The translations under genes were made by a program, and so were the position numbers. The notes below the pieces were generated by a model. It was not told the origin of the DNA and did no database searches. It worked only from the letters and a program-made list of their open reading frames with translations. DNA of 64,000 nt from positions 2,016,001-2,080,000 of the forward strand of contig CBDBCF010000001.1 of NCBI GenBank assembly GCA_965202985.1, read 5' to 3'. Positions 1-64,000 of this stretch are shown one piece after another (position 1 is the stretch's first letter; each line of letters starts with the position of its first letter). This DNA comes from Longimicrobiales bacterium. Lineage in GTDB: Bacteria; Gemmatimonadota; Gemmatimonadetes; Longimicrobiales; Gaopeijiaceae.

Positions 1-1785
1 GATCGCCCGAAGACGGCCCGTGGCGCGGTCGGTGATCATGGCCGCAGGAGCGCCGACGGAGCGTTCCAGGACGAAGAAGCCCTCGGGCCCCGAAAGGACC
101 ACCTTGTCGAGCGCGCCGTCCCGCAGCGGGTCGTACGGGACCGTGAAGAGAAAGCGTCCGCCGCCGAACTCCACCGGACTGGCGTCGAAGCGAAACGAGA
201 AGCTTTGCTCGCCGGCGGGACCCAGCCCCTCCAGGCGGTAGGGGCGTCCGGCGCCGACATCCGGGGCGAAGCCGGCGGACGGCATCCGAGGCGCCGCGTC
301 CACCCAAAACGCCGGGTCCAGGCGCAGCTCTCCGCCCCCGGCGCTTCCCCACAGGAGCAGCGATTTCTGCGCGGGTGCGCTGGCGTTCTGCACCGGTGCG
401 CGGGCGACAGGCCCGCCGGCAGGGACCCCGGCCCCTTCGGTCTTGATCCGGTACTCCATCGCGCGGACGAAGTGGTAGTCGCTGATCCAGGTGGGCTGGC
501 AGTATCCCATTACGTCCCGGAACAGGGACGGGTTCACCAAGTGGTCGTGCCGAAAGTCGTACCCCCAGACGCCGATGCTGCCGCCCTGGTGGGGATATGC
601 TTCGTCGGAGCCGGCCGCCCCGCCGCACGGCGCATGGCGGAGCCCCAGGTTGTGCCCCAGCTCGTGGGCGAGGGTTCGGCCGTCGGGCACGCCCACGCTG
701 ATCCGGAAGTTGCCGATGTAGCCCAAGCCGTCCCAGGTCGACCCTTCGGGCGGCGCCACCGCGCCGTAGTAGTAGCCGGGCTCGCCGTCCCGGATGTGCA
801 GGAAGGTGAGTTCGCCCAGGAGCCTGCCCCACCCGGCGCTGGTGGTCAGGTCCACCGACGTGGTGTACGGCTCGCGAACCGTGGCCCGCATCTCGCCGAT
901 GGGAAGGGTGGCGCGGGCCAGGTGCACTTGGTCGCCGTCCTCGTTCAGGCCGCGCGTCCACTCCTGCACGCGCTGCCCGGAGTGCGACGCGATCATGACC
1001 GGCACCACCGTCAGGTCCAGGCGGCCCAAGGTCCGTACGTCCAAGGCGAAGCGCCCTCGGGCGGGCAGTCGCACTTGGCTGCCCGACGCCAGGGGCACCG
1101 TGCCGTCCCGGTCCAGCTCCACCACCATGCTTGTGCCCGGCTGCAAGACGTCCCCCGGCACGAGCGCGTTGTAGGAGCGGTCCATGCGGCTTTCGTCCAC
1201 GGCGCTGGGCAACAGCTCGGAGCCGGGACTCATCAGCGCGTTTCGGACCAGCCTGTCGCCCTGGAAGAAGAGGGCGTGAACCCGCGGCTGATAGAAGCTG
1301 AGCCGGTCGCCCGTCACGAAAACGCGAAGCAGCGCGTCGCGGCCCGCCACCAGAGGCACGTCGCCGTCGTCCGTCTGCACGCCCTGCGAAAGGTGGAACG
1401 CGGGTGCCGACAGCCGCACCTCGGTCGGGTTGACGCGCAGCCGGGTCGTGGTCGCGAGCCGCGCCACCTTCACCGAGACCTCGCCGTCCGCAAAGCCCCG
1501 GGCCTCCACCCAACCGTCGTCGGAGACCTGCACGCCCCCGCCCGAGCTCGAGCCGGACCAAGCGGGAGGCGCCCACGAGGGCGGCCCCTTCATGGGGTTG
1601 CCGGACTGGTCCAGCACCTGGACCCGGAACCGGACCCTGTCGCCCGCGACCAGCAGCGTGTCCGAGGGCACGATCGCCAGCGACGTGGGAACGTGCTTCG
1701 GCGCAAAGGTCAGGCCGTCGCAGCTTGCCGTGGCCAGCACTGCCAGCGCCGCCGCGGCAAACGGCCGGCGCCAGGGTTCAGCCAC
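1..1785 (-). CDS. M66-like zinc metallopeptidase lipoprotein (3' end runs off the window); paralog of 2377-4242
   Basis: Absent from the ORF track because it has no stop in the window. Manual translation from GTG 1785 gives MAEPWRRPFAAAALAVLATAS-C (lipobox-like), later TLAHELGHNLGLRHAPCG (HEXXHXXGXXH). Colinear with 2377-4242. Confidence 0.85.
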   Translation of the reverse strand, partial: MAEPWRRPFAAAALAVLATASCDGLTFAPKHVPTSLAIVPSDTLLVAGDRVRFRVQVLDQSGNPMKGPPSWAPPAWSGSSSGGGVQVSDDGWVEARGFADGEVSVKVARLATTTRLRVNPTEVRLSAPAFHLSQGVQTDDGDVPLVAGRDALLRVFVTGDRLSFYQPRVHALFFQGDRLVRNALMSPGSELLPSAVDESRMDRSYNALVPGDVLQPGTSMVVELDRDGTVPLASGSQVRLPARGRFALDVRTLGRLDLTVVPVMIASHSGQRVQEWTRGLNEDGDQVHLARATLPIGEMRATVREPYTTSVDLTTSAGWGRLLGELTFLHIRDGEPGYYYGAVAPPEGSTWDGLGYIGNFRISVGVPDGRTLAHELGHNLGLRHAPCGGAAGSDEAYPHQGGSIGVWGYDFRHDHLVNPSLFRDVMGYCQPTWISDYHFVRAMEYRIKTEGAGVPAGGPVARAPVQNASAPAQKSLLLWGSAGGGELRLDPAFWVDAAPRMPSAGFAPDVGAGRPYRLEGLGPAGEQSFSFRFDASPVEFGGGRFLFTVPYDPLRDGALDKVVLSGPEGFFVLERSVGAPAAMITDRATGRLRAI

Positions 1786-2380
1786 CGCCGATGCGATAGG
1801 CCAAGCCCACGTCCAGCGCCAGGGCGACGGCTTGGTCCGACTCCGAAGCCGTGTTGGCGGACATCCACCGATAAGAGATGCCGGGCATGAACTGCAACCG
1901 CCCCGAGCCGATGCGGAGGCCGCCCGCTCCCAAGACGCCCACGCCGAAGCTGGACGCGTCCCCGTCGGTCCCGGCGCTGGCGACGCCCGCCATCAGCCCC
2001 AATCGCAACCATGGACCGCCGCTTCCCCACTCGGCGCCGACGGCGGCGTGGTTGCCCGTGACCCCGACGTCCTGGTCGGCGCAGTAGCCTTCTTCGCACC
2101 CGAACGATGTGCGGTAGTAGCCGGCGAAGAGGGCGATTCGAGGCCACATCTGCCGACGGACCGCCAAGTCGAACGACAGGGAAGGGTCGATGTCCAGGGC
2201 CGCCGCCGAGCCGCTGTGGCTGCCCACGGTGAGACCCGCGCGAAACTCGACCTGCATGGGCTGGGATGCGCCGTTCTCCTCTTGGGCGGTCGCGAAGACG
2301 GGGCCCAACGCCGCCGTCAGGGCGCAGGCGATCGCGGCCGTCGCCGGCGCTCGAAGGCGCTTGGATGTTCGCCGGCTCAC
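1778..2380 (-). CDS. outer-membrane beta-barrel-like protein
   Basis: Signal peptide ending ATA-QE, alternating beta-strand pattern, C-terminal LALDVGLAYRIGG. GTG start overlaps the upstream TGA. Confidence 0.7.
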   Translation of the reverse strand: MSRRTSKRLRAPATAAIACALTAALGPVFATAQEENGASQPMQVEFRAGLTVGSHSGSAAALDIDPSLSFDLAVRRQMWPRIALFAGYYRTSFGCEEGYCADQDVGVTGNHAAVGAEWGSGGPWLRLGLMAGVASAGTDGDASSFGVGVLGAGGLRIGSGRLQFMPGISYRWMSANTASESDQAVALALDVGLAYRIGGG

Positions 2381-4242
2381 GGACGTCCCACGGGCAGGCC
2401 GTCGCTGAGCAGCACTTCGGCGTCGGCGTCCGCTCGCAGCGCCGCGGCGTCCGTCCAGTTGCGGACGATCGCGCGCACCTGACCGCTGGTTCGGTCGCGC
2501 ACGATCGCCGCCAAGCGGGCGCCGCCGCTCGTCATGACCGCCTCGCCTTCGGGGCCCGACAACACGATGCGCTCCAGCGCGCCGTCTCGAGCGCGGTCGT
2601 AGGGAAGGACGAACATGAAGTGCGCACCGCCGTGCTCCACGGGGTCGGGCGCGAAGGCGAAGTCGTACAGGGAGCGGCCGCCGGCGCCTCGGACCTGCAA
2701 GCGGTAGGGGCCGGGGCCGTCGAGCGTCGGCATGGTCGCTTGGGCGTCCATCGCGAAGGCGGGCTCGAGCATCAGCTCGCCGTTCCCGGCGCTTCCCCAC
2801 ACCAAGAGGGCCGGTTGGGTCCGGGCGACGGTCGACGCGGGCTGCGCAGTCGAGGCGAGCGGCCCCTTCACCCGCGGCGTGGAAGGCGTCTGCGGCTCGT
2901 TGTTCAGCCGGTGATCGACGGCCCTGGCGAAGTGATAGTCGCTTACCCAGTTCGAGTTGCAGTATCCCATGAAGTCGTTGAACCGGTCGGGGTCGACCAG
3001 TCTGCCTTCGCGGAACTTGTAGCCCCAGACGCCGATCTTGCCGCTGTCGTACGGGTAGTTGATGTCGGGGTTGCCCGCCCCGCCGCACGGCGCATGAAGC
3101 AGGCTCATGTTGTGCCCCAGTTCGTGCGCGAAGGTGTCGCCCGAAGGCCTTCCCACGCTGGCCCTGGGGCATCCCTCGCATCCGATGTAGCCCAGGCCGC
3201 CCCACTGGGAGCCCGGCGGCAGCACAACCACGCCGTAGTAGTAGCCGACTCGACCTTCCAGTCGCCAGAGCGCGGCGATCTCCCGCAGGAACGTGGACCA
3301 GCCGGGACCCGTGGTCAGGTCGGCGGAGGTGTAGAACTCCTCGTGCACGGCAACCCTCATGTCGCCGATCGGCAGGTAGGAGCGCGCCAGCTCCATCTGG
3401 GAGCTCTCCGGCGTCAGGTTGCGGGTCCAGCCGAACACCCGCTCGTCCGGCGCGTCCTCGAGCAACACAGGCACCACCGTGATGTCCAGCCGGGGCATGG
3501 TGTGCACGTCCAGCGGCATCCGACCGTCGGCCGGCACCCGAGTCGCGCTCCCCGGCGCCAGCGGCACCGCGTCTTCGGTGTCAAGCTCCACCACCAGCTC
3601 CACGCCGGGCTGCATGACCTCGGCGGGAATGCGCGCGTTGAACGAACGGTCCAGCCGGCCCTCGACCACTTCGTCGGGGATCAGAAGCCCCGGCAACATG
3701 ATGGCCTGGTGGATCTGTTCGTCTTCGTGGTAAAAGGTGGCGCGCACCGTGGGCTGGTAGAAGCTCAGCTCGTCGCCGGTCGCGAAGACGCGAAGCAGCG
3801 CCTCCCGTCCCGCCACCAAAGGCACGGCGCCGTCGACGTTCTGGATGCCCTGCGTCAGGTAGACGGCGCCGGCGGACAGGGCCACGCTGCTGGGGTTGAT
3901 CCGCAACCGCGTCCACGCTTCCAGGCCGGCCAGCTTCGCCGTCAGGTTCACGTAGCCGCCCCGGAGCGGCGTGGCCGTCCCGTCCCTTTCCACCGACACC
4001 ACGTCCGGGTCGGACAGGGTCCACACGGGTTGCGCCCACGACGGCGGGCCGTCCATGGCGTTGCCGTCCTGGTCCTCGACGGTGACGCGAATGCGCACCT
4101 GGTCGCCTTCCGTGACCAAGCTGTCGAAGGGGGCCAGCGACATCGACGACGGAACCCGACTCGGCTCCAGCGCCAAGTGCTCGCACGCAGTTGCGCCCGC
4201 GAGCATCACGAGTCCGGAGACAAATCCGCGAATTGTATTCAT
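2377..4242 (-). CDS. M66-like zinc metallopeptidase lipoprotein with N-terminal Ig-like domain
   Basis: MNTIRGFVSGLVMLAGATA-C lipobox, FAHELGHNMSLLHAPCG zinc motif, DFMGYC Met-turn. ATGA overlap with the upstream gene. Confidence 0.85.
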   Translation of the reverse strand: MNTIRGFVSGLVMLAGATACEHLALEPSRVPSSMSLAPFDSLVTEGDQVRIRVTVEDQDGNAMDGPPSWAQPVWTLSDPDVVSVERDGTATPLRGGYVNLTAKLAGLEAWTRLRINPSSVALSAGAVYLTQGIQNVDGAVPLVAGREALLRVFATGDELSFYQPTVRATFYHEDEQIHQAIMLPGLLIPDEVVEGRLDRSFNARIPAEVMQPGVELVVELDTEDAVPLAPGSATRVPADGRMPLDVHTMPRLDITVVPVLLEDAPDERVFGWTRNLTPESSQMELARSYLPIGDMRVAVHEEFYTSADLTTGPGWSTFLREIAALWRLEGRVGYYYGVVVLPPGSQWGGLGYIGCEGCPRASVGRPSGDTFAHELGHNMSLLHAPCGGAGNPDINYPYDSGKIGVWGYKFREGRLVDPDRFNDFMGYCNSNWVSDYHFARAVDHRLNNEPQTPSTPRVKGPLASTAQPASTVARTQPALLVWGSAGNGELMLEPAFAMDAQATMPTLDGPGPYRLQVRGAGGRSLYDFAFAPDPVEHGGAHFMFVLPYDRARDGALERIVLSGPEGEAVMTSGGARLAAIVRDRTSGQVRAIVRNWTDAAALRADADAEVLLSDGLPVGRP

Positions 4243-5201
4243 GACGGCAACGTAGCGACTCCTTCCTTGGCGGGCGAACGGGCCGGCTCGGCGGGCAGAC
4301 CGGGCGACTCGGCGGGCGAACGGGGCGGCCTTGCCGGCGCGAGGGGCGCCGATTCGCGGATCTTCACGTTGCGGAACCACACGGGGTCGCCGTGGTCCTG
4401 AAGGCCGACGTGACCTGACGGGGCCATGCCGTAGCCCGGCCACTCGCCGAACTTGCTGGCCGCGACCAGGCGACGCCAAGCGTCCGACCACAGCTCGTAG
4501 GAGACGATGCGCGCGCCGTTGAGCCAGTGCTCGACGCGGGGACCGCGAACCACGATGCGCGCATGGTTCCACTCGCCGGCGCGCCGCGCCGCGTCTTCGG
4601 AGGGGGCGTGAAGCCCGTAGTTGGCGCCGGCGGAGGTCTTGGGGGCGCTGCCGTCGGGGTGGGCCGCGTTGTCGAGGAGCTGCATCTCGGGGCCGGTCCA
4701 GTAGGGAGTTCGCTCGGTCTCGGTGAGGCGGAAGAAGACGCCGCTGTTGCCGCCGGGGCCGACCTTCCACTCCAGCGACAGCTCGAAGTCGGCGAACATG
4801 TCCGTCGTGATCAGGTCGGCTGGGCGTGCGGGGCCGTCCTGGGCGCCATCCCTTTCGAGCGGTGCGAACGCGAGCGTGCCGTCCGTAGCCGACCAGCCCG
4901 GCGCGACGCCCTCCATGCGGTAGCCGCGCCAGCCGGCCAGGCTGCTGCCGTCGAACAGGAGTCGCCAACCCGCCGCTTCCTCTTCGGGCGTGAGCCGATT
5001 GTGAACGGGCTCTTGCGAGTGCGACTGGTGGGGGTGCGACTGGACTTGCGCGTGCGACTGGACTTGCGCGTCCGGTCGGGGCTCGGGCGCGGGAACAGGT
5101 GCCGGCTTCGCCTGGGTTGCCGCGCCGGATGCCCAAGTCGCGCAAACCACGCAGAACGCGCAGGTCGCGCAGAACGCCATGCGACTCCAAGTCCACTTCA
5201 T
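4239..5201 (-). CDS. DUF1080 family protein (3-keto-disaccharide hydrolase/lyase-like), secreted
   Basis: LTPEEEAAGWRLLFDG, GNSGVFF, GPEMQLLD, GLQDHG and WFRNVKIRE motifs; signal peptide; start uncertain. Confidence 0.9.
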   Translation of the reverse strand: MKWTWSRMAFCATCAFCVVCATWASGAATQAKPAPVPAPEPRPDAQVQSHAQVQSHPHQSHSQEPVHNRLTPEEEAAGWRLLFDGSSLAGWRGYRMEGVAPGWSATDGTLAFAPLERDGAQDGPARPADLITTDMFADFELSLEWKVGPGGNSGVFFRLTETERTPYWTGPEMQLLDNAAHPDGSAPKTSAGANYGLHAPSEDAARRAGEWNHARIVVRGPRVEHWLNGARIVSYELWSDAWRRLVAASKFGEWPGYGMAPSGHVGLQDHGDPVWFRNVKIRESAPLAPARPPRSPAESPGLPAEPARSPAKEGVATLPS

Positions 5202-5221
5202 CTTTCGTGCTCCTTAGCAGC

Positions 5222-6247
5222 TTATGGCTGGCGATTCTCCTTGAATGCAGCGTCGAACGCCGCCTGGGCCGGGGGGAAGTCCAGCCGGCGAACGAACCGG
5301 CAAGCCTCGGCGGCGCCGTGCTCGCGATCCATCTCGGGGTCCTCCCACTCTACCGACAAGGGGCCCCGATAGCCGGTCCGCGCAAGGGCTCGCGCGACCG
5401 CCTCGAAGTCGACGCGCCCTCTGCCGGGCGAGCGGAAGTCCCAGAAGCGGCGGGGGTCGCCGAACGCCGTGTGGCCGCCGAAGACGCCCGCCCGAGCCGG
5501 CTGCCGCGACCACCACACGTCCTTGACGTGAACATGGTGCACGCGCTCGCCGAACCGGGCCGCGAACCCTACGTAGTCCACGCCTTGATACGCAAGGTGG
5601 CTGGGGTCGTAGTTGAAGCCGAACGCCGCGTGGCCGTCCAGCGCGTCCAGCGCGCGTTGGGCGGTGACCCAGTCGAATGCGATCTCGGTGGGGTGGACCT
5701 CCAGGGCGAAGCGAACGCTTTCCTGGGCGAATGCGTCCAGCACCGGCGTCCACGCGTCAGCGAAGGCGCGGAAGCCGTCGTCGATGCGCTCGGGCGGGAC
5801 CGGCGGAAACGAGTACAGCAGGTGCCACACGGGACTGCCGGTAAAGCCGTTCACCACCCCGACCCCCAGGCGCGCCGCCGCTCGGGCCGTGTCCTTCATC
5901 TCTTGCGCCGCCCGTCGCCGCACGCCGTCCGGGTCGCCGTCCCCCCAAACGCGGGCCGGCAAGATCGCGCGATGCCGGTCGTCGATCCTGTCGCACACCG
6001 CTTGGCCCGTCAGGTGGTTGCTGATCGCCCAGACGCCCAGGCCGTGGCGCGCCAGCAGCTCCCGCCGCCCGCGGCAGTAGTCCGGGTCCGCCAACGCCGC
6101 CTGCACGTCGAAGTGGCCGCCCCAGCACGCCAGTTCCAGGCCGTCGTAGCCCCAGGCCGCCGCCTTCTCCGCCAGCACTTCCAGAGGCATGTCGGCCCAT
6201 TGCCCGGTGAAGAGGGTGACGGGGCGCTTGGGGGCGGCCTCCGTCAC
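5222..6247 (-). CDS. sugar phosphate isomerase/epimerase (xylose-isomerase-like TIM barrel)
   Basis: [50 protein letters not shown]. Confidence 0.9.
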
Positions 6248-7482
6248 GGGGCCGCGTCTCCCGCGACCGGTCCCGAGGCGGCCAAGGTTCCCGCGGCTGC
6301 GGCGTCTCCCGAGGCGCGCGCGTCTCCCGGCGCCGTCCAACGCCCGCCGCTCGCGGACCGGAGCACCGCATCCACGAACTCCACCCCGCGAACGCCGTCT
6401 TCGTGATCGGGAAAGTCCCTGGGTCCGGCGTCCGTTCCGGCCATTGCCGCGCCCACTGCGCGCCCCGCGTTCCGGTACACGTTGGCGAACGCTTCCACGA
6501 ACCCTTCCGGGTGGCCGGGCGGAAGGCGCGCGGCGTCGCGGGCCGCGTCCGACAGATACGGACTCCCTCGCGTCAGCGTCCGCCGGGGCTCGGCGTCGAA
6601 CAGCAGGCGCAGCTCGTCGGGCCGCTCCTGGCGCCAGTCCAGTCCGCCCTTGTCGCCGTAGACGCGCAAGCGCAGGCCGTTCTCTTCGCCCGCGCACACC
6701 TGGCTGACGTGAAAGACGCCCCGCGCGCCGCCGTCGAAACGCACAAGGATGCCCGCGTCGTCTTCCATCGACCGCCCAGGCACCAGGCGACCCAAGTCGG
6801 CGAAGACCGATTCGATCTCCAGTCCGGTGACGTAGTGCACCAGGTTTTGCATGTGGGACCCGATGTCGGCCACGGCCGAAGACGGCCCGGCCCGCGCGGG
6901 GTCCAGTCGCCACGCCGCCTGCTTGTGCCCCGTGTCCTCCAAGCGGTCCGACAGCCAGCCTTGGGCGTACTCCGCGACCACCTTGCGCACCGTCCCCAGG
7001 CGCCGGGCCCGCACTTGGCGCCGGGCCTCCTTGGCCATGGGGTAGCCCGTGTAGTTGTGCGTCAGGGCGAAGACGCGCCCCGTCCCGACCACGGTGTCGC
7101 GCAGCGCTCGGGCGCCGGCCACGGTCGCGGTCATCGGCTTGTCGCACACGACGTGAAAGCCGGCCTCCAGGAACGCCGTCGCGACGGGCCGGTGCAGCCG
7201 GTTCGGCACGACGACGGCCACGGCGTCAATGGCGTCTCCCTCGGGTCCCAGGGCCGATTCGGCCATGGCCATTTCCCGGTAGTCGCCGTAGACCCGGGCC
7301 GAGTCCAGTCCCAGTTCCCGTCCCTGCTCCCGCGACCGCTCCGGCGACGCCGAAAACGCGCCGGCCACCAACTCCCATTCGCCGTCCAGCGCCGCCGCCA
7401 TGCGGTGCACCGACCCGATGAAAGCGCCCGGTCCACCGCCGACCATGCCGTAGCGCAGCTTCCGGCCCAGGAAGGGGTTCAG
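6244..7482 (-). CDS. Gfo/Idh/MocA family oxidoreductase
   Basis: [17 protein letters not shown]ossmann motif, [26 protein letters not shown]. Start placed at CTG 7482 (see findings). Confidence 0.88.
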
Positions 7483-8864
7483 GCGTGCCTCTCCTGTCCG
7501 GAGCGCGTTGCTTGCGCGTTGCGCGGACGCCGCGCGTCGCGCCCCTGCCGCCGGCGTCGGTCCCGCAGGTGCAGCACGCCGAACACCAGCGCCAAGACCA
7601 CGCACGCCGGCGCCAAGTAGAGGAACGACGCCAAGCCCCCCGCATACTCCGCGGGCGCGAGCAGCGCTTGGGCCTGCGCCACCGCCGCGGAATCGGTCGA
7701 AGAGGCGATCACGTCCCGCAGAGCGGCGGCCGTCTCTCCGGGCGGCAGCAGCGCATCCGCCCGTCGGTCCGCGATCGCGCCCATCTGCGGGGCGGTGACC
7801 AAGCCCACCATGGCCATGCCCACGGTTCCCATGAGCCCCAGCCCCAGGGCGCCGCTCCGGGGGACCCGCTCCGACACGAAGCCCAGCATCGTCGGCCAGA
7901 AGTAGCACACGCCCACCGCGAACACCGTGGCAGCGGCAAAGGTGGCGGCGGCGGACCCTCCCGCGCCCAGCCCAAGGAGTCCCAACCCCGACAGCACCGC
8001 CGACGCCAAGAGGACGCCGGTGGGCGAGGCGCGTCGAACCACGGGTCCCGCGAACCATCGCAGCACGGCCATGAGTCCGCTGATGTACACAAGCACGAGG
8101 ATGCCCGACATGCCGCCGGCCTCCAGCACGGCCGCGACCCACCGGTTGGGGCCAAGCTCCACCGACGCCGTCAGCGCCACGCACGCCAGCATGAGCAGCA
8201 TCAGCGGGGTGGTCAGCGCCGCGCGGAACATTTCGGCCATGGACACGCCCGAACGCACGCCTTCGGTCCGAGGGAACCGCTGGCCGAGCAGGAGCACGCC
8301 GTAGACGGCCGTAGGCAGGAGCACGAGCGCCATCTTGAGACGCCAGGCGTCCAGCCCCGCCGCGTCCAAGCCGTACGCCGCCAAGCCGCCCAGCACGATC
8401 CCGCCGGGGAACCACACGTGAAACTGGTTGAGCTTGACGGTCTTGTTGTCCGGATAGAGCGCCGCCACCAAGGGGTTGCACGCCGCCTCCACCAGCCCGT
8501 TGGCCATGGCGATGATCAACGCGCCCGCGAAGAGTCCCCAGAATCCGCCGGCGAAGATCATGATCAGCGTGCCCGCCAAGTGTCCCGCGAAGGCCGCGCG
8601 CAAGAGAAAACGCATCCCCAGGGTGTCGCAAAACGGCGAGAACACCAGTTGCGACACGGCAAAGCCCCAGAGCGCCGCGCCGCCGATCCATCCGACTTGC
8701 GCGTTGGTCAGCGCGAACTCGCCTTTCAGGGAGAACATGACGGCGCCCACCGTGGCGAAGGCGACCGAGGTGGCGACCAGCGCCACGCAGCTGCCCGCGA
8801 ACAGCCGACTGGCAGGGCTTGCGCCCGCGGTCGACTCCGAGCCGCCGTCAGGACGTATGGGCAT
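7479..8864 (-). CDS. MFS transporter
   Basis: About 12 hydrophobic segments; NGLVEAACNPLVAALYP and FHVWFPGGIV motifs. Confidence 0.9.
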   Translation of the reverse strand: MPIRPDGGSESTAGASPASRLFAGSCVALVATSVAFATVGAVMFSLKGEFALTNAQVGWIGGAALWGFAVSQLVFSPFCDTLGMRFLLRAAFAGHLAGTLIMIFAGGFWGLFAGALIIAMANGLVEAACNPLVAALYPDNKTVKLNQFHVWFPGGIVLGGLAAYGLDAAGLDAWRLKMALVLLPTAVYGVLLLGQRFPRTEGVRSGVSMAEMFRAALTTPLMLLMLACVALTASVELGPNRWVAAVLEAGGMSGILVLVYISGLMAVLRWFAGPVVRRASPTGVLLASAVLSGLGLLGLGAGGSAAATFAAATVFAVGVCYFWPTMLGFVSERVPRSGALGLGLMGTVGMAMVGLVTAPQMGAIADRRADALLPPGETAAALRDVIASSTDSAAVAQAQALLAPAEYAGGLASFLYLAPACVVLALVFGVLHLRDRRRRQGRDARRPRNAQATRSGQERHA

Positions 8865-9684
8865 ACTCTTCTCCGGGGTACTCGCCCTGCCGCACTTCGT
8901 CGGCGAAGCGAGCCACCGCGGACCGAACCGCTGCCCCCAACTCGGCGTAGCGCTTCAGGAAGCGCGGGTTGAAGCCTTCGTTGAGCCCCAGCAGGTCGTG
9001 AAGGATCAGGAGCTGCCCGTCGCAGTGGGCGCCGGCGCCGATGCTCACCGTGGGTACCGACAGGGCGTCGGTTACGCGCCGGGCGACGTCGGCCACCATG
9101 AGCTCGAGCAGCACCGAGAACGCGCCCGCGCTCTCCAAGAGCTTGGCGTCGCGCACAAGGTCGTCCACCGCTCCGTCGGCCCGGCCCTGCACGCGGTTGC
9201 CCCCGAGCTTGTGCACCGACTGGGGCGTGAACCCCAGGTGGCCCATGACCGGAACGCCCGCCGCCACGATCGCTTCCACGGCCGGCGCCGCCTCGGCGCC
9301 CCCCTCCAGCTTGACGGCCCCCGCGCCCGTCTCCTTCAGCAGGCGTCCCGCGTTCCGCACCGCCTGTCGGGGCGACACCTGGTAGCTCATGAACGGCATG
9401 TCCACCACGACCAGCGCCCGCCTTGCGCCCCGCACCACCAGCCGCCCGTGATAGACCATCTGGTCCATCGTCGCGCCCAGGGTCGTGTCCTCGCCGCAGA
9501 GCACGGTGGCCAGCGAGTCGCCCACCAGGATGGCGTCCACGCCGGCTTGGTCCACCAACGAAGCGAAGAGCGCGTCGTAGGCCGTGACCATGGCGATCTT
9601 CCGGCCCGCTTCCTTGCGCGCGGCGAAGTCCAAGACGCGCACCTTGCGTCCGTAGGGGGAACTTGCGGGGCGGTTTTCGGTCAT
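8848..9684 (-). CDS. panB: 3-methyl-2-oxobutanoate hydroxymethyltransferase
   Basis: MVTAYD, ILVGDSL, VDMPFMSY, VKLEGG, MGHLGFTPQS, IGAGAHCDGQ. Confidence 0.97.
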   Translation of the reverse strand: MTENRPASSPYGRKVRVLDFAARKEAGRKIAMVTAYDALFASLVDQAGVDAILVGDSLATVLCGEDTTLGATMDQMVYHGRLVVRGARRALVVVDMPFMSYQVSPRQAVRNAGRLLKETGAGAVKLEGGAEAAPAVEAIVAAGVPVMGHLGFTPQSVHKLGGNRVQGRADGAVDDLVRDAKLLESAGAFSVLLELMVADVARRVTDALSVPTVSIGAGAHCDGQLLILHDLLGLNEGFNPRFLKRYAELGAAVRSAVARFADEVRQGEYPGEEYAHTS

Positions 9685-10724
9685 CGGGAGCTCGTCAAGA
9701 AGCGGTAGCTGGACAGGGCCGACGCCAGGGGGTCGGCCGGCTGGTCGTGTTCGACGAAGTAGTGGCGCAGGCCGGCGCGGTCGGACAAGGCGAATATGGC
9801 CTCCCAATCTATGGCGCCCGCGCCCACGTCGGTCATGCGGCCGCTCGCGTCTCGGTCTTTGAGGTGGCAGAGCGGGAAGCGGCCGGGGTGGTCCCGCAGA
9901 AGGGCCAGCGAGTCGATGCCGCCCGCTTCCGACCAGTGAAAGTCGATCTCCAGGTCCACGAAGGCCGGGTCGAGGCGTTCCAGCAGCAGGTCGTAGCCGG
10001 TGGGGCCGTTCGGGTCCGCGCTCGGGCCGCCGATCGGCTCGAACTCGAAGGCGTGGTTGTGGTACGCGACGCGCACGCCGCTCCGACCGGCCGTCTCGCC
10101 CGCGGCGTTGAGGAACTCCGTCGCCGCGCGGTATCCGTCCGGGGTCCGCTGTTCGGGCGGAAGCCAGGGCAGCACCAGCCATCGGTGGCCCAGCGCGTCG
10201 GCGGCCTCCAGCGCCGCGTCCAGCCCGTCGCCCTGCAAGTCGTCCATCGCCACGTGGGCCGCCGGCGCTTCCAGTCCCGCTTCTTGCAGCCAGCCGGCCA
10301 AGGCGCCGGGGGCGTGGCCGAAATAGCCGGCGAACTCCACCTCCTGGTAGCCGATCTCGGCAAGGGCGTCCAAGGTCCGCGCCACGTCGTCCGCCATGAG
10401 CGACCGGACGGTGTAGAGTTGGATGCCGATCCGGTCGGGGCCGGCGCCGTGGGGAGGTCGCGGGTCGCCCGGAGATCCGGAGCGGTCCGGGCTGGCGGCC
10501 GAGGAGACGCCGAGTGCACGCGGCGGAGCGAGGCCCCCGCTGGCCAGGACGCCGGGAGTCGCGACGGAAGCGCTGGATGCACGCGAAAGAAGACCCGCTC
10601 CGGCCACGGTACCCGCCGCCGCCAGGAAGGTGCGTCGGTCGAGGCGCCGCCCGATCGAGGTCGCGGGATGCGGAGGCGCCGGGTCCGCGCCGTGCGCAGG
10701 GTTCATGTCGGGTGGAGTCTTCAT
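9681..10724 (-). CDS. Tat-exported sugar phosphate isomerase/epimerase (TIM barrel)
   Basis: DRRTFL twin-arginine signal, GIQLYTVR, YHNHAFEF, HLKD, FVEHD. Start uncertain (10724 or 10706). Confidence 0.88.
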   Translation of the reverse strand: MKTPPDMNPAHGADPAPPHPATSIGRRLDRRTFLAAAGTVAGAGLLSRASSASVATPGVLASGGLAPPRALGVSSAASPDRSGSPGDPRPPHGAGPDRIGIQLYTVRSLMADDVARTLDALAEIGYQEVEFAGYFGHAPGALAGWLQEAGLEAPAAHVAMDDLQGDGLDAALEAADALGHRWLVLPWLPPEQRTPDGYRAATEFLNAAGETAGRSGVRVAYHNHAFEFEPIGGPSADPNGPTGYDLLLERLDPAFVDLEIDFHWSEAGGIDSLALLRDHPGRFPLCHLKDRDASGRMTDVGAGAIDWEAIFALSDRAGLRHYFVEHDQPADPLASALSSYRFLTSSR

Positions 10725-10773
10725 GTCATGTGCCGGGGTGGTGGCGTGTTCGGGGCTCGTGTCGCGTGCGGCG

Positions 10774-10887
10774 GTCGTACCACGCACGAAGGCTTGTACC
10801 ATTTACGGAGTTTCGTACCACGAATCCAAGTTCATGCCATGAACAGATGTTTTCGCCATGAATCGATTCACGTACCATGCGGGCGCG
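10774..10887. repeat. degenerate tandem array, six units with a 19-bp period (consensus about TTCGTACCATGAA...)
   Basis: GTACCA at 10777, 10796, 10815 and 10872; ATGCCA at 10834 and TCGCCA at 10853. All are in exact 19-bp register. Confidence 0.75.
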
Positions 10888-10912
10888 CGTTGGCGGACGG
10901 GTCGCCCTGGCC

Positions 10913-11389
10913 TCAGCTCGCGCCGCAGGCGGTCAGCAGGTCGTTGGCGTCGGCGATGCCGGTCTCCGAAGGCGCCACGGCTCGTTCGCCCCGCTCGGGC
11001 TCGTCGTCGGCCAGCGCTCCGATCAAGCCGATGTCCTGATCCGCGACCTGCGACGCCACGACCCGCAGGTTGGTCTCGCCGGTGGAAGGGTCGGTGTACG
11101 CCGTCACGTTCAGCACGTCGTGGAAGGCCTGGCCGGTGAAGATCTCCCTCGCGAGGCCCGAGGTCTGTCTTCGGCCCCGTACGAACCCCACGTCGGCGTT
11201 GCCGTCCTCGATGGTGTAGCCCAAGACGTTGAGCTGGGCCACGGCGCACTCGTACGCGGTCTCCCTGCCGGACTGGGTGACGCCTACGTACGAGATCGGC
11301 GCCGTTGCGCACCCGGCCAGCAGCCCCAAGGCCGCCCAGCCGAACCGTCGCGCCCGTGGTCCGATTGCTGTTGCTGCTCCCGTGTTCAT
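10913..11389 (-). CDS. hypothetical lipoprotein
   Basis: LGLLAG-C lipobox; GGAG RBS; ATGA coupling to the upstream gene. Confidence 0.75.
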   Translation of the reverse strand: MNTGAATAIGPRARRFGWAALGLLAGCATAPISYVGVTQSGRETAYECAVAQLNVLGYTIEDGNADVGFVRGRRQTSGLAREIFTGQAFHDVLNVTAYTDPSTGETNLRVVASQVADQDIGLIGALADDEPERGERAVAPSETGIADANDLLTACGAS

Positions 11390-12420
11390 GTCGTCTCCTG
11401 GAGTTGGGTGTGCCGGAGCGAAAACCCGCCGGCCAGCGGGTCGCCCTCTTCCACGTAGAAGCGGGCTTCGCCGGTGTATCGGGCACGCCCGCCGACCTGC
11501 ACCGTAACGGCGTCGTGTGCGCCCACGGTCGCCGAACCGGCGATGCGCCCCGAGAAGATCGACCCCGTCAAGCTGCGAAAGCTCCGTTCCTGGCCCGAAG
11601 CGACCTGTCCCTTGGCGCTCTGCACTGCCATGCGGGCGGTAACTCCGCTGCCCGTGGGGCTTCGGTCCACCTGCTTGCGCGCGAACACGCAGACGTTGGT
11701 GCTGGGCTGGTCGCGGCCCAGGCCGCCGTCGGTCAAGATCGTGCCGTACAGGAAGCTAAGGTCGCGATGCTCGGGATGCGCGAACTCCAGCTGCGCTCCG
11801 GCGGCGCGGGTCACGGCCCAGGCCGCGTCGGCCAACTCGCCGGGCGACGACGCGGCGAGCTCCAGCCCCAGCCGCGAGGCCGGCAGGATCGCATAGAACG
11901 CGCCGCCGTACCCGATGTCCAGCGCGACGGGGCCGGAGCGCTCGACGTGCACGACGGCGTCCAGGATCGGCGCAAAGGCGCCCACGCTTTCGAAGCGCAC
12001 TTGTCCCGCGCGTCCGTCGCGCACTTCTACCCAGGCGGTCACCAGGCCGCACGGGCACTGGATGCGAACCGTCGTCTCGGGTTCCCGGGGTTCGACGAGG
12101 CCCTGGTCCACCGCCCAGCGGGCCACGGCCATGGTTGCGTGTCCGCACATGGTGGAATAGCCCTCGTTGTGGCAGAACAACACGGCCAAGTCGGCCTCCG
12201 GGTGGTCCGGCGCCACGGGGATCGCGCCGTACATGTCGTCGTGTCCCCTGGGTTCCAGCATGAGAAAGCGGCGAAGGTGGTCCAGGTGCTCCCGGGCGTG
12301 GCGCCGCTTGTCCAAGATCGTCGCGCCGGGGATGTCGGGATAGCCGTCCACGACGATCCGCACCGGCTCGCCGCCGGTGTGCATTTCGCAGGTGCGAACC
12401 TCGGCAGGAAAGGAAGGCAT
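11386..12420 (-). CDS. proline racemase family protein, Cys/Thr type (trans-3-hydroxy-L-proline dehydratase-like)
   Basis: MHTGGEPVR, EPRGH, YSTMCGH, DRSPTGSG. Confidence 0.9.
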   Translation of the reverse strand: MPSFPAEVRTCEMHTGGEPVRIVVDGYPDIPGATILDKRRHAREHLDHLRRFLMLEPRGHDDMYGAIPVAPDHPEADLAVLFCHNEGYSTMCGHATMAVARWAVDQGLVEPREPETTVRIQCPCGLVTAWVEVRDGRAGQVRFESVGAFAPILDAVVHVERSGPVALDIGYGGAFYAILPASRLGLELAASSPGELADAAWAVTRAAGAQLEFAHPEHRDLSFLYGTILTDGGLGRDQPSTNVCVFARKQVDRSPTGSGVTARMAVQSAKGQVASGQERSFRSLTGSIFSGRIAGSATVGAHDAVTVQVGGRARYTGEARFYVEEGDPLAGGFSLRHTQLQETT

Positions 12421-12438
12421 GACGGCTCGAAGGTCGCG

Positions 12439-13827
12439 TCAGGCGGCGGCCGGCGGCAAGTCGCCAAACCGGATCCGCCGACCCGCGAAAACGGCTCCGT
12501 AGGCCGCGGCGCCGGCTGCGACCCCCCACGCCGTGGGCGCGCTCCATCCAGCGGCCTGGGCGGCCAGCAGTCCGGCAACGCCCGCCCCGACGGCGGACAG
12601 CGCTTCCGCGGGGCCGGGGCGCTCGGAAAAGAGGCCTGCAACCAGGGGCACGAACAGGCTTGCCACCAGGAGGGAGTAGAAGATCGTCAGGGCCGCTTGC
12701 ACGCCCGGCAGGACGACGGCCAGCGCCACGCCCGCGCCCCCGCCCGCCGTTGCCGCCCACCGCGCCGCCCGAAGCACCTGCGCGTCGGTCGCGGCCGGGT
12801 TGGCGAAGCGCTTGTACAGATCGCGGGACAGGGACGTGGACAGCATGAAGAGGATGGCGTCGGCGGAGCTGATCTCGGCGGACAGGACCGCGGCCAGTCC
12901 CAGCAGGCCGACCCACGCCGGCACTCCTTGGGTCAGGACCACGGGCAGAGCCGTCTCTGGGTTGTCCAGCCCGGGGACCATGGTCCGGGCCGCCATGCCC
13001 AGCGCCACGGGCAGGCAGGCGAAGAGCATCAGCGCTATGCCGCAGGCCGCCAGCCCCAGGCGAAGCGCGCGCTCGTCGCGGGCGCCGAAGCTCTTCTGGA
13101 GGATGCCCGGCGACACCACGAACGCCGGCGCGAGCAGCAGCAGATAGGTCCAGCCGGAGCCGCCGTGGCTCGCGAACTCGCGCAAGCCGCCCGCGCCGTT
13201 GAAGACAGCGGACGGGCCGCCCCCCGAACCCACGGCAAGCGGCGCCGCGATCAGGAACCCGGCCGCCAGCACGACCAGCTGCACAAGGTTGACCCACGCC
13301 GAACTCAACAGGCCTCCGGCGGCGAAGTACGCGGTCATCACCACGCCGCCGGCCACCGCGCCCAGCCAGCGCGGAGTGCCCGCCACCACTTCCAGTATCC
13401 ACGCCATGGCGATGAGCTGGCCCGCCAAGATCGCCAGCGTGCCCAACCAGAGCAGCACCGCCGCCGCCGCCCGCACGGAAGGGCCGTAACGGTGCTCCAG
13501 GTAGTCGCCGGCGGTCAGCAGGGAGTGCGCCTTGGCCACCCGCCAGAGCCGAGGGCCGATCCAGAGGGCGAGCGCCAGCGTGCCCAGTCCCGCCGAGCCG
13601 ACCCACCACCAAGCGGCGATCCCGTCGCGGTAGCCCAAGCCTGCGGCCAGCACGGTGGAGCCCGCGCCGATGTTGGCCGCGAGCAGCGTGGCGAAGAGCA
13701 GGCCGGGTCCCAAGGCCCGACCCGCAACGAAGAAGTCGGCGGTTCCGGCCACGCGACGGCCCGCGGCCAAGCCGACCGCGATGATCAGGGCCACGTAGAG
13801 CAGCAGCCCTGCGAGCGTGGCGTTCAA
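12439..13827 (-). CDS. sodium:solute symporter family protein
   Basis: DFFVAGRALG, ATLLAANIG, SAEISSADA; multiple TM helices. Confidence 0.92.
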   Translation of the reverse strand: MNATLAGLLLYVALIIAVGLAAGRRVAGTADFFVAGRALGPGLLFATLLAANIGAGSTVLAAGLGYRDGIAAWWWVGSAGLGTLALALWIGPRLWRVAKAHSLLTAGDYLEHRYGPSVRAAAAVLLWLGTLAILAGQLIAMAWILEVVAGTPRWLGAVAGGVVMTAYFAAGGLLSSAWVNLVQLVVLAAGFLIAAPLAVGSGGGPSAVFNGAGGLREFASHGGSGWTYLLLLAPAFVVSPGILQKSFGARDERALRLGLAACGIALMLFACLPVALGMAARTMVPGLDNPETALPVVLTQGVPAWVGLLGLAAVLSAEISSADAILFMLSTSLSRDLYKRFANPAATDAQVLRAARWAATAGGGAGVALAVVLPGVQAALTIFYSLLVASLFVPLVAGLFSERPGPAEALSAVGAGVAGLLAAQAAGWSAPTAWGVAAGAAAYGAVFAGRRIRFGDLPPAAA

Positions 13828-14936
13828 CGTCGGGGCGGGTAGCGCAAGTCGGCGGCGGCGGGCAGGCCGGGCAGCCCCCGGGCGGCCCGCACCGCCCGCA
13901 ACACGGCCTGGGCCACCATGTCGGCGGCCAGGGCGCCCACTTGGCCGGTGTCGAAGCCGCTGGTCAGCCGGCCCGTGGCGAGCGCGAAGACGGCGTCGCC
14001 GTCACCGGGCGTGTGGCTGGGATAGATCGTCCGCGCAAGCCCGTCCTGCGCCATCTGGGCGACCTTGGTCGCCTGCGACTTGGTCAGCGCCGCGTTCGTG
14101 GCCACCACGCCGATCGTCGTATTCCGGAGCGACGTCTCTTGCGGCGGCGTCGGTAGCTCCGGCGTTGCGCCGCGCACCAGTCGCCGGGCGTCGGCAAGGC
14201 CCCCGCGGCCGTCCCGCGCCCCAGCCACGACCTGCCCCGTCCCCGGATCGATCACGTCGCCCACTGCATTGACCACCACCACGGCCCCCACCACCAAGCC
14301 GCTCTCCAAGCGCGCGGAAGCAGTCCCCACGCCGCCCTTCATGGCGCGCTCCATGCCCAGCAGCTTGCCCACGGTCGCGCCCGCGCCCGCGCCCTCGTTG
14401 CCCTCCGCAAGCGGCCGCTTGGACGCCCGCGACGCCGCCCGGTAGCCGCACTCGGGACCGGGCCGGACGCCGGCGGACACGCGCAAGTCGAACACCACGG
14501 CGCCGGCCACGATCGGCACCACCAGCGTCGGCTCGATCCGGTATCCGCGCCCGCGTTCCTCCAGGTAGCGCACCACTCCCTGACGAGCCGCCAACCCGAA
14601 GGCGCTGCCTCCCGCAAGCACGACTGCGTTGACCGCCTGGACCGTGTTCACCGGGTCCAGCAGGTCGGTCTCCACGGTGCCGGGCGCGCCCCCGCGAACG
14701 TCCACGCCCCCGACCGCCCCCGCGCCGTCTTCCGCCAACACCACCGTGCAGCCGGTCGGCGCGTCCGGGTAGGAGAAGTGGCCGGCCGCGATGCCGGGGA
14801 CCGCGGTCACGCCCTGGGCGTCGATTGACGCCGGGGCGGCGTGGTCGGCCTGGGATGGGGCGAGCCCCGGAGTCGTCGCGACGGACGCGGGCGCCGAAAT
14901 GGTTGCGGCGAGCATGGGAACGGCGGCGCGGAGCAT
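13824..14936 (-). CDS. P1/S58 family (DmpA-like) aminopeptidase
   Basis: TGCTV, DVRGGAPGT, GGSAFGL, GAGAGATVGK, NTTIGVVATNA, HTPGDGD. Confidence 0.92.
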   Translation of the reverse strand: MLRAAVPMLAATISAPASVATTPGLAPSQADHAAPASIDAQGVTAVPGIAAGHFSYPDAPTGCTVVLAEDGAGAVGGVDVRGGAPGTVETDLLDPVNTVQAVNAVVLAGGSAFGLAARQGVVRYLEERGRGYRIEPTLVVPIVAGAVVFDLRVSAGVRPGPECGYRAASRASKRPLAEGNEGAGAGATVGKLLGMERAMKGGVGTASARLESGLVVGAVVVVNAVGDVIDPGTGQVVAGARDGRGGLADARRLVRGATPELPTPPQETSLRNTTIGVVATNAALTKSQATKVAQMAQDGLARTIYPSHTPGDGDAVFALATGRLTSGFDTGQVGALAADMVAQAVLRAVRAARGLPGLPAAADLRYPPRR

Positions 14937-15083
14937 GGCCGGAAGATAATGAACGTCCTAAAAACACGACGCCGAACATCCGGAATCGGTCACGCCGACG
15001 CCGGCGGTTGGGGCCGCGAAGAAACCCTGCGAACGGCTCGTAGACCCTTTGCGGGCAACGAATCCGAAGCGAGCGTGCAACTT

Positions 15084-15099
15084 TGGCACGTTTATTGCT
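15084..15099 (+). promoter_or_regulatory. sigma54 (RpoN) -24/-12 promoter
   Basis: TGGCACG-TTTA-TTGCT matches the TGGCACG-N4-TTGCW consensus; intergenic, about 60 nt upstream of ATG 15161. Confidence 0.75.
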
Positions 15100-15160
15100 G
15101 TCTAATATGGGACAGCGACCATTCCCCCGTGAACGGATCAAGAACGAGGAGGAACCGGAG

Positions 15161-15460
15161 ATGGTACGAAAGAAGCAGCGCTCCAAGGAGAAGGTCACGG
15201 CGCTGGGGCTGCTCCTGTCGGCCACGCTGATTGCGGCGGCGGGCGGGGCGATCGCCCTTGTCGACACGAGTTCGGGATCGCCGGCGGGCGAGGCTTCGTC
15301 GGCGGAGGTCGGCGAGGCGCGCGACGACGCGACGTCGGCGGTCGGCGCTTCCGAGACGGCCGAGTCCGATGCCGAGGCGCGCGACGCGACGGCGCCGGAG
15401 GCCAAGACGCGGACGCCCCAGCGGGCGAAGACGCCGAAGGCGGGCAACCGGAGGCTGTAA
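15161..15460 (+). CDS. small hypothetical protein with one N-terminal TM/signal segment
   Basis: GAGGAGG/GGAG RBS before ATG 15161; basic N-terminus, hydrophobic helix, low-complexity tail. Confidence 0.6.
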   Translation: MVRKKQRSKEKVTALGLLLSATLIAAAGGAIALVDTSSGSPAGEASSAEVGEARDDATSAVGASETAESDAEARDATAPEAKTRTPQRAKTPKAGNRRL

Positions 15461-15517
15461 GTCGCACTTCGTCGCCTAAAGCCGTTCCGGGCCCAGCTCG
15501 CCTTCACGATCACGCTG

Positions 15518-16285
15518 GTGGTTTTGGAGGCGGTGGGCTGGATCCTCTTCCCGCTGGTCATCGGCCGCGCCATCGACAGCGTGATCGCGGGTTCCCGGAG
15601 GGGCCTCTACGAGCTTGCGTTTCTGGGCGTGGCCACCATGGGCGTGGACATCGCCCGTCGCGTGTACGACTCCCGAGCATACGCCCGCATCTACGTGCGC
15701 CTGAGCCAGGAGCTGGTGGCGCGCCAAGCCGAAACCAGCACGTCGGCCAAGACCGCGCGCCTGGGGATGCTCAAGGAGGTCGTGGAGTTCTTCGAGAACT
15801 CGCTGCCGTCGCTGGTGAGCGCGGTGCTGGGCCTGGTGGGCACGGTGGCGATTCTGGCGGCTCTGAACCTGCCCGTGTTCGCCGGTTGCGCGGCCGTCAT
15901 GGGGGCGACCGCCGCCGTATACGCCTTCACGGGAAGGTTGACGATCCGCTTCAACCAAGCCTACAACGACGAGTACGAACGCCGCGTCGAGGCCGTGGAG
16001 AGCGGCAACCCCAGCCTGGTCGGCCGCCACGTCCGCCGGATGATGCGGTGGAACATCAAGCTGTCGGACCTGGAGGCCGCCAACTTCGGCGTCGTCTGGG
16101 TCTTGATGATGGCGCTGCTGGTCTTCGCCGTGAGCGCCTCGGTGACCGATCAAGTGCAGTACGGCGAAGTCTTTGCCGTGGTCATGTACGTCTTCCAGTT
16201 CATGGAGGCCGTGACGCTGCTGCCCCTGCACTACCAGCAGTGGCTGCGCCTCCGCGAAATCACCGGACGGCTGGAGACCGCCTGA
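15518..16285 (+). CDS. ABC transporter six-transmembrane domain-only protein (ABC_membrane_3-like)
   Basis: FPLVIGRAID, RRVYDSRAY, EFFENSLP, IKLSDLEA. The frame is open back to 15461, so the true start is probably earlier. Confidence 0.75.
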   Translation: MVLEAVGWILFPLVIGRAIDSVIAGSRRGLYELAFLGVATMGVDIARRVYDSRAYARIYVRLSQELVARQAETSTSAKTARLGMLKEVVEFFENSLPSLVSAVLGLVGTVAILAALNLPVFAGCAAVMGATAAVYAFTGRLTIRFNQAYNDEYERRVEAVESGNPSLVGRHVRRMMRWNIKLSDLEAANFGVVWVLMMALLVFAVSASVTDQVQYGEVFAVVMYVFQFMEAVTLLPLHYQQWLRLREITGRLETA

Positions 16286-16389
16286 ACCCGAACCGCCGGC
16301 GCTCGGGACGACGCTTGCGGGACCTGCGAGTTCGCACCAAAGGACTCGGGCGAATTGCCGGTTCCCGTCGCCTGCGCCAAGTTCGTCCA

Positions 16390-17967
16390 ATGCGCTTCTT
16401 CAACACGACCGGTCCCGTCGTGGCGGCCGACCACTACCGGATCGCCCCTCTCGACCGCTTTGATCTAGCCGAAGTTCGGCGGCTGCTCGCGGAGAAGCGC
16501 TACTTCGTCCTTCACGCGCCCCGTCAAACCGGCAAGACTTCCGCGTTGCTGGCCCTTCGCGATCTGCTCAACGCCGAGGACGACTATCGTTGCGTCTACG
16601 TCAACGTCGAGGCTGCGCAAGCGGCTCGGGAAGACGCGGAGCAAGCGGTGCGCACCGTGCTTGGCGGACTGTCCTACCGAGCGCGACAGACGTTGGGCGA
16701 CGACCACTTGCAGTCGGTATGGCCCGGCATCCTGGCGACCCACGGCGCCCACGGCGCATTGTTCGAGGCGCTGGCAAGCTGGACGCAGGCCGATCCCAAA
16801 CCCCTGGTTCTGCTTATCGACGAGATCGACGCCTTGGTGGGCGACTCGCTGCTGTCGGTGTTGCGGCAGCTGAGGGCGGGCTACGACCTGCGGCCGGCCG
16901 GTTTTCCGCAGAGCGTGGTCTTGTGCGGAGTGCGCGACATACGCGACTACCGCATCCGCTCCGGATCGGCGGAGACGATGGTGGCCGGCGGCAGCGCCTT
17001 CAACATCAAGGCCGAGTCGCTGCGCTTGGGCGACTTCTCGCGAGACGAGGTCGTCGCCCTGTTGGGTCAGCACACCGAGGCCACCGGCCAGGCGTTCGCC
17101 GCCGACGCGCTGGAGGTCGTCTGGGCGCGTACGCGCGGTCAGCCGTGGCTGGTCAACGCACTGGCGTATCAGACGTGCTTCCGCGGAGCGTTGGCGGCGG
17201 ACCGGTCGCGGCCGGTCGCCAAGGACGACGTCGTCGAGGCGCAGGAAGCGCTGATTCGAAGGCGCGAGACGCACCTGGACCAGTTGGCGGACAAGTTGCA
17301 GGAGGCTCGTGTCCGGCGAGTGGTGGAGCCGTTGCTGGCGGGCGCCGACCAGACGCGGTCGTCGGCGCGGGACTTGGAGTATGCGCGCGACTTGGGGTTG
17401 GTGGCGCGCGACCCGCCGCTCCGACTGGCGAATCCGATCTACGCTGAAGTGGTGCCCCGAGAGTTGACGTGGCTGACCCAGGAGGAGATGTCGCAAGATC
17501 CGGCGTGGTACGCGAGCCCGTTTGGCGGTCTCGACATCGACAAGTTGCTGGCGGCGTTCCAAGACTTTTTTCGGGAGCACTCGGAGCACTGGGTGGAACG
17601 GTTCCAGTACAAGGAGGCCGGTCCGCAACTGCTGCTGCAAGCGTTTCTGCAACGAATTGTGAACAGCGGAGGACGGATCGAGCGGGAGTACGGTTTGGGG
17701 CGAGGACGCACGGACCTGCTGGTAGCGTGGCCGGGGGGCGGGCGGACGTGGAAGTACGTCGTCGAGTGCAAGGTGCTGCGCAAGAGCATGGAGCAAACCG
17801 TGGCGGCAGGAGTGGCGCAGACGGCGGCGTACATGGACCGTTGCGGCGCAGAATCGGGGCACTTGGTCGTCTTCGACCGACGGGAGGGCCGCAGCTGGAG
17901 CGACAAGGTCTTCCATGAGCGTCGCCGGGCCGACGACGGCACCGACGTGGACGTCTGGGGCATGTGA
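16390..17967 (+). CDS. AAA-like ATPase with C-terminal PD-(D/E)XK-type domain
   Basis: MRFFNTTGPV, HAPRQTGKT Walker A, LLIDEID Walker B, REYGLGRGRTDL...VVECK. Confidence 0.9.
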   Translation: MRFFNTTGPVVAADHYRIAPLDRFDLAEVRRLLAEKRYFVLHAPRQTGKTSALLALRDLLNAEDDYRCVYVNVEAAQAAREDAEQAVRTVLGGLSYRARQTLGDDHLQSVWPGILATHGAHGALFEALASWTQADPKPLVLLIDEIDALVGDSLLSVLRQLRAGYDLRPAGFPQSVVLCGVRDIRDYRIRSGSAETMVAGGSAFNIKAESLRLGDFSRDEVVALLGQHTEATGQAFAADALEVVWARTRGQPWLVNALAYQTCFRGALAADRSRPVAKDDVVEAQEALIRRRETHLDQLADKLQEARVRRVVEPLLAGADQTRSSARDLEYARDLGLVARDPPLRLANPIYAEVVPRELTWLTQEEMSQDPAWYASPFGGLDIDKLLAAFQDFFREHSEHWVERFQYKEAGPQLLLQAFLQRIVNSGGRIEREYGLGRGRTDLLVAWPGGGRTWKYVVECKVLRKSMEQTVAAGVAQTAAYMDRCGAESGHLVVFDRREGRSWSDKVFHERRRADDGTDVDVWGM

Positions 17968-17992
17968 CAAGGCACGGCGCCGCCCATGGCGA

Positions 17993-19453
17993 CTACCGTC
18001 TCGGCAGAGGCGGCGCCTGACCTTCCGGAAGCGGCGAGCGGTAGGGCTGGCCACCCGTCTGCCGTGCGTGTTCCTCCTTGGCGCGGGCCAGCAGATCGGC
18101 ATCCAAGACCAATTCGGCGCCCATGAGCGCCATGGCGCGGGTGGCGACTTGCGCGCCCTTGACGGCGCCCGGCGTGGCGTGCGAAGCGCTGGTTGCCCAC
18201 GAATGCCACGGCACGTTCTCGGCCGCCGTGGTCACGCGGAACTCCACCGTCGGCGCGATGTAGCTGACCTCGGCCACGTCCGACGATCCGCCGCCGGCCA
18301 TGACGGGCCTGTCCGCCAAGTGGTCGATCGTGTCGTTCAAGCCCGTCGTCTCCACGTCCAGGAACTGTTGCAGTTCGCGCGCGAACCTCTGGTCCTCTTC
18401 GTCGAAGGCGGGCGGGCCGACGCGCTCCAAGTTCGCCTGCATGGCTTCCTGCAACGGCCGCACCAGCGTGTACGGATGCACGCCCGTCACCAGGAACACC
18501 TCGTGCCGCGTGCGCGTCATCTGCGCGGCCCCGGCAGCGATGTCGAGAATCCAGGCATAGTGCTTGTCGACGGCCGCGCGAGTCGTGTCGCGAACGTAGT
18601 ACCATGCCCGGGCGTACTCCGGCACTACGTTGGGCGCGTCGCCGGCGTTCGGGATCACGTAGTGGATGCGCGCGCTGGTCTCCACGTGTTCGCGCATCAT
18701 GTTCACGCCGTGGTTCATGAGTTCGACCGCGTCCAGCGCGCTTCGCCCGTTCCAAGGATCGGCGGCGCCGTGCGCGGCCTGGCCCCGGAAGGCGACCTCG
18801 AAGTTGTTGAGCGCCCGAGCCCCGTTGTTGCTGACGGCGGTGTTCTGCCCCGGATGCCAAACGATCGACGCGTCCAGGTCGTTGAAGAGCCCGTCTCGCG
18901 CCATGTAGACCTTGCCGACGAGCGTCTCCTCCGCCGGCGTGCCGTAGAGCCGCACGGTGCCCGTCGTGCCATGGTCCGCCATCATCCGCTTGATCGCAAT
19001 GGCCGCCGCCACCGACGCCGCGCCGAACAGGTTGTGCCCGCACCCGTGGCCGTGCACGTGGCCGTCTTCCCGAGGCGCGCGCCGGGGTTCGGGGGCGTTG
19101 CCGATGTTGGGCAGCGCGTCGTACTCCGCCAGAACGCCCAGGATCGGGCGCCCGGAGCCCCACGAAGCCACGAACGCCGTGGGCAGTCCCGCCGCGCCCC
19201 GCTCCAGGGCGAACCCCTCGTCTTCCAGGACGCGGGCCAAGTAGCTCGACGACTCCGCTTCTTCCATGGCGATCTCCGCGAAGTCCCACAAGCGCAAGGA
19301 CATCTCGGCCACGAGATCGTCGAGGGCGGCGGCATGGTCGAGCGCGCCCTGCTTGCCTTGCTCGACGGACTGGGCGGCTGCGACCGCGGATATGGGCGCG
19401 ACGACGGCTAGGGCGAGCGCGACGGCGACGCGCACAACGGACACGTGGTTCAT
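17993..19453 (-). CDS. M20 amidohydrolase (p-aminobenzoyl-glutamate hydrolase subunit B-like), secreted
   Basis: EYDALP, HGCGHNLFG, GTPAEE, GRSALDA, GGSSDV, PWHSW; signal peptide. Confidence 0.9.
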   Translation of the reverse strand: MNHVSVVRVAVALALAVVAPISAVAAAQSVEQGKQGALDHAAALDDLVAEMSLRLWDFAEIAMEEAESSSYLARVLEDEGFALERGAAGLPTAFVASWGSGRPILGVLAEYDALPNIGNAPEPRRAPREDGHVHGHGCGHNLFGAASVAAAIAIKRMMADHGTTGTVRLYGTPAEETLVGKVYMARDGLFNDLDASIVWHPGQNTAVSNNGARALNNFEVAFRGQAAHGAADPWNGRSALDAVELMNHGVNMMREHVETSARIHYVIPNAGDAPNVVPEYARAWYYVRDTTRAAVDKHYAWILDIAAGAAQMTRTRHEVFLVTGVHPYTLVRPLQEAMQANLERVGPPAFDEEDQRFARELQQFLDVETTGLNDTIDHLADRPVMAGGGSSDVAEVSYIAPTVEFRVTTAAENVPWHSWATSASHATPGAVKGAQVATRAMALMGAELVLDADLLARAKEEHARQTGGQPYRSPLPEGQAPPLPRR

Positions 19454-19663
19454 GTGGCTGGACTTCCTTGCGTGGGTTGGCGAGCGAGGACTCGGTCGCT
19501 GGACGACGAACGATCCTGCGACAGGCGGCACGGTACGCAACGCCGTCGCGGGCGGCAACCTTGCGCCGGCGCGGGCGGCGGACGGCGGAATCCCGTACTT
19601 TGCCGCGGTGGCCCGGCATCCAAAGGCCGATGGCCGCCGTTCCCCCTCGCAAAGGAAGAAGAC

Positions 19664-20833
19664 TTGAAAGGTTCCCTGAACGCTGTCGCGCTGGCCGGCT
19701 TCTCGGCCTTCTTGGCGTGCGAAGTGGCCCCTGGTTCTCCGGGCGACTCCACGTCGGACGGTTCCGCTGGCGGGCCGACCGGTTCCGCGGGCGCGCCGCC
19801 GGCCTTTCGAGTGGACGCCTCCTGGCCCCTGGAGCTGCCCAACGACTGGATACTCGGCGCCATCACGTCGGTGTTCGTGGACGGGCGGGACCATGTCTGG
19901 ATCACGCACCTGCCCGAGACGTTGACGCCCGAGGAGGCCGCCGCCGTCCAAGACCCGCCGATCGGCGAGTGTTGCGTGCCCGCGCCGATCGTCCTCGAGC
20001 TCGACCCGTCGGGCGCCGTGGTCCAAGCGTGGGGCCATCCGTCCCAGGACCCGTCGGAGTTCCCCCAGGCCGCCCACGGCCTCTTCGTCGACCACAACGA
20101 GAACGTGTGGATCGGGACGTACCGCCATCACCGGGTCATGAAGTTCACGCGCTCCGGCGAGCACCTGGCGACGCTGGGCGAGTACGACGTCAACGGGGGC
20201 AGCGCCGACACCCGGCTCTTGGGCGGCCCCGCCGGCGTCTGGGTGGACCCCAGCACCAACGAAGTCTTCGTGGCCGACGGCTACCGCAATCGTCGCGTGG
20301 TGGTCTTCGACGGCGACACGGGCATGTACATGCGCCATTGGGGCGCGTACGGCGAGCCGCCCGACGACGAGGCCGAGTACGACTACGCCGCCCGCACCGC
20401 CGACGGTCCCCCGCCGACCCAGTTCTCCACCGTCCACGGACTGGTCGGCTCCGCCGACGGCCTGATCTACGTCGCCGACCGTCGCGGCAACCGCATCCAG
20501 GTCTTCCAGCAGGACGGCACGTTCGTGACCGAGAAGACGGTGGCCCCTCTGACGCGGGCGTCCGGCTCGGCGTTCGTGGTCGCCCTGTCGCCCGACCCCG
20601 ATCAACGCTGGCTGTACTTGGCCGACGGCACCAACCACAAGGTGTGGATCCTTCGCCGCTCGGACTTGGAGATCGTCGGCGAGTTCGGGCGCGGCGGCCG
20701 CCAAGTCGGCCAGTTCATTCGCCCCCATGGAATGGCCGTGGACTCGCAAGGCAATATCTACGTGGGCGAAGCGTCCACGGGCCGACGTGTCCAGAAGTTC
20801 GTGGCAGCGGACCCGGACGGGAGCGAATCATGA
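19664..20833 (+). CDS. NHL-repeat beta-propeller lipoprotein
   Basis: FLA-C lipobox; repeated VFVADG/IYVADR/PHGMAVDSQGNIYV NHL blades; TTG start after AAGGAAG. Confidence 0.85.
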   Translation: MKGSLNAVALAGFSAFLACEVAPGSPGDSTSDGSAGGPTGSAGAPPAFRVDASWPLELPNDWILGAITSVFVDGRDHVWITHLPETLTPEEAAAVQDPPIGECCVPAPIVLELDPSGAVVQAWGHPSQDPSEFPQAAHGLFVDHNENVWIGTYRHHRVMKFTRSGEHLATLGEYDVNGGSADTRLLGGPAGVWVDPSTNEVFVADGYRNRRVVVFDGDTGMYMRHWGAYGEPPDDEAEYDYAARTADGPPPTQFSTVHGLVGSADGLIYVADRRGNRIQVFQQDGTFVTEKTVAPLTRASGSAFVVALSPDPDQRWLYLADGTNHKVWILRRSDLEIVGEFGRGGRQVGQFIRPHGMAVDSQGNIYVGEASTGRRVQKFVAADPDGSES

Positions 20834-22275
20834 ATCGCGCGACTTGCCCGATCGGCGTTCTTCTTCTGCTCATGGCGCAGCCGCTGCGAGCCCACGGCCA
20901 GGAGCCCTATCCTTACGACGCCAACTGCAGCACTTGGCCCGTCGCGGAAGGCCCGTACGCCGTAGGCACAATCGAGTTCGCGGTTACCGACTGGCTGCGC
21001 GGCACGGAGTATGCCCCCGCGCCGACCGACTACCGACGCCTCTATGTCCGCGCCTGGTATCCGGCCGACCGCCCGGACGCGCCGAGCACGCCCGATGCGG
21101 CCTCCGGCGCGCCCCCCGCTCGCCGACCGTACTTTACGCCGGTCGAGATGACGACGCTGGCAAGCGGCCTCATGACGGCGCTGGGCCAGCCCGACGACGC
21201 ACTGCGCAACTGCGCCGCGCTGGCCACGAATTCATACGAGGACGCCGCGCCTGCTGAGGGGCGCTTCCCCCTTGTCGGATACAATCACGGCTACACGTCG
21301 TATCCAGCCCAGCAGACGGCGTTGTTCGAGCACTTGGCGGCGAACGGGTACGTGGTCGTCTCGGTTGGGCATCCTTACGAATCGGGCGGGTTGGCGTACC
21401 CGGACGGCGACGTGCTGGAGATGTCGCCCAGGATTACGCAGGACTTGCAACGGTACGGCGGGGACTTGTCCGCCCTGACGGTGCACTATCCTCCCGACTT
21501 GGCGACGGCGCTGGACGCGCTGCCCGGCTACTTCCAACGACTGCGCGCGACATCGCTCGGGCGACTTGCGCCCGTATGGCGCGACGACGTGCTCTTCGTC
21601 GTGGATCGGCTGGAAGATCGGGACGTGCCGGCCAAGGTTGCGGCGCTTGCGGCGGCGGCCGACTACGACGCCCGGGCCTACATGGGCATGTCGTACGGCG
21701 GCTACATCGCGGCGATGCTCGCCCAGACCGACCTTCGGGCCAAGGCCGCGGTCAACTTGGACGGCGGATACTGGACGGCCGAGCTCGTGGATGCCGACGT
21801 GCGCACGCCGCTCCTAATGCTCAACTCCGATCCGACCCAGGTACTGGCTGGACTGCCCCCGGCGCTGGCCGACGCTCCCGTCTACCGCGGCGAGTACGGC
21901 CCCGACGCTCCCACGGCCGGCGACTTGGCCTACGAACGACTGGCCCGCGCAGGGCTTCGACCAGACGTGCACAGGATCATGGTGCCGGGCATTCAGCACA
22001 TCGCCGTGTCCGACCTGTCGGAGCTGGTGGGCGCGCCGGCCGCAGCGCCGTTCCTGGGCGACCCCGAAGTCGTCGAACGATTCACCGTCATGCAGAACGA
22101 CCTCGTCCTGGGTTTCTTGGACCGCTACCTGAGGGGGGACGATTCGTCGTACCCGGCCGCAGAGTTTCCTGCGCAAGTGCTGTCGATGCATCCGCACTTG
22201 CTCGTTCGCGACAAGGACGACATCCGACGGCAGGCGGAGGCGTTGGGATTGGCGGGCGGTTCTCGTTCTCGTTAG
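20830..22275 (+). CDS. secreted alpha/beta hydrolase (PAF-acetylhydrolase/chlorophyllase-like)
   Basis: GPYAVG, AWYP, NHGY, GMSYGG nucleophile elbow, NLDG. Confidence 0.85.
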   Translation: MNRATCPIGVLLLLMAQPLRAHGQEPYPYDANCSTWPVAEGPYAVGTIEFAVTDWLRGTEYAPAPTDYRRLYVRAWYPADRPDAPSTPDAASGAPPARRPYFTPVEMTTLASGLMTALGQPDDALRNCAALATNSYEDAAPAEGRFPLVGYNHGYTSYPAQQTALFEHLAANGYVVVSVGHPYESGGLAYPDGDVLEMSPRITQDLQRYGGDLSALTVHYPPDLATALDALPGYFQRLRATSLGRLAPVWRDDVLFVVDRLEDRDVPAKVAALAAAADYDARAYMGMSYGGYIAAMLAQTDLRAKAAVNLDGGYWTAELVDADVRTPLLMLNSDPTQVLAGLPPALADAPVYRGEYGPDAPTAGDLAYERLARAGLRPDVHRIMVPGIQHIAVSDLSELVGAPAAAPFLGDPEVVERFTVMQNDLVLGFLDRYLRGDDSSYPAAEFPAQVLSMHPHLLVRDKDDIRRQAEALGLAGGSRSR

Positions 22276-22288
22276 TTGGGAAGCCGCG

Positions 22289-22576
22289 TTATTCCTGCTT
22301 GGAGCTGAGCAAGTGTTCGACAATGCGCCCTACGTCGGACCGGGTAGCCTCCACAGTGGTTGCCAAGCTCGCAACGGTGGACGCCAAGCCCGCTACCGTG
22401 GACGTCAGGCCCGCCACCGTGGATTTGAGTTCGGCCACCTCCTCCTTGGTGGCCAGCGTCTCCTTCCACTTTCCAAGGTCGAACGCTTTACGAATGACCC
22501 ACGCAACACCCACGCCCAGCGGCACCGCTGCACCAAGCCCGGTTGCCACGCCCTGACCGATCGCATTCCAGTCCAT
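22289..22576 (-). CDS. small membrane-anchored coiled-coil protein with 7-aa repeats
   Basis: GAGGAG RBS; N-terminal hydrophobic helix; STVAGLT-STVAGLA-STVASLA-TTVEAT heptads. Confidence 0.7.
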   Translation of the reverse strand: MDWNAIGQGVATGLGAAVPLGVGVAWVIRKAFDLGKWKETLATKEEVAELKSTVAGLTSTVAGLASTVASLATTVEATRSDVGRIVEHLLSSKQE

Positions 22577-22847
22577 TCTTTCTCCTCGCTCGGCAAGTAA
22601 GTTGTGCTTGTAGTCGACGATGCCGGGGCGCGGCTCGCCGAGAATCGAAGGTGCAACGTACACCGCACCGCGACGACAAGTCAAGGCTCGCGTGAATTCG
22701 CAGCCGCCAACGGCGCCGCGGGGTGGGCACGAGGATCCCACGAAGCGGGCACGAGGGATTGCGCCGCCCAAGGGGTTGGCAAATCTTATGTAGTCCTCCA
22801 TGTCGGCCGCGCCATCGGCGGTCCCCTATCGACCCAGGAAAAATCCC

Positions 22848-25800
22848 ATGCGCACATTGACCTGCCCGCCTTCGTCAGTTCTCGCTTGCACAGCCCTTCT
22901 TGCGGGGCTGGCGGCGAGCGCCCCCGCTAGCACCCCCGCCGGCGCCTCCGTCGTCGTTTCCGCCGGTGCAGCCTCCCACGGAGCCGTCTCTCATGGGGCC
23001 GCTCCCTTCGCCCAGCCCTTCGACACGCTCGCCTTCAAGGACCTCCGCTACCGGATGGCGGGGCCCTACCGGGGCGGCCGCTCGACGGCGGCTGCCGGGT
23101 TTCTGAACGACCCGGACCGCTGGATCATGGGCGTCACGGGGGGTGGCGTCTGGGAGTCCGCCGACAACGGCGTCTCGTGGCGGAACATCTCGGACGGCTG
23201 GTTCGGCGGCTCGATCGGCGCGGTGGCGGTGGCGCCGTCGGACCCGAACGTCATCTACGTGGGGCAGGGGTCGATGGACATCCGAGGCAACACGTCCACG
23301 GGGCGGGGCGCCTGGAAGTCCGTGGACGGCGGGCGCACGTGGGCGTTCATCGGGCTGCCGGAGGCGGGACAGATCGGTCGCATCGAGGTGCATCCCAAGG
23401 ACTACGACCTGGTCTACGTTGCCGCACTGGGCCACCCCTTTGGCAAGAACCCGGAGCGCGGCGTCTTTCGATCCACGGACGGCGGCGACAGCTGGGAACA
23501 CGTGCTGGCGCTCAACGACTCCACCGGCGCGTCCGACTTGACGCTGGACAGCACGAATCCGCGCGTCTTGTACGCGGGCATGTGGCGCGGCGAACGCAAG
23601 CCTTGGGCGCTGATCTCGGGCGCCGAAGAGGGCGGCGTGTACAAGTCCGTCGACGGGGGCGACACGTGGACCAAGCTCCAAGGCGGACTGCCGGAAGGGA
23701 TCGTCGGCAAGGTGGGCGTCAGCGCGTCGCCGGCGGACCCCGACCGCGTGTGGGCGATCGTCGAGGCCGAGCCGGACGGGGGCGTGTACCGCTCCGACGA
23801 CGCCGGCAAGACGTGGACGCGGACCAACTCCGACAACAACTTGCGCCAGCGCGCGTGGTACTACACGCACGTGCAGGCCGATCCAGTCGATCGCAACACC
23901 GTGTATGCCTTGAACACGAGCTTGTACAGATCGGTGGACGGGGGCACGACCTTCGAAGTCATTCCCGTGCCGCACGGCGACGTGCACGACCTTTGGATTC
24001 ATCCCGACGACCCGGACCGCATGGTCGTGGCCGACGACGGCGGTGCACAAGTCACCGTCAACGGAGGCGAGACCTGGTCCACGTACTTCAATCAGCCCAC
24101 GGCCGAGCTGTACGATGTCATGGTGGACAACGGCTTCCCCTATCGCCTGTACGGCGCCCAGCAGGACAACACCACGATATCCGTGCCGGCTTGGTCCGAC
24201 GTGAACACGCTCTATCCCAAGGAGCACTGGCAGAACGTGGGCGGATGCGAGACGGGTCCGATCGCCCTCGATCCCGACCGGCCGCACATCGTCTATGCGG
24301 GTTGCTACGGAGGCGTCATGGACCGGTACGACTTGTCGACGGGACAGCGGCGCAACGTCATGCTGTATCCGCAGCTGCAACTGGGCATGGCGGCCAAGGA
24401 CCTTCGCCACCGCTTCCAGTGGGTGTCGCCGATGCTGGTGAGCGTGCACGACCACCGCACACTCTATCATGCGTCCCAGTACGTGAACCGCTCCCGCGAC
24501 GAGGGCGCGACGTGGGAGACGATCAGTCCCGACTTGACCACCAACACGCCCGAGCATCAGGAGCAGTCCGGCGGTCCGATCAACGCCGACGTGACGGGCG
24601 TCGAGATCTACAACGTGGTCTTCTCGCTGGCGGAGTCGGCGTCGGACCCGAACGAGGTCTGGGCGGGCAGCGACGACGGCCGCGTTCACGTCACGCGGGA
24701 CGGCGGCGCCAACTGGACCGAGATCACGCCCGCGGAGATGCCGGCCCTGGGCACGGTGGACGAGATCGAGCTGTCGGCCCACGCCCCCGGGCGCGCCTAC
24801 TTGGCCGTGCACAAGTATCGCATGGACGACTTTCGGCCCTACGTCTTCCGCACGGACGACTACGGAGCGTCGTGGACGCTGGCCGTGGACGGGATCCCTG
24901 CGGACTACCCCGTGCGCACCGTGCGCGAGGACCCCGAGCGCGAAGGCCTGCTCTTCGCCGGCACCGAGTTCGGCGTGTTCGTTTCCTTCGACGGGGGCGG
25001 CCAGTGGCAGAGCTTTCAGCGCAACTTGCCGATCGTTCCCGTCACCGGAATGCGGCTTGCGCACGACGACCTGATCGTGTCTACGCAGGGCCGGTCGTTC
25101 TGGATCATGGACGACATGAGCCCCTTGCGGGAGCTTGATGCGGCACTGGCGGACGGGGCAGGCTCGGCGGACGGGGCAGGCGACGCGACGGAAGCCGGCT
25201 CGCCGGCGGGCGCCTACTTGTTCACGCCTCGGGACGTGCGGCGGCTCACCAACGTGGGGCCGACGTTCTTGGCGGAGCTGTCGCCCGAGCCGCGTCCGGC
25301 GGGTGCGCTGATCCACTTCTACATGCCCGAGGAATACGACGACGGCGATTCCCTTCGCATCGAAGTCGTGGACTCCCGGGACCAGGTGGTGCGCACGTTT
25401 TCGCCGGACTCGGCAGTGGCGGACGAGCCCGGCGGCGTGCAGATCGACCCGCAACCCGGACTCAACCGGATCGCCTGGACGCTGTCGTATGCCGGTCCGG
25501 AGCTGCCCGAAGGCGCGGTGCAGTGGGGCTACACCGGAGGCGTGGCCGCGCCGCCGGGAGAGTACCGGGTCCGCATGACGGAAGGCGAAACGGCGGGCGG
25601 CGCCATGTCGGAACGGGCGTTCACGCTGTTGCCGGACCCGCGCATCGACGATGTGGCGGCGGGCGGATACCAGGAGCAGTTCCGGGTTGCGATCGAGGCG
25701 CGAGACTCCATCAACGCCATCACGCGGGCGATCGAGGACTTGGCCGCCGTGCGCGAGCAGGTGCAGAGCGCAATGGAGCGGGCGCGGTCGGCGGAGGTGG

Positions 25801-26165
25801 AGGGCGAGCTGCAAGCGTTGGCAGACACGTTGCGCGACAAGTCTACGGGCATCACCGAAGACCTGATGCAGACCAAGAACCAGTCGAGTCAAGACCCCAT
25901 CCGGTTCCCGCCCCGACTGGACAACCAGTGGATGGAGCTGTACGGGCGCGTCACCGGCACGGACGGCTACATCTCCGGCGGCGCGGACGGCCCTCCGCAG
26001 CAAGGAACTCTGGAGCGCATGGACGATCTGCTGCAGGAGTGGGAAGACGTGAGAGTTCGCTACCTGGACCTGCTCGAAAACGAACTGGCGCGGTTCAACG
26101 AAGCGGTGGAACGCCTGGGGTTGCCGGCCGTCGTGCTGCCCCAGCGTGGCCGGATCGTCAGCTGA
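22848..26165 (+). CDS. VPS10/BNR(Asp-box)-repeat glycosyl hydrolase-like secreted protein
   Basis: GPYRGGRS, many SxDGGxTW Asp-boxes, signal peptide, C-terminal helical region. Confidence 0.9.
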   Translation: MRTLTCPPSSVLACTALLAGLAASAPASTPAGASVVVSAGAASHGAVSHGAAPFAQPFDTLAFKDLRYRMAGPYRGGRSTAAAGFLNDPDRWIMGVTGGGVWESADNGVSWRNISDGWFGGSIGAVAVAPSDPNVIYVGQGSMDIRGNTSTGRGAWKSVDGGRTWAFIGLPEAGQIGRIEVHPKDYDLVYVAALGHPFGKNPERGVFRSTDGGDSWEHVLALNDSTGASDLTLDSTNPRVLYAGMWRGERKPWALISGAEEGGVYKSVDGGDTWTKLQGGLPEGIVGKVGVSASPADPDRVWAIVEAEPDGGVYRSDDAGKTWTRTNSDNNLRQRAWYYTHVQADPVDRNTVYALNTSLYRSVDGGTTFEVIPVPHGDVHDLWIHPDDPDRMVVADDGGAQVTVNGGETWSTYFNQPTAELYDVMVDNGFPYRLYGAQQDNTTISVPAWSDVNTLYPKEHWQNVGGCETGPIALDPDRPHIVYAGCYGGVMDRYDLSTGQRRNVMLYPQLQLGMAAKDLRHRFQWVSPMLVSVHDHRTLYHASQYVNRSRDEGATWETISPDLTTNTPEHQEQSGGPINADVTGVEIYNVVFSLAESASDPNEVWAGSDDGRVHVTRDGGANWTEITPAEMPALGTVDEIELSAHAPGRAYLAVHKYRMDDFRPYVFRTDDYGASWTLAVDGIPADYPVRTVREDPEREGLLFAGTEFGVFVSFDGGGQWQSFQRNLPIVPVTGMRLAHDDLIVSTQGRSFWIMDDMSPLRELDAALADGAGSADGAGDATEAGSPAGAYLFTPRDVRRLTNVGPTFLAELSPEPRPAGALIHFYMPEEYDDGDSLRIEVVDSRDQVVRTFSPDSAVADEPGGVQIDPQPGLNRIAWTLSYAGPELPEGAVQWGYTGGVAAPPGEYRVRMTEGETAGGAMSERAFTLLPDPRIDDVAAGGYQEQFRVAIEARDSINAITRAIEDLAAVREQVQSAMERARSAEVEGELQALADTLRDKSTGITEDLMQTKNQSSQDPIRFPPRLDNQWMELYGRVTGTDGYISGGADGPPQQGTLERMDDLLQEWEDVRVRYLDLLENELARFNEAVERLGLPAVVLPQRGRIVS

Positions 26166-27039
26166 ACCGCTGCTGCGCCAGCCCGTCCGCCAGCAGCCGA
26201 TGCAGGGCCGTCGGGTTCTCGATGTTCAGCCAGTGTCCGCCTTCGACTTCGTGAAGGAAGACGCGGCCCGTGCGCTGGCCGGCCGTTCGGATGCGGTCCA
26301 AGGCCGGCGCGTCCAGCACTTGCGACGCCCGCGCCTTGACGATGTGGACCGAGGCGCCGAGCGGCGGGGACTCCACGGCGGACCACGCGTCGGTGCGCGC
26401 ATAGTCGCGAAGCAGGGTCTCCATGTCGTCGGGGTCGATGCGCCAATGCCACGCCTGCCCGTTGTCGCCTTCGACCACGTTCGTGGCCATCCAGTTCGCG
26501 ACCAGGCCGGAGAAGCCTTCTGCCCAAATGGTCTCCGCGGCGCGACGACGGCTGGCGAAGGGACCCGGGTTGCGCCGAAGGGCTTCCAGCATTCGCCATG
26601 CTGTGCCGCGAGGCTGCGAAGGGCTGTGGCTCCATGGGCCCGGCGCCGAATCGACGACCCACGTTTGGCCCCACTGGGGCAGCGTCCGCGGCGCCGACGT
26701 CCCGGCCGGCGCTTGCTTGGCCCGTCGCCGGGCGTGCAGCAACGCCACCTTGCCGCCGAAGGAGTGGCCCAGCACTGCGTCGGCGGGGCGGCCCAAGTGC
26801 TCTTCCAGGTGGGCCAGGTCGCGAACGCATGCGTCCAGCGTGTGCGGCGGCGAAAACGGCGGCGACTTGCCGTGGCACCGCAGGTCCACGAGCACGATGC
26901 GCCAGTCGGGTCGCTCCGTCACCAGTTTCCGGGCCACCGATGCCCAGTTCCGCCCGGCTCCGTAGATGCCGTGAAGCAGAAGCATCTGTTTCTGCCGCGT
27001 CTCCGGCGATCCGGCCGACACGATCTCGTGATTCAGCAC
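26158..27039 (-). CDS. alpha/beta hydrolase (YbfF/ABHD11-like esterase)
   Basis: LLHGIYGAGRNW, VDLRCHGKS, GHSFGGK, GHWLNIENP. Confidence 0.88.
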   Translation of the reverse strand: MLNHEIVSAGSPETRQKQMLLLHGIYGAGRNWASVARKLVTERPDWRIVLVDLRCHGKSPPFSPPHTLDACVRDLAHLEEHLGRPADAVLGHSFGGKVALLHARRRAKQAPAGTSAPRTLPQWGQTWVVDSAPGPWSHSPSQPRGTAWRMLEALRRNPGPFASRRRAAETIWAEGFSGLVANWMATNVVEGDNGQAWHWRIDPDDMETLLRDYARTDAWSAVESPPLGASVHIVKARASQVLDAPALDRIRTAGQRTGRVFLHEVEGGHWLNIENPTALHRLLADGLAQQRFS

Positions 27040-27087
27040 GCTCACCCAAGCACGATAACCGTTCGCCGCGCCGTATGCACAGCCGGT

Positions 27088-29322
27088 TTGATTGCCCTTG
27101 TTCTTGGCGGCGCGCGCGCCCAGGCGCAGGCCCAAGCTCAGGGGGCCGCCGACCAAGCAGGGATCGCCCCGGCGCCCGCCGTCGTCACCATTCCCCGGCT
27201 GGACGGCGCGATTCGGCTGGACGGTGTCGTGGACGAGCCGGCTTGGGAAGCGGTCGAGCCTTTCGTCATGACGATGTACACGCCCAACTTCGGCGGCGAA
27301 CTCACGGAGGCGACGGAGGTGCGGATGGCGCACGACGACCGCTTTCTCTACGTGTCGGGCCGGATGTACGACTCGGAGCCGGACCGCATCCGCACGAACA
27401 CCTTCTACCGGGATCAGTACAGCGGAGACGACATCATGGCCGTGGTCATCGACAGCTACAACGACTACAAGACGGCCGTGTGGTTCGTCACCAATCCGGC
27501 GGGCGTTCGCCAGGACCGCACGGTGTCCAACGACGCGCAGTTCACTTCGGGAAGGCCCATGAACGCGGACTGGAACTCGCACTGGGACGTGGCGACCAGC
27601 CGCAACGACGAGGGCTGGTTCGCGGAGTTCCGGATCCCGTTCTCGACGCTGGGGTTCCAGGTGTCCGGCGGCGAAACCACGATGGGTCTCATCGTCTACC
27701 GCCTGGTGGCGCGCAAGAACGAGCGACAGCTGTATCCCGCGATCGACCCCAAGTGGGGCGGACTGGGGTTCGCCAAACCGTCGCAAGCGCAGCGGATCGT
27801 GCTGCGGGACGTGCGCCAGTCCACGCCCGTCTACGTGACGCCGTACTCGTTGGGCGGTTTCGACCGCACACCGGCCCCCGACGCCGGTGGGCCGCCCGAC
27901 TACGATCCGACCGCCGAGGCCGGCCTCGACGTCAAGTACTCGCCCACGTCCAACTTGGCCTTGGACTTGACGCTCAACACCGATTTTGCACAAGTAGAAG
28001 CCGACGACCAGCAGATCAACTTGACGCGCTTTGCACTGTTCTTCCCGGAGAAGCGGCAGTTCTTCCAGGAGCGCGCGTCGACGTTCGACTTCAACACGGG
28101 CGGCTTCTTCAACCGCCTCTTTCACAGCCGGCAGATTGGGCTGGCGTCCGGCGAAGTCGTGCGCATCTACGGGGGTGCCCGCGCAGTGGGCCGGGCCGGC
28201 GGCACCGACTTCGGCTTCTTGAACATGCAAACGGCGGCCCACGGCGACCGGTCGTCGGAGAACATGGGCGTGCTGCGCGTGCGCCAGCAGGTGTTCAACC
28301 CGTACTCGACGGTGGGCGCCATGGCGACTACGCGCTTGGGCTCGCACGGCGAGAACAACATCGCCTATGGCCTGGACGCCGTGCTGCGGGTTGCGGGCGA
28401 CGAGTACCTGCTTGTGCAGTGGGCGCACACCTTCGACGAGGCGGCCAGTCAAGCGGGAGGCCTGGAGTCGGGCCTTGCCAGGGCCAGATGGGAACGCCGG
28501 CGCGACGAAGGCGTCTCCTATCACGGCGAAGTGGTGAGGGCCGGGCGCGACTACCTGCCGGGTCTGGGGTTCCAGTTGCGCAAGGACTTCACCTCCGCGG
28601 CGGGCCGGCTTCGCTACCGACGGTTCGTCGGCGCGCAGTCGCCGTTGCGCTCGTGGGCGGCCAACCTCAGCACCTCGCAGTACTTCCGCAACGACGACGG
28701 TGCGGCCGAGTCGCGAGAGTTCGCGCCCGAGATCGAGTTCGAGTTCAAGGGCGGCGCGCGGCTGACCACCGGCGTCACGTCCAGCTTCGAGAGCGTGCCC
28801 GACTCCTTTCCCATATCCGACGTGCACGTCCTGCCGGGCGACTACTGGTTTCACCAGGGCAACGCCATGCTCACGCTGGCCCGAAGCGACAACTTCCGGG
28901 GCCAGTTCAACGCGTCGGCCGGCAGCTTTTACGGCGGTCGCCTGCTGGGCATGGCCCTGAATCCGGTGTGGAACGCGTCCAAGTATCTGGAACTGGGTGC
29001 CGGCTACGAGGTCAACCGACTGACCTTCTCGGATCGAGACGTTGCGGCCACCGCCCACTTGGGCCGCGTGAAGGTGCAGACGGCGCTCAATCCCCGCGTG
29101 TCGATGACCACGTTTGCGCAGTACAACAGCGTTACCCGGAGCACCGCCGTGAACGCCCGTTTTCGCTATCACTTCCGCGAGGGCACCGACCTTTGGGTCG
29201 TGTACAACGAAGGCTTGGACCATGATGCGGCGGTGGGCGCGGGCGGGTCGCGCTTCGGTCGCGGCGTCCGGTCCACGGGCCGCACGCTGCTGGTCAAGTA
29301 CTCCCACGCCGTCGTCCGTTGA
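27088..29322 (+). CDS. DUF5916 family protein (CBM9-like N-terminus plus outer-membrane domain)
   Basis: IRLDGVVDEPAW, AEFRIPFSTL, NTDFAQVEAD, FFPEKRQFF; start uncertain. Confidence 0.88.
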   Translation: MIALVLGGARAQAQAQAQGAADQAGIAPAPAVVTIPRLDGAIRLDGVVDEPAWEAVEPFVMTMYTPNFGGELTEATEVRMAHDDRFLYVSGRMYDSEPDRIRTNTFYRDQYSGDDIMAVVIDSYNDYKTAVWFVTNPAGVRQDRTVSNDAQFTSGRPMNADWNSHWDVATSRNDEGWFAEFRIPFSTLGFQVSGGETTMGLIVYRLVARKNERQLYPAIDPKWGGLGFAKPSQAQRIVLRDVRQSTPVYVTPYSLGGFDRTPAPDAGGPPDYDPTAEAGLDVKYSPTSNLALDLTLNTDFAQVEADDQQINLTRFALFFPEKRQFFQERASTFDFNTGGFFNRLFHSRQIGLASGEVVRIYGGARAVGRAGGTDFGFLNMQTAAHGDRSSENMGVLRVRQQVFNPYSTVGAMATTRLGSHGENNIAYGLDAVLRVAGDEYLLVQWAHTFDEAASQAGGLESGLARARWERRRDEGVSYHGEVVRAGRDYLPGLGFQLRKDFTSAAGRLRYRRFVGAQSPLRSWAANLSTSQYFRNDDGAAESREFAPEIEFEFKGGARLTTGVTSSFESVPDSFPISDVHVLPGDYWFHQGNAMLTLARSDNFRGQFNASAGSFYGGRLLGMALNPVWNASKYLELGAGYEVNRLTFSDRDVAATAHLGRVKVQTALNPRVSMTTFAQYNSVTRSTAVNARFRYHFREGTDLWVVYNEGLDHDAAVGAGGSRFGRGVRSTGRTLLVKYSHAVVR

Positions 29323-30692
29323 CGCGAGGACGCCTGCCTGCCGCGGCCGCGGCTGCGGTGTTCCTGGCCGCCGTCTGGCCGGCTCCTGCGCTCCGGGACG
29401 CCGCCACGCATGCGCCCGTGCACTTTGCGCAATTGGAGACGCCGCCGGCCTACTTGATCGGCGCGCCGCTCTTCGGGCTCTGGGACACCTTGACGCTGTT
29501 GACTTGGCCCAGCCAACACGTGGCCGTGCTGGCGTCGCTGGCACTGATCTACCTGTTGCGTCGCATCTTCGCTCGCCGAGGCCGGGGCGGGTTCGTGCGC
29601 CGAGCCGCCGCCGAGGTGCTCCGAGCCGTTGTCGCACTGATCTGCCTGGTTGCATTCTACGTGGGCGGCATCCTGCTTCCGCGCCCCATGACCGGACTCC
29701 GGCTGGACGAACCGGAGCTCGTCGCCGTGGACTTCCACTCACATACGAACCACTCTCACGACGAAGCGTCCCGGGTGGTCGGCGAAGTCGATTTGGGACT
29801 GTTCGATCCCTTGCTCGCCCCGCTCTTCGACCGCTGGCCCACGTTCACCGTCGTCGCCAACCGGAGCTGGCACCAAGACGCAGGCTTCGGCGCGGCCTAC
29901 GTGACCGACCACTACACCTGGGCGGGCGTGGACGACGCGACCGCGAGCAATCCCGCGCGGCCGGGCGCCGCCGGTCACACGCTGCTGCTCAGCGGCGTCG
30001 AGCTGCGCCTAAGGGATCGCCACACCAACGCCCTGGGAGGACGCGAGCGCTATGTGTTTGCGCTGGACAGCACTTGGCACCACTTGGACGCCGATTCCCT
30101 GGCCGCCGACCAGGCACGCGGCGGACGCCCGCCCACCCTGCTGCACATCCTTGTCCGCGGCCGCCCGTTAGGGGAAGTCGTTGCGTTCGGCTCCGAGTCG
30201 CCGGCGGGAGCGGTCGGCATCGAGCTGTCCAATGGAGGATTGGAACTCGAACAGGTTCGGGCGGAACGCAGCGAGATACTGGCGCTGGCCGACTCGCTGG
30301 ACTTGGCCGTGGTCGCCGGCTCCAACCAGCACGGATGGAGTCGCACGGCCGTCGCGTGGAGCGTCATGGATGTCCCCGGTTGGCGGGACATGACGCCTCG
30401 GCGCATGGAAGACGCCATCGAGGCCGTGCTTCACGAAGAGCGTCGCGAAGCCGTCGTCGTCGTGGAGCGGCGGATGCCCTACCACGACGGGTCGTACGTG
30501 CTCATGGCCATCACACTGCCCTGGGTGCTGTGGGAGCACTTCCGAGTGCTGGCGCCGCCGGAGCGCATCTCGTGGCTGGCCTGGGCGGTGGTGGCCGTCT
30601 TGATCGCGCATGTCGTCCCCCGTCGAGAGCACCCTGACGGCGCCGAACGCCGAGCAGGCCGCGCCGGCCGGCCCGATTCCCGCCGCCGCTGA
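29319..30692 (+). CDS. membrane-anchored PHP-domain-like protein
   Basis: VDFHSHTNHSHD, VTDH, SGVE, GSNQHG metal-binding-like motifs; flanking TM helices. Confidence 0.7.
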   Translation: MTRGRLPAAAAAAVFLAAVWPAPALRDAATHAPVHFAQLETPPAYLIGAPLFGLWDTLTLLTWPSQHVAVLASLALIYLLRRIFARRGRGGFVRRAAAEVLRAVVALICLVAFYVGGILLPRPMTGLRLDEPELVAVDFHSHTNHSHDEASRVVGEVDLGLFDPLLAPLFDRWPTFTVVANRSWHQDAGFGAAYVTDHYTWAGVDDATASNPARPGAAGHTLLLSGVELRLRDRHTNALGGRERYVFALDSTWHHLDADSLAADQARGGRPPTLLHILVRGRPLGEVVAFGSESPAGAVGIELSNGGLELEQVRAERSEILALADSLDLAVVAGSNQHGWSRTAVAWSVMDVPGWRDMTPRRMEDAIEAVLHEERREAVVVVERRMPYHDGSYVLMAITLPWVLWEHFRVLAPPERISWLAWAVVAVLIAHVVPRREHPDGAERRAGRAGRPDSRRR

Positions 30693-30703
30693 CACGCCAG
30701 ACC

Positions 30704-31330
30704 ATGTTCGGCGTCTATCTGCGCCTGGGCTTCGAGCACCTGCTGGACTTTCGGGCGTACGACCACCTGCTGTTCCTGGCCGTCCTGTGCGCCCCCTATC
30801 CGCCGGCTCGCTGGCGCGAGCTGCTCGTGTTGGTCACGGCGTTCACGGTTGGCCATTCCGTATCCCTGGCCTTTGCTACCTTGGGCTGGGTTCGCTTGGA
30901 CGGCGATGTGGTGGAGTACCTCATCCTGGCCACGATCGCCGCCACCGCAGCGGGCAACTTGGTGCTGGCGGCGCGGGCGCCATCGGCGATGCCAGGAGGC
31001 GAGGCAGGTCCAGCAGTCGGTGTGCGTTCGCGCTGGTCGCTCTCCCGCTATGTGGCGGCCGTCGTGTTCGGGGTCGTCCACGGCTTGGGGTTCTCCACCT
31101 TCCTGCGGCTGGCCTTGGGCGCCGAGCGAAGCCTGTTCCTGCCGCTGCTGTCGTTCAACGTCGGCCTGGAGCTTGCCCAAGTCGCGGCGGTCGGCCTGCT
31201 GCTGGCCTTGGCGTTTGCGGCGACAAAGGTATTGCGCACGCCGCCCGGCGCCTGGAACGCCACCGTATCCGTGACGGGAGGCGCGTGGGCGCTGGCACTG
31301 GCGGCGTCGCGACTGCTGTTCGGGGTTTGA
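30704..31330 (+). CDS. HupE/UreJ family membrane protein
   Basis: GFEHLL, YDHLLFL, TAFTVGHS, GVVHGLGF, FNVGLELAQ. Confidence 0.92.
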   Translation: MFGVYLRLGFEHLLDFRAYDHLLFLAVLCAPYPPARWRELLVLVTAFTVGHSVSLAFATLGWVRLDGDVVEYLILATIAATAAGNLVLAARAPSAMPGGEAGPAVGVRSRWSLSRYVAAVVFGVVHGLGFSTFLRLALGAERSLFLPLLSFNVGLELAQVAAVGLLLALAFAATKVLRTPPGAWNATVSVTGGAWALALAASRLLFGV

Positions 31331-31397
31331 GGGCGATGCAACGAGACCCGTCGAACAACGGGAGATTTGGCGGGCGAAGCGAAGCAATGGGATCCAT

Positions 31398-31437
31398 GTG
31401 ACAGATTCTCGGACAAATTCATGGAGGAATCTGTCAC
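31398..31437. repeat. 40-bp palindromic element E1 (GTGACAGATTC-N18-GAATCTGTCAC)
   Basis: Perfect 11-bp inverted arms; supplies the helicase stop codon; related to the element at 48797-48838. Confidence 0.75.
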
Positions 31438-34400
31438 GACACTGCCGTTGCCGGGCCACCCACCGCCATCCAGCAGACCACGCCCACATCGTCGGTGGTG
31501 ACGGGCCGGCGCTCCGGGGGCGGTTCCACGACTCGGAGGCCGAAAGAGCGGACGACTTCGGCGATGCGGAGGGCGGCGTCGCTGCGGGTGATTTCGTTGC
31601 GCTCGGTCTGGCGCTTTATCTCGCCCAGCGCTCGGCGAACGGGCTGGTTGCGGCCGACGCCCAAGGCCTGATAGGCGGTCTCGCCGCCGGGGGGTAGGGT
31701 GACCGACGGGTCGGCGAGCAGGGTCTGGGCCCAGGCTTGGATTTTGCCGACGGAACGAGACCGGGAGCCGGCGGCGGCTTGGCCTCCGGGCTGGCCTCCG
31801 GGCATCGCGAGGGCGTTGTGCTCCTCGACGATTGAGCGGGCCGCCCGCTCCCACGCCGCTTCCAAGTCGATATCCGTTGGGGCTTCCACGCCGGGCGCAG
31901 AGCCCGGGTCGATGCGACGGAGGATCGCCGCGGGCTCGACGAGCACGTTGTCGGCGTCCACGTAGCGCCAGTAGCGTTCGCCCTCGACACGGCAGGCGAA
32001 GAAGACGCCGGGCGCACCGGACGACGGGACGCCAGGGCCTTGCCGGAACGCCGCGCCGACGCCCCACGGCAACTTGCGCAATTCGTCGCCCCTTCCTTCC
32101 GCAAGCTCCCGACCAAGCTCGGCTCGGAGAACCTCGTTGTTGGGGCCGTGCGCCCGCGCCGCGCCGTCGGGGCCGCCCAGGCCGTTTGCGCCGTCCGCGC
32201 CCGCTTTCGCGCCCCCTTCGGCCTCGTCCAGCAGGGTCTCGTCGCCCGCGGCCAAGCGGGCCGCGTAGGCGCGCATCTCGTCGTCGGCGTCGTCCACGAC
32301 CTGCACTTCCATGCCGAAGGGCCGCGCGGCCATGATCTTGCGGCGGATCGCGCGCTCCAGCTTCAAGATCACCTCCAGGTCGCCCGGCTCGGGCAGCATG
32401 GTGGTCAGGTGCACGTCGGCGTGGGGGCTCTTCAAACGGATGACGCGACCGTAGCGCTGCACCATGCGCTGCGGGTTCCACGGCATGTCGTAGCTGACCA
32501 CGGCCGCCGCTTGTTGCAGGTTCTGGCCCTCGGACAGGACGTCGTTGCTCAGCAGCAGGTCCACTTCGCCGTCGGGCGGCCGGTAGCCGGGGCGCACCAC
32601 GGTATCGGGGCAGAAGCGCGACAACATGGCGGTGCGCTGATCGGGGTTCGTCTCGGCGCCCACCACGGTCACGCGGTTGCGGCCAGCGACGGACTCGGGC
32701 AGGTGCTCGTCCAGGTAGCGAACCGTGTCGGCGAAGGTGGTGAAGACGGCCACCTTCTTGGACGGTGCCCCCTCCAGCACGCGACGCAGAAGGGCGAGCT
32801 TGGGGTCGTCCTCGGGGCGCAGCGCGGCCAGGCGCGCCTGGATCTGCTCCAGCAGGGCGGCGTCGTGCTCCACATGGTCGCGAAAGGCCGGGTCGTAGTC
32901 GCCGACGGGTCCCGCGTCGCTGTCGTCTTCAAGCGCTTCCTCCACCCACTGGGCCAGGGCGGACTCGTCCAACTCGCCGTGCGCGGCGCGAAGGGACTTG
33001 CGGCCCAGCACCCGTCCCGCGTCCCACGCCTCCAAGAACGCCCGGTGCGCGTTCAGCATCCGCCCGACGGTGAGCAGGCAGGCGTGCCAGCACGACTCCA
33101 GGCGCTTGAGCACGCCGGACCGTAGGAGGGCGCTGATCACGACTTCGCGCTGTTCGAGGGCGCGGGTCCGGTGGTAGCGGCTCCGGCAGTAGCGGGCCAT
33201 GTGCAAGGCGTCGATGCGCTCGGCGACGTAGGTGGCTAGGCCCGTGGGCGCGTCGTGCTGCTGGTCGCGGGGCTCGGCGTCGTGGCCTCGGCCTGGGTCG
33301 GCGTAGTCCAGGTCGTAGCGCTCGGTGGTCAGGTGCGGCTTGGGGAAGGTCACCGGCGTGCCGTCGGGAAAGACGGCGTCGGGGTACTCGCGCACGATGA
33401 ACCCCCGATCCCGACGCACGCTCACCATGTCGGCCAGCCCGAAGAGAAGGTCCGGGTTGAGGTTCTGGGCGTCGTGCTGGTTGGCGCCGGCGCGCAGGAA
33501 CAAGGTTGAAAGCGACGGGATGCCTTCGCCTTCGAACGCTCGGTCGTGGCGGGCGAACGCCATCACCAAGTGGTACAGGTCCCAGAGCCCGTTGTTGATC
33601 GGCGTGGCGGTGAGCAGGACCAGGTCCTTGGGCTGGCCGCCCAGCAGACGCGAGAGCGCGCCGTACCAAGTGGTGCTCGGGTTGCGGAGCGCGTGGGCCT
33701 CGTCGAACACGATCAGCCGATAGGCGTCCTTGTCGTTGGCCAGCGCCGGCTTGCCGGGGGCGCGTCCCGGACCGGCCAGTCCGAGCCCGGCCAGCTGCGG
33801 ATCGCCCGCGAACTCCTGATAGCTGACGACTTGTGCGGGCAGCCGCGTCTGGTGCAGTCGATCCTGCCAGTGGTCGCGAAGCTGGGCCGGCACCACGAGC
33901 AGGATGTGCTGGCCGCGCCGGACGGCGTACTCCTCCACGAATGCAAGGCCGATCTCCGTCTTGCCCGTGCCCACGCCGTCGGCGTACACGACACCGTGGC
34001 GGCGGCGGACGATGGCGAGCGCGCGCCGGAAGCCGTCGTCCTGGAAGGGTGCCAGCTTGACGGCGCTGGGGGACGGAAGGTCGTCGTCCTCGTCCAAGTC
34101 GTCGCCCAGAAGCTCCAGCAGCGCGCGCAGGTAGACGGTGCGGGGGTCGAGAAGGCCGGGGTCGGGAAAGAGCAGCTCGCGAAGCCGCTCCTTGAAGTCG
34201 TCCGATTCCTCCCACAGCCCATCGAACCATTGCACCGCCCGCTGGGCCACGGGCGGATCGTAGTGGACCAGTCCCAGCTCCAGGTTCCGCCACATGCCGG
34301 CCGACGTCAGGTTGGCGGAGGTCACCAGCGCGGCTCGCGCGTCGCCGGCGTCGCCGAACAAGTACGCCTTCCCGTGAAGAAACTTGTGCACGTAGCGCCG

Positions 34401-34763
34401 CACCGCCACGTCGGGCCGATCCAGCCACTCCTTCACGGCGAGCAACTGTTGCAGCGCCCGGCTGGGCGGAAAGCGCGACAGGTCCCGTTGGTCGCCGAGC
34501 GCCAGCAGCGTCCGTTCGAAGAGGGTGGCCGGGACTTCGTCGCCGATCCCGGTGGGCATGGTGCCCAGCAGTAGGCGCGTTCCGCGATCTCGGTCTTCGA
34601 CCAGCGCGGCCAGGTGGCGCAGCCCGCCCAGGTTCACGTACCCCGTGGCGACGGAGAGGCCGTGGCGGTCGTCAAAGTCGGCGGCGAGGTAGGACAGCGC
34701 CTCGCCGTGGTGGGTGGCGTCGGCTTGGTTGTCGAGGAGGGAGGGGCGTTGGGTCGAAGGCAC
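31434..34763 (-). CDS. SNF2-family helicase with N-terminal phospholipase D-like (nuclease) domain
   Basis: ATGYVN, LHGKAYLFGD, TSANLT, NLELG (PLD-like); ADGVGTGKT, DEAH, LTATP, SEGQNLQ, WNPQRMVQRYGR (SF2). Confidence 0.92.
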   Translation of the reverse strand: MPSTQRPSLLDNQADATHHGEALSYLAADFDDRHGLSVATGYVNLGGLRHLAALVEDRDRGTRLLLGTMPTGIGDEVPATLFERTLLALGDQRDLSRFPPSRALQQLLAVKEWLDRPDVAVRRYVHKFLHGKAYLFGDAGDARAALVTSANLTSAGMWRNLELGLVHYDPPVAQRAVQWFDGLWEESDDFKERLRELLFPDPGLLDPRTVYLRALLELLGDDLDEDDDLPSPSAVKLAPFQDDGFRRALAIVRRRHGVVYADGVGTGKTEIGLAFVEEYAVRRGQHILLVVPAQLRDHWQDRLHQTRLPAQVVSYQEFAGDPQLAGLGLAGPGRAPGKPALANDKDAYRLIVFDEAHALRNPSTTWYGALSRLLGGQPKDLVLLTATPINNGLWDLYHLVMAFARHDRAFEGEGIPSLSTLFLRAGANQHDAQNLNPDLLFGLADMVSVRRDRGFIVREYPDAVFPDGTPVTFPKPHLTTERYDLDYADPGRGHDAEPRDQQHDAPTGLATYVAERIDALHMARYCRSRYHRTRALEQREVVISALLRSGVLKRLESCWHACLLTVGRMLNAHRAFLEAWDAGRVLGRKSLRAAHGELDESALAQWVEEALEDDSDAGPVGDYDPAFRDHVEHDAALLEQIQARLAALRPEDDPKLALLRRVLEGAPSKKVAVFTTFADTVRYLDEHLPESVAGRNRVTVVGAETNPDQRTAMLSRFCPDTVVRPGYRPPDGEVDLLLSNDVLSEGQNLQQAAAVVSYDMPWNPQRMVQRYGRVIRLKSPHADVHLTTMLPEPGDLEVILKLERAIRRKIMAARPFGMEVQVVDDADDEMRAYAARLAAGDETLLDEAEGGAKAGADGANGLGGPDGAARAHGPNNEVLRAELGRELAEGRGDELRKLPWGVGAAFRQGPGVPSSGAPGVFFACRVEGERYWRYVDADNVLVEPAAILRRIDPGSAPGVEAPTDIDLEAAWERAARSIVEEHNALAMPGGQPGGQAAAGSRSRSVGKIQAWAQTLLADPSVTLPPGGETAYQALGVGRNQPVRRALGEIKRQTERNEITRSDAALRIAEVVRSFGLRVVEPPPERRPVTTDDVGVVCWMAVGGPATAVS

Positions 34764-35432
34764 TACCGGGGAGCTCCGAGTTGTCTCAGGCGTTCGCGTC
34801 CCGCCGGCGTGAGGCGGTATCGCTGCTTGCTGCTGCGCGGCTTGTCCGGGATCGTCATTTCGGTCAGTCCGGCTTGCAGAGCAGGGAGCAGGTAGGCTTC
34901 GCGGAAATGGATCCGATGTCTGAGGCCGAGAGCCTCTTGGATGCCCCGCGTGGTCATTTCTCCCGACATCGCCCGGAGCAATCGGACTTCAAGGCCAACG
35001 TCCCCGGCAACTTGTTCGGTTGTGCCTCCAACTTGTTCGGTGGCTTGATCGGTCACTTGTTCGGTCGAATCTTCGACTTGTTCGGTCACTTGTTCGGCAG
35101 CGTCCTCAACTTGATCGGTGAGGTCCCGGTGACTTTTCGGGCGCCTCGCGGGCCGCCCCCCTTCTCGCACGACCGGACGCACTTTCGGGTTCGGTCGGAA
35201 GGTGACGGTGACGAAGCGATCCACGTCGAAACTCTGGTTCCGGGCAGTCCTGCTGTCGGGTGCCGTCCCGGATGCGGCGGATGTCGAGCCGGCCGTGATG
35301 CCGGACAACCGCATCCAGCTGTCGAACTTCTCGCAGTCGAAATCTTCTGGATAGCTGAAGCGTGGACAGGGAGACAGGTCGAACCGAATGGCGCCCTCGG
35401 CCTGACAAAAACTCGCGGATCTCGTCACGATT
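34763..35432 (-). pseudogene. remnant of an AlbA/RecG-like ATP-binding regulator with a Fic-associated C-terminal HTH and TEQV repeats
   Basis: C-terminus GLRHRIHFREAYLLPAL...MTIPDKPRSSKQRYRLT. At the 5' end RDEIREF and QAEGAIRFD lie in different frames across a T-run at about 35407-35411. The central domain appears to be missing. Confidence 0.6.
35010..35119. repeat. coding repeat (ACTTGTTCGGT-like units encoding TEQV/TDQV)
   Basis: About seven copies of CTTG(T/A)TCGG with 12- or 21-bp spacing. Confidence 0.75.
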
Positions 35433-35889
35433 CGTCTTCTGCGTCACGGCGCCGACGGCCACTCTTCGGCCCTTCTGCTTCGCCGTTGGGATCCTCCGCC
35501 GAGTAGTGAGCGCGCGGCTCCCGCACCCCAGCGCCTGGAACCACGTCCACCCCGGTGCCGGGCTGGCCGGCGCCTCCGAGACGTCGAGGGTACGACCGTT
35601 CGTCCACCTTGGTGCTCAAGGAACCGACGACGGCCTTCATATCGCCAAGCGAAGCCGTGACCTCTCGGTGGTTCTCGTCGACTCGGTCCTCCAGCCGCTC
35701 GATCCGGCGGCTGATCTCTTGCTTCATGCTGCCGATCTGCTCCGCGAGCCGCTTCTCTCCCGCTTCGCGTCGCTGCTCCGCCTCCTGCTGTTCTCTGCGC
35801 CTGTCGGCCTTTGCTGCTCGATGCACGCCAAGGGCAGATACCGCAATCGCCACGATCGTCCAAAAATCACCGTTGGAGAAAATCTCCAT
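35425..35889 (-). CDS. hypothetical protein, N-terminal TM plus coiled coil
   Basis: AAAGGA RBS; FWTIVAIAVSALGV hydrophobic stretch followed by charged heptads. Confidence 0.7.
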   Translation of the reverse strand: MEIFSNGDFWTIVAIAVSALGVHRAAKADRRREQQEAEQRREAGEKRLAEQIGSMKQEISRRIERLEDRVDENHREVTASLGDMKAVVGSLSTKVDERSYPRRLGGAGQPGTGVDVVPGAGVREPRAHYSAEDPNGEAEGPKSGRRRRDAEDES

Positions 35890-36044
35890 CGTGCTGTCCT
35901 TTCACTTGGGGGTCGGGCCGCCGGCGGGGCCGCTCTCGGTTCGGGTTCGCTGCGCCTCCCAATCTACATCGAGAAACGGCTCGGACGAACACTCGTGGGC
36001 AGAAGACCTGAGATTTGGGACGCCCGGCACGTGCGGACCACGGC

Positions 36045-37070
36045 TCATTCGAGCAACGCCGGTTGGGCGGTGCGAGCCGCAGCTTTGGCGCGTGGTTCAG
36101 GACGCCCGAGCCGCCGCACTAGCGCTGGCGAGAGATACAGGGACTCGACGGTTTCGCGGGCTTGACCCAGCAATGTGGCTTGAGTTGACCTTCCAGCCGA
36201 GACGTAGATGTGATGCAGCCGAAGGACCCCAGGCAGCGCCTTGCCGTGTGTCTTTTCGCCGGTCCAGCCGTCGTAGCTAACGACGTAGGACAACTCCAGC
36301 TTGTTCATTGTGCGTAGCGTGCCAACGAACTCGTCGTAGTCGACGCCATTGCAATAACGTCTGTCTCGCGCTTGCGAAGTGCCTTGGTATGGTGGGTCGA
36401 AGTAGACGAGATCCTCCGGCGTGGATGTCAGTGCTACTCGTCGATAGTCCGTTGCCGACAAGGATGTTCGGCCTGCCAGCAACCGGTGTACGCCGAGTAT
36501 TTGCCGTCTCATGACCGAAGGCCTCATTCCGGCTCGACGGTTGTCGGGACTCTGGTTGAAAGCTCCGTCGGCGTTGTACCGGACCGACCCCTTCACGATT
36601 CGAGCCAGAAGATAGAGAAGATGGCTCGGCTGATGGGATTCGTTGAACTCCCTGCGCACGCCGAAGAAAAACTCCTTCATGTAGGGCTGCTGATCGCGCC
36701 ACAGGCGAGCGTAGTCGGCAACGAGTTGTTCGGGCCTCTCCACAATCTCCCTCCAAAGGGCCATCAGAGGCGCGTTGAGGTCGTTGATCCAAAAACGCCT
36801 TGCCAACCCATGGGTCGCGGCGGCGATCGACACGGCGGCCGAGCCGCAGCAGGGCTCCACCACCCGATCGAGGCCCGGCGGAAAGTACGGCAGGATGAAC
36901 TTGGCGATTCCCCGCTTGCTCCCCTGGTAGGGGAACGGGTGCGGGGCCGCCGGACCGGCCCTGGTCTTCGCTTCCAACCTGCTGATGTTTCCGTCGCTCC
37001 TTCCTGGGGCACGTCGCGTCTCATCGAACCGGTACCGTCCGTAGTCCCCGGCCGGCTTCTGACGCGGCAT
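36045..37070 (-). CDS. DNA adenine methyltransferase, Dam/D12 class (no cognate endonuclease seen)
   Basis: PFPYQGSKR, VEPCCGSAAV, WINDLN, LVYFDPPY; AGGAGG RBS 8 nt before ATG 37070. Confidence 0.92.
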   Translation of the reverse strand: MPRQKPAGDYGRYRFDETRRAPGRSDGNISRLEAKTRAGPAAPHPFPYQGSKRGIAKFILPYFPPGLDRVVEPCCGSAAVSIAAATHGLARRFWINDLNAPLMALWREIVERPEQLVADYARLWRDQQPYMKEFFFGVRREFNESHQPSHLLYLLARIVKGSVRYNADGAFNQSPDNRRAGMRPSVMRRQILGVHRLLAGRTSLSATDYRRVALTSTPEDLVYFDPPYQGTSQARDRRYCNGVDYDEFVGTLRTMNKLELSYVVSYDGWTGEKTHGKALPGVLRLHHIYVSAGRSTQATLLGQARETVESLYLSPALVRRLGRPEPRAKAAARTAQPALLE

Positions 37071-37106
37071 CGCGAGCACCTCCTACTAATCTGGTGTCCT
37101 GGGCGC

Positions 37107-37153
37107 GAAGGGCAAGAAGTACACCTCCCCTTCTCAACCTTATCTTGCCCTTC
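37107..37153. promoter_or_regulatory. inverted repeat upstream of the Dam-like MTase
   Basis: GAAGGGCAAGA-N25-TCTTGCCCTTC, perfect 11-bp arms. Confidence 0.5.
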
Positions 37154-37320
37154 TCGCCGCCACTCCACAGGTCGTCCGGGCGCGTTGTGAGAAATGCGGG
37201 CTAAGTCCAGCCCCGATCTCGGGTCCGACACCTAACGGAGCAGTACTTCATCAAGGTCAACATTGAGGCCGAGACGGCGGCGAGCCTAGCCCGCACGATG
37301 ATTCTTCCGGCGGCGGTCCG

Positions 37321-37644
37321 CCCCGGAGCTGCCGGTTCACGGCTCGGGGCCCGACCTGTCCACCGCCACCGGCGCGCCCAACTTCCGCCAAGTCGGCGAC
37401 GTGACGATCACCGGTTTCTTCGAGCAGGTGGAGTTGGACTACGACATCACCGGCACCGTCGACTGGGAGCCCGGTTCGCCCGCCCACCGGGCAAGTGCTC
37501 CTTGGACCTGGACCTGACGGGAAAGGTTGATGTGCCGGGCATCGCGGCGACCGACTCGGTGACGATCCTCCGGAGCGCGCTGTCGGGCACCCCTGCGAAG
37601 AGGCCGTCAGCCTGCCGCTGGTGGAGACCATCCACTCGAACTGA
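37321..37644 (+). pseudogene. frameshifted 3' half of a paralog of the 37777-38400 lipoprotein
   Basis: DNA colinear with about 38080-38400 (for example GGCAAGTGCTC...GACCTGAC, CTGTCGGGCAC), with several indels. Confidence 0.75.
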
Positions 37645-37776
37645 GGGCGGGGCAACCGGGCCTGCCCGCGCGGCCCGTGGGGTTCCGGGGGAACCTTTTT
37701 CGCGAACGGCGGGTATGAAAGATGTGTCGCGGCGCTCCGCCTCCGACGCCGGAACCGAGAACGAAAGGAAATCGAG

Positions 37777-38400
37777 ATGAAGAAACGCACGCGAACCCAG
37801 TGGAAGCTGCTGGCGGCGCTGAGCGCGCTCCTGGCCGTCGCGGCTTGCGACGACACCGTCCGACCGGTCCAAGACGACGGGCTGACCGAGGCCGAGGTCG
37901 TGGCGCTGGTGGACGGTTTGGCCGCAGTCGGCGGCCTGACCGGGGTCGCCGCCGCCACTCCCGTCGTCGACCCACCAGCCATCGACTGCCCCCTGGGCGG
38001 CAAGGTGGACCTCTTGCGCAGGGTCATCGCCGACACGGTGACCACCCCGCTTCTGGTCCTGCGCTCCGATCTGGTCATGACGCCGCACGACTGCCGGTTC
38101 GAGGCTCGGGGGGTGACCTTCACCGCCAACGGTGCGCCCGACGTACGCCAAGTCGGCCGCATCAGGATCACCGGCCAGTACGAGAAGGTGGAGGTGGACT
38201 GGGAGATCGCAGGCGCGGTGGACTGGGAGACAAGCTCTCCCGCCCGGCACGGCAAGTGCTCGCTGGACCTCGACCTGACAGGAGAGGCCGACGTGCCGAC
38301 CGCCGAGTCGAGCGACGCGGTGGTGGTCTTTCGGGGCGTCCTGTCGGGCACCGCCTGCGACAAGGCCGTCAACCTGCCGCTGAACTCCAGTGGGAGCTGA
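37777..38400 (+). CDS. hypothetical lipoprotein
   Basis: AAAGGA RBS; MKKRTRTQWKLLAALSALLAVAA-C lipobox; four further Cys. Confidence 0.8.
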   Translation: MKKRTRTQWKLLAALSALLAVAACDDTVRPVQDDGLTEAEVVALVDGLAAVGGLTGVAAATPVVDPPAIDCPLGGKVDLLRRVIADTVTTPLLVLRSDLVMTPHDCRFEARGVTFTANGAPDVRQVGRIRITGQYEKVEVDWEIAGAVDWETSSPARHGKCSLDLDLTGEADVPTAESSDAVVVFRGVLSGTACDKAVNLPLNSSGS

Positions 38401-38426
38401 GAAACCTGTTCGCGAACCGCGAGTAG

Positions 38427-38838
38427 AAACGCACGCGAACCCTCATGGGCCTGCCGGCCGCGCTGATCGCGTCCTGGCCGTTGGCGGCCTGCGACGACGA
38501 CTCCGCCGGACCCGCCGGCGACGACACGCTGACCGACGAAGAGGTCGTGGCGCTGGTGGACGGGCTGACTGCGGTCGCCGGCCTGATCGGCGCCGATGCC
38601 GCGACCCCCGTCGTCGACCAGCCGGCGGTCCAGTGCCCCATGGCCGGCACCATGGGGTTTTCGGCACGAGTCACCCCCCGACAGTACCGCGACGACCCGA
38701 ACCATACGCACCGAACTCGTCGTGACGCCGCAGAACCGCCGGTTCACGGCCCGGGGCGCAACCTTAACCGCCAACGGCGCGCCCGATGTGCGCCAAGTCG
38801 GCGAAGTCACGATCGTCGGCTTGTCCGAGCGGGTCGGC
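38427..38838 (+). pseudogene. degenerate 5' portion of another paralog of the 37777-38400 lipoprotein
   Basis: AAACGCACGCGAACC start region without the ATG; LAACDDD...LTDEEVVALVDGL; frameshift near 38680; RFTARGATLTANGAPDVRQVG; then truncated. Confidence 0.75.
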
Positions 38839-38879
38839 GGAAGCTGACGCCGGTGCCGCCACCGGTTGCCCCGGTGCGA

Positions 38880-39250
38880 CGGAGTCCCGCCCAAGGGACC
38901 CGTCGATCTCGCAGATTCCGCTGTCGCCCGCCGACGCCTGGGGAGTGGTGGAGGACGGGCGGGTCGTCGGGGCTCGGGTCGCCGGCTGCCAACTGGAGTG
39001 GATCGGGCCGGCCGGGTCCACGACCCGCGGCCCTCCCGTCGAGTACGAGCGCATCGCCATCGGAACGCCCGAGAAGGAGGCGTGACGGGACTCCCGGGCC
39101 GAGACCGGCGGCGGCATGAGCATCTCCGTTCGCCGACGGCAGCGGGAGCCTCCAGTTTCTCCGTGAGTCGCGGCGGGTCGTCCGAAGACGAGCAGGACCT
39201 GTACAGCTACTCGTGGCCGGACGAACTGCCGCCGTTCTACGGCTCCCATT
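38880..39250 (+). pseudogene. possible internal fragment of a secreted beta-propeller-type protein
   Basis: IPLSPADAWGVVEDGRVV...EWIGPAG...GPPVEYERIAIG, then YSWPDELPPF in another frame; no start or signal. Confidence 0.35.
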
Positions 39251-39322
39251 CCAATCGATCCTCGCGGGCGGGCGTGGGTTGGAGGACCCGCGGCCGCGCC
39301 GAAGCCCCGCCGGCGTATAGAG

Positions 39323-39508
39323 CGATCGATGCCCGGCGGGAAGTAGGGCAGGATGAACTTGGTGAGTCCCCGCTTGCTCCCCCTGGTAGGGAAATGGGTG
39401 TGGGACCGCCGGGCCGGCCGTGGTCTTCGCTTCCAGTCTGCTCATGTCTCCGTCGCTCCTTCCTGGGGTACGTCGCGTCCCACTGAACCGGTATCGTCCG
39501 TAGCCCCG
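39323..39508 (-). pseudogene. diverged, frameshifted duplicate of the 5' end of the Dam-like MTase (direct repeat of 36865-37050)
   Basis: MSRLEAKTTAGPAVPHPFPYQG, then an extra base in the C-run (CTCCCCCTGG vs CTCCCCTGG); about 185 bp colinear. Confidence 0.85.
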
Positions 39509-39524
39509 AGAACTTCAAGCCAGT

Positions 39525-40202
39525 TCATCGGTCATCGGCGGTACACAGATGGGCCACAATCTTCGACGACAGGAACGGATAGGCGCGCGAGTCGAGCTGC
39601 CGTGCCAACCGCTCGGGAACCTCGGTGTCCGTTGTCTGCAAGCGTGCCGCCGCCCCGCCTGGACCACGCACGGGTATCCTCGGAACGCCCGGCAGCATGC
39701 GCCCGACCGTTCGGTACTCTTCTTCAACGCCGTCCATCCCGCCCACAAACACCGCCCCAGCAACGCGTCCGAAGCTCAGCATCTGCTTCCGCATCGTCTT
39801 CAAGGTGTTGTCCAGGTCTCGGCGCTTGTTCGTCCAGTGGATTCTCCCATAGCCAAGGTCCACAAGTCTCCGAGTTTCCGGCGTGACCTGCTCTCGGAAC
39901 CACTCCGATTGGAAGATGTCGACCGAGTGCTTGGCATCATGCTCCATGGCGATCGCCAGCACGAGTGGCGTGATGGCAGGGTGGCCTCCGACCAGCAACC
40001 TGCCGTCCCGGGACAGAACAGCTCGTAACAGCGCTGTCACAGCATCGGCGACTGCAGACGGGTCGTAGGGCCGGACCGCCCTTCCGCGCTCACCGGAAGG
40101 AAAGCTCGCTGACAGAAAGACGTACCGTCCTCCAAGGGAATTCATCGCCAATCTGTCACCTCCTGGGCCCGGGTGTGGGTTCAGGGCGTCCCGCAGGGTC
40201 AT
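39525..40202 (-). CDS. SLOG cluster 3-like domain protein
   Basis: VFLSASFP, LLVGGHPAITPLV, IFQSEWF, AVFVGGMDGVEEEY, PGGAA. Start is 40202 or 40145. Confidence 0.8.
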   Translation of the reverse strand: MTLRDALNPHPGPGGDRLAMNSLGGRYVFLSASFPSGERGRAVRPYDPSAVADAVTALLRAVLSRDGRLLVGGHPAITPLVLAIAMEHDAKHSVDIFQSEWFREQVTPETRRLVDLGYGRIHWTNKRRDLDNTLKTMRKQMLSFGRVAGAVFVGGMDGVEEEYRTVGRMLPGVPRIPVRGPGGAAARLQTTDTEVPERLARQLDSRAYPFLSSKIVAHLCTADDR

Positions 40203-40205
40203 TCA

Positions 40206-41045
40206 CTAACGCCTGCCATGTTTGACGATGTAGCCTGCGATATCCTTTGCAGCTTTTATTGCCGTCGCCCGAGAACTCCCAACGCAGAAGATCAACTCGA
40301 ACATCGGCGTGTTATTTGGCATGCGGAGGGTTGCCGAGTCTTCCAGAAATCGATTACCGTACAGCTCTCGTAGACGATTCTTGTATGTCTGAAGGAGCGC
40401 GCTGGTGCCTTTTTGTCTCTCGTCCTGGTCGTCCCGCCCACTAAACAGTCTATACTGTGGGTTGGGTCGGTACAGGTTTCGCCAGCTCTCATCTCCGTAG
40501 ACCCGCTTTAGGATACTTCCATGTTTTTCCGGCACGCCTTTTCGAGTCAGCAGGCGCATGACTGCCATGGTAGGAAACAGTATCCAGGTGTCGAGTGCTT
40601 CGAAGCTCGCAACTTTTTCGATTGTGAGCCATTCTACCTCCGTAGCGAACGGATCGAGAAACAAGACGCCCCTGTGCGTTTTCCAGTCGCGGGAAAGACT
40701 CTGCAGAAAGCAATTGGCATCCTTGTTCACAATTTCAATTCGTTTGTCTTCGTTCACGTTCATTCGCTCCTCCAGTTCCTTGCATCGGCGCGCGTCTTTC
40801 TCGACGAGCAGAATCTCGTCGAATCGTCTGTCAGACACGCGCTTGGCCCTTATGGCTGATCCCTCTAGGAACTGCCTTTCTTCTTTGTCATTTCTTCCAA
40901 GATTGATAGTCCCGGAGCCCGCAAAGGCATCAATGTACATCAGTCGAAAATAGTCCTGGTTCTTGAGAGCGGTGGTGTATGCATCGAGGTACCGTTCCAC
41001 CATGTCGAGCTTGTCTTTAGTCCAGTCGCCGCCGAATCTGCCCAT
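40206..41045 (-). CDS. tcmP: three-Cys-motif partner protein (methyltransferase-like fold)
   Basis: WTKDKL...YLDAY, YIDAFAGSG, DAN, LFLDPF; adjacent to DUF5131; low GC. Confidence 0.88.
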   Translation of the reverse strand: MGRFGGDWTKDKLDMVERYLDAYTTALKNQDYFRLMYIDAFAGSGTINLGRNDKEERQFLEGSAIRAKRVSDRRFDEILLVEKDARRCKELEERMNVNEDKRIEIVNKDANCFLQSLSRDWKTHRGVLFLDPFATEVEWLTIEKVASFEALDTWILFPTMAVMRLLTRKGVPEKHGSILKRVYGDESWRNLYRPNPQYRLFSGRDDQDERQKGTSALLQTYKNRLRELYGNRFLEDSATLRMPNNTPMFELIFCVGSSRATAIKAAKDIAGYIVKHGRR

Positions 41046-41072
41046 GGCTCAGTATCCTTTGCGTGTCAGTGG

Positions 41073-41921
41073 TCAGCGGATCTCGCCGATTCTCGGAAAA
41101 CCGTCCCAGGTCGTACCGTCGAGCTCCCGGCCACCCGCCTTCGGTGTCCGACCGCCCCACTGCTTGAAGAAGAACGGTACGCCGCTTGCGGTGCAGTCGT
41201 CCCGGACGGTGCGCGCCCACTCGGGAGCCATCTGACGGGCATCATGGCCGCTCTCGCCCCCGACGATAACCCAGTGGAGCCCCGGGGAGGCGTCCTTGGC
41301 ACCGAGGCCGGAAAGCCTGCCACTGGCAGGGGCGTCGCTACGGGCGGCGTCGCGGCCGCGCAGAAAGCCGGACAGGTCCAGCGGCCCGATCAGGGGCTCG
41401 CAGCTCAGGAAGCGCACGGCGGCTGGGACGGCCAGCAGGTGCCGTACCCGATAGGCCACCGACTGGTCCTCGACGGACGTGCCGATCCAGATGTGGGACG
41501 GGAGCCCGGCCGGGAACAGGTCGGCGTTGCGTCGGACGAACTTGGCGGCCCTGGCGGGGCGCTTCGTCAGGACTTGGTAGACGTGACGGCCGATGTCGAG
41601 CATCACCTGGAAGCAGCGTCGGACGAACTCCTCCGGGACCTCCTTGTGGAAGAGGTCCGACATGGAGTTGACGAAGACGCGGCGGGGCCGTCGCCACGAC
41701 GCTGGGATCGGCAGGCGATCCGGCCAGAGGCGGACGGCGAAGGGGTTCCGTCGGTTCGCCGCCGTGTTGACCACGGGCAGGCGGGCGCGATAGGTGGTCG
41801 CCAGCAGGCGGTTCGACAGGCGCTCGGCGTAGCAGTGGTCGCAGCCGGCCGAGATGGGCGTGCATCCCGTGGTGGGGTTCCAGGTGGCGTCGGTCCACTC
41901 GATGGCGGTGCGTTCGGGCAA
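41073..41921 (-). CDS. DUF5131 / phage Gp37-Gp68 family protein (three-Cys motif)
   Basis: IEWTDATWNPTTGC-x6-C-x2-CYA, FVNSMSDLFH, LTKR, FLSCEPL, WVIVGGESG, FFFKQWGG; AGGAG RBS and TTG start. Confidence 0.95.
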   Translation of the reverse strand: MPERTAIEWTDATWNPTTGCTPISAGCDHCYAERLSNRLLATTYRARLPVVNTAANRRNPFAVRLWPDRLPIPASWRRPRRVFVNSMSDLFHKEVPEEFVRRCFQVMLDIGRHVYQVLTKRPARAAKFVRRNADLFPAGLPSHIWIGTSVEDQSVAYRVRHLLAVPAAVRFLSCEPLIGPLDLSGFLRGRDAARSDAPASGRLSGLGAKDASPGLHWVIVGGESGHDARQMAPEWARTVRDDCTASGVPFFFKQWGGRTPKAGGRELDGTTWDGFPRIGEIR

Positions 41922-41977
41922 GGACGGCTCCTAGGGCGGCGGGTCACCGGGGGCTGGCTCGGCGGCCCGGTATCCGA

Positions 41978-42006
41978 AAGGTAGTTGTTCGGCTTTTGTT
42001 CGGCAA
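41978..42006 (-). promoter_or_regulatory. sigma70-type promoter with an overlapping GAAC-N7-GAAC direct-repeat operator
   Basis: Minus strand reads TTGCCG-AACAAAAGCCGAACAAC(17)-TACCTT; GCCGAACAA occurs twice with 11-bp period. Confidence 0.6.
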
Positions 42007-42049
42007 CCAGATTGGCGGTGGACTGACCCGGTTTCGTGCAGTTCGAACT

Positions 42050-42102
42050 CCGTCAAATCGCAGGTAAAGCGCGTCGGCGTTCTTGGCGACACGTAGCTTC
42101 AT
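42050..42102 (-). pseudogene. truncated DUF2283-like fragment
   Basis: MKLRVAKNADALYLRFD resembles the DUF2283 N-terminus; similarity is lost immediately afterwards. Confidence 0.5.
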
Positions 42103-42214
42103 GGGGTTGCTCGAGATGACCGCCGGTAGGCCGCGGCCCACGAGTTCGAGGTGTCGGTGATCACGTTCCGGGACTTGGGACAAGCAGGCCGCCATCGACG
42201 GACGTTGCCTCTGC

Positions 42215-42805
42215 CTATCCGTTCGCCAACTGCATCGCCCAAACGCCAATAATCGTTACAGCTCCTAGCAGCAGACCACTTCGCAGGCAATTGAAAGCGG
42301 CGACATTCCAGTTGTGCTTCTTGGTATTCGCCAATTCCTGACAAAACACCTCATTAGAAAGTACGCTTGCGTCTCGTATTCCACGAAATTCAAATTCTGT
42401 CCCTTTGCCAAACATCTTGGAAGTCTGATTTGCTTTCAACGTGATGTACCATCCAATCAATACATACGCTAGTGAGAAAAATAGTCCAACAATTCCAACC
42501 CATGTCCAGTCGATCGGATGAGAAAGGGTAACCAACAGTCCGGCAAAAGCAAGTATTCCCAGCAATCTCTGCCCTAGTCTGTCAGTCTTCGCCTCGATCG
42601 ACTCAGCTCGTTCATGTTCCTGTTCAAGCCGCGTCTTCAACACCCACAGCGGAATGGCCTCATAAGGCGATGTTTCATTATTAATACGTGAATCGATATC
42701 GTGATTCGCTCGCCAAGCTTTCCAAAATGGCATCACCCAATCCCAGAGGCCCTTCATCCAGAACACTACTCGGGCACCAAGGCGCCTCAAATTCGCCCTA
42801 AGCAT
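42215..42805 (-). CDS. 3-TM membrane protein with Pycsar-effector-like topology
   Basis: EHERAESIEAK helix, then two TM segments, a soluble loop, a Q...N..K helix and a third TM. Start overlaps the ATP-grasp stop; low GC. Confidence 0.7.
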   Translation of the reverse strand: MLRANLRRLGARVVFWMKGLWDWVMPFWKAWRANHDIDSRINNETSPYEAIPLWVLKTRLEQEHERAESIEAKTDRLGQRLLGILAFAGLLVTLSHPIDWTWVGIVGLFFSLAYVLIGWYITLKANQTSKMFGKGTEFEFRGIRDASVLSNEVFCQELANTKKHNWNVAAFNCLRSGLLLGAVTIIGVWAMQLANG

Positions 42806-43754
42806 TCGCTGGTGCCAACCAAGTTGCTAGGGCAACATCGATTGGCCGATCGTCGTTTGCCAGCCAGCTCCATTCGCCTGTCGGGTTGATCTCAATGAAG
42901 AAAATGCCCTTGTTGTTTTCGGCGAGGTCTATGGCTGCAAACGACAAGCCCAAGTTCCGAACAAGTTCTCGGCACTTGTGCTCAATGTCTGGCGTCAGTC
43001 GGCAGGAATCATAAACAAGTTGATTCTTGGGGATCACGCGCCAATCGCCTTCTATGCCCTTCTCGTCCTTTAGTACACGAACGGCGAATACATGATCGCC
43101 TACGACAGTAACGCGCAAGTCGTGCTTGTTCTTTATTGCCTGTTGCGCGACCACCGGCGCGGTTGCGATGGTGGCATCAGTCAGTCGATCCCGCTGAAGA
43201 ATCGTGGTATACGTGAACAAGCTTTGCTCGCCCTCAGTCAGCAGCACCGTATCTAGGGACTTGATTGCTAGCTCTGTCGGAAAGACGGCGTCGATGCTTT
43301 CTACGTCATTGGTGACCAAGGTACGTGGTACGCGAAACCCCACTCGATCAGCCGCCGCCAATTGATAAGGTTTGGATTCTGCTTGATATGTTGCAGACGG
43401 GTGGTTCATCCAGCGAGCCTCCTCAAACACTGACAGTGACCTAAGAAATGCCATCCATTGCGACCTGTCCAGTTGCTCGCTCACAGACAATGGAACACCG
43501 GGCGAATTCCTGTGAAAAATCGGAGCTCTATACCACACCGACTTTAGATTCTCGACAGAATGTCGTCCGACTGGTCCACTGATCTGCATCAGCGGCCCCA
43601 AGGGGTCGACAGTTATCCGATGTCTTGCCAAGTCTTCTTTGTTGAGGCGAACATAGGATACGCCCGCCGCTTCCAACCTAGCCGTGACCATGTCGGCGGC
43701 CAGGTCATAAAGACTCGACAAGATGAGAACTTCTGAAGTACTTCCTCCCTTCAC
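42798..43754 (-). CDS. ATP-grasp ligase, RimK-like MvdC/MvdD-type peptide maturase
   Basis: VLILSSLYDLAAD, SVWYRAP, WMNHP, AESKPYQL, GFRVPRTLVTN, QQAI..K.DLRVTVVG, DWR, FAAIDL, FIEINPTGEWSWL. Confidence 0.9.
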   Translation of the reverse strand: MKGGSTSEVLILSSLYDLAADMVTARLEAAGVSYVRLNKEDLARHRITVDPLGPLMQISGPVGRHSVENLKSVWYRAPIFHRNSPGVPLSVSEQLDRSQWMAFLRSLSVFEEARWMNHPSATYQAESKPYQLAAADRVGFRVPRTLVTNDVESIDAVFPTELAIKSLDTVLLTEGEQSLFTYTTILQRDRLTDATIATAPVVAQQAIKNKHDLRVTVVGDHVFAVRVLKDEKGIEGDWRVIPKNQLVYDSCRLTPDIEHKCRELVRNLGLSFAAIDLAENNKGIFFIEINPTGEWSWLANDDRPIDVALATWLAPANA

Positions 43755-43942
43755 GATCCCTTCATGTCCTCGCCGGTCTCGATATCGTGCTTTTTCGTTG
43801 CCGCCCGGTATGCCGGGTTCAGCACCATCGGCTTGCCGTCCTTGACCCAGTAGCCCCGGGCCGAGTCGTAGACAGCGCCGGGGGGCATGTCGACGGTTTC
43901 TCGTGTAGGGTGGCGAGACGCGAGATCGATCAAGATGTGCAT
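43751..43942 (-). CDS. putative graspetide (ATP-grasp-modified RiPP) precursor, 63 aa
   Basis: AAGGAG RBS 6 nt before ATG 43942; MHILIDLASRH...YDSARGYW...AATKKHDIETGEDMKGS; its stop overlaps the ligase start (GTGA). Confidence 0.8.
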   Translation of the reverse strand: MHILIDLASRHPTRETVDMPPGAVYDSARGYWVKDGKPMVLNPAYRAATKKHDIETGEDMKGS

Positions 43943-44057
43943 TGTCATCTCCTTGGTGAAGGTCGGCGTGCGTCGTCCATCCACTACAATAACATGCGTG
44001 TCAAGGGGCAGGGCTGGCGCAAGCCGGAGGGTAAGATGGCGTCTCCGTACGCTGTTC

Positions 44058-47000
44058 TTAAACGTCAAGCCCTCTCAGGTGCTCAGTCAAGCGGGTGCGG
44101 TACGCCGCCGGCAGCGCGGCGTGCGTGAAGTCCTTGTAGATCACTTCGAGGTCGTCGGGGCCGAGACCCCAGGCCCGGGCCACGCGGGCGTCGATTTCCA
44201 GGCGCAGCTCCGTGCGGTCGGCGTCCAGCAGCGGGCCGTACTCCACGCCGGTCTCGCGGGCGAAGTCGGCGAAACGGTCGTCCACGGCGGACAGACGGGC
44301 GGCGGCTCCGGCGATCTGGGCGAAGTCGTCGTCGGTCAGGGAAGGCACGTAAAGGCTCTCGAGCAGGAAGAAGTTGACGTTCAGTTCGATGAATCGACGG
44401 GCCTGCCAGTCGAAAGGCAGGCTGTTCATGATGCCCAAGCAAGCGGCCCGCGCCAGCCCGTCTTCGGTCGAAAATGACAGATAAGGGGCCTTATTTGTCA
44501 AGAAAACCCCATTCGGGACCAAGCAGGCGATCACGGTGCGCGAATTCGTGCGGTTCGTGACATCTCGAAAGCACAATCTGTCACGGCAGATGTCAGCCAA
44601 GACCGACTGCCTGCGTTCGGCCACGGGCAGGTCCGGCGCAAGGAGCGAACCGGAACCGGGCCTGGGCTTTCGCACCTTGGCCCAGAGCGCGTCGGTCAGC
44701 GGCAGGGACCGCTCGCCGTACCCGTGAGGATCGTACTGGCCGAAGCTCTCGCCCTTCCAGAGACGGGCGTCGCCGTCCCGTCCTGCCCACAGCTTCTTGT
44801 CGTTGGTCTCGTGCAGCTCGGCCACCGGAAAGCAGGACCAACGCCCGTCGGCGCCGCGAGGGAAGAGGCTGCCGGTGCGGACGCGAGCCAGTAGGTCGGC
44901 CTCGGCCTGGGAACGGACCAACGGCGTCTCCCATTCCGGCCCGAAGGTGGACGGGGCCAAGCCGACGCCGGGGCTGGCCGCCTGCTCGACCCACATGCGC
45001 TTGGATTCAGCGGTGCCGGCCACCGACACCAAGTGGTCCGCCGCCGGCAGCCCGCGCTGGGCAACGACCAATGCGATTGAGTATTGCGGGTGCGTGTCGA
45101 ACGCCCACCGTCCCCGGTTCAGCAGGAAGTCCACCCGGCGCGTCGTCGATCCTCGATAGAGCCACTTGCGGAACTCCTTGGAGCCCTTGGCCACGAATGC
45201 GGTCCTGGGCAGCACCACGCCGGCGAACCCGCGCTCGCGCACCAACATCCGGTAGCGCTGGCAGAAGTACTTGTACAGGTCGGGGTCGCCGCCCATCGGA
45301 TCGTAGTCGCTGCGCTCCGGGTCGGGTCCCGCCAGGGCTTGCCGATAGTTGCGAGCCTGCGCTTGCCGAGCCTCCAGCCTTTCCTCCAACTCCGGCCGCT
45401 CCCGCATCAATTCCCCCACCCACTCCCGCCGCTCCTTCTCAGCCAAAGCCGCGATCCCAGGACGGTACAGCCCGTAGAACGACAGCTCCTCGACCGTCAC
45501 TTCCTCCCAGGGCGGGTTGCCGACCACCACGTCGAACCCCGGCGACGACCGCGAGAACACCTGCGGGAACGCCAGCGGCCAGTGGAGGAAGCAATGCCGG
45601 TCGGCCAGCTCGCGGGCTCGGCGCACGAGCGCGGTCTGGGGTTTGCCCGAGATTACGGCCACGCCGTTGGTCGCCACATCTTCGCGCGCGCCAGCCAGTC
45701 CGAACTGCTCCGCCGTCCACAGGTCGAAGAGCCGCTTCATCCCCTCGGTTGCGTCCGACGCCTCTTGGTCCGCCGCTTGGCTGGCCGCGTACTCTTCGGG
45801 CGTGCGGTCGTCGATCTCGGCCAACTTGTGCACCGCCGCCGCGGCCTCGTTCAGCGCTTGCCGCAACGGCTCCCGGAACAGCGGGGCTTCGTCCAGCAGC
45901 GGCTTCGGGTCGCCCACGCCGATCAAGGCGTCGCCCACGACCACGTTCCGTCCCAAGTACGCCAGCGACAGGCCGGGCACGAACGACGCCAGCCACAGCG
46001 ACAGCGCCGCCACCTCGACGCCCATCGCGCTCCGGTCCACGCCGAAGACGCAGTGCTTGACGATCAGACGGCGGAGCAGGGCCGCGTCTTCGCACGCCAC
46101 GCCGGGGGACGCGCGGCTGCGCAGTCGTTCCAGCGCATCCAGCAACGGCGGCAGGGGGTGCTCGGCCAGGAAGCGCACGGTCATCTCGGCCAGGGCGTCC
46201 GCGACCTGCACAAGGAAGTGCGCGCTGCCGCACGCCGGGTCCACGACCGCGAACGACAGCAGAAGCTTGGCCGCCGCCTCCGGGTCCGTTTTCGCCTGCT
46301 CCGCCACTTGCGCCAAGTGCTTCTTGAACGGCGGCTCCACGGCTCCCTTCACCAAGTGGCGCACGATCTCGACCGGCGTGTAGTAGACGCCTTCCTCCTT
46401 GCGACCGCCCGCGTGGGTCTGCCAGAGCAGGCCGCCCGGCTTCACTTCCGCCGCGCCCGGCGACGGCGCGCTCACGTAGCGGTCCTTCTTGGCGTCGTAG
46501 CGCAGCGGGCGGGCGGCCAGCGACAGGCGCAGGCCCAGCAGGGACTCGTAGGTGTGGCCGATGTGGGCGATCTCCAGCGTCGAAAAGTCCGCTCCCCTCC
46601 CTTGCTCGGCGTCGTGGCCGACAGCCGACAGTACGCGCCCGAACTCGGGGTCGCGCAGCTCCATCCGCTCCAGCAGCTCGGCGCCCGCGAAGTCCTCGGC
46701 CGCGAAGAGGGCGCCGTTGTAGGCGGGCACGTCCCAGGCCGGATTGCCGGATCGCATCGCCTTGACCAGCCGCGTGAACCCGTTCCACAGCGCGGACGAC
46801 GCCGGGCTTAGCTTGCCCTTGGTCGCGTGGGCCTCGGTTACAAGCTCCGACAGCGACGCCTTGCGGTAGGACTCGTTGTTCATCGGCAGATGGCCGGCGG
46901 CTTCCGCAAAGAGGATGAACACGGCGCGGAACACCAGCGTCATCGCGGCCTTCTCCAGCTTGTCGCGCTGGGTGTCGTCGTGCAGGTCCAGGCCGTGCTC

Positions 47001-47966
47001 CTTGGCCCATCGCTCCATGTCGGCGGCCAGCGCGGGCAAGGCCTCCTGACGGATCGTGCGGTCCAGCCGGGCGCGCAGCCGGACGCCGAAGTTGATCGCT
47101 TCTTTTTGCAGGTCGGCGAAGCCGTGGCCGGCCAGGGACGCGGGCGCGAGCAACGCCAGGAAGGCGCGCCGGTCGTCGTCCAGCAGGTCGTCGTCCAGTT
47201 CGAGCCAGTGGCGGGTGCCGCCGGGGGACTCCATGTCGAACAGGCGGAAGCAGCCGCGAAACGCCAAGATGCCGTAGCGAGCGCCTCGTTCCTTGCAGTC
47301 CGACGCCAGCAGTCCCTCGGGCGGACGGCCGTCGCTGTCCAAGCGGGCCAGCGCACTCGCCGTCTTCTTGGGATGCACCACCGCCACCGGCCGGCCTTCG
47401 TGGACGGCCAAGTAGCCCCGGCGCGGAAGGCGGTCCAGGCGGTAGCCCAGCGCCGACAACGTCTGACGCCACGAACTCGGCGCGGGCGGGAGGTCAGCCA
47501 CCGCGCGGCGGGCGCGCTCCCATCGCGCGGGGTCGCGCCGATAGCGGGATTCCAGGGTGTGGCTGGTGAGGAGGCCGTTGAAGGCCAGCCCGTTCCCCGC
47601 GGCGCGGTTCAGCTCGTCCGCCAGTCGGCGCACGGCTTCCAGGGGCGACAGGTCCCCCAGCGACTCGAGCGATTTGGCCAGGTGGCCGGCGTCCACGGAG
47701 CGCACCGGGCCTTGGTGCGTGACCGGCCCCAGGACGCGGAGGCGGCCGGGGCGCTTGGGGTCGTCGGCCAGCAGCAGGCAGCGCCGGGTGACGCCTGCGG
47801 ACAGGGCGCGCCATTCGGCTCGCATGGCGGCGTCGGTGGTCGAGGCGGAGGCCGTAAGGTCGATGTCGCCGACGGCGGCGCGGGGGAGCGCTTCGGCGCC
47901 GGGGGCGGTCAGCGGGCGCGCCACGCCTTCGCGCACCAGGCGGCGGATGAGGTCGGGGGCGGTCAC
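44058..47966 (-). CDS. large Eco57I/type IIG-like N6-adenine DNA methyltransferase with TRD
   Basis: YNGALF, IGHTYESLL, GVYYTP, VDPACGSAHFL, VVGNPPW, DLYKYF; C-terminal RDVTNRTNSRT...NSLPFDW TRD. Confidence 0.92.
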   Translation of the reverse strand: MTAPDLIRRLVREGVARPLTAPGAEALPRAAVGDIDLTASASTTDAAMRAEWRALSAGVTRRCLLLADDPKRPGRLRVLGPVTHQGPVRSVDAGHLAKSLESLGDLSPLEAVRRLADELNRAAGNGLAFNGLLTSHTLESRYRRDPARWERARRAVADLPPAPSSWRQTLSALGYRLDRLPRRGYLAVHEGRPVAVVHPKKTASALARLDSDGRPPEGLLASDCKERGARYGILAFRGCFRLFDMESPGGTRHWLELDDDLLDDDRRAFLALLAPASLAGHGFADLQKEAINFGVRLRARLDRTIRQEALPALAADMERWAKEHGLDLHDDTQRDKLEKAAMTLVFRAVFILFAEAAGHLPMNNESYRKASLSELVTEAHATKGKLSPASSALWNGFTRLVKAMRSGNPAWDVPAYNGALFAAEDFAGAELLERMELRDPEFGRVLSAVGHDAEQGRGADFSTLEIAHIGHTYESLLGLRLSLAARPLRYDAKKDRYVSAPSPGAAEVKPGGLLWQTHAGGRKEEGVYYTPVEIVRHLVKGAVEPPFKKHLAQVAEQAKTDPEAAAKLLLSFAVVDPACGSAHFLVQVADALAEMTVRFLAEHPLPPLLDALERLRSRASPGVACEDAALLRRLIVKHCVFGVDRSAMGVEVAALSLWLASFVPGLSLAYLGRNVVVGDALIGVGDPKPLLDEAPLFREPLRQALNEAAAAVHKLAEIDDRTPEEYAASQAADQEASDATEGMKRLFDLWTAEQFGLAGAREDVATNGVAVISGKPQTALVRRARELADRHCFLHWPLAFPQVFSRSSPGFDVVVGNPPWEEVTVEELSFYGLYRPGIAALAEKERREWVGELMRERPELEERLEARQAQARNYRQALAGPDPERSDYDPMGGDPDLYKYFCQRYRMLVRERGFAGVVLPRTAFVAKGSKEFRKWLYRGSTTRRVDFLLNRGRWAFDTHPQYSIALVVAQRGLPAADHLVSVAGTAESKRMWVEQAASPGVGLAPSTFGPEWETPLVRSQAEADLLARVRTGSLFPRGADGRWSCFPVAELHETNDKKLWAGRDGDARLWKGESFGQYDPHGYGERSLPLTDALWAKVRKPRPGSGSLLAPDLPVAERRQSVLADICRDRLCFRDVTNRTNSRTVIACLVPNGVFLTNKAPYLSFSTEDGLARAACLGIMNSLPFDWQARRFIELNVNFFLLESLYVPSLTDDDFAQIAGAAARLSAVDDRFADFARETGVEYGPLLDADRTELRLEIDARVARAWGLGPDDLEVIYKDFTHAALPAAYRTRLTEHLRGLDV

Positions 47967-48165
47967 GGGAACGAAGGTACGGTTCCGGGACCTTGGCGCA
48001 CAGGTCGCGGGCGTAGGCCAGAGGCCTTGGGCCAGCGCCCCCGGTGGCCGCCATCGGCCGGGTCGAAAGCCGGACCGACTTGCCCGAGTCCGAGATGATC
48101 CAGTACCATTGGAACAGTCCGGCCTAAACGACCAGTCGATTTATGTGGCCAGAAGGAGGACAGCC

Positions 48166-48411
48166 GTGCTGACAGTAGGAGCCTACCAAGCCAAGACCCG
48201 TCTTTCGGAGTTGTTGGGCCGGGTTGCCGAGGGCGACAGCGTCACGATTACGAGACACGGACGCCCAATCGCGCGGCTGGTGCCCGTGGAAGACGACGCA
48301 AGGCGGAGAGCTTCCCAAGCCGCAGAGCGGATTCGAACACGGCGTGCGGGCCCGCAGACCGTTCCGCTTGCGGAACTGGTGCGCTGGATTCACGAGGGGC
48401 GTCGCCGTTGA
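48166..48411 (+). CDS. Phd/YefM family antitoxin
   Basis: AGGAGG RBS; VGAYQAKTRLSELLGRVAEGDSVTITRHGRPIARLVP. Confidence 0.92.
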   Translation: MLTVGAYQAKTRLSELLGRVAEGDSVTITRHGRPIARLVPVEDDARRRASQAAERIRTRRAGPQTVPLAELVRWIHEGRRR

Positions 48412-48760
48412 TCGTTCTGGACGCTTCGGTCGCGCTGTCCTGGGTTCTGGCCGACGAAGGCACCCCGGAAGCCGAGGAAGCGATGCGACAGGTCGTGTTG
48501 CCGAGCGACGAGGACGGATTAACTCCCGGGAGGTAGCCGATACGCTGGTCGACTTGGCCCAACTTCCGATCATAGTCGACGAAGGCGACGAGGACGCGGA
48601 CATCCTGGGAGCAGCGCGCCGCCGGAAGCTGTCGGCCTACGACGCCGCCTACTTGGCGCTCGCTGGCCGACGGCGGCTCCCGCTGGCCACCCTGGACAAC
48701 CGACTCTGGAGTGCGGCTTCGGCGGAAGGCGTGCCCTTGGTCACCAACTTAACCCCCTGA
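48408..48760 (+). pseudogene. vapC: VapC PIN-domain toxin, internally deleted and frameshifted
   Basis: TTG-IVLDASVALSW...stops at 48534-48536. The C-terminal half (AERRGRI...LSAYDAAYLALA...LATLD) is in another frame and the middle conserved-Glu helix is missing. Confidence 0.85.
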
Positions 48761-48796
48761 CCTCGACTCGGCGCTTTCTGCCGTGCAGAGGCGTCG

Positions 48797-48838
48797 TTGA
48801 CAGATTCTCTGCCAGTTTTGTTGGGGTCAATCTGTCAA
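48797..48838. repeat. 42-bp palindromic element E2 (TTGACAGATT-N22-AATCTGTCAA)
   Basis: Perfect 10-bp arms; shares TGACAGATTCTC and AATCTGTCA with E1 in the same orientation; supplies the DUF4276 stop codon. Confidence 0.75.
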
Positions 48839-49458
48839 GTCGCAGAACGCTCACTTCGTGCGCACACCCGGTCGAGGAAGTCGAGCAGCCGCTTTACGTG
48901 TGGCGAGGCGTCGGCAACCTTCTTCGGGTCGATCTTCTCCAACAAGACGAATGAATGACGGCCCTTGTGGTACGGCTTTCTGCAATGGCGTGTCGCTTTC
49001 TTGAGGCCTGCCATGACGTCCTCCTTCGCGATTCCTTCGATATCGCTACCGCCCGGAAGCGCCTCTTGCGTGAAATCCCCGCCAAAGAACTTCGCTAGGC
49101 ATTCCCTGTCTGCCAAGAACCAAGCCTCCATGCACTGAACCATTAGTTGCGCTTGGTCATCGGTGGCCCCCGGCGGCTGCTTCCACTCCTTATCCCGCCT
49201 CTGCAAGTGGGACCATGGCCTGCCTCTTCGGCCAACTCGCTCCTCACTGTCAACGAGCAGGATGGCGATATGGTCATCCACCGAGGTGTCCAGGCTATGG
49301 CGAAATTTGTCGTAGGCTTTGTCCCGCCCGCCGCACGCTACAATACGAGGCATTCGGTTCTCAAGGCCGGCGCGGAGAAAAAACTTGCTAAACCCCTTGC
49401 GACAACGGCTTCTCAGTTCGCGGGTGTCTCCTCCTCCTTCGACAAACACCGTCACCAT
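48835..49458 (-). CDS. DUF4276 family protein (TOPRIM/RloB-like)
   Basis: VFVEGGGD, ACGGR, LLVDSE, MVQCMEAWFLAD, YHKGRHS. Confidence 0.85.
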   Translation of the reverse strand: MVTVFVEGGGDTRELRSRCRKGFSKFFLRAGLENRMPRIVACGGRDKAYDKFRHSLDTSVDDHIAILLVDSEERVGRRGRPWSHLQRRDKEWKQPPGATDDQAQLMVQCMEAWFLADRECLAKFFGGDFTQEALPGGSDIEGIAKEDVMAGLKKATRHCRKPYHKGRHSFVLLEKIDPKKVADASPHVKRLLDFLDRVCARSERSAT

Positions 49459-50654
49459 CTGTTTCCTCCGATCTCTCCGGCACTCCACAGTTGGCCCAAG
49501 CGGTATTTCTTCAGCCAATGCGACAGCTTAGCTGGGTCCAGTCGTTTCATGGTTGTCTTGCCGTCATGCTTTTCGCACACCACGACGACGTCCGCGTCTT
49601 CCGTGAGCGCATCAACCAACGTGTCCGAATGCGTGGTGACAACTAACTGACACCGCCGAGAAGCGTCGCGCAGAAGATCGGCCAACTGCGGCAACACGTC
49701 CGGGTGAAGACCCAGCTCAGGTTCCTCCAAGCACACTAGCGGAGGCGGCTCGGGGTCGCACAACACCGTCAACAAGCATAGGTACCTTAGAGTGCCGTCC
49801 GACAATCTCGTCGCGGGAATCATGATGGAGCGTTCCTGCAAAAACAACTGAACGTAGCCGGACGGGACACTAACTGAGAAGTCGGAGATGCCGTCGTACA
49901 GCTGATGCAACGCACTAAGGATGGCCTGCTTAGTGTCGGTCTCCAACGCCAAGCGGCTGAGAACGAGTCCAAGGTTGCTGCCGTCTTCCAACAGAAAGTC
50001 GTTGGGCAGGTCGGGCTTCTGCGGCAGTCTCGGAGCCGTCTTACGCCCGAAGGTCCATTCACGATGCAGACGTATCCTGCCTAATTGTCGACCTAAGTAT
50101 GTGATCTCCGGATAGTGATCCGGATCCTTTCTCTGCGCGAGGATAGATTGGTCGAAATCGACGTCTTCTGGTCGGAGTTGTCGATTTTGCTGCCCGTTGT
50201 CGGGGTCACGGTAGTTCAACGTGGCCCGTCCGCCCTTGGAGGTTAGGTAAATGTACGGGTCGTTCTTGTCAGGATATGGGTGTTGATTCTCGAGTTTTTC
50301 GGTCAGTAGCTCGAAGCGCCCGGCGCTTGCCCCAAATTCCAGGCTATAGCGGAGCGGCTGTTGCCTTCCAGGGTTGTCCACCACGACCTCCAGGCGAGCC
50401 GACGAGGGCCTGGGTTTCCCTCTCCACAGCCAGTCCCCGACTCCTCCGCCTTCCCGGATCGGTACGCGGATGTCGGTTGGCGCGGCGCGCACCAACCCAA
50501 GAGCCTCGATGAAGTTGGACTTTCCGGAACCGTTTGGCCCGATGAGGACGTTCAGAGGCTTCATCCCGAGGGTCGTCTCCGAACCGAACGACAGAACGTT
50601 GCTGAGAGTAACCTCGTGGAGGAACATCGCAGCCTCGGCGTTAGGGTTGTCCAT
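49452..50654 (-). CDS. AAA_21/ABC-type ATPase
   Basis: NVLIGPNGSGKSN, LSDGTLR, LEEPELGLHP, VTTHS. Confidence 0.92.
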   Translation of the reverse strand: MDNPNAEAAMFLHEVTLSNVLSFGSETTLGMKPLNVLIGPNGSGKSNFIEALGLVRAAPTDIRVPIREGGGVGDWLWRGKPRPSSARLEVVVDNPGRQQPLRYSLEFGASAGRFELLTEKLENQHPYPDKNDPYIYLTSKGGRATLNYRDPDNGQQNRQLRPEDVDFDQSILAQRKDPDHYPEITYLGRQLGRIRLHREWTFGRKTAPRLPQKPDLPNDFLLEDGSNLGLVLSRLALETDTKQAILSALHQLYDGISDFSVSVPSGYVQLFLQERSIMIPATRLSDGTLRYLCLLTVLCDPEPPPLVCLEEPELGLHPDVLPQLADLLRDASRRCQLVVTTHSDTLVDALTEDADVVVVCEKHDGKTTMKRLDPAKLSHWLKKYRLGQLWSAGEIGGNRW

Positions 50655-50822
50655 TATCTCCCCGGACACGGCCGGACGGCCGGAGCGAGTTGGGCCGGAA
50701 TTGCGTGGACGCACGAACGATGCAGGAATCTACGACCGGGCGGCTTCTGCTGCAAGGAGAGCAGGCGAGGTCGGGGGCGGCGACGCCACGCGGGGCCGTC
50801 ACGTTTGCCTCGGCGGAGGCCG

Positions 50823-52067
50823 TCAGCGTCTCCCTCCGATCCTGAAGACGTCCACGTGGTCCAGGTCGAGGCTGTCCTGTCGGATCGCCGCGACGAAACC
50901 GTCTCCGAAGGCGGGGGGCACGAGCGACGAGGTTCCGATCCCCTCTTTCCGGCGCGGCGCCGGCAGGCGGCCCACCAGCGCGCCGTCGGGGTCGAACGCT
51001 TCCCAGTAGTTCCCGCCGTCGCGCTCAACCTCGACGAACATCCTGCCGCCGAGATCCCAAAAGAGATCGGCCACGACGGGCTTGGCGGCGGGGCGGACCG
51101 GACGCCGAGGATCGCAGGATGCACCGGGACGCTCCGCGATCCACTGGTCCCATTCCTCTTCCACGGCGCTCCATTCGGCGTCGCCCACTTCCTCTGCGGT
51201 CAGCACGCGCTCGATCACCCGAACGGTGTCGGCTCCGCGGGTCGCGACGATCTTGTACTCGTCGGTCATGGCCGAGTACCGCAAGCCGTCCGGGCCCGGA
51301 TGCTGGACGCGCCTCGCGCCAAACGGAACCTCGAAGAAGCCGATCATGCCTTCGCCCCACTCGCACATGACGCCCCGGCTCCCCGCCCCCGGCAGCACCT
51401 CGACCGTGTCCGCCGTCTCGCCCTCGGCGCTGTGTCCCACCCACCTGCGGCCCAGGCGCCCAGCCTCGCCGGAACGCACCAGCTCGGTGGCGTAGACTTG
51501 GTTCGGCCCTGCCGAGTAGAATCGAATCTCCGCCGAAGCGCCCATGGCGGCCACCGTCCTGCGCTGCCCCAGCCATTCGCCCCCGGCGGATATCTCGCCG
51601 ATCCGGCCCGCGCCCAGATCAAGCGACAGAAGACGGTCGCCGGCCCATGCGATCGAGTAGAAGAACGGACTGAACTCGCCCGGTCCCTCTCCGCACCTCC
51701 CCATCGTCCGCAAGTGGACGCCGTCCAACCCGAACGCCCTGACCTCGCAGCTAAGCTGGTCGGCCACGTACACGGCCCCGCCCGCCGGGTCCAGCGCGAC
51801 GCTCGACGCCCGCCCGAACTCGTTAGGCGCCTGGCCCCCCAGGATCGAGGTTGGCCCGATCGACGTGACCGGCTGCAGCTCCCACTCGGGCGCCGTTCCC
51901 TCGTTGACGACCCGCACGACGCCGCCCACGGTGTCGACCGTAGTGGAGACGGCGTCGGCCGATGTCCGGTCGGACGCGCCTTCGCCGCCGCAGGCTGCCA
52001 GCATGGCCAACGCGAGTGCGGCCAGTGCCGCGGTCGTCACGGTTGCTCCGGTTGCCGTCCGGTCCAT
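50823..52067 (-). CDS. 6-bladed beta-propeller lipoprotein
   Basis: MLAA-C lipobox; VYVAD, GRCGEGPGEF. Confidence 0.82.
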   Translation of the reverse strand: MDRTATGATVTTAALAALALAMLAACGGEGASDRTSADAVSTTVDTVGGVVRVVNEGTAPEWELQPVTSIGPTSILGGQAPNEFGRASSVALDPAGGAVYVADQLSCEVRAFGLDGVHLRTMGRCGEGPGEFSPFFYSIAWAGDRLLSLDLGAGRIGEISAGGEWLGQRRTVAAMGASAEIRFYSAGPNQVYATELVRSGEAGRLGRRWVGHSAEGETADTVEVLPGAGSRGVMCEWGEGMIGFFEVPFGARRVQHPGPDGLRYSAMTDEYKIVATRGADTVRVIERVLTAEEVGDAEWSAVEEEWDQWIAERPGASCDPRRPVRPAAKPVVADLFWDLGGRMFVEVERDGGNYWEAFDPDGALVGRLPAPRRKEGIGTSSLVPPAFGDGFVAAIRQDSLDLDHVDVFRIGGRR

Positions 52068-52241
52068 CGTTTGCTCCCATACGCCAAGTAATGTCGTTCC
52101 CGAATCGGAATGCGCCATCGCCCAGAATGCGCCCCGGCCGGCTGTCCGGCAACCCAAGGTTTCGGAAGACGCGCCAACTCGCCATCTTGAGGAAGCATCT
52201 CCCGAAGCCTTAAAGTCCCCAAGCAGCAGGAGCCCCAAACC

Positions 52242-53609
52242 ATGCACGTACTCGCTTGCCGCCCTTTCGTCGCCGCGCGTTCCATCGCCGCGCTCGCCGT
52301 CGCCCTCCTCCTCGCGCTCGCCGCCCCGGCCGCCCACGCCCAGCAGTGGACGCCCTCGGCGCCCGGCAGCGACAACATGGACGTGCTCGGCCACACGCCG
52401 CTGGGGCCGCGCCTGTCGGTGTCGGACCTGGACCTCGAGCAGGAGATGGACCGGCCCTACGCCTATGTCGGCAGGATGGTCTACGGCGACGTGGGTCCCA
52501 AGGGGCTGGACATCGTCTCGATCGCCGACCCCGAGCGCCCTGAGGTCCTGTACGAGTGGCGGATCGAGAACCAGGACCTGCACATGCGGACCGGCGGCAT
52601 GGACGTGAAGCACTTCAAGCTGGACGGGCGCTACTACGTGGTGCAGTCCCTCCAGTTCGGGCAGGGGGGCCCCAACACGGACCTGGGCGCGGTGGTGCTG
52701 GACGTGACCGGCCTGCCGGACCCCTCCACCGTCCGCGAGGTGGCGCGCATCCGCGAGCCCGAGCTTCCCGGCGGCTTTCACAACATCTTCGTCTACAAGC
52801 ACTCCGACGGGCGCGTCCTGCTCTTCGCCACCGTGCGGGGGCCGTTCGCCCACGTGTACGACATGGGCCGGGTGGTGGCGGGCGACTTGGAGAACGCGCT
52901 GGCGGGCCGCGTGCCGGTGCCCGAGTCGGCGGAAGGAAGCGGCTCGGGGCGCGGCTACCACGACTTCTACGTCGGCTACCACCCGGACACCGGCGAGGAC
53001 CGCTTCTACGGCGGCGGCACCGGCGGCTACTACATCTACGACGTGTCCGACTTGGCCGACCCCCAGCTGCGCATCTCGCTGGCCGGCGTCAGCGGCGTGC
53101 GCTACGGCCACACCTTCACGCCCAGCCCCGACGGTCGCTACGTCGTCGCCGAGACCGAGTACCAGTACGCGCCGATCCGCATCTTCGACCTGCAGCCCGC
53201 GCTGGACGGCGAAGTCACCAACATCCGCACGCCGATCTCCGCCTGGACCGCCGACTGGGAGAACCTTGTGCACAACCACGAGGTCCGCTGGCCCTACGTC
53301 TTCGCCTCCGGCTACCTGGACGGCCTGCAGATCTTCTCGCTCATGGACCCGGAGAACCCGGTCACCGTGGGCTACTACGACACCTACGTCGGCCCGCCGA
53401 ACAAGGACCGCTACCCCATGTTCAACGGCGCCTTCGGGGTGGACGTCCGCAACGCCGACGGCCTCGTCGTCGTCAGCGACATGACCACCGGCTTCTGGAC
53501 CTTCAAGATGGAGGGGTTCAGCGGCTGGAACGGCGAGGATTGGGGCGTGCCCAACATTTCGTCCGTCCAGGACTGGGACAACGGCCCGGTCAAGCGGCCG
53601 GTGAGTTGA
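52242..53609 (+). CDS. secreted LVIVD-repeat beta-propeller protein
   Basis: AHA-Q signal; GLDIVSIADPERP, YDVSDLADP, GLQIFSLMDPENPVTVGYYDT repeats; several His. Confidence 0.85.
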   Translation: MHVLACRPFVAARSIAALAVALLLALAAPAAHAQQWTPSAPGSDNMDVLGHTPLGPRLSVSDLDLEQEMDRPYAYVGRMVYGDVGPKGLDIVSIADPERPEVLYEWRIENQDLHMRTGGMDVKHFKLDGRYYVVQSLQFGQGGPNTDLGAVVLDVTGLPDPSTVREVARIREPELPGGFHNIFVYKHSDGRVLLFATVRGPFAHVYDMGRVVAGDLENALAGRVPVPESAEGSGSGRGYHDFYVGYHPDTGEDRFYGGGTGGYYIYDVSDLADPQLRISLAGVSGVRYGHTFTPSPDGRYVVAETEYQYAPIRIFDLQPALDGEVTNIRTPISAWTADWENLVHNHEVRWPYVFASGYLDGLQIFSLMDPENPVTVGYYDTYVGPPNKDRYPMFNGAFGVDVRNADGLVVVSDMTTGFWTFKMEGFSGWNGEDWGVPNISSVQDWDNGPVKRPVS

Positions 53610-53646
53610 CCCAGCGGGACGGCAGGCCGACGAAGGGGGTGCGGCG

Positions 53647-54303
53647 ATGCGGCTGCGACCTGTCGCCATGAGCTGTCGCGCGTTCGTCGCTGGCGCTCCG
53701 TTGATCTGGGCGCTGGCGGGGGCAGTCGGTTCGACGGAGCCGGGCACCCTCGCCTTCGCCAGCGACGCTTCTCGCTTGGATCGCGGCCTTGCAGACGCTG
53801 CATGCCGAACTGCGGCCGCCGTAAGTGGCGCGTCGGCATCCTCCCTCGCGCCCGCCGGCCCCGAGTACTACCAGTTTCCCCTAGTCTCCACGCGCCGGGT
53901 CCCCGGTACCGGGCGCGCCTCGGGGTTGGGCGAAGTGAGCTTCCCGTCGTCCCCCTACGGCGTCGCGCTGACCACCGACGGCAGCTACCGCTACGACTTC
54001 ACGGTCCGTATCGAGCGCTTGGCGCCCGCCCGCGCCGGCGCCTACGTGGTGTGGACGGCGACCCCGGAGCTGGACCAGGTGGCGTTGGCCGGAGAGCTGT
54101 CGGACCCCGCTGGCTTCCAAGGCCGGGTGGACTGGAACAAGTTCTTGGTCGTCGTGACGCTGGAGCCCGCCTTCGACCCGGCCGCGACGACCTGGAGCGG
54201 CCCCGTCGTGATGCGCGGCATGTCGCGCTCCGGCATGATGCACACGATGGCCGGCCACGGTGCCTTCGAGGAAGAGAAGTGTGCCGCATACGGGTACGAG
54301 TGA
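53647..54303 (+). CDS. hypothetical secreted protein with Met/His-rich C-terminal motif
   Basis: Hydrophobic N-terminus; MRGMSRSGMMHTMAGHG; start uncertain. Confidence 0.7.
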   Translation: MRLRPVAMSCRAFVAGAPLIWALAGAVGSTEPGTLAFASDASRLDRGLADAACRTAAAVSGASASSLAPAGPEYYQFPLVSTRRVPGTGRASGLGEVSFPSSPYGVALTTDGSYRYDFTVRIERLAPARAGAYVVWTATPELDQVALAGELSDPAGFQGRVDWNKFLVVVTLEPAFDPAATTWSGPVVMRGMSRSGMMHTMAGHGAFEEEKCAAYGYE

Positions 54304-54315
54304 TCACGCCTTGAC

Positions 54316-54969
54316 TTGGGAGCGAACGACTTGAACCGAACGTTGTTTCCAGAAGTTATCCAGGTGCCGCAACCGTGCGCCGAGCAACGAAACAACCGAC
54401 GATTGTACCATAGCACCGGGTTTCCCGCGCTTCCCATCGGAACCTTCGATATCATATATGCCGACCCGCCTTGGGACTACAAGGGTCAGCTGCAGCACGC
54501 CGGTCCCGGTTCGGCCGATACGGGAGGCGCGGTGCGTCATTATCCTACGGTCAAGCTGACCGACCTAAAGAAACTCGATGTCGGGAGCATTGCTGCTCGT
54601 GACAGCCTATTGTTCATGTGGGCTACAAGTCCGCACTTGGATCAGGCCATTGAGCTGGGCAAGTCATGGGGATTCGACTGGGCGACCGTAGCGTTTGTAT
54701 GGGACAAGGTACGAGTCAATCCCGGCTTCTACACACTCAGCCAGTGCGAACTCTGCTTGGTATTCAAACACGGTCGTATTCCTAGACCTCGTGGTGCGCG
54801 GAACGTGCGACAGCTCGTCAGTGCTAGGCGCGGACCTCACTCGACGAAGCCGGAAGAGGTCCGCCAACGCATTGAACGCATGTTCCCCGACCAAAGACGG
54901 ATCGAGCTCTTTGCAAGAAATACGGTGCCTGGATGGCAATCGTGGGGACTTGAAGCAAATGGGAAGTAA
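54316..54969 (+). CDS. MT-A70 family adenine methyltransferase (M.MunI-like)
   Basis: IIYADPPW, HYPT, LFMWAT, FVWDK, HSTKPE, RIELFAR; start uncertain. Confidence 0.92.
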   Translation: MGANDLNRTLFPEVIQVPQPCAEQRNNRRLYHSTGFPALPIGTFDIIYADPPWDYKGQLQHAGPGSADTGGAVRHYPTVKLTDLKKLDVGSIAARDSLLFMWATSPHLDQAIELGKSWGFDWATVAFVWDKVRVNPGFYTLSQCELCLVFKHGRIPRPRGARNVRQLVSARRGPHSTKPEEVRQRIERMFPDQRRIELFARNTVPGWQSWGLEANGK

Positions 54970-55480
54970 GGCACTATCTAGTCGAGACTTGTGGCAGGAC
55001 CGTGCGGCCGAACGAGGTTGGAATGCGGAATACGTATTCTATCATGCGATGACGCGGCACGTTGCATCATCAGGCATGCTTGTCGACAAGAAGCCAAGCG
55101 ATTTGCTCAAAATATATGTTGCATCAAATGGAGCAAGATATGGCATCAAGCCGGATTTCGCAATTCGGACAGAGACCAGAACAATTTATGTCGAAGTAAA
55201 AAGACAACAAGCTGCCGGCAACGCCCATGAGCGTGCATGCAAGTACTGGACTCCGGGCATACTGGATTCCATGCGTCGCTTGGGCGGGTGGAACGATTCC
55301 AACGCCATTCCCTGCTGGTGGATATTTACCGGCGGCCTTACACGTGATCCGAAGTACCAAGCGGGAATCAGGCATTGGTTCAAAGGCTATGAAGGCCACG
55401 TACTGTTGTGGAAAGACACAGAAGATTACGATGCGCTTACGAGGCACTTTGACACGCACATTAGGTCCTTGTTACTATGA
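54959..55480 (+). CDS. MunI-like type II restriction endonuclease
   Basis: MGSKALSSRDLWQ, PDFAI...EVKRQ catalytic motif, GNAHERACK, TPG, TRDPK; overlaps the MTase end. Confidence 0.85.
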   Translation: MGSKALSSRDLWQDRAAERGWNAEYVFYHAMTRHVASSGMLVDKKPSDLLKIYVASNGARYGIKPDFAIRTETRTIYVEVKRQQAAGNAHERACKYWTPGILDSMRRLGGWNDSNAIPCWWIFTGGLTRDPKYQAGIRHWFKGYEGHVLLWKDTEDYDALTRHFDTHIRSLLL

Positions 55481-56665
55481 TTTTGTGCAGTCAGGATTGG
55501 AGTGACAACTTGGTTCGTCCCGACGATAGCGGGCCAGGCGCGGAATGGCGTTGTGCGCCAGATCGAAGTACTGGGCATCTCTTTCCACGCCGATGCTGCG
55601 GTAGCCGACGGCGTTGGCGGCGGCCAATGTCGAGCCGCTGCCGCAGAACGGATCAAGGACGACGCCCTGGGCCAGGGGCAGCACACCTCTGACGACCTGA
55701 CGAAGGAACTGTTGCGGCTTGAGACTGGGATGCGGAGCGAGCGCTCGTTCTTCGGCCCGCGTAGGCGACGAACGGATGACGTCTCCAAATGGCTTTGTCG
55801 GGGAGGGGCGGCGAAAGCCGCCGGTGCCCCACTTGCGGAGGTTGTCTTGCACCCGGCCCTCGAGAGGCTTGCGGAAGACCAGCCACGGTTCCCACATGGA
55901 TCGCGGCATTACGCTGACGCCGCTGAATTCAGTGTGCGCGCCCTTCGGACGATCGCCTCCCCGCATCGTAGTGACCAGCCGGACGATCTCGCCTCGCCGT
56001 TCAAGACCGGCTTGCGCAAGGGAGACGGCGACCAAGTGCGACATCAGCGGACTCGCTGCGACGACGACATTGGCGCCGGGGACGAGCACGGGGTTCAGCG
56101 CCTTTGCCCATCGCACGAAAAACAAGGCCAAGCGGTCCAAGTCCGTGCGCGAGAGCACGGTGAAGCGAGGCAACGGCGATCGAGTCGCTCCGTCGAAGGA
56201 AGGCGGAAGACGCCACACGCCGCCCTTTCGCCTTCGAAGCTTGCCTTGCTCCTTCGCGGAGTACTCGACAAGACCGTAAGGCGGGTCGGTTACGACGGCA
56301 TGAATGGAGTTGGGTTCCCTCGATGCCAGCCACTCGAGACAATCGGCCTTGTACAGCACTGTCCGCCCTATGCAGTGCGTCGGCCATTCCGTTCGTGCGC
56401 CCTCTCCGGGTTCTTCTGGAGCGGGGGGAGGGGTTCGCGTCTCCGTGGCCGAAACCGCCTTCAGCGAGTAATAACCACGGCTCTGGCGAACAAACAGGCG
56501 CGGCGTGTTGAGCCGGAGGTACGAACGCACGCTGGACCTCGGCACCTTGCCGATCGCCTCGTGCACGCCGGCCACGATCTCGGCAACGGAAGCGCCGTGC
56601 GGCCGGTCTGCCAGCACCTCGACTACGGCATCGCGCACTTCGCCCGGCAGTCGTCTCGTCTCCAT
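55475..56665 (-). CDS. N6/N4 DNA methyltransferase (beta class) with N-terminal HTH-like domain
   Basis: VVTDPPY precedes HPSLKP and VLDPFCGSGST; helical N-terminal ~70 aa domain. Confidence 0.9.
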   Translation of the reverse strand: METRRLPGEVRDAVVEVLADRPHGASVAEIVAGVHEAIGKVPRSSVRSYLRLNTPRLFVRQSRGYYSLKAVSATETRTPPPAPEEPGEGARTEWPTHCIGRTVLYKADCLEWLASREPNSIHAVVTDPPYGLVEYSAKEQGKLRRRKGGVWRLPPSFDGATRSPLPRFTVLSRTDLDRLALFFVRWAKALNPVLVPGANVVVAASPLMSHLVAVSLAQAGLERRGEIVRLVTTMRGGDRPKGAHTEFSGVSVMPRSMWEPWLVFRKPLEGRVQDNLRKWGTGGFRRPSPTKPFGDVIRSSPTRAEERALAPHPSLKPQQFLRQVVRGVLPLAQGVVLDPFCGSGSTLAAANAVGYRSIGVERDAQYFDLAHNAIPRLARYRRDEPSCHSNPDCTKS

Positions 56666-56670
56666 CCCCG

Positions 56671-56699
56671 AAAATAGGACGTCTGGACGTCTTTGTCAA
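56671..56699 (-). promoter_or_regulatory. sigma70 promoter (probably leaderless) with two GACGTC palindromes in the spacer
   Basis: Minus strand reads TTGACA-AAGACGTCCAGACGTCC(17)-TATTTT-CGGGG-ATG. Confidence 0.75.
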
Positions 56700-56807
56700 C
56701 TTGGCGAGCGGCTGGCGGCGGTCAACGAAGGCCGGTATTGTGCATGGCATGCCGTCTCGAGGCGGCGCAATCGAGCCCCCCTGCCCCGAAGATGAAGGAA
56801 GAGCACA

Positions 56808-58490
56808 TTGACTAGGCCGACATCGCTCGCGGGCTTGCTGGTCTTGCAGGCGCTTGCATTCCCTCTTGCCGCCCAGCAGATGGACCACGCGGCCCACGCC
56901 ATGCACAACATGGAGTCGGGCTGGCGGATGCCGCCGATGGACCCGAATATGCCCATGCTCCCCGGACTGGAGGGTGCGCTGCCCCCTGTCGGCGCGTTCT
57001 TGGCGGGGGCGGGGGTCGACCTGGCCGCGTTGCCCGAGGCCCGGCCCAGCGAGCCCGTCCGGTTGGGGCCGTGGGACACGCTGAACGTGGACGTGACGCT
57101 TGTGCGGCGGACGCTGGCCGGCCACACGGCGGCGATGTACGGCTACAACGGCCAGTATCCGGGTCCGTTCATCCAGGCGCCGCAGGGCTCGACGGTGGTC
57201 GTCCGCGTCACCAACCGGATCGAGGCGGAGACGACCGTCCACTGGCATGGGCTTCGACTGGACAACCGCTTCGACGGCGTGCCCGGCGTGACCCAGCCGC
57301 CGATCGCGCCGGGCGAGTCGTTCGTCTATGAACTGAAGGTCCCGGACGCCGGGATGTTCTGGTATCACCCCCACATGCGTGAGGACGTGCAGCAGGACCT
57401 GGGCCTCTACGGCAACCTGCTGGTGTCCTCTCCCGACCCGGACCACTATGGCCCCGCCCACCGGGAGGAGCTGCTGGTCCTGGACGACATCCTCATGGAC
57501 GGCCACGGCCTGATCCCATGGGGCGAAGAGGCGCCCACGCACGCGCTCATGGGGCGGTTCGGCAACGTCATGCTTGTCAATGGCGCGACGGGACACGCCT
57601 TGGAGGCCGCGCCCGGCGAAGTCGTCCGCTTCTTCATCACCAACGTGGCCAACACGCGCACATTCAACGTGACCTTCGGGCCGGCGCGCGTAAAGCTGGT
57701 GGCGTCCGACGTGGGCCGCTTCGAGCGCGAGACGTGGGTGTCGAGCGTGGTCGTCGCCCCCGCGGAGCGCTACGTGGTGGACGTGTCGTTCCCGGAGGCG
57801 GGCCAAGCGGCGATCGCCAACACCATCCAGGCGGTGAACCACTTCCGGGGCGAGTTCTACCCCCACGTGGACACGCTTGCGACGGTGCGCGTCTCGGGTC
57901 CGCCGGTTCGGGACGCGGTGACCGAGGCGTTCGCAACGTTGCGGGAGCACGCCGAAGTTGCCGCCGAAACCGAACCCCTGCGCGCCCACCTGGGCCGCCC
58001 GCCCGACCACGTCCTGGAGGCCACCGTCCGCGTCCAGGGCTTGCCCCTGCCGATCGTCCGCTCCATGGAGGCCGACACGCTGTACGTGCCCCCCATGGAG
58101 TGGAACGACGCCATGCCCATGATGAACTGGCTCTCCACCGGGACACAAGTCACGTGGGTGCTGCGGGACGGCGCGACCGGCCGCGAGAACGAAGCGATCC
58201 ACTGGCGCTTCAAGGTGGGCGACTTGGTCAAGGTGCGCGTCTTCAATTCGCCCGATTCGTTTCACCCCATGAACCACCCGGTGCATGTGCACGGCCAGCG
58301 CTTCGTCGTGCTGGCCCGCGACGACGTGCCCAACGACAACCTTGTGTGGAAGGACACCGCGATCGTCCCCGTGGGCTCAACCATGGACATCCTGGTCGAG
58401 ATGTCCAACCCAGGCGACTGGATGCTGCACTGTCACATCGCCGAACACCTGCACGCCGGCATGATGATGCACTTCACGGTAGAGGGCTGA
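56808..58490 (+). CDS. multicopper oxidase
   Basis: HWHG, WYHPH, HPVHVHG, HCHIAEHLHAGM; His/Met-rich N-terminus. Confidence 0.95.
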   Translation: MTRPTSLAGLLVLQALAFPLAAQQMDHAAHAMHNMESGWRMPPMDPNMPMLPGLEGALPPVGAFLAGAGVDLAALPEARPSEPVRLGPWDTLNVDVTLVRRTLAGHTAAMYGYNGQYPGPFIQAPQGSTVVVRVTNRIEAETTVHWHGLRLDNRFDGVPGVTQPPIAPGESFVYELKVPDAGMFWYHPHMREDVQQDLGLYGNLLVSSPDPDHYGPAHREELLVLDDILMDGHGLIPWGEEAPTHALMGRFGNVMLVNGATGHALEAAPGEVVRFFITNVANTRTFNVTFGPARVKLVASDVGRFERETWVSSVVVAPAERYVVDVSFPEAGQAAIANTIQAVNHFRGEFYPHVDTLATVRVSGPPVRDAVTEAFATLREHAEVAAETEPLRAHLGRPPDHVLEATVRVQGLPLPIVRSMEADTLYVPPMEWNDAMPMMNWLSTGTQVTWVLRDGATGRENEAIHWRFKVGDLVKVRVFNSPDSFHPMNHPVHVHGQRFVVLARDDVPNDNLVWKDTAIVPVGSTMDILVEMSNPGDWMLHCHIAEHLHAGMMMHFTVEG

Positions 58491-58504
58491 CCAGGCGGGC
58501 GATC

Positions 58505-59836
58505 ATGATGACGAGCCGTCCCGCCGTCCGCACGCTGGTCGCGTGGTGGGGCCGACGGGTGGCGGGCGTCCTGGAGCTGGACCGCCGCGGCGCGATGCGG
58601 TTCGCCTACGACGACGGCTGGCTGGCCGACCAAGCCGCGCCAGCGCTCTCCCTGTCCCTGCCCAAGCAGTCGCGTTCGTTTCCCAGTGCGCAATGCGCTC
58701 CCTTCTTCGAGGGCCTGTTGCCCGAGGGCGCCGAAAGGGATGCAGTGGCCCGCGCCTTGGGCGTGTCGCCCGAGAACGTCTTCGGCATCCTGGCCGGAAT
58801 CGGCGGCGAAGTGGCAGGGGCCGTCTCGCTCTGGCCGGAGGGTCAGCAGCCTCCGAATGGCACGTCCGCTGACTCCACGGCAGCAGCCGCGTCCACCCGC
58901 TCCGCCGCGCCCGTCCCGTGCGCCAAGCCGCTTTCGGAGGCCGCACTCGCCCGCCTTCTGGACGCCATCAGGACGCACCCGTTGCTCGTCAACGGGGAGG
59001 ACGGCCTGCGCATGTCTCTGGCCGGCGCCCAGTCCAAGTTGCCCGTAGTGGCCAGCGGCGACGAGATCGCCCTTCCCGCTCCCGGCGGTCCGACCACCCA
59101 CATCCTCAAGCCCGCCAACGAACGCTTTCCGGCGATGACCGAGAACGAGGCCTTCGCCATGCGCTTGGCCCGCAAGATGGGACTCGCGGCGGCCCCCGTG
59201 GAGGCTCGGGTCGCTTGCGGTCGCCCCTTCCTGCTCGTGGAGCGCTACGACCGGGAGCGCGCGCCGAGCGGCGTCGTCCGTCGCCTTCATCAAGAGGACT
59301 TCTGCCAAGCGCTGGGCTTCGTGTCGCGCCGCAAGTACGCCGCCGACGGCGGTCCCGGCTTTCCGGATTGCTTCGATCTGGTCCGTCGCGCCTGCACGAA
59401 CCCCGACCAAGACGCGGACGCCCTTCTCGCCGCCGCCGTCCTGCAAGTCCTTGTCGGCAACGCCGACGCGCACGGCAAGAACTACAGCCTGGTCAGGCGC
59501 GGTCCCGGGTTCGGCGAGACGGTTGAACTTGCGCCCCTCTACGACGTGCTGTGCACGGCCGCGTACCCCGGTCTGTCGCCCAGACTGGCCATGAAGATTG
59601 GCGGACGGGCCACGCTGGAAGAGCTGCGCCCCGCGGACTGGGACCGCTTCGCGCGCAAGTGCGGACTGGAGCCCTCCGCCGTGCGCCGGCGCGTGGGGAA
59701 GCTCTGCGAACTGGCGGTGCAACAGTGCGACGGCGTTGCCCGGGAATTGGCCCGTCCCGGCCTTGACCACGACGCCCTCCAAGGCTTCGCAACGCGGACG
59801 CAGCAACGAGCCGCCCAACTGGAGCGTTCCGCGTGA
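58505..59836 (+). CDS. hipA: HipA family kinase toxin with N-terminal couple domain
   Basis: FAYDDGW, LSLSLP, FFEGLLPEG, SLAGAQSK, HILKP, RLHQEDFCQ, GNADAHGKNYS, LAPLYD. Confidence 0.93.
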   Translation: MMTSRPAVRTLVAWWGRRVAGVLELDRRGAMRFAYDDGWLADQAAPALSLSLPKQSRSFPSAQCAPFFEGLLPEGAERDAVARALGVSPENVFGILAGIGGEVAGAVSLWPEGQQPPNGTSADSTAAAASTRSAAPVPCAKPLSEAALARLLDAIRTHPLLVNGEDGLRMSLAGAQSKLPVVASGDEIALPAPGGPTTHILKPANERFPAMTENEAFAMRLARKMGLAAAPVEARVACGRPFLLVERYDRERAPSGVVRRLHQEDFCQALGFVSRRKYAADGGPGFPDCFDLVRRACTNPDQDADALLAAAVLQVLVGNADAHGKNYSLVRRGPGFGETVELAPLYDVLCTAAYPGLSPRLAMKIGGRATLEELRPADWDRFARKCGLEPSAVRRRVGKLCELAVQQCDGVARELARPGLDHDALQGFATRTQQRAAQLERSA

Positions 59837-59873
59837 ACGCCTCCCCGTTCCGGCGAGGCCGAGGTCGCGTCGG

Positions 59874-62426
59874 TCAGGCCAGCATAGCGTTCAGCCGCTG
59901 CTGCCACTCGTCCTCGTCCACGACCTCGAAGCGCACCACCTTGTCGCGCATCGCCGGCGCGAACTCGGCCCACTCCCTCTGCTTGGCCATCTCGGAGCAG
60001 GTGCTGAACACGGAGCGCTTGTAGTTGGTGTCCTCCGACTGCTTGAGGTGCAGTCCCTTGGTCTCGAGCACGAACACGTCGCCGAAGTCCTTGTCGTCGC
60101 TCCGTTCCGCCTCGTCGTCCTGGCCTTCCTGGCCCTCCGCCTTGAGCGCAAACACGAAGTCCGCGTACACGCGCTGGGGCTTCCAGCCCTGCACATAGTA
60201 GTCCTTGCGGCTCCGGTTGCGGTACCAGAAGAACAGCCGCGCCTGCTGGTCCAGGTACGTGGCCACCTTCGTCTCCAGCGTGTTCATCTCTTCTTCGCTG
60301 GTCCGCTCGTACAGGCTCAGGCGGAATTGGCTCCCGTCGGGTCGATTGGCCTGTCGCGCGCGACCGATTTCGACCTTGGACGGCGGGCGGTTGAAGTCTA
60401 GATCGTCGGTCACGACCAGGAAGCGCATGACGCCACGCTTCAGCATGTCGAAGAAAACGCTCCGAGACATCCGGTCTCGCTCCCCCTCCAGCCGCTTGCG
60501 CAACTCTTCGAGAACGAACATGTAGCTGGCTTGCACTTGCTGACGCGGATGCTTCTCCAGCAACGCTTCGAATACCATCTGGGCGGCTTCGGCGCCGCGC
60601 CACGGATTCGGCATCACGCTCAGCAAGTGACCGGCCGCAAAGTAGTAGTCGATCACATCTCCGCCTTCGGTTGTCGTGCCGTCGCCGGCGACGAAAACGC
60701 GGTCCGTCAAGCCTCCTTGATCGAGTCCGGTGCGCAGGTCGAAGTCGCTGTCGCTCTCCTGGACCAGCGGCAGGTCGAACAAAGGGCTCACGTCCACGTC
60801 GTCCCACGGGACCCGCGACAGGATGTCGGTCTCGTACCGCACGGGCCGCCAGTCGGCGCCGTCCTTGATCATGAACGCGGGAAGCACGAAGTCGCGGACC
60901 ACGTTGCGATACCGCTTCCGCTGGCGCGCCACCACCCGTTCCCTGCGCAGCACCGAATCGCCGTCGTCGACGATCCTGCCTTCCAGTCCCTGCAGGCCCT
61001 CCAGCCCGAACCCCCTGCGCACCTCGCGGAGCAGGTCCGCTCCCCGGCGCCGAAAGCAGAATACGTAGCTCTCGTCGAGCCGGGGATTTCCGGTCTTCTT
61101 GGCGTAGGGCTGCCGCAGGATGCGACCCACCAGCTGGGTCAGCGCGCTCTTGGACGCTGGGTTGGTCAGAATCGCCAAGACGTAAGCGAAGGAGCAGTCC
61201 CAGCCCTCCTGCAACGCCTGCTTGGTGATGATGAAGCGAATCGGGCAGTTCCTGGCTAGCAAGCCTCCAAGCTCGTCCACAGCCTTCAACTCGTCCTTTC
61301 GGCTCGTCTTGACGGCAATGTGTTCCGGCCGAACGTCGGGATGTCGCAACAGATACTCCCTCACGTCGTCCGCGTGCACCACTCCCGTCCGATGCTGCTT
61401 TCGCCCCGTTCGCTCCACCTGTATCAGGCATATCGGGCGGATATGCTCGCCGGTTTCCGCTTCGTGCGCGAGCGCCTGGGCTTCCAGCATCTTGCGGTGC
61501 TCCATCGCCGCCAGCAGCGTGTCCTCCCACGCGGCGCTGGCTTTGTTCTTGATGTGCAGGTCGAGTTTGATCATCTCCTCGGCGTGGAGCTCCCTGCCGG
61601 AGATGCTCACCAGCACGTTGGCTTCCGTGGGCGGCGTGGCCGACAGCTCGACGATCATGCACGGATTGAAGCCCTCCAGGGTATTCTTGGCGTTTCGGCT
61701 GTACGCCTTGTGTCCTTCGTCGAGGATGATCAGGGGACGAAGCAAGCGGAGCGTGTTGCCCAAGGACGTCTTGGCGTGACGTCCCCACACGCCCCCGTGC
61801 CCTTCGAAGGTGTCCAGGTTCGGCACCCTTTCGAGCAACTTCCTGTGGCCTTCGGCGTTGTTGTCGGCGGGGAAGAAGCGATTGTAGCCGCCGCTGTCCC
61901 GGAACATGCGGAGCTGCGCCTTGGTCCGGCGGTTGGCGGAGGGCAGCATCAGCACGAGGATGCAGAGCTTGTCCACCACGTCGCGCGGACCGAAGCCTTT
62001 CGTCTTCTCGAGAACGAGGGTGCGCCCGGCCGACAAGATGTCGAGCTGCTGTCGGTACGGATGGTCCTTGTCCTTGAGCGCCCGAAGCGTCTGGTTGTAG
62101 ATCTGAGTCGTCGGGACGATCCAAAGCACCAGGCCCGACTGCCGTCGGCGGAAGCGCGTGTGGGCCAGGTCGATCACCTTGACGGCGAGCAGCGTCTTGC
62201 CGCCGCCGGTGGGAACCTTGAGACAGAAGGCGGGCAACGGGTCGCCCAGTCCGTTCCGACGGGACACGTAACGGCGCGACAAGAAGCACTTCTCCCACGC
62301 CTTGGCCGCCCAGTCGAAGCCGAACTCGGGATCCAGCGTGGCCGCCTTGTCTCGCCACTCCGCCAAGTGCTCCAGGTACTCTCCAACGACCGAGAGCGTC
62401 CGCTTCTGGTACTCCTTGAGGATCAC
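59874..62426 (-). CDS. res: type III restriction endonuclease Res subunit
   Basis: LKEYQ, KVPTGGGKT, DEGH, SATP, LQEGWD, QLVGRILRQP; C-terminal ADF...LETKG; GTGA coupling to mod. Confidence 0.92.
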   Translation of the reverse strand: MILKEYQKRTLSVVGEYLEHLAEWRDKAATLDPEFGFDWAAKAWEKCFLSRRYVSRRNGLGDPLPAFCLKVPTGGGKTLLAVKVIDLAHTRFRRRQSGLVLWIVPTTQIYNQTLRALKDKDHPYRQQLDILSAGRTLVLEKTKGFGPRDVVDKLCILVLMLPSANRRTKAQLRMFRDSGGYNRFFPADNNAEGHRKLLERVPNLDTFEGHGGVWGRHAKTSLGNTLRLLRPLIILDEGHKAYSRNAKNTLEGFNPCMIVELSATPPTEANVLVSISGRELHAEEMIKLDLHIKNKASAAWEDTLLAAMEHRKMLEAQALAHEAETGEHIRPICLIQVERTGRKQHRTGVVHADDVREYLLRHPDVRPEHIAVKTSRKDELKAVDELGGLLARNCPIRFIITKQALQEGWDCSFAYVLAILTNPASKSALTQLVGRILRQPYAKKTGNPRLDESYVFCFRRRGADLLREVRRGFGLEGLQGLEGRIVDDGDSVLRRERVVARQRKRYRNVVRDFVLPAFMIKDGADWRPVRYETDILSRVPWDDVDVSPLFDLPLVQESDSDFDLRTGLDQGGLTDRVFVAGDGTTTEGGDVIDYYFAAGHLLSVMPNPWRGAEAAQMVFEALLEKHPRQQVQASYMFVLEELRKRLEGERDRMSRSVFFDMLKRGVMRFLVVTDDLDFNRPPSKVEIGRARQANRPDGSQFRLSLYERTSEEEMNTLETKVATYLDQQARLFFWYRNRSRKDYYVQGWKPQRVYADFVFALKAEGQEGQDDEAERSDDKDFGDVFVLETKGLHLKQSEDTNYKRSVFSTCSEMAKQREWAEFAPAMRDKVVRFEVVDEDEWQQRLNAMLA

Positions 62427-64000
62427 GAGTCCAGTCTGTCCACCGTCTCGTAGATCTCGAACGGCAGCTGGGAGAACTGGATTCGATGCATGTGCAGGAA
62501 CTCCAAGTCCAAGTACTTGGTGGGGGCGAAGATCAAGCGCTCGCGGCCGTTCTCCGGCAGAGCCCGGGCGATGCCGAGCGTGAGGGCCAGGTCCTTGAGC
62601 ACTTCGACGTCCGAGTCGTAGATCAAGAACACGTCCCACCGCGCACTTGCGCCGATGAACCATTTCTCTCGATCAATCCGATCAGGATCGAACTCCTCGC
62701 CCGTCGCTGTGAAGAACAAGTAGCCGGCCAGCTTGTCGTAGCCCGGCAGCCGCGAAGCTCCGAACATCGATCGCGGCTGCATGGGGCGACCCACCTCGAA
62801 ATAGCTGAATGTGCCGCCAAGCCCGGCTTCCAGGCGTTTGTCCTTGGCCTCCGGAATGCCCTTGGCGACCCGTCGAACCCGCTCGGCCGTCAACGTGTCC
62901 ACGTAGTCCTCGCACTCCACCAGCACGAAGCGCCGACTGCCCCCGTCCTCCTTGTTGAGGGCCAAGACGGCGTGGGCGGTGGTGCCCGACCCCGCGAAGG
63001 AGTCGAGCACGATGGAGTCCTTGTCGGTGGCCAAGCGCAGGACTCGGGAGATCAATTCGACCGGCTTGGCGGTGGTGAAGTTCGGAAAGTCGTCCGGGAA
63101 TATGTCCAAGAGGGTCTTCTTGGCTCTTTGCGTATGTCCCACCTCCTTGTATGTCCAAATGGTCTCCGGCACCATCCCCGACTTGACCTCGGACAGGAAG
63201 CGCTTGACGGCTGGCACCTGATTGCCGTCTTCGCCCCACCATATTCGATTGTCTTCATGCATCTCCCAGAACTTCTGCTTGGAGTACAGCCAAAATCTGC
63301 CTGCGGGAGGCCCTTCGATCCTGCGTCCCCCCGGACATTGGATGGCATAAACTCCACGAGAGTACGGGTTTCGCGCCGACAAGTCGCTCGCCTTCCAGGC
63401 CCCGCGGGGGTCGTCGTCGGGATTGGAATAGCGTTCGTCGGCTTCCTTGGTCCGGGGAAGCAACCCCAGATCGAATCGCTCCTTGTCTCTTGCGTACACG
63501 ATGATGAAGTCGTGGTTTTCCGAGAAGTACTTGGCGCTGCTCTTGGGCGAATACACCTTCTCCCATATGATCGTCGCCACGAAGTTCTCTTCTCCGAACA
63601 CCTCGTCCATCAAGAACCGCAACCGGTGCACTTCGTTGTCGTCGATGGAGATGAAGATCGCTCCGTCTTCGGATAGCAGTTCGTGCAACAGCGTCAGCCG
63701 CGGCAGCATCATGCAGCACCACTTGTCGTGGCGGGTCAGGTCGTCGCGGTCCACGACCTTGCCGAACCAGTCCTGCATCATCGGCGAATTCACGCGGTCG
63801 TTGTACGCCCACCCTTCGTTGCCGGTGTTGTACGGGGGGTCGATGTAGATGCACTTGACCTTGCCGTGATAGATCGGCAGAAGCGCCTTGAGAGCCGCCA
63901 AGTTGTCACCCTCGACGATCAGGTTGTCGTGGAGGCTGGCCTTCGGGCTGGTTCCCTTCGAGCGGACCGGCTTCAGCTCGTGGAAGGGGACGACCAAGTG
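62423..64000 (-). CDS. mod: type III RM methyltransferase Mod subunit (5' end outside the window)
   Basis: IVEGDNL, IYIDPPYNTG, ISIDDNE, VLDSFAGSGTT. Confidence 0.95.
   Translation of the reverse strand, partial: HLVVPFHELKPVRSKGTSPKASLHDNLIVEGDNLAALKALLPIYHGKVKCIYIDPPYNTGNEGWAYNDRVNSPMMQDWFGKVVDRDDLTRHDKWCCMMLPRLTLLHELLSEDGAIFISIDDNEVHRLRFLMDEVFGEENFVATIIWEKVYSPKSSAKYFSENHDFIIVYARDKERFDLGLLPRTKEADERYSNPDDDPRGAWKASDLSARNPYSRGVYAIQCPGGRRIEGPPAGRFWLYSKQKFWEMHEDNRIWWGEDGNQVPAVKRFLSEVKSGMVPETIWTYKEVGHTQRAKKTLLDIFPDDFPNFTTAKPVELISRVLRLATDKDSIVLDSFAGSGTTAHAVLALNKEDGGSRRFVLVECEDYVDTLTAERVRRVAKGIPEAKDKRLEAGLGGTFSYFEVGRPMQPRSMFGASRLPGYDKLAGYLFFTATGEEFDPDRIDREKWFIGASARWDVFLIYDSDVEVLKDLALTLGIARALPENGRERLIFAPTKYLDLEFLHMHRIQFSQLPFEIYETVDRLDS

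What the first reader, a model, noticed from the sequence alone, without database searches (positions are those of the whole stretch)
31398..48838. Related 40-42 bp palindromes (TGACAGATT...AATCTGTCA) bound a 17.4-kb defence block, with half-sites inside
Seen: E1 GTGACAGATTCTCGGACAAATTCATGGAGGAATCTGTCAC (31398-31437) and E2 TTGACAGATTCTCTGCCAGTTTTGTTGGGGTCAATCTGTCAA (48797-48838) are in the same orientation. Each lies between convergent genes and contributes the TGA stop of a minus-strand defence gene. E1 is exactly at the core/island junction. CAATCTGTCAC also occurs at 40149 (near the SLOG gene start) and 44574. I did not notice this AT-rich motif outside the block. Inference: att-like recombination sites, or a REP/MITE-type element used for cassette capture. 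No recombinase is in the window.
Basis: partly seen in the sequence, partly recalled or inferred. Interest (0 to 1): 0.7.

Follow-up and report, generated by a model that had tools for sequence, protein, structure and literature searches.

The report
Fic repressor sites spread genome-wide
The two palindromes are copies of a 38-letter DNA site found about a dozen times in this genome and in related bacteria; it is likely the docking site of a self-regulating Fic protein, and it has been built letter by letter even inside housekeeping genes, so it likely does not mark the ends of a mobile defence island.

Summary
E1 and E2 are real, but they are not an att pair. They belong to a genome-wide site, TGACARAT-N4-TGACARAT-N10-ATYTGTCA (11 copies, plus the 40-bp E2). 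No recombinase lies near any copy, and defence genes run on past E2.

The site tracks one gene, a Fic + winged-helix protein beside icd. A core lies within 200 bp upstream in 30 of 30 fetched orthologue loci. In one sister genus cores occur in 40 of 40 genomes with the orthologue and 1 of 13 without (only 2-3 independent losses). Partner cores lie 84 or 95 bp apart. In hisD, thiI and uvrA the core arose by point substitutions without insertion. The Fic catalytic His is mostly replaced by Arg.

Best reading: the operator of a CccR/SoFic-like autorepressor, spread across the chromosome. Binding is inferred, not shown, and why the copies spread is open. Two relatives show inserts flanked by about 40-bp site duplications, so some cassette capture at sites remains possible.

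The parts
31398..31437 (+). E1: full three-box site (A 31399-31406, B 31411-31418, 10-bp spacer, C 31429-31436); C gives the helicase stop
48797..48838 (+). E2: degenerate copy (A 48798-48805, worn B 48810-48817, 12-bp spacer, C 48830-48837); C gives the DUF4276 stop
   Evidence: not recovered by the fixed-length profile
44475..44500 (.).
44558..44595 (.).
40150..40158 (-). Lone box between a GGAGG stretch and a possible ATG of the SLOG gene; membership doubtful
30704..31330 (+). hupE/ureJ-family gene, left neighbour of E1; unlinked from the helicase block in three relatives
31434..34763 (-). PLD + SNF2 helicase gene, right neighbour of E1
44058..47966 (-). Type IIG (Eco57I-like) restriction-modification gene carrying the paired cores
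48224..48760 (+). PIN toxin ORF (Phd-PIN pair), left neighbour of E2
48835..50714 (-). HEC-01B (DUF4276) and HEC-01A (AAA ATPase) genes, right neighbours of E2; defence genes continue beyond

Best explanation
E1, E2 and the paired cores in the type IIG gene are copies of a genome-wide DNA site that is likely the operator of a self-repressing Fic + winged-helix protein encoded elsewhere in the genome (G000:C2:904012-905166, beside icd). Shown: the site family, its place in front of the fic gene, its co-occurrence with that gene, the 12-bp and 84/95-bp spacings, and its growth by point substitution inside genes. Inferred: a dimer reads the B-N10-C core; extra boxes 12 bp further out add cooperative binding; a partner core 8 or 9 helical turns away closes a DNA loop; the copy just downstream of the predicted fic promoter represses fic. 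Inferred with less support: in these lineages the Fic domain has mostly lost its catalytic His and the protein works as a chromosome-wide DNA binder. The scattered copies would be kept by selection for binding as such, wherever the sequence tolerates them (gene ends, convergent gaps, codons that nearly matched already), not to regulate the neighbouring gene. Bound or bridged sites would now and then act as insertion hot spots, giving ~40-bp duplications.
For: A core (up to 1 mismatch) lies 63-193 bp upstream in 30 of 30 fetched orthologue loci (30 of 40 orthologues fetched). Worn versions lie upstream of His-bearing homologues G389, G017, G339. Paralogues with another recognition helix have no core in 5 of 5 loci, and 3 of the 5 show GGACA(C/T) repeats instead. 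Family sample of 151 genomes: all 6 with 7 or more cores have the homologue; of 136 without it, 2 have one core and none has more. Genus g35: at least one core in 40 of 40 with the orthologue, 1 of 13 without; that one is 86% complete and also lacks icd. Where fic is gone or split, the operator beside icd is worn or absent. Partner cores peak at 84 and 95 bp; one genome has 95 where six sisters have 83-85. hisD DAFGAVFV to DRFGAVFV, thiI and uvrA cores arose without an indel in the core. A 123-bp relic of a type IIG gene in G003 keeps just the paired-core stretch, with the worn core now exact. A sigma-70-like promoter ends 21 bp before the fic site. The model (pLDDT 89) matches CbFic2, CccR and SoFic folds (Z 26.8, rmsd 5.1, 329 aligned; Z 25.8, rmsd 12.0, 321; Z 25.2, rmsd 10.2, 314). 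Homodimer score 0.78 against best control 0.00; the mark was reached by 20 of 30 solved pairs and 1 of 23 single chains; runs agree in at least 69% of contacts, pLDDT at least 84; like dimers are solved, so the pass may be from memory. CccR and SoFic bind their own promoters as dimers.
Against: No binding was measured. On the icd tree the gene's presence changes only 3 times, 2 forced by well-supported branches, so the genus table is 2-3 contrasts and its Fisher p overstates. Six of 15 genomes with a homologue at E<=1e-30 have no exact core, and G001, G002 and G280 have only one. His loss is not required: G003, G521 and G167 keep it and have 11, 9 and 8 cores. An operator model does not by itself explain the two inserts flanked by site duplications. 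Some in-gene copies lie in loops of variable length (FAD oxidase, ABC linker, NTP transferase), where insertion is not excluded. The benefit of scattered copies is not shown.
Confidence: 0.7

Rival explanations
1. The sites are crossover sites of a site-specific recombinase (FRT- or pdif-like: two arms around about 6 bp plus accessory direct repeats) that captures cassettes; the fic link is a by-product.
For: The anatomy resembles tyrosine-recombinase sites (recalled). In G003 an AlbA/RecG-C gene between sbcC and nifU is flanked by an exact 39-bp duplication, where G002 has one site. In G223 a 1.85-kb insert between icd and fic is flanked by an exact 28-bp (about 40-bp imperfect) duplication, where G125 has one site. 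In run X7 one contig leaves the window after the hupE stop and another starts 5 letters before E1.
Against: No intact tyrosine recombinase beyond XerC/D in G000-G003, none by XerC/D similarity in any locus held, and no resolvase in G000. A canonical dif-like site of unrelated sequence lies at C2:~435060. E1 and E2 spacers differ. In hisD, thiI and uvrA the spacer follows the host protein's codons.
Confidence: 0.12
2. The sites are bound by another, unidentified protein that is inherited together with fic; the fic gene is just one target.
For: Only 2-3 independent losses link gene and sites; whole gene contents of relatives were not compared.
Against: The site precedes the fic gene also where the upstream neighbour is not icd (G389, G017, G339), and paralogues with another helix have another upstream repeat.
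Confidence: 0.08
3. The sites are a small mobile repeat (REP/MITE) copied around the genome.
For: Multi-copy, often at gene ends; some copies lie in variable loops; the icd-fic gap grows where a second core appears.
Against: Spacers differ from locus to locus and are kept among orthologues; in-place substitution in conserved genes; no target duplications at most copies; no Y1 transposase in G000.
Confidence: 0.05
4. The sites are bidirectional RNA terminator hairpins.
For: E1 and E2 fold at -17 to -22 kcal/mol; convergent gaps are over-represented, 7 of 23 resolved intergenic loci against 12% of gap length, p about 0.02 on crude gene calls.
Against: AT-rich stems without a U tract; fixed 10-, 12- and 84/95-bp spacings; non-complementary linkers; 26 of 108 classified sites lie inside coding sequence.
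Confidence: 0.05

Closest known systems
CccR of Yersinia pseudotuberculosis (PMC9755527; PDB 7XUX)
   Same: Fic + C-terminal HTH, dimer, represses its own gene by binding a long-spaced inverted repeat at its promoter (passages); fold match Z 25.8, rmsd 12.0, 321 aligned.
   Different: CccR's site is AGATAATCAT-N26-ATGATAATCT, and CccR has an active His and AMPylates FtsZ. Here the sequence differs, there are extra boxes at 12-bp period and partner cores at 84/95 bp, the His is mostly Arg, and the site recurs 10-31 times per chromosome, also inside genes.
SoFic (10.64898/2026.07.09.737422) and CbFic2 (PMC10628234), class II Fic-wHTH enzymes
   Same: Same domain order, N-terminal helix dimer (predicted interface residues 12-40); SoFic dimer binds its own promoter within 100 bp of the start (passages).
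   Different: Both are active enzymes with 14-18% identity to this protein; no operator sequence or dispersed sites appeared in the passages read; CbFic2 was tested on random DNA.
DNA uptake sequences, matS, parS and Chi-type dispersed chromosomal motifs
   Same: Protein-recognised motifs that build up by point mutation, also in coding DNA (uptake sequences: search listing and abstract start only; the others recalled).
   Different: Tens of copies, not thousands; a 24-50-bp multi-box site; tied to a Fic pseudo-enzyme; no clear positional bias on the chromosome was seen.
FRT, attI and pdif recombination sites
   Same: Core inverted repeat plus accessory direct repeat; occasional modules between direct repeats (anatomy recalled).
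   Different: No cognate recombinase found; spacers not shared between neighbours such as E1 and E2; growth by substitution.

Membership tests
Operator of a Fic-wHTH autorepressor (CccR/SoFic type) | Cognate protein has Fic domain plus C-terminal winged helix | tested here: met
   Pfam Fic; model and fold matches over residues 1-382
Operator of a Fic-wHTH autorepressor (CccR/SoFic type) | Inverted repeat conserved just upstream of the gene | tested here: met
   30 of 30 fetched loci; promoter-like match 21 bp before the G000 site
Operator of a Fic-wHTH autorepressor (CccR/SoFic type) | Homodimer through the N-terminal helix | tested here: inconclusive
   Predicted only: 0.78 against 0.00, may be from memory of solved relatives
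Operator of a Fic-wHTH autorepressor (CccR/SoFic type) | Sequence-specific binding and repression | not testable with these tools
   Needs EMSA, footprint or reporter
Active Fic AMPylase | HPFx(D/E)GN(G/K)R motif with catalytic His | tested here: not met
   G000 reads IRPFEDGNGR; of 30 g35 orthologues 26 have Arg, 2 His, 1 Val, 1 not parsed
attL/attR pair (E1-E2) | Shared crossover core between the two ends | tested here: not met
   Spacers of 10 and 12 bp with different sequence
attL/attR pair (E1-E2) | Empty site with a single hybrid copy in relatives | tested here: not met
   No core at hupE loci of G001-G003; left and right flanks unlinked there. These relatives are about 70-78% identical over this flank, so the test is weak
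attL/attR pair (E1-E2) | Cognate recombinase | tested here: inconclusive
   None found beyond XerC/D and a broken integrase; genome 92% complete; PF07508 not searched
dif/pdif (Xer) site | XerC and XerD arm consensus around 6 bp | tested here: not met
   Arms unlike the genome's own dif-like site at C2:~435060 (consensus recalled)
REP/MITE | Copies are insertions, with a cognate transposase | tested here: not met
   Substitution without indel in hisD, thiI, uvrA cores, acyl-CoA dehydrogenase and type IIG; no PF01797
Known structured RNA | Rfam match | tested here: not met
   0 matches in the window at gathering score

The most novel reading that the evidence does not exclude
A former Fic toxin has been turned into a chromosome-wide DNA tagger whose own binding drives the spread of its sites. 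DNA carrying the looped operator is preferentially kept or recombined, like a long, low-copy uptake or Chi signal, so near-matching codons in essential genes are rewritten towards the site, relic DNA is kept only where it carries the site, and new defence and other cassettes enter at sites with a ~40-bp duplication.
Probability: 0.25. Interest if true: 0.85.

Novelty: new variant of a known kind. Interest (0 to 1): 0.62.

Why it matters
It gives a testable operator for a Fic-wHTH family for which, in the papers read, only CccR has a mapped site. It also records a natural series in which a binding site is assembled codon by codon inside essential genes of a 68% GC genome, against the GC bias, and decays when the protein is lost. 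That makes it possible to test whether a DNA-binding protein can reshape its own chromosome by selection or by drive, and whether such sites seed cassette insertion in defence-rich symbionts.

Tried and rejected
Recombinase next to a copy: none (neighbours by Pfam). Excised-circle joint from E1 to E2: none among the joints shown for runs X2, X7, X8, X11 (32 more joints not shown; contigs only). X7 has almost no cover at 48593-49256, which is no finding. No RNA holder listed. dif/pdif, Rfam RNA and tRNA targets rejected. My first idea of shufflon-like exchange in the type IIG gene was dropped, because the core there follows conserved codons. The window's own Fic-like_C gene (34763-35428) is unrelated to the candidate protein and its 12-bp repeats have another sequence. 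The metagenome and viral scans (58 and 3 loci) gave look-alikes in low-GC gut, phage and other contigs that lack the arm and spacer consensus; I set them aside and kept only loci over 60% GC for (one such locus, L163, is probably not a member). Two fuzzy matches in G000 (C1:1635894, 2079867) were dropped as chance. Plasmid tblastn gave no match at E<=1e-30. The genome-contig scan found 8 loci only. Paper searches showed no description of this motif or of dispersed Fic operators; the library lacks most subscription journals. Supplements of the three papers read were not seen and may list further binding sites. Look-ups found no earlier scan notes.
Full report
Observation. E1 (31398-31437) and E2 (48797-48838) are present as quoted. 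Each lies between convergent genes and supplies the TGA of the minus-strand gene. All 6 exact TGACAGATT matches of the window fall within the block. The block holds a PLD/SNF2 helicase, a D12 methylase, SLOG, PDC-M41A/B, a type IIG RM gene and Phd-PIN. Defence genes continue after E2 to the window end: HEC-01, MT-A70/MunI-like, HipA and type III RM. So E2 is not the edge of the defence region.

The element is genome-wide. The 3.86-Mb genome has 11 copies of A(TGACARAT)-N4-B(TGACARAT)-N10-C(ATYTGTCA), E1 among them, plus the 40-bp E2. A profile built on these 11 gives 15 core hits and 0 on reversed or complemented genomes. It is circular for the training sites, but it adds cores at window 44475-44500 and 44558-44583 and at C2:580531. 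Box pairs peak at inverted gaps 10 and 22 and direct gap 5 (12, 11 and 12 cases, against 0-5 elsewhere). Neighbours are mixed: housekeeping genes as often as defence genes, and several copies lie in frame inside genes.

Test of the att idea. G000 has two XerC/D-like genes and one broken integrase; G001-G003 have two each. No resolvase or Y1 transposase was found in G000, which is 92% complete. A dif-like site of unrelated sequence lies near the skew maximum of C2 (consensus recalled). Three same-genus genomes carry the helicase and IIG genes close together, unlinked from hupE, with no core at the helicase end or at hupE. E1 and E2 sit at synteny breaks but have different spacers. In sequencing runs no E1-E2 joint was among those shown. 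One strain (X7) has other DNA after hupE and a contig starting at E1, which shows variability there, not a crossover.

Which protein. The three-box pattern occurs in 12 of 401 phylum genomes, all in this family. Notes and record titles place the group in Gemmatimonadota (Longimicrobiales), and sponge metagenomes hold the window. One locus recurs across genera: icd, the site, then a ~385-aa Fic + winged-helix gene (G000:C2:904012-905166). Of 151 family genomes 15 have the homologue. All 6 genomes with 7 or more cores are among them, and of the other 136 none has more than one core. In genus g35, 40 of 53 genomes have the orthologue (my cut: best E at or below about 1e-75). At least one core occurs in 40 of 40 against 1 of 13, and at least three in 33 of 40 against 0 of 13. 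The exception also lacks icd and is 86% complete. On an icd tree of 47 rows the label changes only 3 times, so this is 2-3 contrasts; where fic is lost or split the neighbouring operator is worn or gone. A core lies 63-193 bp upstream in 30 of 30 fetched orthologue loci. In G000 it sits between a sigma-70-like promoter and the ATG. Paralogues with another recognition helix lack the core in 5 of 5 loci, and three show GGACA(C/T) repeats. His-bearing homologues G389, G017 and G339 have a worn site upstream and 0, 1 and 0 cores genome-wide at one mismatch.

The protein. The model (pLDDT 89) matches Dde_2494, CbFic2, CccR and SoFic. A homodimer through the N-terminal helix scores 0.78 against a best control of 0.00. 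The mark was reached by 20 of 30 solved pairs and 1 of 23 single chains; runs agree in at least 69% of contacts, pLDDT at least 84; like dimers are solved, so the pass may be from memory. CccR represses its own gene through an inverted repeat with a 26-bp spacer (PMC9755527, passages). Dimeric SoFic binds its own promoter (10.64898/2026.07.09.737422, passages). CbFic2 activity is switched by DNA (PMC10628234, passages). Here the catalytic His is Arg in G000 and in 26 of 30 g35 orthologues. G125, with 31 cores, has a fully worn motif, but G003, G521 and G167 keep the His and have 8-11 cores.

Geometry. Among 116 distinct sites, extra boxes lie 12 bp outside the core (100 of 232 site sides), and partner cores peak at 84 bp (19 counts) and 95 bp (10), that is 8 and 9 helical turns. 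Pairs count twice and orthologues are not independent. This fits a looping DNA-binding oligomer (inference) better than an RNA hairpin.

How copies arise. Against site-less G000 orthologues, the cores in hisD (DAFGAVFV to DRFGAVFV), thiI and uvrA of genus g35 arose by substitutions with no indel in the core, the spacer following the host codons. The same holds for acyl-CoA dehydrogenase and the type IIG gene in genus g1. Other in-gene copies lie in variable loops, fresh in G000 and worn in its relatives. In G003 a 123-bp relic of a type IIG gene (72-74% identical) keeps only the paired-core stretch, and its second core is now exact. Resolved intergenic loci lean towards convergent gaps (7 of 23) and away from divergent ones (2 of 23, fic locus left out; p about 0.02 each, crude gene calls, 35 of 108 sites unresolved). 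This argues against a gene-specific regulon.

Two inserts are flanked by a duplicated site that is single in a relative: an AlbA/RecG-C gene between sbcC and nifU in G003 (39 bp exact; G002 single) and 1.85 kb between icd and fic in G223 (28 bp exact, about 40 imperfect; G125 single). G003 also has same-spacer repeats between tandem methylase paralogues. Most other close pairs of sites have different spacers.

Verdict. The palindromes are most likely operators of a CccR/SoFic-like Fic-wHTH autorepressor (inferred; 0.7 for the whole account). The autoregulatory kind is known. The spread of the operator to 10-31 chromosomal places by in-place substitution, with a mostly dead Fic site and phased partner cores, did not appear in ten paper searches. 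Whether selection for binding or a binding-driven drive spreads the copies is open.

Noticed in passing
window 34763-35428 (-): Stand-alone Fic-like_C winged-helix gene with in-frame 12-bp repeats coding TEQV units just before the helix domain (35005-35127); possible self-binding repeats, unrelated to the TGACARAT site.
   Followed up: partly
window 41944-44068 (-): Low-GC (52-54%) group of a 105-aa peptide ORF, a RimK-like ATP-grasp gene and a membrane protein, resembling a microviridin/graspetide-type peptide cassette (recalled), inserted in the defence block.
   Followed up: no
window 36865-37048 and 39323-39507: About 190-bp direct repeats (86-88%) from the D12 methylase 5' part flank a 2.4-kb insert with internal 645/760-bp repeats of small lipoprotein-like genes; run X7 shows joints matching loss or gain of this piece.
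   Followed up: partly
window 44457-45383: Strain X7 differs in several stretches of the type IIG gene's C-terminal part, suggesting specificity-domain variation.
   Followed up: no
G000:C1:1863700-1865556: Array of 17 tRNA genes on one strand.
   Followed up: no
G000:C2:~435060: Canonical dif-like site near the GC-skew maximum; skew minimum near C1:1,598,000.
   Followed up: partly
L186 (G220 uvrA): AT-rich in-frame insertion of 57 bp with extra ATCTGTC boxes right after the core in uvrA.
   Followed up: no
L222-L251 (fic orthologues of genus g35): Core number follows the recognition helix: SRRTLRRDL/SRRTLQRDL genomes have 5-23 cores, SARTRRRDL/SARTLRRDL/SERTRRRDL genomes 1-4; confounded with clade.
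   Followed up: partly
L042:3044-12169 (G003): Three tandem ~990-aa methylase-like paralogues, each followed by a site with the same spacer; a G000 methylase-like gene at C1:1563518-1566019 also ends in a site.
   Followed up: partly
L152, L170, L172: Phage-like contigs carry a look-alike GTGACAGAT direct and inverted repeat, possibly a replication origin.
   Followed up: no

Follow-up and report, generated by a model that had tools for sequence, protein, structure and literature searches.

A graspetide group 7 cassette coupled to an unnamed membrane protein family, a candidate anti-phage module of defence islands and prophages

The window, that is, the whole 64,000-nucleotide stretch of Longimicrobiales DNA analysed here, carries a compact cassette of three genes on its minus strand. 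The first of these (43751..43942, minus strand) encodes a 63-amino-acid peptide precursor of graspetide group 7, which fits the cluster171 consensus and has an AAGGAG 6 nt ahead of its start; its core motif (43754..43798, minus strand), [T/S]-K-K-x-D-x-E-T-G-E-D-x-K-G-x-stop, contains the predicted cross-link donors and acceptors. It is followed by an ATP-grasp graspetide synthetase of 318 amino acids with a GTG start (42798..43754, minus strand), recognised by profile and PDB relatives, and then by a three-helix membrane protein of an unnamed family (42215..42805, minus strand; 196 amino acids, or 180 if translation begins at Met17), which is the candidate effector. The initial annotation had described three overlapping genes, and the sequence bears this out: the three minus-strand ORFs share GTGA at the precursor/ligase junction and the 8-nt ATGCTTAG at the ligase/membrane gene junction, the latter only with the first ATG of the membrane ORF; the database copy (P0004) begins at Met17.

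The cassette has a GC content of 0.521, against 0.698 in both flanking genes, which confirms the lower value noted earlier. It was also correctly placed downstream of an Eco57I-like methyltransferase, since the upstream gene (44058..47966, minus strand) is recognised by models of type IIG restriction-methylases (PADLOC E 4.6e-116, in addition to an Eco57I Pfam match). This gene lies outside the cassette and forms the upstream border of a variable slot, the downstream border of which, likewise outside the cassette, is a PLD-SNF2 helicase gene (31434..34763, minus strand). The slot (31434-47966) holds 12 kb of cargo in the window and other cargo in the related locus L001; the triad follows a type IIG homolog in L001 as well as in L002, and in L137 the IIG and PLD-SNF2 genes have no triad between them, only two small ORFs. 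The slot looks like a defence hot spot of the window's family. The neighbours within the window comprise, besides the type IIG and PLD-SNF2 genes, a DUF5131/TcmP pair (PDC-M41), a Thoeris III-type SLOG protein, a Dam-type methylase, HEC-01 and a MunI-like RM set. The SLOG protein (39525-40202) passes the cut-off of the model for Thoeris type III ThcA and has a 76% identical copy in L002; no TIR family match was found among the scanned window ORFs. The DUF5131 and TcmP pair (40206-41921) matches the PADLOC candidate PDC-M41A/B, and its TcmP gene, with a GC content of 0.518, is low like the cassette. Further along, there is a HEC-01A/B pair (AAA_21 and DUF4276; 48835-50714), and a MunI-like endonuclease between MT-A70 and N6/N4 methylases (54316-56665). 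Two or three similar tandem lipoprotein-like ORFs (37298-39119), with an LLAVAAC or LAAC signal and a VVDxPAxxCP motif, are interspersed with a partial copy of the beginning of the Dam gene, and a Pfam scan of two of them gave no match. Exporter, protease and acetyltransferase families had no match among the scanned neighbouring ORFs of the window, as the initial annotation had stated for the adjacent genes.

The window peptide is composed of a leader of the form H-I-L...P...YD...G-x-W and a C-terminal core of 15 amino acids. The earlier reading that the peptide ends at ETGED is wrong, as it continues with MKGS, and the conserved core includes this K-G-x-stop tail. Residues K50, K51, D53, E55, T56, G57, E58, D59 and K61 are invariant in 52/52 aligned precursors, which had been selected by the core motif, and the stop lies at equal distance from the core in 51 of these 52. 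With a looser core pattern, a precursor is found upstream of the ligase in 74/76 loci, so that the expected retention of a TKKxDxETGED peptide beside homologous ligases holds. The peptide also fits the cluster171 consensus HILL...YD...GxW...TKKxDVETGEDQKGE given in a published supplement, where precursors of this type carry the label gr_07, that is, group 7 of Lee et al. 2020, and where none of 30 inspected cluster171 rows has a GG mark (Makarova et al. 2022, PMC8939145). Carter et al. 2026 (PMC13097080) place such precursors in group 7 as well. In four loci (L028, L034, L070 and L071) two tandem precursor genes lie upstream of the ligase and differ at their variable positions. Many cores end in GE or GQ, which suggested a Pup-like conjugation via the last residue, but this idea was set aside because T, S, Y or shorter ends occur too, with S in the window.

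The ligase obtained its best scores with graspetide synthetase models (TIGR04187, E 1.5e-59; TIGR04185, E 2.2e-40), each below the cut-off, and its PDB relatives are the graspetide synthetases 9bou, 7mgv (CdnC), 7m4s and 5ig8/5ig9 (E 6e-25 to 6e-15). Residues K128, K165, K210, D212, R214, D276 and N290 are invariant in 65/65 ligases, and 647 homologs were collected at E<=1e-40. The ligase is 45% identical over 97% to that of Martelella AD-3 (CP014277), which has been assigned to cluster171/gr_07, as has Marinomonas fungiae JCM 18476, the source of marinomonasin; the taxa named for the cluster are Proteobacteria, Firmicutes, Verrucomicrobia and archaea (Makarova et al. 2022, PMC8939145). These sequence matches place the peptide and its ligase in graspetide group 7 (Makarova cluster 171), which is catalogued and chemically characterised and hence not new. 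The rings of marinomonasin are reportedly one ester and two isopeptide bonds. Marinomonasin and the group 7 peptide Gra-3 each undergo three dehydrations in E. coli (Ayikpoe et al. 2022, PMC9576775), and by analogy with the chemistry of both, ring formation is predicted for the window peptide. The leader, the TKKxDxETGEDxKG core and the ligase branch are common to these peptides and the window's, whereas the published accounts, as far as they were available, deal with chemistry only and mention no obligate membrane gene, defence or prophage context, or function. The initial reading of a precursor with an ATP-grasp ligase is therefore supported by the cluster171 consensus and the synthetase matches; its claim of novelty has to be restricted, as the peptide/ligase group is already characterised (group 7, marinomonasin type), but no published function of group 7, including a defence role, was found in the literature searched, where subscription journals are mostly absent.

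The third gene product has no Pfam, NCBIfam or PADLOC match, and its family comprises 130 representatives at E<=1e-3. The helix-TM-TM-loop-helix-TM layout proposed in the initial annotation is corroborated by hydropathy and by a confident, all-helical AlphaFold2 model (pLDDT 94.7). The conserved polar residues E63, R66, K73, E157, N160, N167 and R175 flank the hydrophobic helices, and the IEAK and Q...N..K motifs pointed out earlier do correspond to conserved columns, the former as hDEKT in the family and the latter as Q-E-x-x-N. A Foldseek search with the model gave no match at E<=0.001, the best VIA Z was 8.9 (rmsd 4.4, 167 aligned) with generic helical bundles and nothing structure-specific, and a comparison of the protein with PDB sequences gave no match. 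Similarly, scans for transporter families among 126 members yielded nothing above scattered noise. A predicted complex of four membrane chains and one precursor, with the peptide unmodified and the stoichiometry guessed, scored 0.00.

The linkage of the three genes was determined in a set of 83 loci, in which duplicates among the metagenome loci were left. The membrane gene lies downstream of the ligase in 70/71 loci having at least 500 bp there, a near-obligate association that upholds the suggested co-conservation, and the whole triad is present in 63/65 related loci whose flanks are long enough on either side, so that the three-gene arrangement is not due to chance. Conversely, searches with the membrane protein retrieved 2 and 5 of the 72,556 plasmid records and 4/401 genomes of the phylum, and all 11 of these loci adjoin a graspetide ligase, including one (G288) that is frameshifted throughout. 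The 4/401 genomes, set beside the distant taxa named for cluster171, illustrate a patchy spread. Damaged cassettes occur among 102 loci: in three, the membrane ORF is whole beside a ligase that is broken or truncated (split by an IS in L114, interrupted by an internal stop in L078, and lacking the N-terminus together with the precursor in L077), and in two both are lost (L003 and L091). Polarity or sequencing error could be the cause in each of the three. A distant group 7 triad in the same family of bacteria, with a precursor ending in KGY (L090/L105, genome G189), adjoins Vsr-like and endonuclease-like ORFs, which suggests an independent acquisition. In Agrobacterium T29 (L109:6939-8940) a longer membrane homolog of 296 amino acids is followed by further coupled ORFs.

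The same membrane family is also found downstream of more distant ligases with multi-repeat precursors, which are encoded on plasmids and phages. Five such loci (L110, L111, L112, L115 and L116; about 5400-8100) are on plasmids and on two phage records, namely Leptospira phage LalZ_80412 and an unverified gut phage scaffold. The membrane proteins of L110, L111, L115 and L116 match the group 7 profile, with an HHalign value of 97%. In the published ligase tree, group 7 comes directly after the thuringinin branch, which contains the Leptospira alstonii ligase, and the membrane partner of that branch (Cluster 18) was read as a likely exporter (Makarova et al. 2022, PMC8939145); the sister membrane proteins described here probably correspond to this Cluster 18. 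The two types of loci have in common the order of precursor, ligase and membrane protein, a homologous membrane protein and neighbouring ligase-tree leaves, but the thuringinin-type loci have multi-repeat precursors and a published reading of export, whereas group 7 has one terminal core.

The membrane protein had been called Pycsar-like, and this part of the initial annotation stands only as a remote resemblance. The layout and the D-x-K ahead of TM1 are shared with PycTM, and HHalign of the group 7 membrane family against PycTM gives 35% (P 4e-4, score 30.9) with a PycTM profile of only 8 PF18967 proteins (nine matches, one left out); 60 hydrophobicity-preserving shuffles reached a score of at most 23.3. 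The sister, thuringinin-type membrane family gives 64% against the same 8 PycTM sequences. PF18967 is a minority family in 19/30 nearest named ESM clusters. In contrast, a Pfam scan for PF18967 assigned 0/126 members, 0/18 in another scan and 0/27 of the sister proteins with a precomputed label, PADLOC PycTM models match 3 and 2 of 126 members (E 0.01-0.03), and the fold searches of the model listed no PycTM-type protein. The comparison proposed for 42215-42805 returned an HHalign value above the shuffles and, in Foldseek, nothing at E<=0.001. The precomputed PF18967 labels on 27/120 sister proteins were rejected, as direct scanning did not reproduce them; 6 of the 27 match PF24838 8xMP (E 2e-4 to 0.025, below the cut-off), a family for which the literature search returned nothing relevant. 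The cassette also differs from Pycsar in its partner, as the effector's neighbour is an ATP-grasp peptide ligase, and the pyrimidine cyclase PycC is absent among the scanned neighbours of the window and of 34 loci. The PycTM likeness may thus be taken as a weak lead to remote kinship, not as membership.

The genomic context was assessed on 256 ORFs called in 35 loci that were non-redundant and 5.5 kb or longer. Of these ORFs, 233 neighbours from 34 loci were scanned after 23 had been dropped (those of L055, which duplicates L053, together with 19 from L001-L003). A clear defence family lies within 6-8 kb in 16/34 loci, or 22/34 with borderline cases, although the assignment was not blind and L001 and L002 were counted via identity to the window's type IIG gene; outside the window's order, the count is 14/31 loci. 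The families beside the loci are CBASS, Thoeris/TIR, type I or IIG RM, Gabija, BREX, RloC-like, AbiE, pPIWI-RE and AAA+S8. The other 18/34 loci have no clear defence neighbour, and some are located amid housekeeping genes (L017, L036 and L077). A first control, without taxon matching to the metagenome loci, consisted of 34 random stretches of matched length taken from 11 genomes in the window's family (L124-L157); defence genes occur in 9/34 (12 with borderline cases), which compared to 16/34 corresponds to p=0.13 (0.028 with borderline cases). A second control, picked after the result of the first was known and likewise without such taxon matching, used 18 stretches of 8.5 kb at even spacing in six genomes from other families and gave 0/18 (1 borderline; p=0.0003), and the pooled controls gave 9/52 (p=0.004). 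The window's family is itself defence-rich, with 9/34 random stretches, far above the 0/18 in other families of the phylum. Of the plasmid-borne group 7 loci, 4/5 annotated ones lie amid Sir2, Qat, Gabija-like, ABC-three-component or AbiE genes, the fifth has mobile genes only, and a sixth is without annotation. The supposed enrichment in defence islands is borne out as a frequent context of defence genes (16/34) and of prophages, but not as a significant excess over the window's own family (p=0.13).

Whole triads are also present in five IMG/VR contigs, four of them distinct. Viral scans with the ligase as query gave nothing, which reflects a limit of sensitivity, because the precursor alignment then found the five contigs. 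In L120 the triad is flanked by Mu-like G and I genes. These two genes adjoin each other in phage vB_ThpS-P1, where the slot is empty, and enclose three other ORFs in RC1; the G-I slot of Pseudomonas Mu-like phages holds anti-CRISPR genes. With regard to export, neither C39/PCAT nor HlyD was detected among the 233 neighbours of 34 loci, and no leader protease or exporter is conserved there, which agrees with the absence of adjacent ones in the window. The one MFS gene among the 233 neighbours is in L053, a locus of Klebsiella type that also has a primase and an integrase and in which an MFS pump and two GNAT genes (2459-4860) precede the cassette; the L053 cassette DNA has no match in 5,426 E. 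coli genomes. An acetyltransferase and an efflux pump have been named for group 7 (Carter et al. 2026, PMC13097080). Among the 34 loci the two occur together only in L053, and an L053-type locus is probably the source of the published association.

Taken together, the three genes form a coupled, mobile unit that is found in variable slots of both defence islands and prophages. A defence role of the cassette is plausible but unproven, and the reading preferred here, which has about an even chance of being correct, is that of an abortive-infection phage-defence module, in which the peptide, predicted to be cross-linked and to stay in the cell, would gate the membrane protein. The ligase would need no phage trigger to spend ATP and close about three lactam or lactone rings in the C-terminal core, as characterised group 7 members suggest. 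Since exporter and protease are missing, the product would stay cytoplasmic, as a leader-bearing mini-protein of about 63 amino acids. The membrane protein may form an oligomer, bind the acidic core and damage the inner membrane when active, a step suggested by the weak PycTM likeness and the conserved basic and polar residues beside the membrane helices. The direction of control is the least certain step. Related peptides are modified in uninfected E. coli, so a modified peptide that activated the effector directly would kill the cell, and from this it would follow that the peptide represses the effector or that a phage step turns it into an activator. By analogy with Panoptes and Hailong, a guard or decoy arrangement, in which the peptide holds the effector shut until infection removes, cuts or sequesters it, is tentatively favoured, although less likely than not; activation by a phage-processed or phage-bound peptide ranks below it and appears unlikely. 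The three loci with an intact membrane ORF and a damaged ligase are a point against the guard version, but they do not settle the direction of control. A precedent for guard-type TM effectors is Panoptes, where the OptS products repress OptE (PMC13712596). The proposed logic of a constitutive enzyme product that controls a membrane effector would be common to the cassette and to Panoptes (OptS/OptE) and Hailong, but their signals are nucleotides or DNA, and the likeness drawn is one of logic.

Several other explanations have to be weighed against a gated effector. The membrane protein might be a minimal exporter or self-immunity factor for a secreted tricyclic peptide directed against microbes or proteases, with the island location reflecting mobility only. 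Export has been proposed for Cluster 18 of the thuringinin loci (Makarova et al. 2022, PMC8939145), to the membrane partner of which the group 7 protein is homologous by HHalign (97%) and by tree order, strict linkage fits an exporter equally well, and the own-family control gives no significant excess of defence genes. The explanation is nevertheless unlikely, as this is a 3-helix protein of ~200 amino acids with no ATPase, no leader protease is conserved among the 233 neighbours, transporter families had no match above scattered noise in 126 members, the best leads of the protein are PycTM and 8xMP, and the cassettes are placed in prophage accessory slots and inside defence operons. Somewhat less probable still is that the cyclised peptide itself is the weapon, with the membrane protein anchoring or presenting it. 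The inhibited target would be a phage protein, for instance a protease of head maturation, or, where a prophage or plasmid carries the cassette, a defence protein of the host. According to one review, all functionally characterised graspetides are protease inhibitors, and the L120 triad in the G-I slot adjoins the Mu-like I protease gene; moreover, the lanthivirins are anti-phage RiPPs, and their coi cluster is without a protease (Shomar et al. 2026, 10.64898/2026.08.26.747419). The lanthivirins thus share with the cassette a RiPP cluster and, for coi, the missing protease, but the anti-phage activity is theirs, they are of lanthipeptide chemistry and from Actinobacteria, and the available part of that report mentions no dedicated membrane effector. 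A peptide weapon would leave unexplained the effector-like layout, the conserved polar patch and the near-absence of membrane-gene loss, and most loci are not viral.

The least probable of these explanations is an addiction module, in which a toxic membrane protein is restrained by a constantly renewed modified peptide and stabilises its carrier plasmid, prophage or island, with defence being secondary. The tight operon with the peptide first and the frequent integrase, resolvase, IS and conjugation neighbours would fit such a role. However, the ligase-damaged loci that keep the whole membrane ORF and the broken or lost cassettes of L003 and L091 speak against it, and a macrocycle would be expected to be stable and not labile.

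To conclude, what is new here is the strong link of the group 7 cassette to a membrane protein, which is undescribed in the literature searched. Members of group 7 are known from hundreds of genomes, and E. coli has been used to produce two of them; the membrane partner, the link to the thuringinin branch and the placement near defence genes and in prophages offer a concrete route to the natural function of the group. A broader reading, more doubtful than the defence role of the cassette itself, is that group 7 and thuringinin-type graspetides constitute a widespread immune system and not secreted products, with the macrocyclised peptide acting as an intracellular signal or decoy that gates a PycTM-like effector. 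If this is true, peptide chemistry would fill the role that cyclic nucleotides have in Pycsar and Panoptes, and a membrane family currently read as a peptide exporter would be recast. It would also define a class of bacterial immunity in which a ribosomal macrocyclic peptide is the control molecule.
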